From Octopus sinensis (lineage: Eukaryota), in contig NC_042997.1 of NCBI RefSeq assembly GCF_006345805.1, positions 23,312,001 through 23,376,000 on the forward strand: DNA of 64,000 nt. Direction: 5' to 3'. The translations under genes were made by a program, and so were the position numbers. Shown here in pieces: positions 1-64,000 of the stretch. Each line of letters starts with the position of its first letter. Position 1 is the first letter of the stretch. The notes beneath the pieces were generated by a model. The model saw nothing but the letters and a program-made list of their open reading frames with translations, had not been told where the DNA came from and did no database searches.

Positions 1-155
1 TTTTGCAAACCAAAATGAAAAAAAAAAAATTTTCTGAAACCTATTTTGTTTCAGGGTAAAACTGGGAAAATTACAAACTGAGTAACTACAATTACACAAT
101 GAAATAACTATATTTTTATAAAAATTCCAATATATAACTGGTTTGGAAAACTCAC

Positions 156-217
156 CATGACACAAGAGGTCTGAATAACCAAAGGTTGGACAGTAAAACA
201 CGAGGTATGAAAGGCAA
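156..217 (-). CDS. PM20D1: PM20D1-like paralog A, coding exon 7 (62 nt); gene continues beyond the left edge
   Basis: TTTTAAACAG / GTGAG boundaries. Encodes LPFIPRVLLSNLWLFRPLVS(W); 57/62 nt identical to 63553-63614. Confidence 0.93.
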
Positions 218-1912
218 CTGTTTAAAATAAAATAAAAATAAAATGATAAAATTACATTAATCTTGATACATTCAATCACTAAATTTCACACTATTTATTT
301 ATCTTTTTATCAAGAGATTTATTTATTTTTATCTTTTTATCACAAGAGACTTTTTCCACAGCCTCTGAGAATGGTAGCAGGGAGGGAGAGAAGAAGGTAT
401 CCTCAAACCATAGATTTGGCCTGAATGCTTACATGAGGGTGGATGCTGCTAAAGTTAACCAGAGTAATACCTTCCTTTTGTACAGAAACATAAAATTAAT
501 ATATCGTCAATCTCTAAGTGGTGACCTAGCAGAATCATTGACATGCTGGGCAAAACGCTTAGTGGTATTTCATTTGTCTTTACACCCTCAGTTCAAATTC
601 TGCCGAGGTCAACTTTGCCTTTCATCCTACCAGGGTCAATAAAACAAGTACCATTGACTTACCCTATCCCCTGAAATTGCTGGACTTGTGCGAAAATTTG
701 AAACCAATACATTGTCAATATAAAACCATAATCATTATATTTAACTGATAGTTACTGTTAGTCTTGACATTTTGTTGCCTTAAAAGTCCTTTCTTTCATA
801 ATACACTAAAACAAAATTGTCACTGCTGAATAATTATGTCATTCATTGCAAAGCCATTAAAATAACCGGGTGCCACATAAAAAGCACCAAGAATACTCTG
901 TAAAGTGATTGGTGTCAGGAAAGGCATCCAGCTGTAGAAACCAAGTCAAAGCAGACTATGGAACCTGGTGCAGCCCTAACCTTGCCAGTTCCTGTCAAGC
1001 CATCCCACCCATGCTAGCATGGAAATGGATTATGCTGATGATTATAATGATTAACTAGTTAGTTAAGTTTAATGTCTATTTTACTATGATTTGAGAGCTG
1101 ACCAGATGTATAGTATTACTCCTTTATATTCATTTTCTGAAATCCTTTTTGAGTTGTTCAAATTCTTATGCTACTATACACTATATCAAACCAACAAACT
1201 AAATTCAATTTAGTTTTCATATAGAAGAAAATCTCTCTTCTATCAGTAAGGTTTATCAATTCTCTGTCTTTTAACCTAACTGTTATGATATTTTCTCAGT
1301 TAAATTGAATCACAAGACCTTTGTGTTTCTTTTTTCTGTTCTACATGCTATGTAAGTAGAATGCATAAATATCTTATATTATAATAGGGAGGGAAAAAAG
1401 GGGAGGAATCAAAATATACACCGCAATGTATTTTTAGAAGAGGAGGAGAAAATATTGTTGTTGGGAGAGAAATAATGTTTGTGTGTGCATGAGAGAATGT
1501 GTGTGACAGATAGATAGATAGATAGTGTTTCCACCATTGTCTGTCTCCACCACAAAATTTATTAGAGAGAAGGAGAAAGGGAGGAGAAGTTGTTGTTGAG
1601 AGAGAGAAAGAAGAAGAGAGAGAGACAGTGTGTGTGAAAGATAAATACATAGATAGGTTGGAACTGTCACCAGAGTAACTAACAAATTTTGGTTAACAAC
1701 ATGGGAATTTTAAATACAAGTCAATACAATGGAACACAAACTTCAAAAAATGATTATATGAATATATATGATATCATCATTATCATTGTTGTTAATGTCT
1801 GCCTTCCATGTTGGCATGGGTGGGATTCATTCATATATTTATTTTCATATGTGTGTCCATGTGTGTTTGTATGTCTTTCAACATATAGACAAGGAAACAG
1901 ATTTCAAAGAAG

Positions 1913-1950
<38 letters not shown>

Positions 1951-2338
1951 GAGGTATAATCTTCTTATCTTATCTTTTCTTATCTTATATTCTGTTCACC
2001 AAGAAAGTCAGTCTAAACATGATTCACACAATTTATGAATGTATATGCATGATTTGCAAATATTTTCATCTGGTTATTGAGTAACAGGTTTGAACTAGCT
2101 TTCTATAATTGTCATATTATGAGTGATAGAAATTGTGGTATATATCTCAGAGACCTTAATGTATTCATAGTTCCCAAAACTCATTTCCATTACTGGATGT
2201 AATACTTAGTTATGCTTATATATATATTAACTACAGTTCTCCCTTCTCATTCTGACACGTAAGAGAACTGGGAGCTTAAACCTTGTCAAAAAAAAAAAAA
2301 AATAGAGGAAGCAGCAAATAGAACCTTAAAAATCTTAC

Positions 2339-2414
2339 CTTGGGTGCAAGATGTTCAAAACTAGCTCTTTCTGCACCAGTACCAAACATATCGGGTTGTG
2401 GGTTTGATTCAATG
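2339..2414 (-). CDS. PM20D1: PM20D1-like paralog A, coding exon 6 (76 nt)
   Basis: TTTATAG / GTAAGA boundaries. Encodes (N)IESNPQPDMFGTGAERASFEHLAPK; phase fits both neighbours. Confidence 0.92.
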
Positions 2415-4029
2415 CTATAAACAATATTGTTTATATATATACAAAAAGCAAATTACTTTGAAATTAACAAATTGATATTAATATCAATAAAAGCAGAAAT
2501 ATTAAATTACTGGTATAAAGGCCTTACAGTATTTTGGGCATGTTCTTCCTGTATGTTTTGGTTATATAATAACAATGATGATGATATTGTTAATGGTAGT
2601 GGTGGTGATGATGATGATGATGGTAATGGTAGTGGTAAAGATGATGATAATGAGCTTATTGTATAATAGAATATTGATGAGCTTATGTGCATGTTACTGT
2701 GTTAAAATATGCAACTGACTTTAAGTTGTACTTTAAGATAAAAGGAACAGATGCTATATGCTATGTATAGATCTTTACTGTAATCTGACCTGGACATAAT
2801 ACAGTAACAGATTGCTGACTGGCAACTCAAGTTGGTCAGGCACTACTGTACATTTTAGGAGGAAAAACTTGGAATTTACCAACTTAAAAAGTTTGTTGGT
2901 GAATGTGACTGAGGCATTATTGACAATAGTGATCTGCGATGGATGAACATTTCTAAAATCATCAAAAATTAGTAATATTTACTGTTGTTAAGCACCAAAT
3001 CATGTATTATCAAAAAGATCTGCAATCAAAGGAGTTCCAGTAATGACTTTTTATATAGCTATGGCAATACTATCTAATGTGTCCTTTCTTTTTTAAGATG
3101 GTAGAATGCTTTTAAGAAAGATTTGGGTGTTCTTTCTAGCATATCATAAAGTTGTACAGAGGCTCCCTTGTTGGCTTGTATTTTTTTCTGCTGCACCCAT
3201 AAGTGGGCTACAATGTAAAATAATCTGTTTATAGCAATATGGACAGCTGGTTTAATTGGCATCAAATATTTTTGCCATAGTTACTTTGTGCAGTGACAAC
3301 AATGGAATATAAGCAATCAATTCTTCGGTTGGTTGAGCAACCCTCCCTCTACTTCTCATGCACTGATAAACATGACTGTATTGCTTATAGAATGTATAGT
3401 AGGGAAGACACTCTTTACTTTTCTCAGATAATCTTAAGTGTCAATGACATAAGAAAATGTACCCTGTCTAATCTGTGAAGTGATTGGTGATAGAAAGAGG
3501 ATTCATTTGTAAAAAAAAAAAATCATGCTAAAGAATGACAAATGCAACAAAGATGAGTAATTTTTGCTATTGTTCAATGTATGAAATGCAGTAACATATT
3601 GATAAGATGCTGTGTTGGGACAGACTTGTCCAAACCACATGGAAAAACAAATGTAAAATGATGAAGATAATGCTGCTGCTGATGATGGCGATGGTAGTCA
3701 TAATGGTGGTGACGGTAGTCATAATGGCGGTGATGCTGTTGTCATGGTGATAGTAGTGATTATAAATAACAATCAATTATGATTAACAAATCCAGGTCCA
3801 AGTATTATTAAAGTGGGGACGATTATGTATTGCCATCACACAATTCACAATAACAAAGCAGAGGAGGGACTAATAAAAGAATGTAATATGCATGCACGCA
3901 CACACACACAAACATCAAAACTATTTTCATACAAGGATGCCCCCCCCCTCCAACCTCATCATTTTGAAGGCTGTGGTTTAAAAATAAAATGGGGATTTTC
4001 CCCACAAATTTCTTTAAGAAAGGGATTTG

Positions 4030-4399
4030 GGATCTTTTCAATTTGAACAGCAGTTTTTTCTAGTGGTGTCATATGAAATTGTCACCCATAATTATGACCC
4101 TAGTATCGATCTGTTTTAGGGTTAGGATTAAGGGTGGGGGTGAAGGGTATCTTTTTTTCTTCACAAACGTAAATAAACCCAATCTGTTTCTTAAACGAGG
4201 GACATATTCATACAGCACAGAATGTTTTTACCTCAATGGACGTCACTGATTGGTTGAAATTGCAGAAAAAATAGAATTTTCTCAATAAAGCCAAGAGAAA
4301 AAGATGTTTTATACAGACATTCTACCAGTACACGAAGTTTAAAATTTTTTAGTTACCTAGAAATTATGTTAAAAACTGCTGTTCAAACCAAAAAGATCT
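4030..4399. mobile_element. MITE with TIRs and 8-bp TSD (hAT-like), inserted in an older foldback arm
   Basis: GGATCTTTT..TTGAACAGCAGTTTTT / AAAAACTGCTGTTCAA..AAAAGATCT. GGGATTTG flanks both sides (4022-4029 and 4400-4407). Confidence 0.75.
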
Positions 4400-5054
4400 G
4401 GGATTTGTATAAATTTTCATTGAAAGATACCCATTTACCTGAAAGTTATGAGAGAAAAAGGTCAGATCGTGTGAATTTTCCAAGACTCCTCTCTCCAACT
4501 CCTTGGAAAAATTATTTCCCATAAATCCCTATATACTTTGAAGCCACCACATCTAAGCGGTATTTGTAGAAAACTTTGTGAAAAATATCCATTTTTCTGA
4601 ATGTTATGAGGCAACAAAGTCGGGGCATATACATCTGTAGTAATGCCCTTTTATTTATACAATTTTTTCATTTCATGTTTATTTCATTCCTTGTTTGTAA
4701 TGTTCTCTCCCTCTCTCTCTCTCTCTCTCTCTTTCACACACACACAGACTGCAAAGATTACAGATGGGCTGCAGAAATGTAATCTCTATGTTGCTTTGAG
4801 GAGAAGGTAAAACTTGACAAATTGCTTCTCCCTCTATTGTTGGACTACCGTGATGTTTGTTTAAAAGAGAGAGATTATGACTGTGATAAAATAATGAAAG
4901 TAATATTTACTAAGCAAGTGAGCACTATTATACAAAGAAATAATTAAACATAAAATATAAAAATCATTAAAATTGGGTATCAAATGTAAAAATATTATCA
5001 AGGGGCAAGCAGAAAACCGCCCGGAGGGTGGTCTTTCTGCTAGTATATATATAT

Positions 5055-5960
5055 ATATATATCATCATCATCATTGTTTCATGTCCACTTTCCATGCTGG
5101 CATGGGTTGGACTGTTTGACTGACGACTGGCGAACCAGAAGGCTGCACCAGGCTCCAATCTGATCTGGCAAAGTTTCTACAGCTGGATGCCCTTCCTAAT
5201 GCAAACCACTCTAAGAGTGTATAGGGTGCTTTTACATGCCACTGGCATGAGGGCCAGTCAGTCAGTACTGGCAATGACCATGCTCAAAAGGGGTTTTGTA
5301 TGTGCCACATGCACGGGACCCAGTCCGGCGACACCGCAACAATGATGCTTGAATGTTGTTTTCACATGCCACCAGCACATGTGCCAGTAAGGTGACACTG
5401 GAAACAATCATGCTCAAATAGTACTTTTTACGTGCCACCAGCACGGGAGCCAGTCAGCGGCCCTGGCACCGATCACACTCAGATGGCGCTTTTCACATTC
5501 CACTAGTACAAGTGCCAATCAGGTGGTACTGTCATTGGCCACATCAGCGATTTTGTTTTCACTTGCCTCAACAGGTTTTTGCAAGCAAAGTTTATTGTCC
5601 AATGAATGAAGGGTATCATAAATGGGCTGGTTATACACCACTGGCATAGGCCACAGCATATCTCCAAAGGTCTCGGACACTAGTCATGACTGTTCGTACA
5701 TGTGTCATACAGACTACATTTTACTCTGAGCGAGAGGCCCTTTGTCACTAGCAGAGGTAAGAGCTCTCTGAACTTTGCCCAAGCTATTCTTATTCTAGCA
5801 GCTACACTTCCAGAGCATCCACTCCTGCTACTGACTTGGTCACCTAGATAATGGAAGCTATCAACTACTTGTAGCTTTTCTTCCTGGAATGTGACAGAAG
5901 CTGTTCTCTGCAGATTTTCAGTGTTCATTGCTCCTGAGCATTTGCCACATACAAAAACTA
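5055..5960 (-). mobile_element. 5'-truncated RTE LINE (RT C-terminus + 3' UTR + (GAT)n tail)
   Basis: LQVVDSFHYLGDQVSS..SVAARIRIAWAKFRELLPLLVTKGLSL in ORF 5680-5928. Family 3' end ...CCAACCCATGCCAGCATGGAAAGTGGACATGAAACAATGATGATG. Confidence 0.85.
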
Positions 5961-6539
5961 TCTTCCCAGTTAGCCTTCCTTTGATATTGCTGCACCTCTT
6001 ATGTGTTCCATAGCTTACACTGGGTACATCTTATGTAGTTTCTATGTACGCCTTTTCTACAGGGCCATCTTCCTGAAGGGATTTGTGGTTTGTCTGCCTT
6101 CCTACTAATTAAGACTTTGGTTTTAGCTAGGTTGACTCTAAGGCCCATTGATTCTAATTCTTTCTTCTACACCTGAAACTTCTCAAGTTCTGATAGTAGA
6201 AAAACAAAACAATAAATTGAAAAATCATAAATTCAATTTAAATATTTTATACAAATGACACATCCCATCAATTACAACTGTTTCTGCTTCATGAATAAAA
6301 TGAAGTTTTTCAAGAATAACCAAATCTATTTAAATATGTAATGATGCTTCATCAGATTAACTATTTGACAAAAAATATCAAATAAAAATATTTATAATTT
6401 CGAAATCTTTACAAAGGTGTTATGTGAACAAGCTTAATCACAAATAAGCAAATAATCTAACTGAAATTTTGTAAATTCATAACTTTAAATCTATAACTAT
6501 TCTGTTCTATAATCGGTTTATGCATACACATTATTTATA

Positions 6540-6960
6540 TCATCATCATCATTGTTTAATGTCTATTTTCCATACTAACATAGGTTGGGCGGTTTGACCG
6601 GGGTCTGGGAAGCCAGGAGGCTGCACCAGACTCCAGTCTGATCTGCCAGCCTTTCTACAGCTGGATACCCTTCCTAATGCCAACCACTCCATGAGTGTAG
6701 TGGATGCTTCTTATGTGCCACCGGCATGGAAGCCAGTCAAGGCGGCACTGGATGGTGCTTTATACGTGCCACCAGCATGGGTATCACAACTAAAATGTTC
6801 ATTTGATTTTTATTTTGATGTTGATGTACTTGACTCAATAGGTCTCCTCAAGCACAGCAGGTCGCCCTACAATCCAAAGTACATTTGAATGAGCTGGGGT
6901 TGGTTATGCGAAACTGGTGTAGGATACAGCCATGAACTCACTTAATTTGCCAGGTCTTCA
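6540..6960 (-). mobile_element. RTE-family 3' end (UTR + tail)
   Basis: (CAT)n followed by the conserved CTACAGCTGGATACCCTTCCTAATGCCAACCACTCC block. Confidence 0.8.
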
Positions 6961-7069
6961 CAGTCACTGGGTGAACCTTGCTCTGCCTCTTCTCTTGTTA
7001 GTGTTAAACCATGTGATCACTTCGTTGGTGTTGCACCACAGGAAAATGTTGGTGGCCCTCCTTATGTTG
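6960..7069 (-). mobile_element. Unique continuation of the PLE RT fragment downstream of the array
   Basis: ORF 6964-7224 continues NNIRRATNIFLWCNTNEVITWFN...RARFTQ*, then joins an RTE 3' end. Confidence 0.7.
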
Positions 7070-9368
7070 TTACTGATATTTCTCAATATGTGCTTGCTTG
7101 CCAGACCAATCTCAGATTTGGCTGGATTGATCAAGCAGCATTTAGGGTTTGAGGCAAAATTCTGTTTATGATCTTTTATGGTAATGAAGGCGATTCTTTT
7201 AGCTAGGATCTCTACCCTATCCACTATCTCTAGTTTGTTACCTAATTCTTTGGCTTCACTGTTGATGTCATTATGTGTGAGGGAAGTATGACTATAATTT
7301 TGTGTGACATTATTTTCTAGTGGTCTATTATAATCTAAGGTGTCTATCCTATATAAGTTTTGCAGTGCTTCTTTTAGATTTATGTTTTTTTACAAATGAT
7401 ATATATAATATAAAAGACTTTCTCACTTTTCTGCATGCCAAACTAATACACCTTACTGATATTTCTCAATATGTGCTTGCTTGCCAGACCAATCTCAGAT
7501 TTGGCTGGATTGATCAAGCAGCATTTAGGGTTTGAGGCAAAATTCTGTTTATGATCTTTTATGGTAATGAAGGCGATTCTTTTAGCTAGGATCTCTACCC
7601 TATCCACTATCTCTAGTTTGTTACCTAATTCTTTGGCTTCACTGTTGATGTCATTATGTGTGAGGGAAGTATGACTATAATTTTGTGTGACATTATTTTC
7701 TAGTGGTCTATTATAATCTAAGGTGTCTATCCTATATAAGTTTTGCAGTGCTTCTTTTAGATTTATGTTTTTTTACAAATGATATATATAATATAAAAGA
7801 CTTTCTCACTTTTCTGCATGCCAAACTAATACACCTTACTGATATTTCTCAATATGTGCTTGCTTGCCAGACCAATCTCAGATTTGGCTGGATTGATCAA
7901 GCAGCATTTAGGGTTTGAGGCAAAATTCTGTTTATGATCTTTTATGGTAATGAAGGCGATTCTTTTAGCTAGGATCTCTACCCTATCCACTATCTCTAGT
8001 TTGTTACCTAATTCTTTGGCTTCACTGTTGATGTCATTATGTGTGAGGGAAGTATGACTATAATTTTGTGTGACATTATTTTCTAGTGGTCTATTATAAT
8101 CTAAGGTGTCTATCCTATATAAGTTTTGCAGTGCTTCTTTTAGATTTATGTTTTTTTACAAATGATATATATAATATAAAAGACTTTCTCACTTTTCTGC
8201 ATGCCAAACTAATACACCTTACTGATATTTCTCAATATGTGCTTGCTTGCCAGACCAATCTCAGATTTGGCTGGATTGATCAAGCAGCATTTAGGGTTTG
8301 AGGCAAAATTCTGTTTATGATCTTTTATGGTAATGAAGGCGATTCTTTTAGCTAGGATCTCTACCCTATCCACTATCTCTAGTTTGTTACCTAATTCTTT
8401 GGCTTCACTGTTGATGTCATTATGTGTGAGGGAAGTATGACTATAATTTTGTGTGACATTATTTTCTAGTGGTCTATTATAATCTAAGGTGTCTATCCTA
8501 TATAAGTTTTGCAGTGCTTCTTTTAGATTTATGTTTTTTTACAAATGATATATATAATATAAAAGACTTTCTCACTTTTCTGCATGCCAAACTAATACAC
8601 CTTACTGATATTTCTCAATATGTGCTTGCTTGCCAGACCAATCTCAGATTTGGCTGGATTGATCAAGCAGCATTTAGGGTTTGAGGCAAAATTCTGTTTA
8701 TGATCTTTTATGGTAATGAAGGCGATTCTTTTAGCTAGGATCTCTACCCTATCCACTATCTCTAGTTTGTTACCTAATTCTTTGGCTTCACTGTTGATGT
8801 CATTATGTGTGAGGGAAGTATGACTATAATTTTGTGTGACATTATTTTCTAGTGGTCTATTATAATCTAAGGTGTCTATCCTATATAAGTTTTGCAGTGC
8901 TTCTTTTAGATTTATGTTTTTTTACAAATGATATATATAATATAAAAGACTTTCTCACTTTTCTGCATGCCAAACTAATACACCTTACTGATATTTCTCA
9001 ATATGTGCTTGCTTGCCAGACCAATCTCAGATTTGGCTGGATTGATCAAGCAGCATTTAGGGTTTGAGGCAAAATTCTGTTTATGATCTTTTATGGTAAT
9101 GAAGGCGATTCTTTTAGCTAGGATCTCTACCCTATCCACTATCTCTAGTTTGTTACCTAATTCTTTGGCTTCACTGTTGATGTCATTATGTGTGAGGGAA
9201 GTATGACTATAATTTTGTGTGACATTATTTTCTAGTGGTCTATTATAATCTAAGGTGTCTATCCTATATAAGTTTTGCAGTGCTTCTTTTAGATTTATGT
9301 TTTTTTACAAATGATATATATAATATAAAAGACTTTCTCACTTTTCTGCATGCCAAACTAATACACCT
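7070..9368 (-). repeat. Tandem array of 6.0 x 383 bp, derived from the N-terminal RT region of a Penelope-like element
   Basis: Units start at 7071, 7454, 7837, 8220, 8603 and 8986, with no differences seen by eye. Each unit's minus strand reads ...QNLYRIDTLDYNRPLENNVTQNY...DINSEAKELGNKLEIVDRVEILAKRIAFITIKDHKQNFASNPKCCLINPAKSEIGLASKHIL. Confidence 0.95.
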
Positions 9369-9977
9369 GCTTGTTGTTCATACACCTGTCTTCGTCTATT
9401 GTTTTTCTATAAATTTTAACTATACACCAGTCCAACCCATGCTAGCATGGAAAGCGGACGTTAAACGATGATGATGATGACAAGTGTAAGTCAAAAATTA
9501 TATGCACTCTTGTTTCTGTAATTTATCAAAACAAAAGCAGGGGTTAAATAATTACATTATTTTATCATTTTTCAACATAGTCACCTTGCTCTCTGATGCA
9601 CTTCTACTAGCAGTCCACAAGCTTGCATATTCTATCAGAGAAGGTTTTTCGGCTGGTCACACAAGCATTTATACACCACCTCCTGTGCTTCTTTGTCTGT
9701 AGTTAATCAATAACCTTATAATGAATGTTTGAGAGCTCAAAAAAAGGGACAGTCACAAGAGGCAAAATCTGAACAGCATGTAGGATGTACAATTCATCCA
9801 ACAGGCTTTTATGAAATTTCAATATACCCAGTTTTACTCACAAGTTTTAGATCAACTCAAAGCCATAGAATACAATATTTGTCCAAGATGCCATACAGTG
9901 GGGTTTCCTCAGGAACCTTGTACTTCTGAAGCAAACTTCTTCATCATTAAAACAAAGTATATATGTAAGTTACTTAC

Positions 9978-10097
9978 TTGCATATTGCAGCAGACAAAAT
10001 GCCAATGACAGATTCAGTTGGAGGAGCTGATGAGTGACCAGCTGTTCCATTGACAGAAAGTTTCACAGTTGCTTGACCCTTTTCAACAACACCAATC
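9978..10097 (-). CDS. PM20D1: PM20D1-like paralog A, coding exon 5 (120 nt)
   Basis: TTTTGTAG / GTAAGT boundaries. Encodes [39 protein letters not shown] (EKG and GHSS motifs). Confidence 0.95.
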
Positions 10098-10649
10098 CTA
10101 CAAAACCAAGTGAAAATATTCAATGATTAGATCAGAAAAAAAGCATATCTCTTGAAAATTCGATGTAAAGATTTGAAAATTTTTTTAAACAAGAACTCCA
10201 AAACTTGTAAAATTATATACATGCTTCCATGTACAGAATTTAACCACAAATGATTTGCTAAAGTTCTCAAATATATCCTGAAATGGTTGCAGTATCAGAT
10301 TAATTCCATATTTTGTTTTTATTTTTCACTGATTTCAGTCATTAGATTGCAGCCGTGAAGAATTTTAGTCGAACAACTTCAACCCCAAAACAAGATGTAT
10401 GCTCAGTCAAGTCAGATTGTATCAACTGGGTGAATCTTGAACAACAAGCAGGTGTATTAGTTTGGCGTGCAGAAAAGCAACTTACCACACAACCACTCGG
10501 AGGAATAGTATTAGTTATACTGTTCCATATTTGCGAATATTACTCTATTATAGGTCTGAGTTGTGTTTTGTAAAGGTTCAGGAATTCAAGCATTTGCAGT
10601 GATTTTGAAGGTTTTTATTTGCAAGTTATTTGTGATGAAATAGGGTAAG

Positions 10650-11650
10650 ATTGTTTTCTTAATATAAGCAGAGGTTGTGTTTTGGTACTGCTGAATAAGA
10701 TGAGGTTGTCATGTTCTCATCAGAGGATATCTTCTAGGTCTTGATTTACCAAACATTAGAGCACACTCATATCAATATAACATAGTTCACAGAGAACCCC
10801 TTAATGCATGCTGTGATAGTGTAAGCTGACGGGAACCTTCCATTTCAAGAGATGAGAAAAAGATGAAGCATAAAAATAAGCAACATAGAGAGAAAATTTT
10901 TAATATTGAACACAGTTGGAGGACTTGTAGATGTCAAGTGTAACTTTATTGCTTTCACTGAACTTCCTAAGAGGAGGAGTGACCATTGGTGACTTAGTGG
11001 AGTTGGTCCCAGTAGATCTAGTTCTCTAAAGCTGGATAGGAGATCACTGAAGATTGAGTGATATTCAAGTTTTTAGAGAGAATGATTGTTTTCATCATCT
11101 TTGAGATGTTGAAAGAGCAGCAGGTTGATATATTGTAGATGCAGAGAGGTTTCCCTTATTAAGCATTGGATGGACTATTATATATTTCCAAATATTGGGA
11201 TCCTTACAGAAAGACAAATATTGAAGGGTTTGGTGAGGACAGGGGTTAACATTTGAGGATAATGGCACTGATCATTGTCAGAAGGTTTGGCCTTATTGAT
11301 CTAATGTAACCAGAAGCATTTTTGCACTTGGTATAAGTTGGTGTTAGTGTGACAGGGGGAGAGGACAAAGAAAGATTTTGAGGAGTTTTACTGAGTGTGT
11401 GCATTGTAAAGTTGAAAGGAAAATGAGCAATAAATGTAATAAAAGTCTACAAGATTGTTGTTTAAGGAGACATTTAGATGGATGATGATGTTGAGGATTC
11501 CACAAGGTTGGTAATGATCTATTAATCTGAAGAATAAACTGTAATTTAGAAGATTAGAGGGCTTGAATGCTGTGCATTGCTCCAAAGCATATTTTACTTT
11601 TTGGATGAGTCTTGCATAAGTTGCTGTGGTGAGTAAAAGCAACATAGCTT
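10650..11650 (-). mobile_element. Highly decayed LINE RT region (CR1/Jockey-like)
   Basis: Degenerate WKYIIVHPMLNKGN.S...YQP..L and RxxRSTGxxL-like stretches. Many stops. Confidence 0.4.
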
Positions 11651-12156
11651 GTGGAGAGGGTAGGTTTTTACCATGTTTACAGGGTGTTTCTTTTTTTCAT
11701 TTGCTTGTATCGCTGTAGTACAATTGAATTATTTTGGGATTTGGTGCTATGTATTTTGGTTGAGTGAAGGATTAAAGGGATATATATAAGCAGACAGCTC
11801 CTGCTACCTGCTTTGCTATCTCAGATGAGCCAGGTGAAGTATATTTATTATCAGCAATAGAATAAAACTTGTAGATTTCCAACCAGTTAGCTGACTTAAT
11901 GTGCCATTGGGTTCTAGATTGTTGTGCAGTGTGGATGTGTGGTGGGAAGCCTTGTTTTGGTTGTGGTTGAACGAGCCAATAAGCATGAGTTTGACAATGA
12001 GAAAAAGATGAAATATGCCTGAGTTGTCTGCATGCAAATCACAAGTATGAACAGACAATGATACTATCTTTGAGAATAACAAATATTTAAAATATTTTGA
12101 GGTAACACACTACCTCAAAAATAGGTAAATAAAGAATGATTTGTAAATAAACTTAC

Positions 12157-12287
12157 ATAGCAACAGGCGGCAAACCTTTAAAAAAATCTTTGATTATCAT
12201 GAGACCTTCATCAAACAGAAACTCCAGTTTAACACCTCGTCTTTCAAGAGTCCGAGCTATATGAAATGCTCCATCATAACCTGAAAC
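12157..12287 (-). CDS. PM20D1: PM20D1-like paralog A, coding exon 4 (131 nt)
   Basis: CTATTTAG / GTAAGT boundaries. Encodes VSGYDGAFHIARTLERRGVKLEFLFDEGLMIIKDFFKGLPPVA(M) (DEG ligand motif); phase 2. Confidence 0.95.
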
Positions 12288-13090
12288 CTAAATAGTGAGA
12301 TGATCATAGAATTAATTAGTTTAAAAAAGAACACAGTAAAATAAAAAAAAAAAACAGATCATTATCATCTGATAAAGCCATGTCTTTTGTTGTTGTTTTT
12401 AGTGATTATGTTGTTGGACAATATATACCATAATGTTTATGAAAACAATATAGGCCACACTGTCATGTGCTTTTCAGAATAACTAAAATATATCTGTCTA
12501 TCTTCATCTTATTTACCTACAAAAGATATTTGGTAGAATACTGCACATAATCTAGTAAGGCTGAAGACATAAATCAGTGGTATCAAGGAACCCAATGTGT
12601 GCAACTTTAAATTGAAAACATTTCTATGTCGGCTTTTTTACTCAGACACATGGCCAAATATTGTATGGACGTAGCTGTAGTAAATTGAGTCAATTTCAGT
12701 ATATTACTGGTGCTTGTATAATTGGCCCAAGAAAAATTGAAGTGCACTCTGAATGTAGTAAGAGCTGAAATTTAGTCCAGAGTTGTGCTGTTTCTATATG
12801 AAGAATATTAGCCCTTCCATTACTGCACTTCTATTGAAATACACAACTTTTGTTTTAATTAATTTTCAAAATAACAAAGGATTTAGCGAAATAACTTTTC
12901 CCTTATTAAGCTGGTGTTTGCAACATAAATTAGCATGAAATTTTTATGGAAAATTTAAACTTAAATCACTTTAAAATGGAAAGTTTGTATCATGGAACCA
13001 AAGGCAATTTTGGGTGGGTTGGTATTAAAAGCTTAATTACTGAAGGGAATATTTTATACCTTTCATTTATCAATTAAGATAAATACACAC

Positions 13091-13177
13091 CTCTTCATCA
13101 TGTCCAAATGCAACAAAGAAAGATCTTTTAGGTTTAAAACCTGATTTCAGAGCATGCTCCAAAGCCTCCAGGATACC
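13091..13177 (-). CDS. PM20D1: PM20D1-like paralog A, coding exon 3 (87 nt)
   Basis: TTTTTCAG / GTGTGT boundaries. Encodes GILEALEHALKSGFKPKRSFFVAFGHDEE (catalytic GHDEE). Too short for the ORF track. Confidence 0.95.
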
Positions 13178-13524
13178 CTGAAAAACACAAAAGAAATTTA
13201 TATTTATGAAAATTGCATTTAATAAAATTTAGTTTTGTTTCAAGAACCACTTCCATATCTTATCATTAACATAAAAACTACTAGAAATACCTAAAACAAA
13301 AATCAAGTTTAACATTTCTCTATTACTTTAGCTTTGGCTAAATTTAGTAACAATAAAAAGTTCATTCAGTAAATATGGATTTGAAAAGATTAAACCCTTT
13401 CATTCTCTTCTCAAAATAATATATTCAGATTTCTAAAAGAACATCCTCTCCTGCTTCCCCTTCACTTCCTCTTCCTCCTGTTTTAATTTCTTCTATCTGG
13501 AAATCTTTTGTTTCTATAGAAGGT

Positions 13525-13900
13525 ATTCATCATCATCATCATCATCGTTTAGCGTCCATTTTCCATGCTAGCATGGGTTGGACGGTTCTACTGGGGTCTG
13601 TGAAGCCAGAAGGCTTCATCAGGCCCAGTCAAATCTGGCAGTGTTTCCACGGCTGGATGCCCTTCCTAATGCCAACCACTCCGTGAGTGTAGTGGGTGCT
13701 TTTTACGTGCCACCCGCACAGGTGCCAGACAGAGCTGGCAAACGGCCACGAACGGATGGTGCTTTTTATGTGCCACCGGCACGAGGGCCAGGCGAGGCTG
13801 GCAACGGACACGAAACAGGGCGGTGCTGGCAACAGTCGCGAAACGGAAGGTTTTCTTACATGCCACCGGCACTGGTAACACATCTGCAATTTCCATTGAT
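13525..13900 (-). mobile_element. RTE-family 3' end with internal GTGCCACCGGCAC repeats
   Basis: Same conserved block. Further copies at 880-1050(+), 9425-9481(+), 32930-33090(+), 49050-49230(-) and 50630-50930(-). Confidence 0.8.
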
Positions 13901-14779
13901 CGATTTCATAACATAAAAGATATTGTGCCTTTGACAACGGTGAAGTTTTCACTGTTGACTCTTTATCCTTGGCAAGATCAGTAACTTCATTAAATGCAAT
14001 ACTGCATATAGAAAGATATTCATTAACTTGGGAAGTGTATATCTGTTGCAATGATCCTCCAACATAAGACTCTGTTGCTTACTGTTGTAATTCAAAAACG
14101 TGTCTAGCAATATATTTAGGTTTCTCAATGCATGTCAATAAAAATTAATTTCTAATGTAACCTCCTGTCAGCTGAGAAAGTCTGCACTCATTGTAGTGAG
14201 TGTGTGCGATTTGAATATAGAGGCACCTACCTTCTCTTCGTGGTGACGGAGATCCTCCAGAGATGGCTGGTCCTTCCTCACAGCCCTACCCGAACACTAA
14301 CAATAGCAGCTGCTAGCCCCAAACCCTTTAGCGACTTCCTCGCACGTCTTGTTGCCAGCACGACCCACGTTGGAAAGGTCAACTTCCGCCCCCTGCACAC
14401 GCTTGACGGCTGACCCCTTCCACTTGCCCCAGCTTCCGGTCAACGCACCCCGCTGCTGACGTCCGGCTGCTGACGTCATCCCACACTCATGTCATTACCT
14501 GTTCATTATTATATTTTTTTCTGGAAAATGGATCTAAGATCAAACCATACAGGACATCATGCTCTTCTAGAAATAGCTGAACTAATTTCTATTTCTGTAA
14601 TAAAATATAAAATAAAATAGAGTGTGATGATCTATAGTCTGGTGGTCACTCAGAAAACTAAGGGTTGATAATTAGCTAGTGAAAGCAATATAAACCATAT
14701 CCAAACATACTGTCAGTAAAGAGAGGATTAGCAATATGTTTAGCAAGTAATTTGGAGAGGCTAAGGATCTAGCCTCTCA

Positions 14780-15900
14780 GGCCTGCTGGTCATCTCATAC
14801 ATGGATCAACTTGAATGCAAGGAACTTAACACCACTCATGCATCGTTTTCTCAAGGTATGTTGACAATGTGCTGATGCTCACCTTGTCTTGGGAGGAGGC
14901 ATCATCAAATTTTCGACAATGTCAACAACCACACATCAAATTTCAAATTGAACATCCAGATTAGTCTCGAACCATTTCTCTGCTGGATTTCCAAAACAAG
15001 ATCACAGAGGAGGGTCCCATCTATTCAAATTTTTATAGAAAAGTGGCCAGTAGGAATCTGTTTGTACACTACAAATCAACCCTGCCCACCAGAGCCAAAG
15101 CTGCATATGTGCAAAATGAGACCACATGCATGCATAAGAAACAGATGCAGCAAAACTACTGACAAAGCTATGGACACCAAGAGGTTCCACAAGAACTTAG
15201 CGAACAATGGCTATACACGATCTGTAGCTAAATGGCTACCTACAAAACACAAAAGTAAGTATACCACATAAGAAGGTTCATAATCACAAGTTCAAAAAGT
15301 ACTTTCTTAAACTGCCTTACTTTGACAACAGGACAACTGCAGCTATAAAACATGCGATCCGCAGGGAGGGACTCAACATACAGATGGTGCACACCAGTCC
15401 ATCACTGAAGAAATTTCTGTTGAGGAAGAATACCACAGATAGCATGATGGGATGCACACTAACTAATTGCCCCATCAACAACATAAAAACATGCTTGAGG
15501 GCCTATGTGGGATACAGAGTAGTCTGCAGTAAATGTGGGCAGCCTACATAGGGAGCACCACCAGGAAATTGCACATCTTTATAAAAGAACATACACACAT
15601 GGACACTTTAATAAAGAAACACCTAAAGAAGTGTCAAACCCAGAATTTTAAAGTTTCTATCAGGCCACCCAACGCTACAGGAACAATCTCAGAATCACTG
15701 AGACCAGCCATTAACAACATGAAGTAACTACATGAAGCAGACTGATTGCTATAGCAACGCCAGTCTGCACATGTCACCATCCTCCTTCCTCTCTCACACA
15801 TTTGAGTAACGGCTTTATCAAACTACCACTTTTTCCTGATATCCTGAAGAAGGGGCCATGACCCCAAAATATAGAAATACAAGGTAAAGCTGCAACTCTG
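14780..15900 (+). mobile_element. Decayed Penelope-like element, 3' part (RT thumb + GIY-YIG)
   Basis: Reading across frameshifts gives YRKVASRNLFVHYKSTLP, LANNGY and AAYIGSTTRKLHIFIKEH. A hammerhead remnant follows at 15844-15875. Confidence 0.75.
15839..15879 (+). ncRNA. Degenerate hammerhead remnant
   Basis: CTGAAGA-A-GGGG-CCATGA-CCCC-AAAATATA. The 3' core looks like GAAACGTA after CpG-type decay. Confidence 0.45.
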
Positions 15901-16009
15901 CTTTGTTTTCTTTCCCTTTTGTAGTTTACTTTGTACCTTCTTACATTGTTCCAGCTACTGTCACATTCTGTGCAGAGAACAACTTCTGTGGAGAGAACAG
16001 CTTGTCACA

Positions 16010-16845
16010 TTCCAGGGAGAAAAGCTACAAGTAGTTGATAGCTTCTGTTACCTAAGTGACCAAGTCAGTAGCCGGGGTAGATGCTCTGAGAGCGTAGCTA
16101 GTAGAATAAGAATAGCCTGAGCAAAGTTCAGGGAGCGCCTACCTCTGCTGGTGACAAAGGGTCTCTTGCACAGAATGAAAGGTAGACTGTATGATGCATG
16201 TGTGTGAACAGCCATGCTACATGGCTATGAAACATGAGCTGTGACTGCTGAAGACATGCATAGGGTTGAAAGAAATGAAGCTAGTATGCTCCACTGGATG
16301 AGTAATGTCAGTGTGCATATAAGACAGAGTGTAAATGACCTGAGAGAAAAGTTGGGCATAAGGAGCATCAGATGTGCTGTGCAAGAGAGACGACTGCATT
16401 GGTATGGTCATGTGTTGCATATGGATGAGGAGAGCTGTATAAAGAAGTATCACAACCTAACAGTGGAAGGAACCTGTGGAATAGGTGAACCCAGGGATGA
16501 GGTGGTGAAGTGCAACCTTTGAACATTGGGCCTCACTAAGGCAATGACAAGTGACCGAAAACCTTTGGAGATATGCTGTGCTTGAGAAGACCTATTGAGT
16601 CAAGCAAAATTGTAGTAATGTCTGATGCCAGTGCCACCTAACTGGCACCTGTGTCGGTGGCATGTAAAAAGTACCCACAATACTCTCAGTGGTTGGCATT
16701 AGGAAGGGCATCCAGCTGTAGAAACTTTGCCAGATCAGAATGGAGCCTGGTGCAGCCTCCTGGCTCGCTAGTCCTCAGTCAAACTGTCGAACCCATACCA
16801 GCATGGAAAGCATACATTAAACAATGATGATGATGATGATGATGA
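16010..16845 (+). mobile_element. 5'-truncated RTE LINE (same family)
   Basis: KLQVVDSFCYL..., DMHRVERNEASMLHWM, RRLHWYGHV; same 3' UTR and (GAT)n tail. Confidence 0.85.
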
Positions 16846-17576
16846 ATATTGTGAAAGACTTTGAAAATAAAACTTTATTTGTGGTTAAAGGTTTTAATGT
16901 TCAACTGGTTCTATATCTTCAATCTGTCAATGTATCTGTTGATAGATTCAGTGATAGATAGGAGTGAGAAAGGCTGATACTTAAATCTAAGTGAAATAAC
17001 CTTTGCAAATAGTTGTGGATGTTACTTATACCTTTTTATGTATAGCAGCCCAGTGGCTGAGGCTGTGCTGGGGCACTGCAATTCTTTAGGTTTTATTTTT
17101 AGTTATTTGCTTTAAATGTTTATCATTATTGTTAGAGTAGAGAGATACATACATTGACAGAACCATAAGTAGAATAGACAGACAGATAGCCTACAACTTT
17201 AATACTACCTATATGGATTTTTACACGCTCTCAAGAATCAAATGTTTCAGAAAAATATACAATTCTATCATACAATTGATAAAATAACTGGAATTTCCAG
17301 TGGGGTACTGCTAGTTGCAAATAAATGTTTTAAGTGAAAATGATGGTCTTTATAAAGCAATATATTTAATGAATATCTGAGATGATAAGAACTGATAATT
17401 TATCTTTTTTTTTTAGTCTTTTACTCTGTTGGTTTGGAGGAAGGACTGTGCCAGTGGATTTTGCAGTCTCTCTGAGATCGATGTGCTTAACATGACCGCT
17501 GTAAGAAAAACATGTGCACAGAGGGAAGCAATCTATAAAACCATAATAAAACAAAACTATATTTGCCAATACATAC

Positions 17577-17809
17577 CATAACACCAAGTTTGACATCTAT
17601 AGAACCTCTACCATAAATGTAACCCTCATGGAGTTCAGCTGCAAAAGGATCAAATTTCCAGTTTTCTTCTGTAACAGGAACTACATCTAAATGTGCTCCC
17701 AGCAAATAGGGAGTAAGAGTTTTATCACTTCCTTCAATTGTATACAGTAGGCTGTAATTAGCCACAACTTCATATTTTACAAACGGTGACTTTTGGACAG
17801 TTGGATACG
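17577..17809 (-). CDS. PM20D1: PM20D1-like paralog A, coding exon 2 (233 nt)
   Basis: TTTCAG acceptor, GTATGT donor. Encodes (T)YPTVQKSPFVKYEVVANYSLLYTIEGSDKTLTPYLLGAHLDVVP...GYIYGRGSIDVKLGVM, with the M20 metal-ligand motifs HxD and GRGxxD. Confidence 0.96.
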
Positions 17810-18543
17810 CTGAAACATACAAAATATAAATAAACTTAAAATAGTAATCAAATAATGCTTAGCTTGAAGGAAATTTCCTTCAAACCACACCAGTTCTTCA
17901 TAGAAAAGGATCACATAGCTGTTAATGTAATTAAAGAACAATTGCAGATAAAAAAAAATAGTGGGGCTGATCATAAATGCTATGTCTTCAGACCAATGGG
18001 GACAACCTCAGAATTAACCCTTTCGTTACCAACCCGGCTGAAATCGGCTCTGGTTCTGTAATGCAAATGTCTTGTTTTCATAAGTTTTGAATCAAAATCT
18101 TCCATCAAACCTTAGTCACAATTTATGTTCCTAACACTAGCTGAATGATAACCAAATTATTTTACTAATTTCTTTGTAATATTTAAAGTAATTGAAAGAA
18201 ACACAGAGCATTTCAAAATAAATACAGTAACGAAAGGGTTAAAGAGCAAGTGAACTCACAAGGGTGTCTCTACAGGATAGAAATAGGAGTCAAATTTCAT
18301 TCAAATCACTTTCTGTTGCTTTAAGTATGATTACATACATACAAACATACATACACACACACACATGTATACAGATATGATCAAACAAATTCCAAGGTGG
18401 TCTGCCACCACAGGGCATGTATTATCTAGTAAAGTTAATGAAAGGAGTACAGTGAACTTGCTGTGTTGAGTAAAGAATCAAACATTTTGGACAGGATTCT
18501 TTGACAGGGTAAAGTTGACAGTAGAGGAGAGAAATTGATTATA

Positions 18544-18828
18544 TCTATATATATAAAACTGTAGTTGTGTGAGTGTCTGTCCCCTTCGATTTAGATTCCT
18601 AACTACTCCCACATTTTGCGGTGCAGTTTAACCAAATTCGGGTATCTTATAGTCGTGATTCATATCGAGCCTGTCTGAGTATTAGTGCGCATCTACGATG
18701 AGTCTACGATTTTTAATGCATTTTTCCATTTTTAATGCATTTTTTGCTATTTTTTGGCTATAACTCTCTAAAAATGCTTTATAGTTATTTCCCTTACAAA
18801 CCTGAGCAACGCCGGGCGATACTGCTAG
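18544..18828 (+). mobile_element. Non-autonomous Helitron
   Basis: A|TCTATATATATAAAA ... GCAACGCCGGGCGATACTGCTAG|T. Confidence 0.8.
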
Positions 18829-18974
18829 TTATATATAGAGGACTATATATAGAGGAAGTGGTGAATAAACTGTTGTCTAAATTACGCAAAAATGAAAACA
18901 ACACTAACATCTTATTTTAACAAATATATTTACCAAAATTACATAAAAATATTCTGAAATACCAAAGAGAAAAT

Positions 18975-19590
18975 TTATTCAATAAAGTCGTCATTGGCTT
19001 CAACTACGGCTTCCAGACAACTTTGGAATCTCCTGCAACTCTTCTGGATGGTCTGCTTGTTTAAGTTGGTGAAAGCTGTCATAATCCTTGCTTTCAATTC
19101 ATCTTCGGTGTTACAAGAAGTTTTGTTTGTCTCTCGCTCAACTGCACCCCACACATAATAATCAAGGGGGTCGCAGTCTGGGGAGTTAGATGACCAGATG
19201 TTAGGGGTGATGTGGACACAGAAATTATCTGACAGCCATGATTATGTAACATAGTGCAGAGTCCTGTTGCCAGACATATGGTCTTCCAGCAGCCACTCTC
19301 TTGACCCAGGGCAGCATTACCTCCTCCACGCATTTGATGTAGGCTTCCGTGTTGAGTCTGAGGCCATGTGAGAAGATGATTGGAGGTATAATGTCACCAT
19401 CACTAGTGATCAATCCAAACATCATGATGTTGGCTAGGTGTTTGATATTTATCGCTCTCGGTACATACCCTCAGATTGACACTCAAACACTCTGAAATGT
19501 TCGTATTGGAACTTCTTGTATGAATGCCAAGCAGTACAGTATGTCGTTTCTGGCAGAGTGAATTGTGCCATGGTGCTGTTTTTCTCAGAT
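18975..19590 (-). mobile_element. Tc1/mariner (DD37D-like) transposase fragment
   Basis: MMFGLITSDGDIIPP..GLRLNTEAYIK..LPWVKRVAAGRPYVWQQDSA. A second frame has NSPDC/PLDYY-type sequence and ends ..CLEAVVEANDDFIE. Confidence 0.8.
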
Positions 19591-19594
19591 ATTG

Positions 19595-21400
19595 TTTAAG
19601 CAAAAGAGATTTGTGAATAATGATCTTTTTTTTTTAGCAGCCCCATCCTACCAATTTTGTAGCCACTACGTATAATGACCTTTTTGGTTAAAAAAAAAGT
19701 AAATATTTTCAGACGAAAGGGTGTGTGATTAAAAAGAGATTTGGCTGTTGTTTCTAACATACCCCATGACCACCTTCCCCATTTCTTTCTCATTCTGACA
19801 AGTATTAATGTTTTTGAAAATTTTCTCCCCAATCATAGCATGAACTTGTGTTGTTAAATTTTTGGTTAATATTTACTTTAACACTCAGCCACCAAAACAA
19901 GAAAAAAACAAGTTTTAAAAAACAGGTGTAAAAAAAATGTGTATTAAATGTATATGAAAACAAAAATTTGCATCAACAAACCGAGGGGAGGGGAGAGGAC
20001 TTTCGGAAAATTCACACGATCCGATTTTTTCCCCTCATAACTTTTAGGAAAATGGATATCTTTTAATGAAATTTTATGTAAATACTTTTCAAACAGCATA
20101 AATAACAATTATAATGATATTTGAGGAGGAAAATTTTTTCCGTTGGGGTGAGGAGAGGACTTTCGAATAGAAGGAAATTCATAAATTATCTTTTTGCTAG
20201 AGTGTAATGGAAAAACGTTTGAAAAAGATTTTTTACAATCATTTATTCGTTTGAGTTATAGAAAAAGGTTTTAAAAAAGATCCCAACAGTGGAGATGTGC
20301 TAAAAACAAAAGTTAAATCGTCCTTAAATTTTTCCATAGTGAAACCATATTCAACATCGTATTTATGAATTTATTTCTATCACCATACTCTCTTTTATTC
20401 TTTTATTTGTTTCAGTCATTTGACTGTGGCCATGCTGGAGCACTGCCTTTAGTCGAGCAAATCAACCCCGGGACTTATTCTTTGTAAGCCCAGTACTTAT
20501 TCTATCAGTCTATTTTGCTGAACCGCTAGGTGACGGAGACGTAAACCCACCAGCATCGGTTGTCAAGCAATGCTAGGGGGACAAACACAGACACACACAT
20601 ACATATATACGACAGGCTTCTTTCAGTTTCCATCTACCAAATCCACTCACAAGGCATTGGTCCGCAAAAGACACTTGCCCAAGATGCCACGCAGTGGGAC
20701 TGAACCCGAAACCATGTGGTTGGTAAGCAAACTACTTACCACACAGCCACTCCTGCGCCTAATACATGGAATCTTTTTAAAAACCTTTTTCCATTACTCT
20801 AAATGAATCTAAATTTCTTTTTGGTTTCAAACTTTTTTCCATTATACTCAAGTAAAAAAATAATTTATGAATTTCTTTCTCTTTAAAAGTCCTTCCCCAC
20901 CACTTTGGAAAATTCCCCCTCCCCCCACAAATTTCTTTATAATCATTTGAAAGGTATTTATATAAAATTACTTTAAAAGATATCCATTTTCCTAAAAGTT
21001 ATGAGGGAAAAAAATCGGATTTTGGGAATTTTCTGAAAGTCCCCTCCCCACGGCTTGTTAGCGCAAGTTTTTGATTTCATATTTGTTTAATACACATTTT
21101 TTACACAAGTTTATTTTTTGTGTGTGTGTTGAAGTAAACATTAACCAATTTTTTTTGAAAATTTATGATTTTTATTAACCCTAACACTTACTGGTCATGG
21201 GATATGCTAGAAATAACAACCAAATCTCCCTTAAATCACACACCTTCTCGTCTGAAAATATTTACTTTTTTTTTTCCTTCTTTTTACCGTTTTTAAGTGC
21301 GTAGTACCCGCAAAATCGACCAAAATCGGTCCGGGGAGAAGATGGGGGTTTAACAAATAACAAACATCATTTATCGTAATTTTTTGTTTGCTAAAAAGAT
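19595..21400. mobile_element. Large diverged foldback element with a SINE in its spacer
   Basis: 19600-20230 mirrors 20800-21400, e.g. TTTTCCCCTCATAACTTTTAGGAAAATGGATATCTTTT vs AAAAGATATCCATTTTCCTAAAAGTTATGAGGGAAAAA. Confidence 0.8.
20386..20759 (-). mobile_element. tRNA-derived cephalopod SINE
   Basis: Head GGCGCAGGAGTGGCTGTGTGGTAAG..GGTTCAGTCCC (A/B boxes), central CA/TA microsatellite, GAAACAA(A)TAAAAGA tail. Confidence 0.9.
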
Positions 21401-21494
21401 AGTCTAAAGCATTTCCAAGGACACTTTGAAAAAAAAATCTGAAAAATCACCCTCAAAACGGAGAAATTCAAACTTGGTGGAGCTTCGTAAGTCC

Positions 21495-21975
21495 GACGTT
21501 CGGTAAAATTACAGATTAACACCCGCACGATTTTCACGAAGAAAAAAAAAATAACTCGGATTTTTTGCGTGGAATCAAGTACCCGACCTCCTAATATGCT
21601 GGAAATCCCATATTTTGTTTCGGAATTGGTCCGGAGTGGGGGGGTAACTCCCCCCCCCCCCCCGAATTTTCACACAAAAAAGAAATGATTTTTTGCGTGG
21701 AATCAAGTACTGTGGCAGCCCCCCCCTTCCGAACCCAAATATGGGATTTACAGCATATTACGAGGTCACAGTACTTGATTCCACGCAAAAAATCATTTCT
21801 TTTCTGGGTGAAAAATCGCCCCCCCCCCTCCGGACCAATTCCGAAACAAAATATGGGATTTCCAGGATATTAGGAGGTCAGGGTACTCGATTCCACGCAA
21901 AAAATCCGAGTTTTTTTTTTTTTTCCTTCGTGAAAATCGTGCGGGTGTTAATCTGCAATTTTACCCGACGTTCGC
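21495..21975. mobile_element. Nested-palindrome MITE (family shared with 31471-31967)
   Basis: Outer arms of about 150 bp (ATTAACACCCGCACGATTTTCACGAAG...) plus an inner inverted repeat reusing the TTTTTGCGTGGAATCAAGTAC motif. Confidence 0.85.
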
Positions 21976-21989
21976 CTTTCAAAGTTCCA

Positions 21990-22357
21990 TTTATACCTCC
22001 GCCTTATCGAAGGTGGAGGTATTGTTCGGTCGCGTTTGTTTGTATGGTCCGTGGACAAGATATCTCAAGAACTGCTGGATGGTTGCGGATGAAACTTTCA
22101 GGGATGTTTGGCCTCGTGACTGGCACGAGCTGATTAGATTTGGGGATCGATTCAGTATCGGACAAGGAATCTGGATTATTATTTTTCCAGTTTTTTTTTT
22201 TATTAACTTAATTTTTGAGAGCAGTCGGATTCATTTTTAGTATTCCCGTTTGTGAGAGCAGTAGAGTTTATTTCAGATATTCTAATTTTTAAAATTATCT
22301 CCAGCTAATCGTTAAGAGGATGTTGATGTTGCCTTGGCGGAGGTTTGCCCTGAGTAC
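21990..22357 (+). mobile_element. DINE/Helentron-like non-autonomous element
   Basis: TACCTCCGCC..GGTGGAGGTA 5' hairpin, GTTTG(TTTG) microsatellite, 3' GGCGGAGGT sub-terminal repeat. Confidence 0.7.
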
Positions 22358-22779
22358 TCTTGTTACTATCTTATAAATTTTTACCTCCACTTTAACTTTA
22401 CTCTTTTTAACTATCGTGTTTGAAAAAGCGATCAGTAAAATTATGCAAAAACATTAAAAAATGCTTTCAAAATTTGAGGAATCGAAAATGAAAATGTGCG
22501 GCATAATTTTGCGCACCTACGATAACTTTGGTTTTGCGTGAGTGTATGTGAGAGAGAGAGATGTTGACACGGAAAACTCCGTTAAACCTTTTAGCTGAAT
22601 GAATATTGAACTTTGTGTAGAAGTTTTTAGTTCTCTATTTTGACGAGAATTTTTCCAATTTTTTTTTTTCATCACGGCCCTAAACGTTTTTAATATAAAA
22701 GAATTTGGAAAATTCCAAATACGGAAAGACTTCCTTTGTACCTCCTGCCCCCCCCCCCACCAAAAAAAAACACTCCTTA

Positions 22780-23579
22780 AAAATTTGTTTGTCTACACAA
22801 ACCCCCCTTTTCGGCTATGGAGAATACGAATCTGCAACAAAATTGGCAAAAATCAGCATTTTGAAATTACCACCCCGCTATTCTCTTCATTTTTAACTTT
22901 AAAAAACTTTTTTGCTTGTTTTTTTTTCTTCAAAATATGCCGAAAAATATGGAGATTATGATTCTGAAAAAAATTTCCAAAAATTTTTCTGGTTAGGGTT
23001 AGAGTTATGGTTTTAGGGTTTGGGTTGGGGTTTTAGGGCTAGGGTTACGGAAAAAAGTGAAAAATCAAAAAATTGGGGGAGGGGTATGGGGGGAACAGAA
23101 TTTTCAAAATTTCGATTTTTGGCAATTTTCCGGAACCTCTGTATCCGAAAACGTGGGGATTTGGAAAAAAAATAATAATCTGCGAGAAAATGAGGTGGGG
23201 AGGAAGTCTTTCCGAAAATACTTTCTGACGAAAATGTGTCAAGGCAGAATGTGGACCACAACACTTTGTTTTTGTTTTATTTTTGTTTTTTTACAGAATC
23301 CCCAATTTTCGAGTACAGAGATACTGATTTTGCGAAAAAAAAGAAAAAAGAAAAAAGAAAAAACCGCATTTTAAAATTTTAATCACCCCAATTCTTCAAT
23401 TTTCACTTTTTCCAGACATTTTTTTTTTTTTTGAAATACGAAGATTATGATTCTGAAAAAAAATTTTGTAAAATTTCAATTTAAAAAAAAATATAACCCC
23501 TAACCCTAACCCAACCCTAAAATACGCGTAAAACTAACTATTATGGGACGTGGTGTGAGAATTAATATTTTTAAATGCC

Positions 23580-23612
<33 letters not shown>

Positions 23613-23660
23613 AGAATCAGAATCTCCATACTCGAAAATGGGGGGTTTCTGTAAAAAAAC
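22780..23660. repeat. Composite inverted-repeat region with degenerate TTAGGG/CCCTAA tracts
   Basis: TTAGGG-like tract 22993-23048, CCCTAA tract 23497-23520, and 23290-23330 mirrored at 23610-23655. Confidence 0.6.
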
Positions 23661-23689
23661 ACAAAAAGGGATGCGGTCCACATTCTTTA

Positions 23690-24640
23690 CGTTCGCCGTC
23701 ATTTAAGGGAAATTTAGCTGTTGTTTCTAGCACATCCCACAACCACTTTCCTCGTTCCTTCATCACTCACATAATCATGATGTTTTTCAATATTTTTCTC
23801 CCCAAAATGATGATGTAGAAGTACAGGTGGTCCACGGCTGTAATATAGGCAACAACAAAAAAATTGGCGATCTTTCGTCTCTAGTAGACCTTTCCGTCGA
23901 TTTCCGTAAAAAATTTTTTTTTTTTACATATGGGCTTGCGGAAACTTTTGAAGTAATATACATACATATACACATACACCGAGTAAAAAATTTCAGTTAT
24001 CTCTTTCTTTCACACATTACTCTGTCTCTTCACACACACTAACAGAAGCACTTCACTTACACAACATACTGTCTCCCACACCCCATCAAACACACATGTC
24101 CATCAATGCTCCCATGCACGGTAACTTCAAAAGAACTTCCCTCGTTATACAATCGCTTTCTCTTAGTCTCTTTCGCTCTCATTACTTCAAAAGTTCCCGC
24201 AAGCCCATATGTAAAAAAAAAAAAATTTTTTACGGAAATCGACGGAAAGGTCTACTAGAGACGAAAGATTGCCAAAAAGGCGACGAAAGATTGCCAAAAA
24301 ATTTGTAATTTAAATTTTTAACCCTCACCAATTTAATTTTTTAACTGCACCAATCGAGACCATGAATGTGTGTGTGCGCGCACGCATAAGTTGTATTTAC
24401 TAACAGAAAAGTATGCTATTATAATAAATCATCTTTTACATGCCTTCTTTAAAGCACTGTGGATAAACCCCAGCAATGACCTCATGCTCTCCAATATTTT
24501 TAGTAAATATGTTTTTTTTCTTACACATGCACGAACACACACGAATACGCCTGATGCAGCGGGGAGGAAAACCAAAGACGGTACCAGGTTATCGTGGGTT
24601 GGATGTGCTAGAAACAACAGCTAAATCTCCCTTAAATCAC
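23690..24640. mobile_element. Foldback element with a near-perfect 95-bp inner inverted repeat
   Basis: 23864-23957 vs 24181-24274. Outer ATTTAAGGGAAATTTAGCTGTTGTTTCTAGCACATCC mirrored at 24597-24637. Confidence 0.8.
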
Positions 24641-24954
24641 ACTCCTTTTCGTTTTAAAATATTTTCATTTCTTTTTTTTCTATCAAAAAAATGCTTCCCC
24701 GTGGTTTTTTTAAAGTGCGTCGTGCAAAAAAAAAAAAACAAACAAACAAATTTTCATTTGAAAGGCCGTAGTGGGAAAAAAATTGGGAAAATCCCCGTCA
24801 GAACGGAGAAAATCCAACTTATATGGGTGTCCTGATCTGGATCTCCGCCAATTATGTTTCAGTTTTTACCTGTACGTAGGATCCGGAGACGAAGTCACAG
24901 ATTCGTTTCACGGAGGACAATGTAACTATTATAGCGTAATATGTATATAATCCT

Positions 24955-25147
24955 TTCAATTACGAGCACAAGGCCTGAAATTTGGGATAGGGGACTAGTC
25001 GAGTTCATCGATACCAGTGTGAGACTGGTACTTATTTTATCGACCCTAGCCAAGTCAACCTCGGAGGAATTAGAACTTGAAGATGGACAAAATATCGCTT
25101 AGCATTTTGCTTGGTGTGCTAACGATTCTACCAGCTCATCGCCTTAA
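24955..25147 (-). mobile_element. Second short SINE-like family (GCCGAGGTCAACTTTGCCTTTCATCC core)
   Basis: Related copies at 570-715(+), 38000-38150(-), 53290-53430(+) and 61670-61730(+). Confidence 0.65.
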
Positions 25148-25466
25148 TTCTGTATATAATAATTTCTTAGGCAATATTTCAGGACTGCCGATTTCTTACT
25201 TCTTCAAAATATATACAATAGATGAATGATGTGTATCACCATAAAGATAATTGTGCTGCACCTGAGCACTGTTTACAATAATTTCATTATTATTAAAAAA
25301 AAATTTTTCTGCGGAGAATTTTATTGTCGGTGCTTACTGTCACTCATCAAAACAAAATATGGCGCTTCTCCGTCACAACACCTGGAACCTGCTTACATTC
25401 TGGATGAGTGTGGTTTTAGATAAATGACTCTAACTCTAGCAGTATTAAAATAATTATATGAATGAG

Positions 25467-25559
25467 TTAGACACACCTTTTGCATAGAAACCAAAGAATT
25501 AAAGCTTCCACTTAGACACACCTTTTGCATAGAAACCAAAGAATTAAAGCTTCCACTTA
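25467..25559. repeat. Perfect 45-bp direct duplication in intron 1 of paralog A
   Basis: TTAGACACACCTTTTGCATAGAAACCAAAGAATTAAAGCTTCCAC x2. Confidence 0.9.
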
Positions 25560-25657
25560 ACTTATTAATGTCATTAAATATACTGAACATAAAATATTAT
25601 TCATTGCATAATGCTGAAAGGTAGGATAAATAAAATATATATATAGATTGGACATAC

Positions 25658-25922
25658 TTTGCTCAATAAAAAGACGTAACTTGGTTAGTTCTTCAGTTTC
25701 ATAAACACCAGGACTCCAAGCGATGGTCTTAAATCTTAGGGCTTGACGAAAGTTTTCTACTATTTGTGGATTTGTTCCAACATCAATCTTCGAATGTTCC
25801 GCTGTTTTCTGACAGGGAATAACAATGTCAGTTCTTACAGTGAAGGTAAAAGTACGAATTAAAACGACAATACTAACGGCTATCACAGTACTACACACGG
25901 AGATCACAATTTGTTTCAGCAT
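25658..25922 (-). CDS. PM20D1: PM20D1-like paralog A, coding exon 1 (265 nt; N-terminal hydrophobic signal/anchor)
   Basis: ATG at 25922 gives MLKQIVISVCSTVIAVSIVVLIRTFTF...FRQALRFKTIAWSPGVYETEELTKLRLFIEQ, matching the PM20D1/Cps1 N-terminus. GT donor at 25657-25656, phase 1. Confidence 0.9.
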
Positions 25923-26837
25923 GTTTGTAGCAAAGCGAAAGCAGCCAGGCTAAAGCAAAATAATGTTATGCAATTGATTTACTTTTTATATTTATATATG
26001 CATTTTTTTTTTCCTAACCCATGTTTGAGGACATGGTTGGTTGGTTGGTTAATTGTGAGGCCTGATAATATTACAAAGCAATTTTGGCATCTACTCAGTG
26101 AGTTTCAAAAACAAGTATAATACCTATCTGTGATTAAAGGTGGAATTAAAAATAGAAATATATGTAAAAACCTTTTTCAAAACATCCTGCTGAGATTTTT
26201 GTATTTTTTTAATTCTTGTCCTGCAGGAGAATGGTGGGAGCCAAGAATTGATAGATAAATATTCACACATGTTGCTACATTGTATTGAGTTACAACACTT
26301 ACCCCATCAGATTCATTAAGATTTCATTTGTAACATTAATCACAAAAACCTTTTGATAATTTCCTGCGCGTATATCGTTCCACTACCGAAATATTTAACC
26401 CCCTTCTTACCTATTCTCTTATTTTAGAGGACCTTCCCATTTAGGGACAGTGTTGTGTTACTTATTGTTTTATTTGTGTGTTGCAAAAATATACTTTGTT
26501 TTGAAACGAGGGGATATTTTCAGTCCTTGGAAATTTTTGGCTCAACAAACCTCGCAATATCTGTTATCTCGTTTAATGCATTTTCGAAATGAAAAACAAC
26601 ACGTCCGATTCATTTGCTTGTGTAAAATCACCGCGTATTTCTAAATACCTATCTTTCACTAAAGGCGTTCCAACTGTGGCTATCCCATCATTTAGCAGCG
26701 TTCCAAGTGACTATTTCATCTTTTCTTAAAGCGTTCCAGCTGAGACCATCTCGTCTTTTTTAATCTAAAAAATTGTATCACGTCAAACACAACCTACTCT
26801 TTTTTAAAGGTCACACTGGATAGCGAAGTCTGAGGCG

Positions 26838-27090
26838 GGGCCGGCCCTCGGCTTGCTGGCGCCCCGGGCAAGCTGAACTTCAGCGCATTTACTCTTTTAG
26901 TTGTTTCAGTCATTTTACTGCGGCCATGCTGGAGCACTGCCTTTAATCGAGCAACTCGATCCCGAGACTTATTCTTTTGTAAGCCCAGTACTTATTCTAT
27001 CGGTCTCTTTTGCCGAACCGCTAAGTAACGGGGACATAAACACACCAGCATCGGTTGTCAAGCAATGCTAGGGGGTCAAACACAGAAACA

Positions 27091-27159
<69 letters not shown>

Positions 27160-27412
27160 GACGGGCTTCTATCAGTTTCCGTCTACCAAATCCACTCACA
27201 AGGCTTTGGTCGGCCCGAGGCTATAGTAGAAGACACTTGCGCAAGGTGCCACGCAGTGGGACTGAACCTGAAACCATGTGGTTGGTAAACAAGCTACTCC
27301 TGCGCCTAGTATAATTTTTTTTTTTAACTTTCACAAGGAGAAAAACTGAAAATGTAGACTAAAAAAGCACATGGTACCCCGGGCGACTGCCCGAGTTGCC
27401 GATACCTGGGGA
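26838..27412. mobile_element. hAT-type MITE remnant interrupted by a SINE
   Basis: GGGGCCGGCCCT..GGCGCCCCGGGCAAG left end; CCCCGGGCGACTGCCCGAGTTGCC right end. Confidence 0.5.
26888..27306 (-). mobile_element. tRNA-derived SINE (same family)
   Basis: Full-length match to 20386-20759. Confidence 0.9.
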
Positions 27413-27689
27413 TACATTTAATGAAGAATAAAATGGCATATTCGAACTGGATCAGAACTAATCTCAGGCTAAATAATAACAGTAACACCTCGCAATAGAT
27501 AATTGTTAGCAAATGCATTAGTTACTAAATCTGTTAGTAACAAAGATAGGTCTTCCCCTGGAGTCTGTTGAGTTGGTTTTTCTTTTTTTGTCTTTTCTTT
27601 TTAGACACTTAGGAAGCCAGCTGATGTCAATCATCAAAATAATAATTTCGCTGCTATTTCTAGCAGGTTCAAATGACGATGTAGCGCAG

Positions 27690-27762
27690 AGGTCAATGTT
27701 CTAAACTCCGAATGAGGGTCAATGTTCTAAACTCCGCATGAGGGTCAATGTTCTAAACTCTG
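27690..27762. repeat. 26-bp minisatellite, about 2.8 copies, at the PLE 3' flank
   Basis: (A)GGGTCAATGTTCTAAACTCCGAATG units. Confidence 0.85.
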
Positions 27763-27779
27763 CTCGACCTGTTATAGAA

Positions 27780-29727
27780 AATTTAACGGGAAGCTTTATG
27801 AAAATAAACAAAAGACGAAGGCAGGTGGAATACAAACAAACAATTGTATTAGTATGGCGCTCAGGAATATAAATAAAACAAGTCTTTTACGTTTCGAGCC
27901 TACGCTCTTCAACGGAAAGATACACAGAAAAGAAACACAGAAAGAAACAAGGAGAGAAAAAAAATGCGCGCAGAGGCTAGCGAATCAACATGGCGATCTG
28001 ATTTCGGCCAGAAGTCAAAGATCAAACGTGAGACGCAAGAGCGAAATTAGGAGAGATAACAGGGTCAAATGACCTCGCCCCAACATAAGAGTGTGTGTGT
28101 GTGTGTGTGTATGAGAGAGTATGTAGTGCGTATGAGAGGTCTGGACGTGTGTATGTATATATGATGTGATGTGTAAAGTCGTATGGTGTAGTGTAGAGAG
28201 AGGAGATGAGGGGGAGAGGGGAGGAGGAGGGGTGATGTGTAAAGTTGCATGGTGTAGTGTAGAGAGAGGAGAGGGGGTTAGATGAGGAGGGGGGAGAGTT
28301 GAGACCAAATGGCGTAAAAGAGCGAAGAGAGAAGATTAATTCCTGTTCACGGCGCAAACAGGAATCCGGATGGCCTCTGTGCAAGGACAAACCAAACACA
28401 GACAGGTGTTGCAAGGAGTGACCGGTGGAGCGGAAATGGCGTGAGACCGGTGTGTCGTTGGCAAGGCGGATGTCACGGAGGTGTTCCGCGAACCGGTCAG
28501 CCAAGCGGCGTCCCGTTTGTCCGATGTACAGGGAATGGCAGAGAGAGCAAGAGACACAATAGATGATATTGCTGGAGGTGCAGGTGAAGGAGTTGATGAT
28601 GCGATAGGGTCGATGATGGGTGCCAGTGAGGAGGGTGGTGTTGGAGAGGTAAGGGCAAGTGTGGCAACGTGGGCGGGAGCAGGGAACGAGCCAGGTTGGG
28701 AGGTAGGGTCAGGGAAGGAGCTATGGACCAAAAGGTCTCATAGGTTATGGGCTCGTTTGAAGGAGGGGAGGGGTAGGTTAGGGAAAAGGTGTGAAGTGGA
28801 CGGGTCGGACTGGAGATGCCGGAAAGCTCGAAGAATGGTGCGTTGGAGAGGTAGGGTCGTGGGGTGGTAAGTGAGGGGAAAAGGGAGGCGGGAGACTACA
28901 GGGCGGGTTCGGGAAGAGAGAGCAGATGCACGGTCTACGGAACGTGCTCTGGTAAGGGCGGTGTGGATAGTGGTGAGGGGGTATCCACGTAGGATGAAGT
29001 GGTGAGCCATACGTTGAGACTGAGTCTCAAAGTCATGGTCATCACTACAGAGCCTACGTAGACGGAGGAATTGGGAATAGAGGATGGAAAGCTTGGTGTG
29101 TTTTGGGTGGGAGGAAGAGAAGTTGAGGTATGAATGTGAGTCTGTGTGTTTGTAGTGAATGGAGGTGGTAAGAGTGGAGTGATGAATGCTAACCAAAATG
29201 TCGAGGAAGGAGACAGAGGTGTTGGAGATAGTGGAGGTGAAGTGGAGGGCTGGATGGAAGGATTGAACGAAAGAGAGGAAGGAATCTAGATGTTCACGGG
29301 AGAGTGAGGTGGCACCGATAATGTCGTCAATGTAACGACCGTATAGGTCAGGAGTGGGACCAGTGAAATTAGAGAATATTTGGGCCTCAACATAGCCAAC
29401 AAACAGGTTCGCATAGTTGGGGCCCATTCGCGTTCCCATGGCCACTCCCGAGACTTGTTGGTAGAACTCGCCCGTGAACGAGAAGCAGTTGAGAGTAAGG
29501 ACAAGTTCGGCCAGACAAATGAGTGTGGAGGTGTCAGGTTCAGGGTTGGGGCGGAGTTCGAGAAAGTGTTGAAGTGCCCGCAGTCCTTCGTGGTGAGGGA
29601 TAACGGTATAGAGGCTATAGATGTCCATAGTAAAAAGGATTTTGGAGGAGCCGGGAGGAAAGGTGAAAGAGTTGAAAAGCCAGAGAGCATGGTTGGTATC
29701 ATGGATGTGGGAGGGAAGAGACGCCAC
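27780..29727 (-). mobile_element. Penelope-like element, 5'-truncated (RT + GIY-YIG endonuclease + 3' pLTR region)
   Basis: RT: ILFTMDIYSLYT, GVAMG, YGRYIDD, FLD, YLNFSSSHP. Then TGA at 28738-28740 and a -1 frameshift, followed by FTCTSSNIIYCVSCSLCHSLYIGQTGRRLADRFAEHLRDI (GIY-YIG). Confidence 0.93.
27883..27920 (-). ncRNA. Minimal type-I hammerhead-like motif with variant core, in the PLE 3' region
   Basis: Minus strand reads TCTTT-CCGTTGA-A-GAGC-GTAG-GCTC-GAA-ACGT-A-AAAGA: paired stem I, paired stem II, palindromic ACGT stem III. Core is CCGUUGA rather than CUGANGA. Confidence 0.65.
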
Positions 29728-29729
29728 TT

Positions 29730-29880
29730 TTTCTTCTACGGAAGAAAGAGCAAGCCTTCTTCTATCATACTCTCAATTTTGGTCAATTTGCACCGCAGGG
29801 TCTCGGAGGAGATAGTGATAGTTGAAGGCTACCGAACCTGCCATACACAGACAACTTCAGCTTTATATATACAGATATAT
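29730..29880 (-). mobile_element. 5' fragment of the 58164-type Helitron, abutting the PLE
   Basis: Reverse complement of 58170-58310. Confidence 0.75.
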
Positions 29881-30418
29881 AAATGATCATCCATGTTAAA
29901 GTTAGTTTAGTCGTGATACCTCATTCGCCACTTAGGTGGGCGCTAGGCAATTTTAAAAGGAGTGCTACAAATCCAAAAGAAGGGGTGAAGAACCATTGGT
30001 GTGAAGCAGTGGTTCTCAACCGGAGTTCATATCAGATTTTGTAAAAATTTACGAGGAATAAATTGTTTATACTTCAACAATACACCAAATATTTTCATCT
30101 TTTTAATACAATTCCCAGGAATATTTAATTATAGAAATGTAATAGGATTTTATTAACGTCTAATGGCCGAGAGGATTCACCCGAGTAAAATAGGAATCAA
30201 AGGAGTCCATAGGTAAAAAAAAATGGATGGGGGATTGAAAAACACTGCTGTCGAAAATTCTTTGTTGGCTGGGATGAAATCAATCATTGATGTTATTTAG
30301 CCCCAGGTTAGCGCGATCCTGTAGATCTATCTATGATCAAAGGCCTCCATCCATGACTATTCCATCTTTTATTTTTCAGGCAATCGTATTATGTTGAAAA
30401 TATATCTTTTACTCCTTA

Positions 30419-31222
30419 GGGATCTTTTCCTTTTGAACGGCACATGTCAACACAATTTCTAGTTAACTAAACACTTTAAAACTTCATATACTGGTAGAAT
30501 GTGTCAAAATAAAACATGTTTTTCCTCTTGGCTTTCTTGATAAAATTGTAATTCGTTTGTTTAACGTAGTTTAATTTTTCGAACTTTAACCAATCAATTG
30601 CCTCTAATTGGGCTAAAATCATTTGCTGCGTCTAAAACTGAGACAACATCCTGTCAATAACCCTAACCCTCACCCTAACCCTAAATTTTAGCCTTTCGGG
30701 TTTTTTTTTTCTTCATTGTTAAATTAATTTAAGGATAACAATTAAGAAAAAAAAACGAAAGCAATAGAAAATAATTTAAACAATTAACAAACAAAATAAT
30801 TCTATTATTTTATACACACGCTTTCCGTACGTATACATAACGAAAAGCTAAAACCAAAGCAAAAACTCAAAACAAAAACAAAACGAATAATTTTAGACAC
30901 ACGCGTAACAATTAAATTAATTTAACAATTAAGGAAAAAAAATCGAAAGGCTAAAATTTAGGGTGAGGGTGAGGGTTAGGGTTAGTGACAGGATGTTGTC
31001 TCTGTTTTAGACGCAGCAAATGATTTTAGCTCACTAGAGGCGATTCATTGGTTAAAATTCAAAAAATCAAACTACGTTAAACAAACAAATTACAATTTTC
31101 TCAAGAAAGCCAAGAGAAAAAAATGTTTTATTTTGACACATTCTACCGGTATACGAAGTTTTAAAGTGTTTAGTTAACTAGAAATTGTGTTGACATGTAC
31201 CGTTCAAAAGAAAAAAGATCCC
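30419..31222. mobile_element. Foldback/MITE with about 310-bp inverted arms containing (CCCTAA)-like repeats
   Basis: 30419-30735 is the near reverse complement of 30915-31222. Termini GGGATC/GATCCC as in the 4030 element. Confidence 0.88.
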
Positions 31223-31470
31223 CAATTAAGGTTAATTTAGCAAACTAATTATCAAAAGCATTCTATCTTTTGTTTTTCAGACATCGTGTATCTCAGACTA
31301 CCATTATCTAATGCATCCTTTTAAAAGGGGTCAGAAATGGTAGGATGTGACATGAGGAGATTTTAACTTAAAAAAGACGTGATGGTCATATTCGGAACTC
31401 GAAAGTTCACAATTGAGATTCTTAAAAGAAATGCGTGGTCGCAATTGGAATGTGGTTACAAAAAGCAGTA

Positions 31471-31967
31471 AATTTCTATATTAACACCCACACGATTTTC
31501 ACCAAGGAAAAAAAAAACTCAGATATTTTGCTTGGAATCAAGTACCTTGACCTCCTAATATGCTGCAAATCCATTATTTTGGTTCGGAAAAAAGGGGAGT
31601 GAGCCCCTCCCTGAATCATTGGAAATTTTTTTTTCAATGAATGAATTCCTGTGACCTCCTAATATGCTACAAAACCCTTTTTGGAGTCCAAAAAATGGGA
31701 TGGGATGGGGTGGAAGCCTCGGTAATTTCTCCCCCGACCCCCATTGATCTTTTCACCCCACCCCATTTTTTGGACCCCAAAAAGGGTTTTGTAGCATATT
31801 AGGAGGTCACAGGAATTCATTCAACGAAAAAAAATTCCAATGATTCCGAACGAAAATAAGGGATTTGCAGCATATTAGAAGGTCAGGGTACTTGATTCCA
31901 CGCAAAAAATCCAAGTTATTTTTTTCTTTTCCTTAGTGAAAATCGGGAGGGCGTTAATATAGAATTT
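31471..31967. mobile_element. Nested-palindrome MITE
   Basis: AATTTCTATATTAACACCC...GGGCGTTAATATAGAATTT termini flanked by TA. GACCTCCTAATATGCT occurs twice per arm. Confidence 0.85.
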
Positions 31968-32464
31968 TATCAAAAGAGCTAGAAGCTCACAAAAGCAATG
32001 CTTTAAGCTAGGTAGACTGTCATAGTTGAATAGCTTTTAAAAAGCAGGGAGGTCATGGCTGGAAAACTTGAAACACGAGATGGTTGAAATGCCTTAAAGA
32101 AAGTCGAACAATCACATACATATGGCTCAGATGTGCTGCTTTTCATTTAGAAATTTCTCGCTTCAGACTTTAAATGGCAGTTTGTCACTTATACTTTGAT
32201 CATTCTCTATTGATATAAATAACAGTTGAGGGCAAAGGTAGTGTCATTGTATTTTATATTGTTCATTATCTTATATAACTTTGGTAATATTTAATCAGCT
32301 TATCAAGTATATTTTTTTTAATTTCAAAATTAAAATTCTGTTACTTGCTTCTGTTGTTTAATAAACACATTAGCTTTATGAGTGAAACATGACCTTAATT
32401 TTGGAGTATTTATTCCATCATTGATTTAGGATACACCCCCATTAAAAAAAAAAAAGAAAAAGAA

Positions 32465-32865
32465 AGGAGTGGCTGTTTGGTAAGTAGCTTGCTAACCAAC
32501 CACATGGTTCTGGGTTCAGTCCCACTGCGTGGCATCTTGGGCACGTGTCTTCTGCTATAGCCCCGGGCCGACCAATGCCTTGTGAGTGGATTTGGTAGAC
32601 GGAAACTGAAAGAAGCCTGTCGTATATATGTATATATATATAAGTGTGTGTGAATATGTTTGTGTGTCTGTGTTTGTTCCCCTAGCATTGCTTGACAACC
32701 AATGCTGGTGTGTTTACGTCCCCGTAACTTAGCGGTTCGGCAAAAGAGACCGATAGAATAAGTACTGGGCTTACAAAGAATAAGTCCCAGGGTCGATTTG
32801 CTCGACTAAAGGCGGTGCTCCAGCATGGCCGCAGTCAAATGACTGAAACAAGTAAAAAGAGTAAA
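32465..32865 (+). mobile_element. tRNA-derived SINE (same family)
   Basis: Full-length, opposite orientation. Confidence 0.9.
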
Positions 32866-33262
32866 AAAAAAAAAAGAGTGATTGTTTATAGTAACTTATT
32901 CCACGAAATGGCTTGTTAATCATTAGCACCCACTACACTCTGAGAGTGGTTGGCGTTAGGAAGCTGTAGAAACACTGCCAAATCAGATTGGAGCCTGGTG
33001 CTGCCTCCTGGCTTCCTAAACCCCCATTCAAACCGTCCAACCCCTGCCAGCATAGAAAACGGACGTTAAACAATAATGATGGTGATGAGGATGATGTGGG
33101 GTATTTGTGTGTGTGCGTGCATATGTTTGTGGGCACACGTGTAATATATCAAATACCAAACAACATAAATACCTCATTTATCAAAATTATCACCATTTCA
33201 ATAGAATGTGTCAAATGAGAAGAGGAAATAGACTTAGTGGAACACAAAGGAAATAGAGCATA

Positions 33263-34327
33263 CTAGCAGTATCTAGCATACTAGATTATGTTAGGATTAT
33301 TAAGCTAATCAAGTGCTTTGTTTCAAACCAAACTAAGACAATTTGATTGGGAAATCCCATAAGGAATCAGTTTATTGATTTTTCCACTTATCGATTGTTT
33401 TTGTTTTTTTTTTCTTGTTTTGGAGAACTTAAAGCATTCAAAGATCCCATGAGTCCTAAGAAACGCCAGCATCAAGTTTGAACAAAATATGTCAAAATTG
33501 GTAAAAGTTATGGTTGAAAATGGGGTGTAGCCAATTTTATTGGGAAATCCTATAAGAAATCAGTTTATCGATTTTTCATCCTGATTGAATGGAAAACCCC
33601 ATAAGGAATTAGTTTATTGATTTTTCACCCCAAATAGGACTTAACCAAACACAACATTACTGATTCAAAAAATCTATATTTATACTTTAAAATTGGTTTT
33701 CATACCCAACCCAGTACTGCAGAATCAGTGTCGTGACAAGAGCACATGGGTTGGGAGTTTGACTAGCAGAGGTTATCAGGTTGCACATGCCAGCCCTTTG
33801 AAAACGCCACTCCCATCATCTAACCCCCTTTGCCCATGGGTTAGGAAACCTTACAGCAAGGAAAATAGAATGCCCAAAAGGGCTCCCGATCCTCTGTGTC
33901 AGAAGCGGTTATGTTCAGATCACAACTAAGTCTTAAGTATACACACACACACACACAAACACACATGTCCGTACACCTATTGCATACATGTTCGTGTGTG
34001 TGTGTGTGTGTTGCCCGTATATGGACAAAACACTTAACAAAAGTCTTAACAAAAACTTATTCGTTGCTAGAAGGAGACTTAACTCCTGTTGCAAACAATG
34101 GTGGAGTTCTCCAAGTTGAAAATTGTTAAACGTTTTGGTTGAAAATTTATTTTTACCGCTATTCACTGGTGCCTCTGGGAAAATAAGTTGACGAAAATAT
34201 AGCTAGGGTCGTGATGAATGTCCTCATAAAATTGGAGCAACATGCGTGCTAATTTGTGGACATGCATAAATTACATTCACGTACACACACACATACACAC
34301 ATCCTGCCTTTTCTATATATATACAGA
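33263..34327 (-). mobile_element. Non-autonomous Helitron (family shared with 56047-57327)
   Basis: A|TCTGTATATATAG..GGCAGGATGTG 5' end and ..GATACTGCTAG|T 3' end. Confidence 0.8.
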
Positions 34328-35281
34328 TTATACAAAAGTATAATTCAGCTATAGTTATATCAGTTATAACTACATCACATAAATTCTCTTCCCTTTTGGT
34401 GCCCTTTGGTCTTATTCTTCTACCTCTCTCCCTTTAACAATTTAAATCTCTTCCACTACTATATGAACTGGCTTTTCCAGTTCATTTGTTGTGTTCAATG
34501 AATGTATAATTGTTTAGGAAAATAGAAGGCTAATTTGGGAAAATAGCTGTAGTAAGTGGATAACTACCTTTTCTTTTCTCACTTACCTTATCTATCATCA
34601 ATAGCAGCAAAGCTTTCAACTCCAATCCTGGGTCCCCCTTATATAAAAAGTACACACAACTTAAAAAACAAACAAAATTTATGAGATGGTCTTGCTACTA
34701 CCACACACTTAATCATTGTAGAATACATCTAAAAGACAACTATTTGACTAATTAACAATGATTAACTCACCAAGATCCTACAACCAGGAGCTGATTTATG
34801 CACACTTTTCTTTCTTTGCCTCTTCTATCACCAGTTTAACAGCTTCTGCTTTCCTGAAATAATTCACTGCATACTCTGCCCACCTTTCTCTCTTCCTCCT
34901 TTACTGTGTTTCAAATCTTGAACTCTGTACTAAACACTGAACACTAGTCTTTCCTCTAGAAATGTAATCATCTGGACTCTCCCTACACTCTCAACACACA
35001 TTTTTCCATACAGACACTGATGTACAGATCTTCAAACTGAACATTAACCATATCAATCTTGCTAGCCCTCCGCCCTTGATTAGTTTCCAAACCAAGATAT
35101 TACATTAACTTACAGTAAAATTATATGTCTATAGGAAATTTAACTCTGTGGAAAGATAGAACATATATAAGTGAAAATATTGATGATGATGAAGATAGAA
35201 AGAAAAAAAGCATAAGGTTAAAAATATAATAAAAAAGACAAGTAAAAAAGACAACATTATTATTTCAGAAAATCTGTGTTG

Positions 35282-35287
35282 TTTATT
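35282..35287 (-). terminator. Candidate polyadenylation signal AATAAA for paralog B
   Basis: TTTATT on + about 32 nt downstream of the stop codon. The region is AT-rich, so a chance match is possible. Confidence 0.4.
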
Positions 35288-35318
35288 AAAAAGAAATGCT
35301 TCAAAAATAAATGTTTTG

Positions 35319-35545
35319 TTATAATTCAGCATGTTTGTTAATAAAATTCATTTTATCACGATCTGAATTCAAAATTACATGATGATAAAAATTGACAACT
35401 TTTTCATAATTCCTTACTGATATCTTTTCATTATCTCCATGAACCATATTTGCAGTCTCTGGAGTTAAAACTGCAGGGATGAATCGATAGATACTTTTTG
35501 TCAAATGTTTATAGTGGTGAGTATCTGTGTTGCCGATTGTCACTC
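35319..35545 (-). CDS. PM20D1: PM20D1-like paralog B, terminal coding exon (227 nt incl. TAA)
   Basis: CTTTCTTTTAG acceptor. Encodes (G)VTIGNTDTHHYKHLTKSIYRFIPAVLTPETANMVHGDNEKISVRNYEKVVNFYHHVILNSDRDKMNFINKHAEL* (HG.NE ligand motif). Confidence 0.95.
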
Positions 35546-36249
35546 CTAAAAGAAAGAGGTTGACGTTAGAAGAAATAAAAAATATGATTTTTTTAGATGG
35601 AATACAATATAAAGAATGTGCTTTAATCAACTAAATTCATTCAAATGTCTTATTTACCTATGTTCCAGTGTAATTAAATTGAGTCAATTGTTTGATATTT
35701 TGACAATTGCACATATCCATTAATTGAGAGCATAGCAGTCAATCATATCAACCTACAACTTGGCTGATATTTATTCTATTGGTACCAGAAAGATGAAAGG
35801 GAAAAAAGAGTTTGGTAAGGATTTTAATGTAGATTGTAAAAAGCATTTTCTTGAATGTTCTAACAACTCTACTGATCCATTACCATTTTAGAAATTCACA
35901 GTAATTGAATGCAAGACAAACCTGAGCCAAACTTTGGATAGAATAGAACATCCTGTTCAACTTTCTGATGGATCCAATATTAATTCATAATATAAGATCC
36001 AAGCCTTTGAAAACAATAGTTAAAGGCAGAAATTCACCATCATGAACAAGGAACAAAAAACTAATGGGTATTCTTTGTAGTTGGTCACCACCTTTGCAGG
36101 AAAGTAAGAAAGATTTTTGATTGCTGTAAATGTTGTATGATTGTTGATCAGGGACATGTTGCTTTTTTTGTTGTTGTTTTTATAAATGGTTAGATGAGAA
36201 GGACAAGGGCAACACTAATGGCCTTTTCCAAGGCCTCTAGGACAGCTGG

Positions 36250-38760
36250 AGGAAGCAAGTAGATGGCTCTGCTTGATCTATAGAAAAGGTGGAGGCAGAA
36301 ATTCCAAAAGATGTACCCGTTGTAAGCTATGGCCACATAAAAGGTACAGCAATATCAGAGGAAGGTTAACAGGGAAAATAGCTTTTGTATGTGGAAGATG
36401 CACAGGTACAATAAACACTGAAAATGTACAGAAAATAGACCCCATCAACTTCCGGGTGGGTAAGCTAGAGGTAGTAGATAGCTTCTGTTATCTACTATAG
36501 CCTGGATGACTATGATGAATGAGAGGAGGCTGAGAACTGATCCCTGGTGAACTCCTACCTGTACACTGAATTCGTTGCTATACTTGTTGCTAATTTTCAC
36601 CTCACTAACAGCATCCCTCTACACGGCTTGTACAGTTCTCACCAACCACTCATCTATCCCTAGTTTCTACATTAACCACCAGATAATGGAGCAGGGGATC
36701 CTGTCAAAAGCTTTCTCCTTGTCAACAAAAGCCAGATACTGAGGTTTAAACGTGTATACAAGTACATATGTAAGCATATGGATATAAAGGTCAAAATGTA
36801 AACACTTCAAATAGATTGAATCTGTTAAACTTGATTATAGGAGTAGAATTAATGGTTTATAAAAAGGAAATAATGTCTGAGGTAGATGCAGGGAGAACAC
36901 AGAGGTCTGAAGGTGTAGAATTATAGAATCATGTGGTCATTATAGGGTAGCAGCTTCAATAATAGAGGAAAAATGGTTCCAGTATCAAATATGAGACTGG
37001 AATGATAAATGTCAACAAGTAAGAAGTACTTTATGAATAGCAGAATGACAAATCGATGAATTATGTTCATTTTGTAGAATCTTTACTGTATGAACTCAAG
37101 CATTTCAATAGAGAGAGGATGAAAGATTTTAAATGGGTAGAGTGATTCAGGTACAAATAGCAAGTCCATTCACGGGGAATTTAGAGTGTACTCTAAACTC
37201 ATGAATGCCTAAGTGTGTGTATGGTTGTACGTGTGTGTATGTGTGTTGTGTTCTATAATTGTCTGTGTATTTACCTCCATCTGTCCGTCTCTCTGTTATG
37301 CTTTTCCTCTCACTCTCTCTGAATATGTATATCTTTCATGCATACTGCTCCTCATCCCTGTCTTCATATGACACAGAATGCAAGTTATTTATTATAGTTA
37401 CCCCATTTATAAATAACAAATCGGGTCACTTTTTATATTTTCCATGCCTATGCAACTTAATAATTCACACTCGAGACCCCATAGCAAAAGTACGACATAA
37501 TGAACGTGAGAATCAGGCTAAGCTATATACGAAATATCCCTTAAATCAAGAAAGTGTAGTTGAAGGTAGCTTTTAATAACAGCTCATTTTTTACCTATAC
37601 ACAGAAACCTGTCTTGATCTAGAGGCCTTTCCATTGGGATAGAAATGATCTGAAACACAATACGGAAAAAACTTGAAATAAAGGTATTCTATTGTGAGAA
37701 TTTCCAGCAACAATGGGCTATTCAGCAAATATATATATATTACCTATTTCTTTACTACCCACAAGGTAGTAGAGGGGACAAACGGGTGCCAGTTTGCATG
37801 ACACCAATATCTGCCATGACTACGATTTCACTTGGCTTGATGGTTCTTCTTCTCAAGCATGTCATTTGTCATTGCCTCTGTGAGGCCCAGCGTATGGAAG
37901 TTGGTTTTTGCGTGTCACTGGCATGAGTGCTAGTTACATGACACCAGCATTAGCCACATTGCCTCCTTGAGGCCCAGCATTCCAGAAATATATATTTCTT
38001 TATTGCCCACAAGGAGCTAAGCATAGAGGGGACGAACAAGGACAGACAAAGGGATTAAGTCGATTACATCGACCCCAGTGCAAAACTGGTACTTTATTTA
38101 TCAACCACGAAAGAATGAAAGGCAAAGTCGACCGCGGCGGAATTTGAACAGTGTTTCTCCCTGGCACAAAACCAAACTGCATCTCATCTAGACTAGCTCC
38201 CTCCCCAATTAGTTGAGCCATGACCCTTGCCTGATTTTCATCACCTGATCCAACAATACCTCTAGTTGTTTCTATCTAAGGCATCACCTTTACCTTTGTA
38301 GCAGTTGACTGCTACACCAGTCATTGTGTATGACTCCTTCATGAACTACCTGATTTACAATGCAGGCGACAAGACCATAACCTATACTGCCCGATATTTT
38401 AAGCATCTCAGAGGTGATTCCTGATGGGCCAGATGCTTTCTCTGTCTTCATATCCTTAATTGCTTTATGTACCAGAGTACTGTCGATTCAGGTAGCTGGT
38501 CCCTCAATAGGGTCCACATTTGGTAGATTCTCCTCCCATTCATTTTTTTCATTTACCAACCATTCATAATGGTGTTTCCAAGCCTCTTTCTTTGCAGAAT
38601 CATTAAATGCAAGTATACCATCATCCATGCAGATACATTTCTCTCCTATGACATCAGGATTTTCTCTCACACACTGTTTTGCAATCCAAAACACTTCAAA
38701 TCTCTGGTCCACATGTTGCCGAACATTGGCAAACTTTTTCTAAATATACCTGCCTCCTAG
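36250..38760. mobile_element. Fragmented RTE LINE: 38150-38760(-), 36500-36740(-) and 36250-36490(+)
   Basis: Pieces read KEAWKHHYEWL, KASGPSGITSEML; LAFVDKEKAFD...VGVHQGSVLS; and CKLWPHKR...KLEVVDSFCYL. Confidence 0.75.
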
Positions 38761-38869
38761 CTTCCCTTCTGGCTGTCTGATACAATTCCCTGCTATCTCC
38801 ACACTCCCAGTCCTTCCAGGCCTGTTTCTTTGCCGTAATGGCTTTCTCTGCAGCATCATTCCAACACCA

Positions 38870-39073
38870 CAGGATTTATTCTTTGTAAGCCTAGTACTTA
38901 TTCTATGGAGTGTTTTGCCAAACGGCTGAATTACGGGGACGTAAACACAGCAACATCGGTTGTCAAGTGATGGTGGAGGTACAAACACACACACACACAC
39001 ATATATACACATACATATATATAAATATATATATACATATAAATATATATATACATATATATATATAAATATA

Positions 39074-39117
<44 letters not shown>

Positions 39118-39310
39118 TACGACAGGCTCTTTCAATTTCCGTCTACCAAATCCACTCAGAAGGCCGAGGGTATAGTATGCATTTATATTCGCACACACAC
39201 ACACACATATCCACTCAGTCAGCCCAAGGGTATAGTAGAAGACACTTGCCCAAGGTTCCACACAGTGGGACTGAACCCAGACCATGTCGTTCGTAAGCAA
39301 GCCACTCCTA
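38870..39310 (-). mobile_element. tRNA-derived SINE, rearranged, with expanded TA/CA microsatellite
   Basis: Body blocks present; the GGGTATAGTA segment is duplicated. Confidence 0.75.
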
Positions 39311-39408
39311 TGCTTACATATATACATATAAGCAAGCACTCCTATGCTTACATATATACATATATATATACATATATATACATATATATAACATATATAC
39401 ATATATAT

Positions 39409-39670
39409 AACGCGTATGGTTCAGTGCCACACAAATTACTAATAACAGCCATGGACCACTTCCACATTCCTGACAAAGTGATCAAAATAATGAGGATGTA
39501 CTATGAAAGTTTCGAAATGAGGTTTACAACTGGAAATTTTACAACAAATTGGCACCGATTGGAGGTTGGCATTGCTGCTGGCTGTACAATATCTGTCACG
39601 TGGTTTATCTTAGTCATGGAGTTGATTTTGAAAGGTGTAGATTTTTCGGAACAAATCGCCCATGTACAAT
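39409..39670 (+). mobile_element. RT fragment of an RLE-type non-LTR element (HERO/R4-like)
   Basis: NAYGSVPHKLL...NWHRLEVGIAAGCTISVTWFILVMELIL within ORF 39265-39708; abuts the 5' end of the RTE. Confidence 0.7.
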
Positions 39671-39674
39671 CGTC

Positions 39675-42600
39675 TCTATGTCAGGTCTCCGCTTGGAGCT
39701 ACTGGTAACATGTAACCCAGTACAACCTGTTACATGGTCGGGTCATTGGCGACTAAACTGGCAACCCCACCAAGATTTCTTGGTGAGGAGGGTGATTTGG
39801 ACACCCAGCAGGACTAAAAACAAAACCTGTCAAAGGGCAGAGGAACTCTCTCATGAGTCAATGGCCATCCAAAATCCGGAGTGGAGCCCCTAAGGCGGTT
39901 GGATTGCGCCATGCGTGCCACCTTCCGGTAGCTCCTGCATCTTGGTCTACCCCCAGTCGTCTTGACTTTGTCTTGCCACTGGATCCGGCGCACCAGGACG
40001 AGAGAGTGAGGCTGATCCTGCGCAAGTCACCCTCACTATAATCCAATTCATGTGCATGTCACGACATCATGACGTCATGACACCATCCCAAAGTCCTGTG
40101 GTGATGGGGAAACGGCGAAGTAGCAGGTGAGGATACACTGGGAGCTGCAGTCGTGAACCCACACACAGGCGGCTCAGGACATGTGGTCGCCCCTCACTGA
40201 ACTGAGGCAGCAGTGGAGTCTGGCAGCCTCCTGAGTGACCGAGCAGCCCTCTTCAGGATCGCTCTGCTCGCCTCCCCAGCATGAGGACGGGGCTAGAAAA
40301 GGTTGCCCTAAACATAGCCTGCCTCACCTCACCCTGGTCAGCAAACCGCGGCTGGCGGGGATCCTTTCCAAGCGATCGAAACAAAGAAAGAAGAAAACAA
40401 ACAAAGGTGCTCACTTTCGCAACTTGGAACGTGAGAACTCTGCTTGACAACACCAAAGCAGACAGACCAGTTCTCTGGTGGCCAGAGAACTGAGCCGATA
40501 CAATGTCGATATTGCAGCACTGAGCGAGACCCGCCTTGCGGACAAAGGCCAGCTGACAGAGACAGGCGGCGGCTACACTTTCTTTTGGAGTGGTCGCAGC
40601 AGCGAAGAGCGTCGTGAGGCTGGTGTTGGTTTTGCCATTAAGTCAGTACACGTGCGGAAACTGGAAAGCCCCCCCGAGGGTATCAACGATCGGCTGATGA
40701 AGATGCAGCTCCCACTTGGAAACAAGACTAGTGCGACCATCATCAGTGCTTACGCCCCCACCATGACCAAACCTGAAGAAGTTAAGGACAGGTTCTATGA
40801 GGAACTCGACTCCCTCATCACATCAGCCCAGCCTGGGAAGCTCATCCTCATTGGGGATTTTAACGCCCATGTCGGGACTGACCACCAAGCCTGGCATCGC
40901 GTACTGGGAAAGCAAGGAATCGGAAAGTCCAACAGCAACGGACAGCTCCTCCTGCGTGCGTGTGCCTCTCATGATCTTACCATCGCCAACACCTTGTTCC
41001 GTCTGCCAACACGCAACAAGACATCATGGATGCATCCACGCTCCAAACACTGGCATCTGATAGATTACGTCATCGTCAGGGCGAAAGACAGGCGGGACGT
41101 GAGACTGGTCAAAGCCATGTGCAGAGCTGACTGCTGGACGGACCATCGCCTCATCATCTCCAGGATGGATTTCTACATCCGACCTAAGAGAAGACCACAG
41201 GGTCAGAAAGTGATGAGGAAGCTTAACATCACGAAATTAAAGAACCAGCTGACTGCACAAGATCTCCAGTCACGTATGGACAGCAAGCTGTTGGACATTC
41301 GGAGTGACCAGTCCAGCATCGATGAGCAGTGGGAATCATTCAGAGACACGGTTCACTCCATCGCCCTTGAAACTCTGGGCCAAGTTACGAGGAACCACCA
41401 GGACTGGTTCGACGAAAACGACCAGGAAATCCAAAAGCTCCTGGAAGAGAAACGCCGTCTGCTGCGGGCTCACCAAAATGACACCACCTGCACGGCAAAG
41501 AAGGCCGCTTTCAACAACATTCGCAGCACAGTCCAGGCTAAACTCCGCCTCATGCAAGACGCATGGTTAAGCGCCAAGGCGGATGAGATTCAGGGATACG
41601 CAGACAACACGACACCAAGAAATTCTACGAGGCGCTGAAAGCTGTCTATGGACCGCAGTTCTCCTTTGGATCAACCCCCCTGCTCAGCTCGGATGGAACC
41701 TCACTCCTGACTAACAAGAGGCTGATCCTGGAGAGATGGGCGGAGCATTTCAACATCGTGCTCAACCGACCAGCCCAGATCAACGAGGAAGCCATCGCAC
41801 AACTCCCCCAGGTGCCGACAAACCACGAGTTGGCTGTTCCCCCTGCAGTCGAGGAAGTGAGCAGAGCCATCAAAAAAATGTCCACCGGCAAAGCTCCAGG
41901 CTCTGACGCCATCCCTGCAGAGGTGTTCAGGTCGGGCGGCCTCACCATGATCAGTCAGCTCACCAGCCTGTTCCAATCGATGTGGGACAGGGAACAACTC
42001 CCTCAAGATTTCCGGGATGCAACAATCGTCCACATTTATAAGCGGAAAGGAGATCGGCAGTCCTGCGACAACCACCGAGGTATCTCCCTCTTGTCCATAG
42101 CAGGCAAGATCCTGGCCCGGGTCCTGCTTGACCACCTTCTGGAACACTTGGAGCAAGGCCTTCTCCCTGAGAGCCAGTGTGGCTTCCGTGCGGGTCGAGG
42201 GACCACTGACATGATATTCGCCGCCCGCCAGCTCCAAGAGAAATGCATGGAGCAGCACCTTGACCTCTGCATGACCTTTGTTGACCTCACCAAGGCCTTT
42301 GATACAGTCAGTCGGGAGGGACTATGGAAGGTCATGGGAAAATTTGGTTGCCCCAGCAAATTTATTGCAATTGTCCGCCAGTTCCACGACGGAATGACAG
42401 CCAGAGTCCTTGAAGACGGCAACTCATCTGAAGCCTTCCAAGTGACCAACGGAGTCAGGCAGGGCTGTGTCCTGGCCCCAACACTGTTCAGCATCATGTT
42501 CTCGGCAATGCTGTCCGACGCTTTAGGGACTGCAAGTCCGGTATCGACATCAAGTACAGGACAGACGGGAAACTTTTCAACTCCAGAAGATTGCAGGCTG

Positions 42601-43645
42601 TCACAAAGGTGAGGGAGACAGTCGTCAGAGACTTTCTCTTTGCTGACGACTGCGCCCTTAATGCAATCGATGAGCAGGAGATGCAGCTCGAGATGGACAG
42701 GTTCTCATCAGCCTGTGACAACTTCGGTCTCACCATCAGTGCCAAGAAAACCGAAGTGATGTTTCAGCCAGCCCCCGGCAAACAATACCATGAGCCTCAG
42801 ATAAGGGTGAACGGACGGATCCTATGAGTGGTGGAAAACTTCACCTACCTGGGCAGCACTCTCTCCTGCAATGCCAACATAGATGCTGAAACCATCAACA
42901 GAATCTCCAAGGCAAGCAGCGCGTTTGGGAGACTGCGAAAGAAAGTCTGGGGGCGGAGAGGAATCAGCCTCAACACCAAGCTGAAAGTCTACTGGGCAGT
43001 CGTGCTTACCACCCTACTATACGGCTGCGAGACATGGACTGCTTACCGAAGGCACGAGCGCCAGATAAACCACTTCCATCTCAGGTGTCTTCAGAACCTC
43101 CTTCACATCCACTGGCAGGACAAAGTCCCAGACACGGAAGTTCTGAAGCAGGCAGATCTCCCTAGCACCATCACAATCATGCACAAGGCCCAGCTGAGAT
43201 GGGCGGGCCACGTCTCCCGCATGTCCGACACTCGCATCCCAAAACAGCTCTTCTATGGTGAACTCGGCCAGGGCAGGCGCAAAGTCGGAGGGCAGAAGAA
43301 GCGCTACAAGGATAGTCTCAAGGTCTCTCTCAAAGACTTCTCCATCGGAACAGAGACCTGGGAGACACTTGCTGCCAACCGCTCATCCTGGCGCAGCGCA
43401 ATCACCGTGGGAGCAGGGACAGCCGAGGAGGGACGGATTCGGTCAGCGGAGCAGAAACGTCAGATGCGTAAAGCCAGAGCCGCCTGCACCAGTAGCACGG
43501 CCCCTACCCACTTCTGCCCCACCTGTGGGAGGGGCTTCCTTGCCCGGATTGGCCTCACCAGCCACCTCAGGTCTCATGGTGGCAGTTCCATCAGATGATG
43601 TCAGTTGGTCATCTTCGAACAGAAGGACGAACATTATTATTATTA
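39675..43645 (+). mobile_element. Near-full-length RTE-clade LINE (AP endonuclease + RT + C-terminal C2H2-like knuckle) with a few inactivating lesions
   Basis: ORFs 40478-41638 (WNVRTL, SETR, SAYAPT, GDFNAH, HLIDY, TDH), 41758-42612 (YKRKGDR..NHRGISLL, ESQCGFR, FVDLTKAFD, GVRQG), FLFADD at about 42635, and 42828-43598 ending CPTCGRGFLARIGLTSHLRSH. GC-rich 5' region; (ATT)n tail. The 5' boundary is approximate. Confidence 0.95.
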
Positions 43646-43659
43646 TTATTATTATTATA

Positions 43660-43704
<45 letters not shown>

Positions 43705-43765
43705 AGAGAGAGAGAGAAAGAGAGAGAGAGAGAACAATAAGAAAATGGAGGGGATCAATAGGTGA

Positions 43766-44165
43766 TTCTCTTTTACTCTTTCTCTTTTACTTGTTTCAGT
43801 CATTTAACTGCAGCCATGCTGGAGCACTGCCTTTAGTTGAGCAAATCAACCCCAGGACTTATTCTTTGTAAGCCCAGTACTTATTCTATCGGTCTCTTTT
43901 GCCGAACCGCTAAGTGACAGGGACGTAAACACACCAGCATCGGTCGTCAAGCAATGCTAGTGGGACAAACACAGACACACAAACACATACATGCATACAT
44001 ATATATATATACATATATACGACAGGCTTCTTTCAGTTTCCGTCTACCAAATCCACTCACAAGGCATTGGTCGGCCCGGGGCTATAGCAGAAGACACTTG
44101 CCCGAGATGCCACGCAGTGGGACTGAACCCGGAACCATGTGGTTGGTTAGCAAGCTATTTACCAC
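43766..44165 (-). mobile_element. tRNA-derived SINE (same family)
   Basis: Near-full-length match; lies inside the hairpin MITE. Confidence 0.9.
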
Positions 44166-44227
44166 TAGATATTATATTATGTCAACTTATTTATTTATTT
44201 ACTAAAATGATAATTACAAGAATATAC

Positions 44228-44490
44228 ATACATGTCGCTAGAAGCTAGGATCACCAAGCATAGATTGGCATATTTCGGTCATATTATGCGGAGAAAACCT
44301 CTAGAGAAGGATATCATGCTCGGAATGGTCAGTGGCAAGAGAGGAAGAGGCCGACCAAGAACCCACTGGCTTGACACCATCAAGAGTGATACCGGAATGG
44401 ACATAGCCAATCTGAAAGAAGCGGCCCAGGATAGAACTGACTGGAGGACAATGATCCAACGAGGAATCGACTTCGACTTCGACTGAGCGG
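44228..44490 (+). mobile_element. 3' fragment of a BovB-like RTE
   Basis: SLEARITKHRLAYFGHIMRRKPLEKDIMLGMVSGKRGRGRPRTHWLD..DRTDWR. Confidence 0.8.
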
Positions 44491-45076
44491 ATAGATAGAT
44501 AGATAGATAACATATGCTTTACATATAAAACATATTAATATATAAAGATACCAGTAATTATTAAAATATAACATACAGGAATATAAATTGAGAAAAAATT
44601 ATTCCTGTATGTTATACTTTAATAATTACTGGTATCTTTATATATTAATATGTTTTATATGTAAAGCATAATATGTTATACATGTATGTATATTCTTGTA
44701 ATTGTCATTTTAGTAAATGAATAAATAAGTTAACATAATATAATGTCTAAAAATTGATGAACTACCTATTGATCCCCTCCATTTTCTTATTGCCCTATAA
44801 ATTAATGGTAAAATATCTCTTTACCTTCACTTCTCTTTAGTACACTCAGTAATGTAATTGCAATGCAATAAAAAACACTAGCGTATTAATAATTTGGCAT
44901 TTTACCAGCAGTATATTGGATAGATAATATCCCTTAGTGGGTTGGATTCACAACCTCTAACTTTCTTGGAAGTGTGTGTGTGTGTATTTCTGTATATCTA
45001 TGTATATTTCACACACACATTCTCTCTCTCTCACTGTATTTATCTCTCAACAATAATCTCTCATTGTAGTGAATAT

Positions 45077-45138
<62 letters not shown>

Positions 45139-45499
45139 ATACATACACACACACACACAGTGTATTGCACTAGTATTACATGGGCTAGCAATGGCAGATC
45201 AAAGAATATATACAACAGGAGAGACAGAATGTTAATTTTATACCAGTGCTTTTTTATACTATCACTACATTTGATCATACACATTGTTTATTTCAACAGG
45301 ATAATTTTTAAGGTTGTGAGCCAATATAGCCTCATTGAAATTAGGTTACTTGCTGCTTCCCTCCCTCCCTCCCCACCCTCTCTCTCTCTAATTATCATTA
45401 TAATGTAATGATGCTATGTTCTCACAAAAACAAAAAGAAAATTTTTTTTGCCTTTCTGTTTTTGTACACACACACACCAGTCCACAAACATATTTTTTG

Positions 45500-46478
45500 T
45501 TGGTTCACTAGTTGCTTTTCTCTGTTTCTCATCGTTTTGCTTCTATTCGTTTCCCTTTTCTCTGTGACAGGCATTTCGAACAAACATGTCCAGACCGAGT
45601 TTGCCTTCATTCACTGGAGATGCGACCCTTTGGTTTGCTCAAGTTGAGGCCCACTTTGTCGTTCATGCCGTCTCTCCCACTCAGCAGTTAGACCTCCTCT
45701 ACTGTAGTTTGCCTTCTCAACTCGCCACATCTGCTAGGGATCTCATAACGAATCCCAGCCCAGACGCCACCTATGCATCAGTAAAAGCAGAAATTCTTCG
45801 ACGCAACACGCAGTCGGAAGAATGTAAATTCAATGAGCTCATGGCGGATGAGCAGCTAAACGACAGAACACCCTCACAATTCCTGCGTCATTTAAGGGAG
45901 TTAAGCGGGAACTCCTCAGACGCGCCTCTGCTTCGCAAGATATTCTTCTCCAGGTTGCCTGCCAACGTTCAGACAATTTTGGCCACAGCCCTTGAGTCCA
46001 ACACTGTGGACCAAATTGCCACGATGGCCGATAAAATCTTGGATATTTCTGGCCAGCCTTCGTCGCATGGCTTGTGCGTTTGCACCGAGACCCCTCCAAC
46101 AGCCTCAGTTTCAGCCTCTTCTCTGACACATAACTCGTTATCAGATAAGATAGACACGCTAACACGACGCATGGATGAGCTATGCCGAGAAAATAGGCAT
46201 CGTTCGCGTAGTCGGAGTCGGAGTCGCTCTGTTTCTCGTTCCTCTGGGCCGCGTTCCGGCTTGTGCTGGTACCACTTATAATTTGTCGATAAAGCAAACA
46301 AGTGTATCCAGCCGTGCAATTTCAAATCTTCGTTAAACTAAATCCGGAGAAGTTGAGCACGGCACCTTCTTCCTTTTCTCTTTCTGCTAATCGTGCATTC
46401 TTTGTAAAAGATCTGGTGTCGAAGAAATTCTTCATGGTAGACACTGGTTCTTGTTGTAGCATTTGGCCTCTTCGTCTC
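45500..46478 (+). mobile_element. Ty3/Gypsy gag plus start of protease (truncated, no LTR recognised)
   Basis: ORF 45586-46281: LWFAQVEAHF, RTPSQFLRHLREL, FFSRLPANVQTIL, MADKI, CWYH-stop-...KC..PC. Then FFVKD..FMVDTGSCCSIWP (aspartic protease DTG). Confidence 0.85.
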
Positions 46479-47150
46479 ATGGAATTCAAGGTCTTGCTTG
46501 TTATAGATAATGCTAGTGGTCACTCTTTGGATTTGAATCATAAGGGAGTCCAAGTCGAGTTCCTTCCTGCTAACACCATCTCATTCAGCCTATGAATCAA
46601 GACATGATCCTTGCCTTCTAGGCACTTTACACGTGGAACTCTCTCCAAAACCTTGTGGATGCAATGGATTCAGACAAAAATTTCAAGTTAAAGGAGTACT
46701 GGCGTAAGTTCACGATCGCAATGTACTTGTCAGTCATCCACGCTGCTCTTAAAGACATTAAAAAAGAAACCCTCATCGCATGCTGGAAGAAGATGTGGCC
46801 AGAGTATGTCCAGGACTATGAGGGCTTCTCACCTGAAGACATTCAGCATAAGGCTGTCAACAATGAAGTAAAACTGACAAAGGTACTTGGTGGCGAAGGT
46901 CTTGATGACATCACACAAGATGAGATCAACTACCTCATCGATGCCTAATCTGAAACCCTAACAGGCGAAGATTTGTTGGAGTTAACTAAGTCTGTCAGCG
47001 AAGATGTGGAGGAAGCACCAGATCCAGAAGAAGAGAAGGATGAGTTGGGCCTGACAATTGAACGTCTGTCAACCTTATAAAAATAGCAAAGCAATTGCAA
47101 GGTAAGACAGAAGCACTGGATCCCTATATCGTTCAGTCTCTTCAATTTAA
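46479..47150 (+). mobile_element. Tigger/pogo DDE transposase C-terminal fragment
   Basis: FKVLLVIDNASGH..VEFLPANT, LKEYWRKFTI, ACWKKMWPE, LGGEGLDDIT.DEI..LID. Confidence 0.85.
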
Positions 47151-47229
47151 AAATGGCATTTTCATACCAAAGTTTACCTAGTTAAATCAAAACCAGTAAA
47201 TTTTATTTTTCAAAAATACTTTTTCATAT

Positions 47230-48919
47230 ATTTTTCTGATTTTTAAAATAACATTTGATATATTATACAAACTTTACTTTCTCCGTCTCTGACGAGCAGA
47301 AGTATTGTTTATCAATGGATTCCATTATAATGACAAAACTTTCGTGAAACAATCGTAAGATACATTAATTACTAAACTTTTAAACTGTCATATTTCATAT
47401 ATTTACATATATTTTTAATACAATACTATTTTAGACACATACCTTTGTGAGGAATTTTTTTGATATTAAATTTCATGCTATTATTTCAAAATACATTATA
47501 TTTATATATCATTTATACTATTATATGGTTGAATGCTACGCATCCATCTCCAAAAACGTTTTATCTTAGTAATTTCAATGCGACACTTATTCTATCACTT
47601 TCTGTTTATCTTTCCCTCTCCCCTTTCTTTTCTTCTCTCTTCCTTTCTCTAATTCTTTTCCTCTCCTCTTTGCCATTCTTTGTCTGTCCCTCTCTCTCCC
47701 TCACTCTTCTGCCTTTGCTCTCTCATTGCTCGCACATGACCATCGGCCATATTTCTTTCTTTCTTTCTGATCAGCTGCAGGGATAAGTTGCATTCTTGTC
47801 TGTCTCCTACCAGAGCTTGTTTCTTCCCCGTTCACCAACTCACCTCGTTCTAGATTTACAGCCCTTCCTGTTTGTTTACACTGTCCTGTTTTTGTTACCA
47901 ACTTTGACCCTCTGCAAAAATCCCAAATTTTATTTAATTTGTTTTGCAGGAGCAACTGTCTTGTCGAAAACATATCTTGTCATGAATTACTCAAATTGTG
48001 AAGTAGAAAAATAGTTGACAACTGACGAAGGTCGTTTTTTATGTTGCTTGTCTTGCTTTCCATTTGCTTCTTTCATTGCTATATATATACACATCATCAT
48101 TGATCTGTGCATTGTACTGCAGTCTCTAAACCTCGTTCAGCAGTAGAAGCATTTCTTGTTCAGCATGCTGAGCGTTGCTTGTTGCTCTGGGCAGCTCATT
48201 GCACAGCAATATGTGCTAAGCAATCACAACATTGCTCTTCACTTTCCCTTCTTCGCGCTGAAACCATCCTAAGTGCATTGAGAGAATTCCTTCTGGCAGC
48301 GTCCTTGGCAGATTCATTTGCATGCATACGTTTACTTTTCTTTGCAGTATTTGTTTGTCGACCTATATTGGATCTTTTGTGTCGAGGCACAGTGGAAAAT
48401 TATCGGTTTACACAATAGAAAATGTCCTAAAGAAAAAGTGGTGAATGTGTAGCACCCCAAAAATAGTAAAATGCAGTTGGCAAAAATGTTAATCAAACAA
48501 ACCAAATTAGGGATTTTTAATTTTGGGTAAGAGCTTTAAAGTAGCTAGTTTAAATTGGAATAATTATATGAGAAAGAGCGCTCACATGAAAACAGAGCAA
48601 ATGAATACTGCTGGTAGTACTGTGCAAACAGTCGATAAGAGCTTGTCACAGCTGATAAAGTAAAGTATTGATTTTTTTTGCAGCTGAGCGTGTGTCACAT
48701 TTTTATGCTGGCTCAAGTCAAATCCTAAGCGAATTGAGAGTAGTCTATTTATGTTGGGGGTGCGGAATTTTGAGGAAAAAATTATAAGTAAAAGCATCCT
48801 AAGTCAAAGAGAGCACACAGGTAAAATTTGGTGAAATTCGGTTGAAAATTGTAGGAGTAGAAGTGGTTCACACAACACACACACAGACAGACAACTTTCT
48901 TTTTAATATATAAGATAGA
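47230..48919 (-). mobile_element. Helitron derivative carrying the start of a RepHel-type ORF (3' end not located)
   Basis: A|TCTATCTTATATATTAAAAAAG 5' end. ORF 48196-48390 MPRHKRSNIGRQT...ARRRESEEQ resembles Helitron RepHel N-termini. Confidence 0.55.
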
Positions 48920-48949
48920 TATATATGTATATATATATGTGTGTGTGTA

Positions 48950-49010
<61 letters not shown>

Positions 49011-49085
49011 GATATATATGTATATATATATATATATAATATATATATATATTATCATCATCATCATCATCATCATCATCATCGT
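48920..49085. repeat. Compound (TA)n/(TG)n/(CAT)n microsatellite (one of many in the window)
   Basis: Direct inspection. Similar tracts at 1910-1945, 27095-27158, 38990-39120, 43635-43735 and 45080-45160. Confidence 0.9.
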
Positions 49086-49229
49086 TTAACGTCTGTTTTC
49101 CGCGCTAGCACGGGTTGGACGGTTTCGACCGGGGAGCTAGGGACTGCCCCAGGCTCCAGTCTGGTCTGGCAGTGTTTCTACAGCTGGATGCCCTTCCTAA
49201 CGCCAACCACTCCGCGAGTGTAGTGGGTG

Positions 49230-49262
<33 letters not shown>

Positions 49263-52200
49263 ATATATGTATATATATATATAAAAAATTTTATAATTAT
49301 GAGTATAATTATAATTAGGGTTCAGCAAAAATTTGCTTCACCACATACCGAAATTTAGAAATAGCAGTGAAAACTAACTATTTCACTACTATAAGAAAAT
49401 CTCCCAGACAACAATACTCAACAACCCACACAGGTAAAGAGAAAATGATAACGAATCCGCCCGGCTTTGAATAACTGTATACGTGTTTCGGAGTTAGATA
49501 GATGTGAAAAATGTCAAAACTACATTTCCACTCTATCATTCTCCTTTTCAGTACAGTAATACAAGATTTTAAATTTGAGAGCACTGCAAAAACTAAACAT
49601 ACTTATCTGACCAGGCGTCATCAGACAACATACATCTAACGACCAGTAAGTCCGAATTCAAATAGACAAATGAGATCTTGTATTCCTCCTCACTCATCGA
49701 CGTGTGCTAATGAGTAAAATTCTACAGAAAAAACTGTAGTTTACTATCAGGGAGAGAATTATATTATCAATAATAATAAAGGGTAAAATTAATTAATAAT
49801 TAATAATTTTACCAAGTAGTTCGGTATGTTAAAAGAACCATTATCGGTAAACTTAAACAAAAATTTTTATAATTATGAGTATAATTATAATAATTATATT
49901 TATAATTATACTCATAATTATAAAAATTATAATAATAACCCTAACCTTAATTTCCAAGTAGGTTTATCTTAATCTTTTTGATGCAACTCTACTCTGTACT
50001 GTTTTCCTCCCCCATCGTTTTCTCTCTCATCCTTTCTCTAATACCTTTTTTCTCCCCTTCACTGTTTTCTATCTATCTCTCTCTGTCCCCCTCTTTCTCC
50101 TCTTCTCTCTCTCATTGCTCACACGTGACCATCATCCATCTTTCTTTTCTTTCAGGACTGTCCTAATGACTGGACATATTCTATCTCTCTTTTCTATCTT
50201 TTCTCTTGGAAAAGAAAATATTTCTCCAGCGTTCGCTATTTTACCCTTGTTCTGCTCTAACGACCCTCCATGTTTGTTCTTGCTTGCTTTCCTTGTATGT
50301 CTCCACTGTCCTGTTTTTGTTCCGAACTTTGACCCTCCCAAAACACCAAATTTTATTTTGGTACTTTTGGGAGCAACTGTCTTTGAAGACTCATATTGTT
50401 GTTCAATGCTCAAAATGAGTAGAAAAACAACCTTAGACAAGGAAACAGATCCCTCGCAGTCAACTATCACCCAATCTCACTAACCTTCCACATCATTAAA
50501 GTGTTTGAAAGAGTGGTAAGATCAAGGATAGCTGGCTTCCTGGAGATCTACAATTGCCCTGTGACATTCAAAATGAACATAAAGTGACTCAGTACAATAT
50601 AAAATTAAATAAAGTATTATTACCATTAATAATAATAATCATTTAATGTCCACCTTCATGGGTGGGTTCGTTTGACAAGAGCTTGCCAGGCAGAAGCCTA
50701 CACCAAACTTCTGTAACTGTTTTGGCAGTATTTTTACAGCTGGATGTCCTCCCTAACACCAACCACTCTGCAGAGTGGACTTAGTGCTTTTTATATGGTA
50801 TGAGCACAGGCAAGGTCAGTTTTGGCAAGGTTTGTACAGCTGGATGCCCTCCCAAATGCCATCCACTATACAGCATGGATTGGGTGATTTTAAGTGGCAT
50901 CTGCACTGACAGAATCACCTAATACTTACAAGAAGAAAAAAAAAACCTCTTTTGAGAGGGGAGGGGGCATTGAAGGAGGTGATCTTGTGTTGGATAATGA
51001 AAAGTTATAGCAAGGCAAAGAGACAGAAACAGATGTTTGCTGTAGATGTTGGAAGTTAACGGAGAACAATTATACAGTGGCACAGAGCCAAGAGGACAGG
51101 ATTGGGGAGTGGGAGGTAAGCCTAGTGCATGAAGTGGAAATGTGAGGAAGAGAAAAGATGTACTTTTGCTTGTTGTGGCAGTGTGTGCGACAAATTTTCT
51201 TGTTAAGTGTGGGTGGGACACTAATGTGGCCAGCAAGTTTAACCTATGTAGGTAAAATATACAAATAAATAAAGTAGGGTTTCAAAATACCACTTGCTTG
51301 TAAAAAGAGCTAACCCTCCAAAACCACAAATTTATCACTATTAATACATATGCACAGTGAATGTAATGAATATAATAAAATAGGCTCACCTTGTATAAAC
51401 TACAAAAACAAGAAACATATCCTGGTATAAATTGATTTTGTATTCAAGGATCAGGCAAAGGTAAAGCACGTGTACACCACCCATTTCTGGTCTTTATTTT
51501 GTTTTTGATATTGGAGAATGCGATTTCGCCCAAAAATCACGTTTTTAAAATTTTAATTCCCCCAACCAGATTCTTAGTTTTTAACTTAAAAAGTTTTTTT
51601 TTTAATCCACAATTATGAGTCAAGGAATTTTTGTTTTTAAATTCTAATTTTTCTTAAAGAAACACTCAATTGTTTCCCCACCTCACCCACCTCCCTGCTT
51701 TCAGAAAGCTAAAAACTCCGAATGTTTCACTTTTGTCTCATGTTTCATGCATATGTAGAATTCTACTGAAATAGCTGATATCAAAAATATCAGACCATCA
51801 TCAGAAAACCTGACATGCTAGAAACAACAGCTAAACAACATTATTTCTGGAAAAACTTTCCCGGCTTTCGAAAAAGTTAAAAGTGAAATATTCGGAGGTG
51901 ATGGGTGGAGGTTGGGAAAAGGAAGCTGAGTGTTTCTTTAAGAAAACTTTTTTCTTAAAAAGAAGAGGAAATGCCATACAGGATAAATGGAAGCTCTGGA
52001 ACAACCAAGGCATACCTCAATGGAAGTAGATAATACAAACTTTGTTTGATCAAGAGGGCAAAGATCCTAAAAGAATTACTTGATCTAGGGGCCTTCTTAA
52101 ATTCAAAAGTTGATATGTTTAGTCAGTGCTCTCATGGTAGAAAATTGATGTTGGAAAGTATGGGCTTCTCTCATTGCTAACTAGTGAGTAGAAAACATAC

Positions 52201-52623
52201 ATAAACTGGCCCTTTTTGGATGCAAATGGAACTGTCCAGAGAGAGATCACACTGTGTCTCCTAGAAGAGATTTTTCCTTCCAAGAATTTTATTGCCGGAT
52301 TTTTTTCACCACCATGATGACCAAGACTGTATTCTTACCTCCATTAGAAAAGAGGTTATGTGCCTCTGGTCAACAAGCTGCTTATAAAACCAATGGTAAC
52401 TTTCTGACCAGCTTTAACCAACAACTACATATATGTGCATGTGTGTCTGTGTACATACATATAGATGAGCTTTCAGTTTCTGTCTAGCAAGTTTATTTGC
52501 AAAGCTTTGATCAGCCCAGGGCTATAGTAGAAGACATATGCTCAAGCTTTCACACAGTGGGACTGAACCCAGAGCCATGTTTTTGAGAAGCAAAAACTGA
52601 AATACATTGTTTCAAAAGCTTAC

Positions 52624-52789
52624 CTGGCACAACTAGCACATCAGGGAATACTTCTCTGATGCTGTTTTTCACTGTATGGTAACCAAAACTAGCTTCATCA
52701 TAAGGTGAAGTAAGAGAAGGTGCTATGTAGTTCTTAAGGGTAGTTTTCACCCTATCATCATTGATAATTTTGCGATGAAAATCAAATAC
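52624..52789 (-). CDS. PM20D1: PM20D1-like paralog B, 166-nt exon
   Basis: TTGCAG / GTAAGC boundaries. Encodes VFDFHRKIINDDRVKTTLKNYIAPSLTSPYDEASFGYHTVKNSIREVFPDVLVVP; phase 1. Confidence 0.93.
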
Positions 52790-54092
52790 CTGCAAATGGA
52801 AAATGTATAATAAACTATTTTTTAATAATAATAATAATAATAACTCATGTAATTAAGTTAATCATTATTATCACAGTTCATTAGTATTCTACTTTAATGG
52901 TTCTAGTTAGCACCAATCTTCATAATATTAATAGCTTTCAACATGATAAAGTATAAATTTTCAGTGGAACACAAATATTTCAATAACTAGGACATAACCA
53001 GCTAAGAATAACTTTCTTTGCAGCATTTTTCCTGAAAAACACATCTCTAATTGCTTCCAATATCACCCAGCATACACTCAACAAAAGTACTCCTAAATAC
53101 TGTATAGAATAAGCTTATTAAAAAGCTATTATAAGCTATTATAAGCTCCCATCTCTACTATGCACATATATGAGGTCGCCCAGTACAAAAAGATCCTCCA
53201 TTTATTCCTGTGAAAGTATTTTAACTCCAAGAATTACATAACATCCTATTATATAACATCTCATGTTATATAACTTTTCATAAATCTCTACCTCTTATTT
53301 CGCCGAGGTCTACTTAGTCTTTCATCCTTTCCAGATCGATAAATTAAGTGCTGTTGAGCACAGGAGTCAATGTAATCTACTTACCCTAAACCCTAAAAAA
53401 ATTGCTGCTTTCTTGCTAAAATTTGAAACTATATATTTCTACCTCTTATACGATCAGTATTTACTTTCTCGGCATCACTAGAAACGGGCAGCTTAAGCTA
53501 AGGGCAACAACTCTTGCTGACTTTGCTGATATTTCCTAGACTACTTAGGCTCCTCTTCTCAAGTTTTCGCACGAGGCAGTTCAAATTGAACTCCATGTAC
53601 CACGTGTCAATAGGGCAATGTCGAAAAAATGAAAATCTCAAACATTCTAATGCTCGAAATTTCAAAAGTTTTCAAGTGATGTTACATACATAGAATAAAC
53701 ACAAACAGTGGTTATTAGTTTGGTAAGTCTCTCAAAATATGAGAAAGCTTCTACCTGTATTAGACAGTCTGAAATCTGCTCACGATCTCTGACTCATTCT
53801 ATATTAACTTCCTTGTTGATCATCATTTCTTTCATTCTTGCTACATCAACTCTGAGATGGTGATCACTAACAAGATTCGATAAAAATTTTAAAGTCACTA
53901 CAAGTGATGAGTTTTTACCAAGCACTTCTGGAAACCTGGCCAGTTGAAATATCTATGTCACAGCAGCTACTAGGACACCAGCAACAGCCACTTCACTGAG
54001 TGTAAGAGTCTTGAATGCTAATGGACTCTTTATTACATGGTCCAGTTATCTGATGACGAACATACTGGAGCCATCTTGTTCATATTATCTCC

Positions 54093-54275
54093 AGGCATAG
54101 AAGTGGATGTGTGGGAAGTAGCTTGCTTACAAACCACATGGTTCCGGGTTCAGTTCCACTGCATCTTGGGCTGCAGTCCCACTGCATCTTCTACTATAGC
54201 CTCAGGCCGACCAAAGCCTTGTGAGTGGATTTGGTAGACGGAGGCTGAAAGAAGCCCGTCGTATATATGTATGTG

Positions 54276-54319
<44 letters not shown>

Positions 54320-54526
54320 GTGTCTGTGTTTGTCCCCCCAACATCGCTTGACAACCAATGCTGGTGTGTTTACGTCCCTGCAACTTAGTGGTTCGGCAAA
54401 AGAGACCAATAGAATAAGTACTAGGCTTACAAAGAACAAGTCCTGGGGTTGATTTGCTCGACTAAAGGCGGTGCTCCAGCATGGCCACAGTAAAATGACT
54501 GAAACAAGTTAAAGAGTAAAAGAGTA
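54093..54526 (+). mobile_element. tRNA-derived SINE (same family)
   Basis: Full-length match. Confidence 0.9.
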
Positions 54527-56046
54527 ACAAATATGATAAATCACCCTGCGAAGATCCATCTTACAAACTGGCAGTATAGTAGATAATATTCAAATTTGAA
54601 GATTTTTTTTCTAAGATTGGAAATGATGTAGATATTTTCTTAGATTTTAATTTAATAATGCTTTGTTTCAAACATCATCCTTACTTTAGGTGTTTTCTTG
54701 TATTGTTCATACTACAAACATCAAATGATACATCTGGACAAGTATGTAAATAATCTGACCTGGAAAATTTTTTATTCAGATTTCTCATCTCTACTTAACA
54801 CACTATTCCTAGGAAACCTGCCTTTCCTTACTTCTATTGGAGATATTGATGATATCATTTATCTTTTACTTGTTTCAGTCATTAGATTGTGGCCATGCTG
54901 GGGTAACTGCCTTGAGGAATTTTAGTCAAACTAATCAATCCCAGTATTTCTTTTCTTTCAAGCCTTGCAGAACCATGCCATCTTTTAAAGTTTTGTCATT
55001 TATAATAGATCTGGTTACCAGCACCAAAATCTTCATCAGCATTAATCCTCATTTTAGACCAGGGGTGGAAAACATACAATCCAAGGGCTAGATTCAGTCT
55101 ATAGTGATGTTTTGTCTTGCTCCCAGTACAATTTTATAAAATAAAATAAATTTTTTAAATACTTTTTTAAATTTTAAAGTTGAAGTCCTGCTAGAATCAT
55201 GATTATCACTAATTCCAGTTAATCAAGTCAGTGCATATGAATTTACATGCTAAAAGAGGAGACCTATTCCCCCACCTTTACTTTGTCTACTCATGCTGAT
55301 CCAAACAGAAGTTTTGTCTCTTAAAATTTATTCAAGTGTTTGTTCAAATGGTTTCTTATAATATGGATGACGCTGAAAAATTTTGTGGCTGAAACAGTGA
55401 AAACTTTCTATCAAGTATTGATCTTCTCAAGAGTTGTACACATTCATTTAGATAATTTCTGTCTCCACTCTCACAATAGTACTTTTACTTAATAAGACTG
55501 TGTATATGATGTCTGAGTGAGTTTTCCCCACACATCTCTGCACACAAATTTTGCTAACATCTCATATTCTTTCTTTCCTTGTTATACTGTATAATGACTC
55601 CTTTATCTATTTACATGTCTTACATTAAGAATGGGGATTATAGGAATGATTATCTCTATGCAGACCACTAAATCTAGTTTATGCCTCAGTCCAGCTAACA
55701 AAGCCAATCAAATTTGACACCCCTACTTTAGATCTCACTGCTCTTTTTATTTTTTCACTTGCTTCAGCCTCTTTGAAACTCTTTCATGCTGTATGAAGAA
55801 CATTTAAATTATCCTAGATATGTCAGTAGCTGTTATAGATTCCAAAGTAGGTAACTGGTCAGTCAGAAGTGAAAGCTAAATACAATATTTAAGCCAAATA
55901 CAAATTCATTTGAACTACGACCCAAATAATTTTTGAGTGCATTTTTTATACTAATAGCTCATGCCATGGTAATATCTGGTTTATATTTCTCTTCTGATAC
56001 TTTCTGTGCTACTTCTGCCACTATCAAGTCATGAAACTCCACTGTA

Positions 56047-57327
56047 TCTGTATATATATATAATATATATATATATATAAGGCAAGATGTGTGTGTGTAC
56101 GTGATTGTAGTTTATGTACATCCACAAATTAGCACACACGTCGCTCAGATTTTAGGAGGACATTCGTCACGACCCTAGCTGTATTTTCATCAAACTATTT
56201 TCCCCCGAGGCACCCGCGAATAGTGGTAAATAATTTTGAGCCATAACTTCTAAATTTTTATGGCGGAGAAACACACCATTGTTTACAAAGCAAACATGAG
56301 TTAAGTCCCCTCCTAGTGACAGTGTAAAGAGAGGGAGGGAGAGGAAGAGAGAGAGAGAGAGAGAGATAACAGATTTTTAAAATTTCGTCTTTTTACAGGC
56401 AAAAACAGACAGACAGGCATTGTTATGTATGTATGTATGTGCGAATGGCTTCAGTCAGACATACACACACACGAGCATGTATGCATACAAAACACATGTA
56501 TGCAATGTGTGTGTGTGTGTTGCCCGTATATATATATATCTATATATATATATACACAATATAAATGATATTCTCCGTTTCTCCACAACTAATTTCCAAA
56601 TTAGCTGAATCCGTTGCTCTACTCATAGTGATATATAGCTGGTCGTGTGTGAACATGGGAGAGAGCTGAGGTTACCAGAGCAAAAGACCTACATGTTGAT
56701 TGTAGACACGCTCCTTCGCAAACGATCAGCTATTATTTTGTAAACAATGTATCGAAACTGTTCATGTTTTCAAAAGGAGAGATATGACTTTCACATCTCT
56801 GCAGGAGAAGGTAGGCTTCTCTATTCCTGTTACAAAACTTACTTCCAGGTGCCAAATTTGCTTTGGTGGTGGTGGTGGGACAGTGGCAGGGGCAAAAGCA
56901 TGCAGAAACATGTATGCAATAGGTGTATGTACATATGTTTGTGTGTGTGTGTTGCCCATATATATATTATATATATATATATATTATACATAGTTGTGAT
57001 CTGAACATAACTGCTTCTCACACAGAGGATCGGGGGCCCTTTTGGGCGTTCTATTTTCCTTGCTGGAAGGGTTCTCAACCCATGGGCAAGTGGGGTTACA
57101 TGAAAAAAAAAACGCAAAACAATCGATGAGTGGAAAAATTCGATAAACCAATTCCTTATGGGATTTCTCAATCAAATTGTCTGCAAAATTGCAGCCAAAA
57201 GTTTACCAATTTCAATGGATTTCACTCAAATTTGACATCAATGTTACTTAGTTTGCTTTGAAATAAAGAGCTTGATTAGCTTAATAATCCTAACTTAATC
57301 CCGAGCAAAGCCAGGCTATACTGCTAG
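56047..57327 (+). mobile_element. Non-autonomous Helitron
   Basis: A|TCTGTATATA..GGCAAGATGTG ... GAGCAAAGCCAGGCTATACTGCTAG|T. Internal blocks are homologous to 33263-34327. Confidence 0.8.
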
Positions 57328-57790
57328 TCATTACTAAATGGACTGTCCGTAACTGTAGTACAGGTTTTAACGTTTAGCTTCTTGTTCATCTGCCTGTAGT
57401 AATCATAGTAAAATTTACTCCCTGTTTTCACTCTAAAAAATAACCCAGAGTTCCAAAATAAGACATCCACATGATGTGATTGTTTATATTTAAAATGACA
57501 TTGTAGAGTAGGTGTGAGAAACTAGATCTGGCTGTTTTGAACTTAAAACAGGTGGAATATTTTGGCTGGATATGGCCAGTTTAAATGCTAAAGGGTTTAA
57601 CCCTGTTCTAAAATAATTTGTAGTTCACACAAAAACTGAAAGAAAAAAACTACTTCAAAATAATTGTTTCTTTTTTTAATTAAATAAAATTGGAATATCA
57701 TTTTATTTTTTCTCTCTGGGTAAAATCAAATTTAAGGTAGTCAAGTGGATTACTCAGTAACTGTTTATAAAATTTAAATGTAATAATTAC

Positions 57791-57862
57791 CTGTTCAAGT
57801 GTCTGTGAAGGATGGATGCGGTAATCAATTACAGCTTCAGCTGATTCAGAAAGCACATTATC
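57791..57862 (-). CDS. PM20D1: PM20D1-like paralog B, 72-nt exon
   Basis: GTTTTAAG / GTAATT boundaries. Encodes DNVLSESAEAVIDYRIHPSQTLEQ (cf. NVIP...VNFRIHPGQT). Confidence 0.94.
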
Positions 57863-58163
57863 CTTAAAACAAAGTAAATATAAGTTGTATAAAAAAATAT
57901 TATAAAACAATAACTCAAAACCAAAACAATGGATAGGAATCTAAATGGAAAGAATTGAGGATAAACACAAATGTAATTATATTTATATACATTACCACCT
58001 GTGTCTTCTTTTATCTATCATTGTTAGAGGAAGATATTGCATTGAGCTTGAGTTTATTATTGTATATGTGGTATTAAACTATCAAGGAACACTTCTTTTC
58101 TTGCATAAGATAGCAATTTATTGAGAATTTTTTTTCGTGCAAGCTAACAAAGTTTGCATCAAA

Positions 58164-58554
58164 TCTCTCTATATATATAAAGCTGAAGTTGTCTGTGTAT
58201 GGCAGGTTTGCTAGCCTTCAACTAACACTATCTCCTCTGAGACCCTGCGGTGCAAGTTGACCAAAATTGAGAGTATGATAGAAGGCTTGCTCTTCCTTCC
58301 GTAGAAGAAAAATTCAAATCAGACCATGTTAACACCAAAAATTATTTACATCAAAAAGGTGCTTTTTTTCTATGAAAATCCCTATTTTTTTACGATTTTT
58401 TGACTGCTGTGTTGCCATTTTTCGGTGTATTTCAACCAGAAAAATGTTCACTTAAAGAGAATAACAAGCTGCATGATGCAAAATTTTAACTTTTCAAAAA
58501 TTCCAATTCTAAAGGGTCGAAACAAACCCAAGCAATGACAGGCGATACTGCTAG
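58164..58554 (+). mobile_element. Non-autonomous Helitron
   Basis: A|TCTCTCTATATATATAAAGCTG ... GCAATGACAGGCGATACTGCTAG|T. Its 5' 150 bp also occur inverted at 29730-29880. Confidence 0.8.
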
Positions 58555-59429
58555 TATATGATACAAGCTTTGTCAGCTTGCATGTGTTAACTTGCCCCTG
58601 GCCCCAAGATGACTGTTTAACCTTCTAGGAACAGCAGCCAATTCTCTCTCATATTATACCAGTGACCTTAAAAAGGTTGGGGTGGGGATCATTATATTTT
58701 TTTAAATGGTATTGTCACAGTTGGAATGCCTTTGATCACAGGTTTGTTCAATCGAAGTTATAAGTAGAGGAATTAAATATCTTCTCTGAGAACACAATAC
58801 AGCATCAGTGATGAGATACGAACCACTAACTTTTTAACTAGTAGTAGACTGACTGCTAGTAGTCAATGTATATTATCTGTACTCCAGTAAAACACATAAA
58901 AGTCACAAAAATCTCAATGGCTATCTATATGCAAAACTAACAAGTATTTTTATCAGCTAACTATTTACATGAGCACAAACATTTATTTATACAATAATTT
59001 AACTGTAAGTCACCAGTAAAAAACTAAAATGAAAAACAAACAAAAACCATCCATTGACAGTGTTTTGTAGGTCCAAAGAAGACTTGTTACACAAACATGT
59101 AAAATATACAGATCTACGAAAAAATAATAAAGCAAACATATCCTGTCCTCGCAAACATGAAATAAAACAATTCCAAATTAAATTTTAAATAAAAGTGGTA
59201 TGGCAGACCAAAAAGAATTGTGGATATTGAGAACAGAATATCTAATTCACAAATTGTTTGCCTTTTCAAACAATTTACCAAAATATATCATAATTCTGAT
59301 TTATTTTCAAAATTTTAATCATTTTTACATCCACTCTTTTAGAGTGTTTCTAAATATTCAGATATTGAAATGACTTATTCTCTTATATGTTTCAGTCCAA
59401 TGACCGTGGCCATGCTGGAGCACCGCCAT

Positions 59430-59630
59430 TGTAACTATCTTTCCACTTTCCACCTTTGTCGGAGCGGCTTCTGGTGAAGGATGGCATTCGATGCTACTGC
59501 CCTTTTTTGAGTTTCTTGCTTAGATATTGGCTCATCCGGGATCTCGGCGAACCAGAGGTCAAGTTCGCCTTTGAAAACGTCTACATCCACTCCACTTATT
59601 GAGGTCAAATATTTCATTGTATTGTTAAAC
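59430..59630 (-). mobile_element. LINE 3' ORF2 fragment
   Basis: VDVFKGELDLWFAEIPDEP...RAVASNAILHQ resembles CR1/L2-type ORF2 C-termini. Confidence 0.55.
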
Positions 59631-59809
59631 TTCCCTTTCTAATTATGGCTATATCCAGTCATTCAATGAATTCAGTATCAATTTTTCAGCAGATCAAGTC
59701 AGATATGTAAAAAGATATACATTTTTTTTATCTAACTCATGAACTTTGATCTAACAGTTCATTATCTTAAATATTCACCAGTTATGTTGTAAAATCAAAA
59801 ATAACTATT

Positions 59810-60160
59810 TAGCTTTTATCTCTTGTCTCAGTAATTGGACAGCAGCCATGCTGGGGCACTGTCTTGAAGGGTTTTAGTTGAACAGATCAACCCTAGTAGT
59901 CCAGTAGAGTCAGTCAGGTACTTATTCAATCAGTCTGTTTTTGCTGAATCACTAATCTGTGAGGATGTAAACAAACCAGCATCGTTTGTCGAAAGATGGT
60001 TGGGAACAAAGACACATACACACAGATATAGTCACCGTCTACCAAATCCACTCACAAGGCTTTGGTTGGCTTGGGGCTAGAGTAAAAGACACTTGCCTAA
60101 GATGTCAAGCAATGGTACTGAATCTAGAATCATGTAGCTGGAAAACAAATTTCTAACCAT
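59810..60160 (-). mobile_element. Older diverged SINE copy
   Basis: GCCATGCTGGGGCAC..., CTACCAAATCCACTCACAAGGCTTTGG. Confidence 0.75.
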
Positions 60161-60684
60161 AAAACCACAAAAAAATAAATTCTTAAAATAATAATAATAA
60201 TAAAATTATTGTGTATAGCGCTCAGGTGCACTACAACTCATCAAAGGTGCATGTGCAGTACACAGAATTATGTATAAAAGTCAGGAAAGCGAACAGTCTA
60301 TGAGTCGTGATATACGTGTGTGCATGCATATGGAGGGAGGATATCAGGTGTAGTGTTGGCGAATTTCAGGAAGCACGGAGGTTTTAAAGAACCCAATGTT
60401 TTTTGTTTGGTTTTGTTTAATCTTTTTTATGTCTCTAAATAAATATAAAATTTCCTTCATTCTCCTTTGACAGAAATTTAACGGAGAAAAGAAACCGAGC
60501 TTAATTACCAAGTTAGAACAGAGTTATCTCCCATACTGACGCAATGCAACATCGATGTAGTTTATATTTCAACATGCTAGAAATAGTAGCCAAATCTCCT
60601 GGAAAATCACATCTAATTGTCTTGATAAGGCAGTCTAGGAAAAAAAATTATGGAATGGTCATGGCAGAAAAGTTTTTTATCACT

Positions 60685-60960
60685 GTGTTAATTGACTATC
60701 GTCAAAAGGGCTACACCATCAGTGGAGAGAACTATGCCAGCTTGCTGAGGCAGTTATGAAAGATTATCAAGATCAAATGCCCGGGAAAACTGATGAAAGG
60801 TTCATCAGGACGATGCTCCAACACACAGTCTTTGGTTTCAATGGCCTCAGTGCATGACTGTAGCTTTGAACTGGCTAATCACCCTCCCTATTTTCCTGAT
60901 TTGGCCCCGTCTGACTATCATCCGTTACCCAACACGAAAAACATTTGGCTGAGAATCAGT
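60685..60960 (+). mobile_element. mariner (DD34D) transposase fragment
   Basis: LIDYRQKGYTISGENYASLLRQL and HPPYFPDLAPSDYH. Confidence 0.8.
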
Positions 60961-62331
60961 GTCACGGTGAATAATTGTGAATAATTAAGTATCAGAGGTG
61001 GCACCCACCAAGCAGAAACCTTTATCATGCCAATTCATTATTCAGAATATTCTTAACTCACAAGATATGCTAATAGTATTGACTATTTGATTTATTATCA
61101 GTCACCATCCCTCACCATGTGGTGAATATGATCAATGTTTTCCTTGGTGGTGGCATTTGTAGGACATCCAAACCTTGAGTCATGTTGAAGATTCTCCCTT
61201 CCCCTCCCAAATTCAACTACCCAGTTTTACAATGTTGATAAAACTGGAGCATCATCCTATAATGTAGCAACTATGTCAACATAATTGTCCTTGAGAGCTA
61301 AAGCATTTTTTGCAGGTACATGATAACGCCACGATGCCAAATTTTGTCCATTTTCAAGAGAAGTAGCTGCAAGTTACTTGGTTATTTTTGAAGTCCTGGG
61401 AATAAACGGCAACATCTGGCTTCTCGTTAATAGCAATAGCAGTTAACGGGCGAAAGTCATAAATCTTAGTTACGTCCCTTTACGTTGTGAGTGTAGATTC
61501 CATCTAGGTGACGTTTTCCTCTATTTTCCAGAGTTTGATTATTGTAGCCTTGAATCTATGTTAGAAAAAATTCATTATTATGAGAACGATTAGTATTGGG
61601 AAATAAAAGATTATTATTAGCATGATGGAGTGATACAATATTTTGTGGTATTTAATGACATTACTTTGCGTTCTGAACTGAAATTCCCACCATAGTCAAT
61701 TTTTGCCTTTCATCCTACTACAGTTAATAAAAATGAATCAATTTTATTATCACCTAAAATTTTTGGTCTTTAGAAACCGTGATTAACATTGTGACATAGG
61801 CAAAGACAGGCTTTCTATCAAATAAACTCTGTTGATTTCTCTGGTGGATACATGGCTTTGTGGACTCACTTAAGACTAAACAAAAACTGACAGGTTGTCT
61901 TAAAACCTGTAACTAGATAGTTTTATCTCCCAGAACATTATCACATACACCCTGGTCCAACGTCATAACTCATAAATGTGCCAATGTGATAATTTAATCT
62001 GTTAAAAAGTATAGCAAATCTTCCTCAAATTACACATGGCCTTTAAAAATTGGGAAAGAAAATGGGATAATCATAGTTCAAATGTATTTCAATCATAGGT
62101 TTGTTTGATTGAGGTTGATCTGGGAAAAAACAAGACAAATTTTACTCAGTTGATTTTTGTGAACTTGGTAACCAATTCATCACATCATATGAATGTCTTT
62201 CCCTTCCTGATTATGATCTAGAATCAATAAAAGAAGTACAAATAATATCTTAATTAGCTGTTTTAATTAACTTTAAAATATTCTATATCATTGTAGTTCA
62301 TATCAAAAGAAAAAGTTACCAAAATATTTAC

Positions 62332-62410
62332 CTTAATTCCAGCATCAAACCTGGTTACAGCATTTACAGTCCTGATAAGAGCATTTGTTGTTGGTTGGCG
62401 AGACAAAACC
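62332..62410 (-). CDS. PM20D1: PM20D1-like paralog B, 79-nt exon
   Basis: CCTTTAAG / GTAAAT boundaries. Encodes VLSRQPTTNALIRTVNAVTRFDAGIK. Confidence 0.94.
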
Positions 62411-62559
62411 CTTAAAGGCAAATAAAATTCAGACATTAAATAAGTAGGTTCAAGTAGTCAGCTATTATTTCATCAATGTCTAGTGAGCTATTTCTTTTTT
62501 ACTCATGAAATTTTCTTATGCAATATGAAATTGTAATAAAATTAATTACTATTCACAGA

Positions 62560-63095
62560 TTGCAATGTCAGTGTGTATGTACAACATAGTGTAAACATCT
62601 TGAGAGAAAAATTGGGCATAACAAGCATCAGATGTGGTGTGCAAGAGAGAAGATTGCACTGATATGGTCATGAGATGTGTATGGATGAGGACAGCAGCAT
62701 AAAAAAGTGCTGATCTCTAACTGTGGAGGGAACCTGTGGAAGAGGTAGTCTCAAGAGGACATGGAACAAGGTGGTGAAGCATGGTCTTTAAATGTTGGGT
62801 CTCATAGAAGCGATGATAGGTTATCAAGACCTTTGGTGATTTGCTGTGCTTGAGAAGACTCATCAAGCCAAGTGAAATTGTAGTCATGGACAGTGTCAGT
62901 GATATGTAAAAAGCACTAGTGCCAGTGACACACGAACAGCATTTATGCTGGTGACATATAAAATGTACCCACTACACTCTTAGAGTGGTTGGTGTTACAA
63001 TGGGCATCCAGCTGTAGAAACCAAGCCAAAATCAGTTCTAGTCAAACCATCTAACTCATGCCAGTACGGAAAATGGATGCTAAATGATGATGATG
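62560..63095 (+). mobile_element. 5'-truncated RTE LINE (same family)
   Basis: Homologous to 16300-16845, ending ...GGAAAATGGATGCTAAATGATGATGATG. Confidence 0.8.
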
Positions 63096-63342
63096 GAGAT
63101 ATTTTCAAGTATAATAAAACCATATACTTAAAAATAACTGACTGAAATATAATCAAATTGTGAATAATAAAGTGATTAAATAAATGTGTAAATATCTAAG
63201 TCTTTTGTACAATTGTTATTTTATTGTGTTAGTTTTGTTCTTCATGTAAAAAATAGAAACCAAATAGTCAACAATAGAATTACAAATACCCTTAACGTAA
63301 TCTTAATATGTGACTGGAAATAATTAATAGATACTAATGACT

Positions 63343-63390
63343 AAAATACAATGTTAGAAAATACAATGTTAGAAAATACAATGTTAGAAA
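63343..63390. repeat. 15-bp tandem repeat x3
   Basis: AAAATACAATGTTAG x3. Confidence 0.85.
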
Positions 63391-63552
63391 AAGAGAGGAA
63401 AACTTATCTGTAAGATTCATTAAAAAGATAATAGTTTTTGTAAACTAAGATGAAAAACATTATTTTCTGAAGCCAATTTTGTTTCATAGTACAATGGAAA
63501 ATAAAATAGTATACAACTTAATTCCAGTACATAACAGGTTTGGAAAACTTAC

Positions 63553-63614
63553 CATGACACAAGAGGTCTGAATAACCAAAGATTGGACAGAAACATACGA
63601 GGTAGGAAAGGCAA
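63553..63614 (-). CDS. PM20D1: PM20D1-like paralog B, 62-nt exon (homolog of A exon 7); upstream exons lie beyond the right edge
   Basis: AACAG / GTAAGT boundaries. Encodes LPFLPRMFLSNLWLFRPLVS(W). Confidence 0.93.
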
Positions 63615-64000
63615 CTGTTCAAAATGAAATTAAAATAAAGTGACAAAATTACATTAATCTTAATACATTCAATCACTAAATTTCACTGGGTTTATCTGTC
63701 TTTTTATCAATACAGATTTATTTATTTTTATCCTTTTGTCATGAGAGATCTTTTCCATAGCCTCTAAGAATGGTGGCAGGGAGGGAGAGAGGAAGGTATC
63801 ATCAAACCATAGAACTGGCCTGAATGTTTGCATGAGGGTGGATTCTGCTAAAGGTAACCAAAGGTCAGGTAGTGGTATTAAACAGGAAGACAGATTAAGT
63901 TTATCACCTATTTACACTGGAACAGAAATTGTATGCCTAAAACCAATGTTTATTATTTTTAATTGGAAGAAAATTAGTCATCACTGAATAGTAGACAAAT

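What the first reader, a model, noticed from the sequence alone, without database searches (positions are those of the whole stretch)
156..63614. Tandem PM20D1 paralogs with a period of about 63.4 kb
Seen: the 3' half of one PM20D1 (B, 63614-35319) lies 9.4 kb upstream of the 5' half of a second (A, 25922-156). The same 62-nt exon occurs at 156-217 and 63553-63614 with 57/62 identity. All metal-ligand motifs visible in either copy are intact. Known: PM20D1 makes and hydrolyses N-fatty-acyl amino acids and is normally single-copy in mammals. Inference: a lineage-specific expanded lipid-amide signalling or detoxification enzyme cluster in a cephalopod, possibly with more copies flanking the window.
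Basis: partly seen in the sequence, partly recalled or inferred. Interest (0 to 1): 0.7.

Follow-up and report, generated by a model that had tools for sequence, protein, structure and literature searches.

The report
Two adjacent octopus PM20D1 genes
The window holds the back half of one and the front half of another of two neighbouring, intact PM20D1-type lipid-amide enzyme genes of Octopus sinensis; the pair arose by a duplication within the octopus lineage, is already annotated in public databases, and is an ordinary two-gene tandem duplicate rather than an expanded cluster.

Summary
On the minus strand, exons 7-11 of gene B (63614-35319, TAA stop) lie 9,396 bp upstream of exons 1-7 of gene A (25922-156). 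Exon 7 occurs twice at 57/62 identity, with flanking intron conserved (87.8% over 344 nt).

The window is Octopus sinensis chromosome CM016859.1. A is XP_029638959.1 (PM20D1.2) and B is XP_036369005.1 (PM20D1.2-like). Both are 505 aa, with 11 coding exons of identical lengths.

There are only two copies, flanked by a RING/NHL gene and a GlcNAc-2-epimerase gene. O. bimaculoides has the same four-gene order. Argonauta hians has one copy within its 34-kb locus.

Ks dates the duplication after the Argonauta split and before the O. sinensis/O. bimaculoides split: A-B 0.30, orthologs 0.06-0.10, Octopus-Argonauta about 1.1. Introns are still alignable between A and B (7.2 kb at 82%), so it was a DNA-level segmental duplication. 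It is not a haplotype artefact.

Both copies keep all 61 residues conserved across metazoan PM20D1, including the metal ligands. Ka/Ks rose after duplication (0.42-0.84, against 0.16 to Argonauta).

"Expanded cluster" and "more copies flanking" are refuted. The 63.4-kb "period" holds for exon 7 only. Both genes were already annotated; interest is low.

The parts
35319..63614 (-). 3' part of gene B (XP_036369005.1, PM20D1.2-like): coding exons 7-11 at 63614-63553, 62410-62332, 57862-57791, 52789-52624 and 35545-35319 (TAA). An AATAAA lies at 35287. Exons 1-6 lie beyond the window's right end.
   Evidence: Spliced translation is 100% identical to P0003 residues 305-505. Window 25319-64000 equals L001 87313-48632 at 100%. 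Exon chain; poly(A) signal.
156..25922 (-). 5' part of gene A (XP_029638959.1, PM20D1.2): coding exons 1-7 at 25922-25658 (ATG), 17809-17577, 13177-13091, 12287-12157, 10097-9978, 2414-2339 and 217-156. Exons 8-11 lie about 0.6-9.3 kb beyond the window's left end.
   Evidence: Spliced translation is 100% identical to P0123 residues 1-324. The full gene was mapped in L002.
156..217 (-). Exon 7 of gene A (LPFIPRVLLSNLWLFRPLVSW). This is the only exon present for both genes in the window.
   Evidence: 57/62 nt identical to 63553-63614. The flanking intron is also conserved.
63553..63614 (-). Exon 7 of gene B (LPFLPRMFLSNLWLFRPLVSW).
25923..35318 (.). 9,396-bp spacer between B's stop and A's start codon. 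It contains a GC-rich reverse-transcriptase fragment (28022-29727, minus strand) and SINE-like repeats. A's promoter is presumed to lie here but has not been mapped.
40478..43598 (+). LINE-type retrotransposon (AP-endonuclease plus reverse transcriptase, split into three ORFs) inside B's 17-kb intron 10. It is part of the reason B is twice as long as A.
   Evidence: Pfam Exo_endo_phos_2 at 4.5e-8 and RVT_1 at 2.8e-26. GC is 0.52-0.54.

Best explanation
The window covers the junction of a two-gene, head-to-tail tandem duplicate of the PM20D1-type M20 metallopeptidase gene on Octopus sinensis chromosome CM016859.1. A DNA-level segmental duplication copied the whole 11-exon gene, introns included. 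It happened in the octopus lineage after the split from Argonauta and before the split of O. sinensis/vulgaris from O. bimaculoides. Transposon insertions have since inflated the introns unequally, so B now spans 67 kb and A 35 kb. Both copies remain intact and keep every conserved catalytic and metal-binding residue. By inference from mammalian PM20D1, each most likely encodes a secreted or membrane-anchored, metal-dependent enzyme that condenses fatty acids with amino acids into N-acyl amino acids and hydrolyses them again. After duplication, constraint outside the catalytic core relaxed to about the same degree in both copies. That fits either mild sub-functionalisation or partial redundancy. 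Shown here: gene structure, identity, synteny, timing, integrity and selection pattern. Inferred: enzymatic activity, secretion, and any division of labour.
For: Identity: the A N-terminal half is 100% identical to P0123 and the B C-terminal half is 100% identical to P0003; RefSeq names and accessions come. Locus maps read RING/NHL | B | 9.4 kb | A | GlcNAc-2-epimerase in O. sinensis, with the same order in O. bimaculoides. Argonauta has a single copy with no second copy within 10 kb on either side. All five genes have 11 coding exons with the same lengths, apart from a 3-nt-shorter last exon in the O. bimaculoides A ortholog. Timing: Ks is 0.30 for A-B, 0.06-0.10 for orthologs and about 1.1 to Argonauta. 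The A and B clades each have 100% bootstrap support. Introns align collinearly between A and B (7.2 kb at 82%), whereas only exons align to Argonauta. Integrity: Pfam finds Peptidase_M20 plus M20_dimer in both. All 61 columns that are at least 95% conserved in 99 metazoan PM20D1 proteins are unchanged in both O. sinensis copies, including mouse-numbered H125, D127, D157, E191, E192, D218, E219 and H465. That none of the A-B differences falls in those columns has hypergeometric P = 2e-8. Paralog Ka/Ks is 0.42-0.46, significantly below 1 (p about 1e-8). Fixed derived changes are symmetric, 23 in A against 24 in B. Both N-termini are hydrophobic. PM20D1 enzymology: PMC6055169, PMC7145423.
Against: No expression or activity data were available here. 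No exact-match transcript contigs for either O. sinensis protein turned up in the assemblies searched. Since the species split, B's Ka/Ks is 0.84 and cannot be distinguished from neutral (p = 0.56), so weak constraint on B cannot be excluded. The NJ protein tree places Argonauta with the B clade at 64% bootstrap. Taken at face value that would mean an older duplication followed by loss in Argonauta, but Ks and the intron homology contradict it.
Confidence: 0.9

Rival explanations
1. The two copies are alternative haplotypes or an assembly duplication of one gene.
For: Only one exon is visibly shared inside the window. A perfect 383-bp x6 array at 7070-9368 shows that this assembly contains suspiciously exact repeats.
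Against: A and B differ at 24% of residues, with Ks 0.30, and their introns are only 82% identical where alignable. The independent O. bimaculoides assembly has the same two genes, each with a closer ortholog. The O. vulgaris annotation fuses the same two genes into one 938-aa model.
Confidence: 0.01
2. One copy, most likely B, is functionally redundant and drifting toward pseudogenisation, so the pair is a transient duplicate rather than a functional expansion.
For: Ka/Ks between the O. sinensis and O. bimaculoides B orthologs is 0.84 and does not differ from 1 (p = 0.56). Ka/Ks of both copies is 2-5 times higher than on the deep Octopus-Argonauta comparison. B's introns are heavily loaded with transposons.
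Against: B has an uninterrupted 505-aa ORF with canonical splice sites in two species. Only 1 of about 50 B-ortholog differences falls in the 61 conserved columns (P = 0.01). RefSeq lists several B isoforms. Derived changes are symmetric between A and B.
Confidence: 0.08
3. The duplication is older than the Octopus-Argonauta split, and Argonauta lost copy A; or it is part of a wider cephalopod or molluscan expansion.
For: The NJ tree groups Argonauta with the B clade, though at only 64% bootstrap. Many non-mammalian animals carry more than one PM20D1 gene: teleost PM20D1.1/.2, and several in Branchiostoma and Leptobrachium.
Against: Ks for A-B (0.30) is about 3.6 times smaller than Ks of either copy to Argonauta (about 1.1), and Ka to Argonauta is equal for A and B at 0.185 and 0.184. 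Paralog introns are still alignable, whereas Octopus-Argonauta introns are not. Other molluscs each contribute a single lineage in the tree. Post-duplication gene conversion could mimic a low Ks, but same-species and cross-species A-B Ks values are equal (0.28-0.31), which argues against conversion after the species split.
Confidence: 0.07

Closest known systems
Mammalian PM20D1 (secreted N-fatty-acyl amino acid synthase/hydrolase; MEROPS family M20)
   Same: Peptidase_M20 plus M20_dimer architecture, about 505 aa, a hydrophobic N-terminus, and about 49% identity to mouse PM20D1 over 84% of the A N-terminal-half query. All family-invariant residues are retained, including H125, D127 and H465 in mouse numbering.
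   Different: Two tandem copies instead of one. No biochemical data exist for any mollusc. The physiological setting known from mammals (brown-fat uncoupling, nociception) need not apply.
Teleost pm20d1.1 / pm20d1.2 and the multiple PM20D1 genes of amphioxus and some frogs
   Same: Independent lineage-specific duplications of the same gene family. RefSeq even borrows the '.1/.2' names for the octopus genes.
   Different: The octopus pair is not orthologous to the fish pair. It arose within octopods (Ks 0.30) and groups as a cephalopod-only clade.
Aminoacylase-1 (ACY1, PDB 1q7l) and bacterial DapE/ArgE M20 enzymes
   Same: The same fold family and di-metal site. ACY1 also hydrolyses N-acyl amino acids. 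These are the closest solved structures by sequence.
   Different: Only distant, partial similarity (E = 1e-18 over residues 56-231), compared with E around 1e-71 to 1e-100 for non-cephalopod metazoan PM20D1 proteins. The octopus genes are not members of those subfamilies.

Membership tests
PM20D1 subfamily of M20 metallopeptidases | Peptidase_M20 catalytic domain with an inserted M20_dimer domain | tested here: met
   Pfam PF01546 scores 1.5e-30 (A) and 2.6e-29 (B). PF07687 scores 1e-13 (A) and 1.3e-10 (B).
PM20D1 subfamily of M20 metallopeptidases | Di-metal ligands and catalytic residues (His, Asp, Asp, Glu-Glu, Asp/Glu, His) intact | tested here: met
   All 61 columns at least 95% conserved in 99 metazoan PM20D1 proteins are unchanged in both O. 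sinensis copies, including mouse-numbered H125, D127, D157, E191, E192, D218, E219 and H465. The assignment of these residues as ligands rests on general M20 knowledge.
PM20D1 subfamily of M20 metallopeptidases | Closest relatives are PM20D1 proteins rather than other M20 subfamilies | tested here: met
   The named hits among the top 120 carry PM20D1 or generic M20 names (many others are unnamed or hypothetical), and none is named for another M20 subfamily; they reach 41-89% identity and include mouse PM20D1. The cephalopod clade sits among the metazoan PM20D1 sequences, which were the only sequences in the tree. The nearest non-PM20D1 solved structure reaches only E = 1e-18.
PM20D1 subfamily of M20 metallopeptidases | N-terminal signal sequence (secreted enzyme) | tested here: inconclusive
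   Both proteins start with an 18-residue hydrophobic stretch (mean Kyte-Doolittle hydropathy 2.5-2.65 over 19 residues). Whether it is a cleaved signal peptide or a signal anchor was not determined.
PM20D1 subfamily of M20 metallopeptidases | [quoted passage not shown] | not testable with these tools
   Requires recombinant enzyme assays. The activity is known only for mammalian PM20D1 (PMC6055169, PMC7145423).
Tandem segmental gene duplicate | Two complete copies, adjacent, in the same orientation | tested here: met
   B then A on the same strand, 9.4 kb apart, each with 11 coding exons and a 505-aa ORF.
Tandem segmental gene duplicate | Homology extends collinearly into introns (a DNA-level duplication, not a retrocopy) | tested here: met
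   18 collinear HSPs covering 7.2 kb at 82% between A and B. In the window, 123-464 vs 63520-63863 is 87.8% identical.
Tandem segmental gene duplicate | Reproduced in independent assemblies and species (not an assembly artefact) | tested here: met
   O. bimaculoides has the same four-gene order. The O. vulgaris gene model fuses both genes.
   The flanking genes are a RING/NHL protein and a GlcNAc-2-epimerase. tblastn finds no further PM20D1 exons in the 10-kb flanks.

The most novel reading that the evidence does not exclude
After an octopus-specific duplication, the two PM20D1 enzymes diverged in substrate preference or tissue of expression (for example digestive or salivary gland versus nervous system or skin). 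This would give octopuses a two-enzyme system for making and clearing N-acyl amino acid lipid signals. The raised Ka/Ks outside an untouched catalytic core would then reflect adaptive tuning of the substrate-binding surfaces rather than relaxed constraint.
Probability: 0.12. Interest if true: 0.45.

Novelty: already known. Interest (0 to 1): 0.15.

Why it matters
It matters little beyond bookkeeping. Both genes already carry RefSeq accessions and PM20D1 names in two Octopus species, and lineage-specific PM20D1 duplicates are common outside mammals.

This check adds four things:
- Timing: the duplication falls between the Argonauta split and the O. sinensis/O. bimaculoides split.
- Copy number: the locus holds exactly two copies.
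- Integrity: both copies keep an intact catalytic core while the rest of the protein evolves faster.
- An annotation error: the O. vulgaris model fuses the two genes.

N-acyl amino acid biology in molluscs is unexplored, so the pair is a reasonable but unremarkable candidate for anyone studying lipid-amide signalling in cephalopods.

Tried and rejected
1. A first protein search with a chimera of short exon peptides gave only two fragmentary hits. It was useful for exon finding but not for identification.
2. I used an approximate human PM20D1 sequence recalled from memory as a tblastn probe to locate the small exons. It served only as a lead; every exon was later confirmed against database proteins.
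3. My first splice mapper failed on gene A because intron 8 has a GC donor. Allowing GC donors fixed it.
4. The haplotype/mis-assembly reading was rejected on divergence and cross-species synteny.
5. The expanded-cluster reading was rejected on the flanking genes.
6. Recent gene conversion between A and B was considered because kilobase-scale intron identity reaches 87-89%. Same-species and cross-species A-B Ks values are equal, so there is no sign of conversion after the species split.
7. Asymmetric acceleration of one copy was rejected: 23 vs 24 fixed derived changes.
8. Two transcript-derived cephalopod homologs (P0006, P0007) were looked up to see whether decapodiforms also have two copies. 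They come from different run sets whose species were not given, so this was uninformative.
9. tRNA and Rfam scans of the window found nothing.
10. A literature search for PM20D1 with octopus found nothing relevant.
Full report
**Observation**

The repeated exon is real. On the minus strand, 217-156 and 63614-63553 share 57 of 62 bases. Self-BLAST shows the similarity runs into the flanking introns: 123-464 vs 63520-63863 is 87.8% identical over 344 nt, bit score 429.

I located the remaining exons with two fragmentary homologs and an approximate, memory-based human probe. I then joined them at canonical AG/GT sites.

- Gene A: E1 25922-25658 (starts with ATG), E2 17809-17577, E3 13177-13091, E4 12287-12157, E5 10097-9978, E6 2414-2339, E7 217-156.
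- Gene B: E7 63614-63553, E8 62410-62332, E9 57862-57791, E10 52789-52624, E11 35545-35319 (ends in TAA). An AATAAA lies 32 nt downstream of the stop.

The spacer from B's stop to A's ATG is 9,396 bp.

**Identity**

A search with the 324-aa N-terminal half of A returned metazoan PM20D1 proteins, with Octopus at the top. The C-terminal half of B is 100% identical to residues 305-505 of P0003 (XP_036369005.1, "PM20D1.2-like isoform X1", Octopus sinensis). The N-terminal half of A is 100% identical to residues 1-324 of P0123 (XP_029638959.1, "PM20D1.2", O. sinensis).

Window 25319-64000 matches the O. sinensis chromosome record CM016859.1 (GCA_006345805.1) at 100% identity. The window is therefore O. 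sinensis, and both genes already carry RefSeq annotations.

**Locus**

| Species | Upstream gene | B span | Spacer | A span | Downstream gene |
|---|---|---|---|---|---|
| O. sinensis | 660-aa RING/NHL | 67.3 kb | 9.4 kb | 35.2 kb | GlcNAc-2-epimerase (opposite strand) |
| O. bimaculoides | RING/NHL | 39.4 kb | 5.3 kb | 26.8 kb | GlcNAc-2-epimerase |

- tblastn finds no further PM20D1 exons in any flank. This is a pair, not an expanded cluster.
- The O. vulgaris annotation contains a 938-aa model that is a fusion of B and A. This confirms adjacency there, and the fusion is probably an annotation error.
- Argonauta hians has one 14.3-kb gene and nothing else within 10 kb on either side.

**Gene structure**

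I mapped each protein exactly onto its genomic locus. All five genes have 11 coding exons of lengths 265/233/87/131/120/76/62/79/72/166/227. The only exception is a 3-nt shorter last exon in the O. bimaculoides A ortholog.

Intron sizes differ greatly. B's introns 1 and 10 are 20.5 kb and 17.1 kb, against 7.8 kb and 4.1 kb in A. The "63.4-kb period" is therefore true only for exon 7: start-to-start distance is 76.7 kb and stop-to-stop is 44.6 kb.

Part of the inflation is visible in the window:
- a LINE (AP-endonuclease plus RT) at 40478-43598 inside B's intron 10;
- a gag-like DUF7041 ORF at 45586-46281;
- several SINE-like repeats.

**Timing and mode of the duplication**

Nei-Gojobori estimates:

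| Comparison | Ks | Ka/Ks |
|---|---|---|
| A vs B, in either species or across species | 0.28-0.31 | 0.42-0.47 |
| A orthologs, O. sinensis vs O. bimaculoides | 0.10 | 0.62 |
| B orthologs, O. sinensis vs O. bimaculoides | 0.06 | 0.84 |
| Either copy vs Argonauta | about 1.1 | 0.15-0.18 |

- Ka to Argonauta is the same for A and B (0.185 and 0.184).
- An NJ tree gives 100% bootstrap support to the A clade and to the B clade, each holding O. bimaculoides, O. vulgaris and O. sinensis sequences. It also gives 100% to octopods as a whole. Argonauta's position relative to A and B is unresolved (64% with B).
- Collinear blastn chains align 7.2 kb at 82% between A and B, mostly intron. Orthologs align over 63-72% of the shorter gene at about 90%. 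Octopus and Argonauta align over exons only.

Together these results place an intron-containing, DNA-level tandem duplication after the Argonauta split and before the O. sinensis/O. bimaculoides split. They also exclude a haplotype artefact.

**Integrity and selection**

- Both proteins have Peptidase_M20 plus M20_dimer domains.
- In an alignment with 99 full-length metazoan PM20D1 proteins, 61 columns are at least 95% conserved. All 61 are unchanged in both O. sinensis copies. These include mouse-numbered H125, D127, D157, E191, E192, D218, E219 and H465, which correspond to the M20 di-metal and catalytic residues. That assignment rests on general M20 knowledge.
- The chance that none of the roughly 120 A-B differences falls in those columns is 2e-8. 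For the A ortholog differences it is 1e-4, and for the B ortholog differences (one hit) it is 0.01.
- Paralog Ka/Ks is 0.42-0.46, significantly below 1 (p about 1e-8).
- Since the species split, Ka/Ks is 0.62 for A (p = 0.03) and 0.84 for B (p = 0.56). The deep comparison to Argonauta gives 0.16.
- Fixed derived amino-acid changes are symmetric: 23 on the A lineage and 24 on the B lineage.

The pattern is a strictly conserved catalytic core with faster evolution elsewhere in both copies. This is typical of retained duplicates under partly relaxed constraint. It does not single out one copy as neo-functionalised.

**Likely mechanism**

[quoted passage not shown] Three features make the same chemistry the best-supported function for the octopus enzymes:
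- about 49% identity to mouse PM20D1;
- complete conservation of the active site;
- a hydrophobic N-terminus, mean hydropathy above 2 over 19 residues.

This is an inference; nothing here tests activity, secretion or expression. The closest solved structures by sequence are aminoacylase-1 and DapE-type enzymes, at much weaker scores.

**What is known, and novelty**

Both genes are annotated in RefSeq in two Octopus species. Lineage-specific PM20D1 duplicates are commonplace outside mammals: teleost .1/.2 genes, and several genes in amphioxus and Leptobrachium. I found no paper discussing PM20D1 in cephalopods.

The finding is a correct reading of an ordinary, already-annotated tandem duplicate. 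This check adds the dating, the two-copy limit, the selection pattern and the O. vulgaris fusion error.

**Verdict**

Interest is low.

Noticed in passing
window 7070-9368 (intron 5 of gene A): Six head-to-tail copies of a 383-bp unit at 100% identity, with no indels (TRF score 4598). The array is absent from paralog B, from the O. bimaculoides ortholog and from Argonauta. It is either a very recent amplification or an assembly/polishing artefact. The unit carries a 109-aa minus-strand ORF with no Pfam hit.
   Followed up: partly
window 40478-43598 (+), inside intron 10 of gene B: GC-rich (0.52-0.54) LINE-type retrotransposon with AP-endonuclease and reverse-transcriptase domains, split over three ORFs of 386, 284 and 256 aa. 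It is probably a slightly degraded copy.
   Followed up: partly
window 28022-29727 (-), in the A-B spacer: GC-rich block with strong GC skew that encodes a 329-aa ORF with a weak RVT_1 match (YIDD motif). It is followed by a 160-aa ORF with no Pfam hit, which from memory resembles the GIY-YIG end of Penelope-like elements. That resemblance was not verified.
   Followed up: partly
window 45586-46281 (+): A 231-aa ORF matching DUF7041 (E = 1.3e-11), with a Ser/Arg-rich tail. It looks like the gag-like part of a retroelement inside B's intron 10.
   Followed up: no
window 20393-20754, 26888-27298, 32465-32866, 43771-44165, 54099-54521, 59804-60168: A dispersed repeat family of about 400 bp (SINE/MITE-like), present in both orientations at 83-93% identity, in introns of both genes and in the spacer. 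More copies occur in the flanking loci of both Octopus species.
   Followed up: no
L002 36428/36429 (intron 8 of gene A, about 0.6 kb left of the window start): Gene A uses a GC rather than a GT donor at intron 8. The O. bimaculoides ortholog and paralog B use GT there.
   Followed up: no
P0129 (CAI9714838.1, Octopus vulgaris): A 938-aa gene model that joins B (residues 1-473) to A (from its residue 39 onward). This is most likely an annotation fusion of the two tandem genes rather than a real read-through product.
   Followed up: partly
window 21478-21989, 31469-31969, 23280-23665: Long imperfect palindromes (self-inverted matches of 400-540 nt at 70-80% identity) in A's intron 1 and in the spacer. 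These may be foldback-type or MITE-like elements.
   Followed up: no
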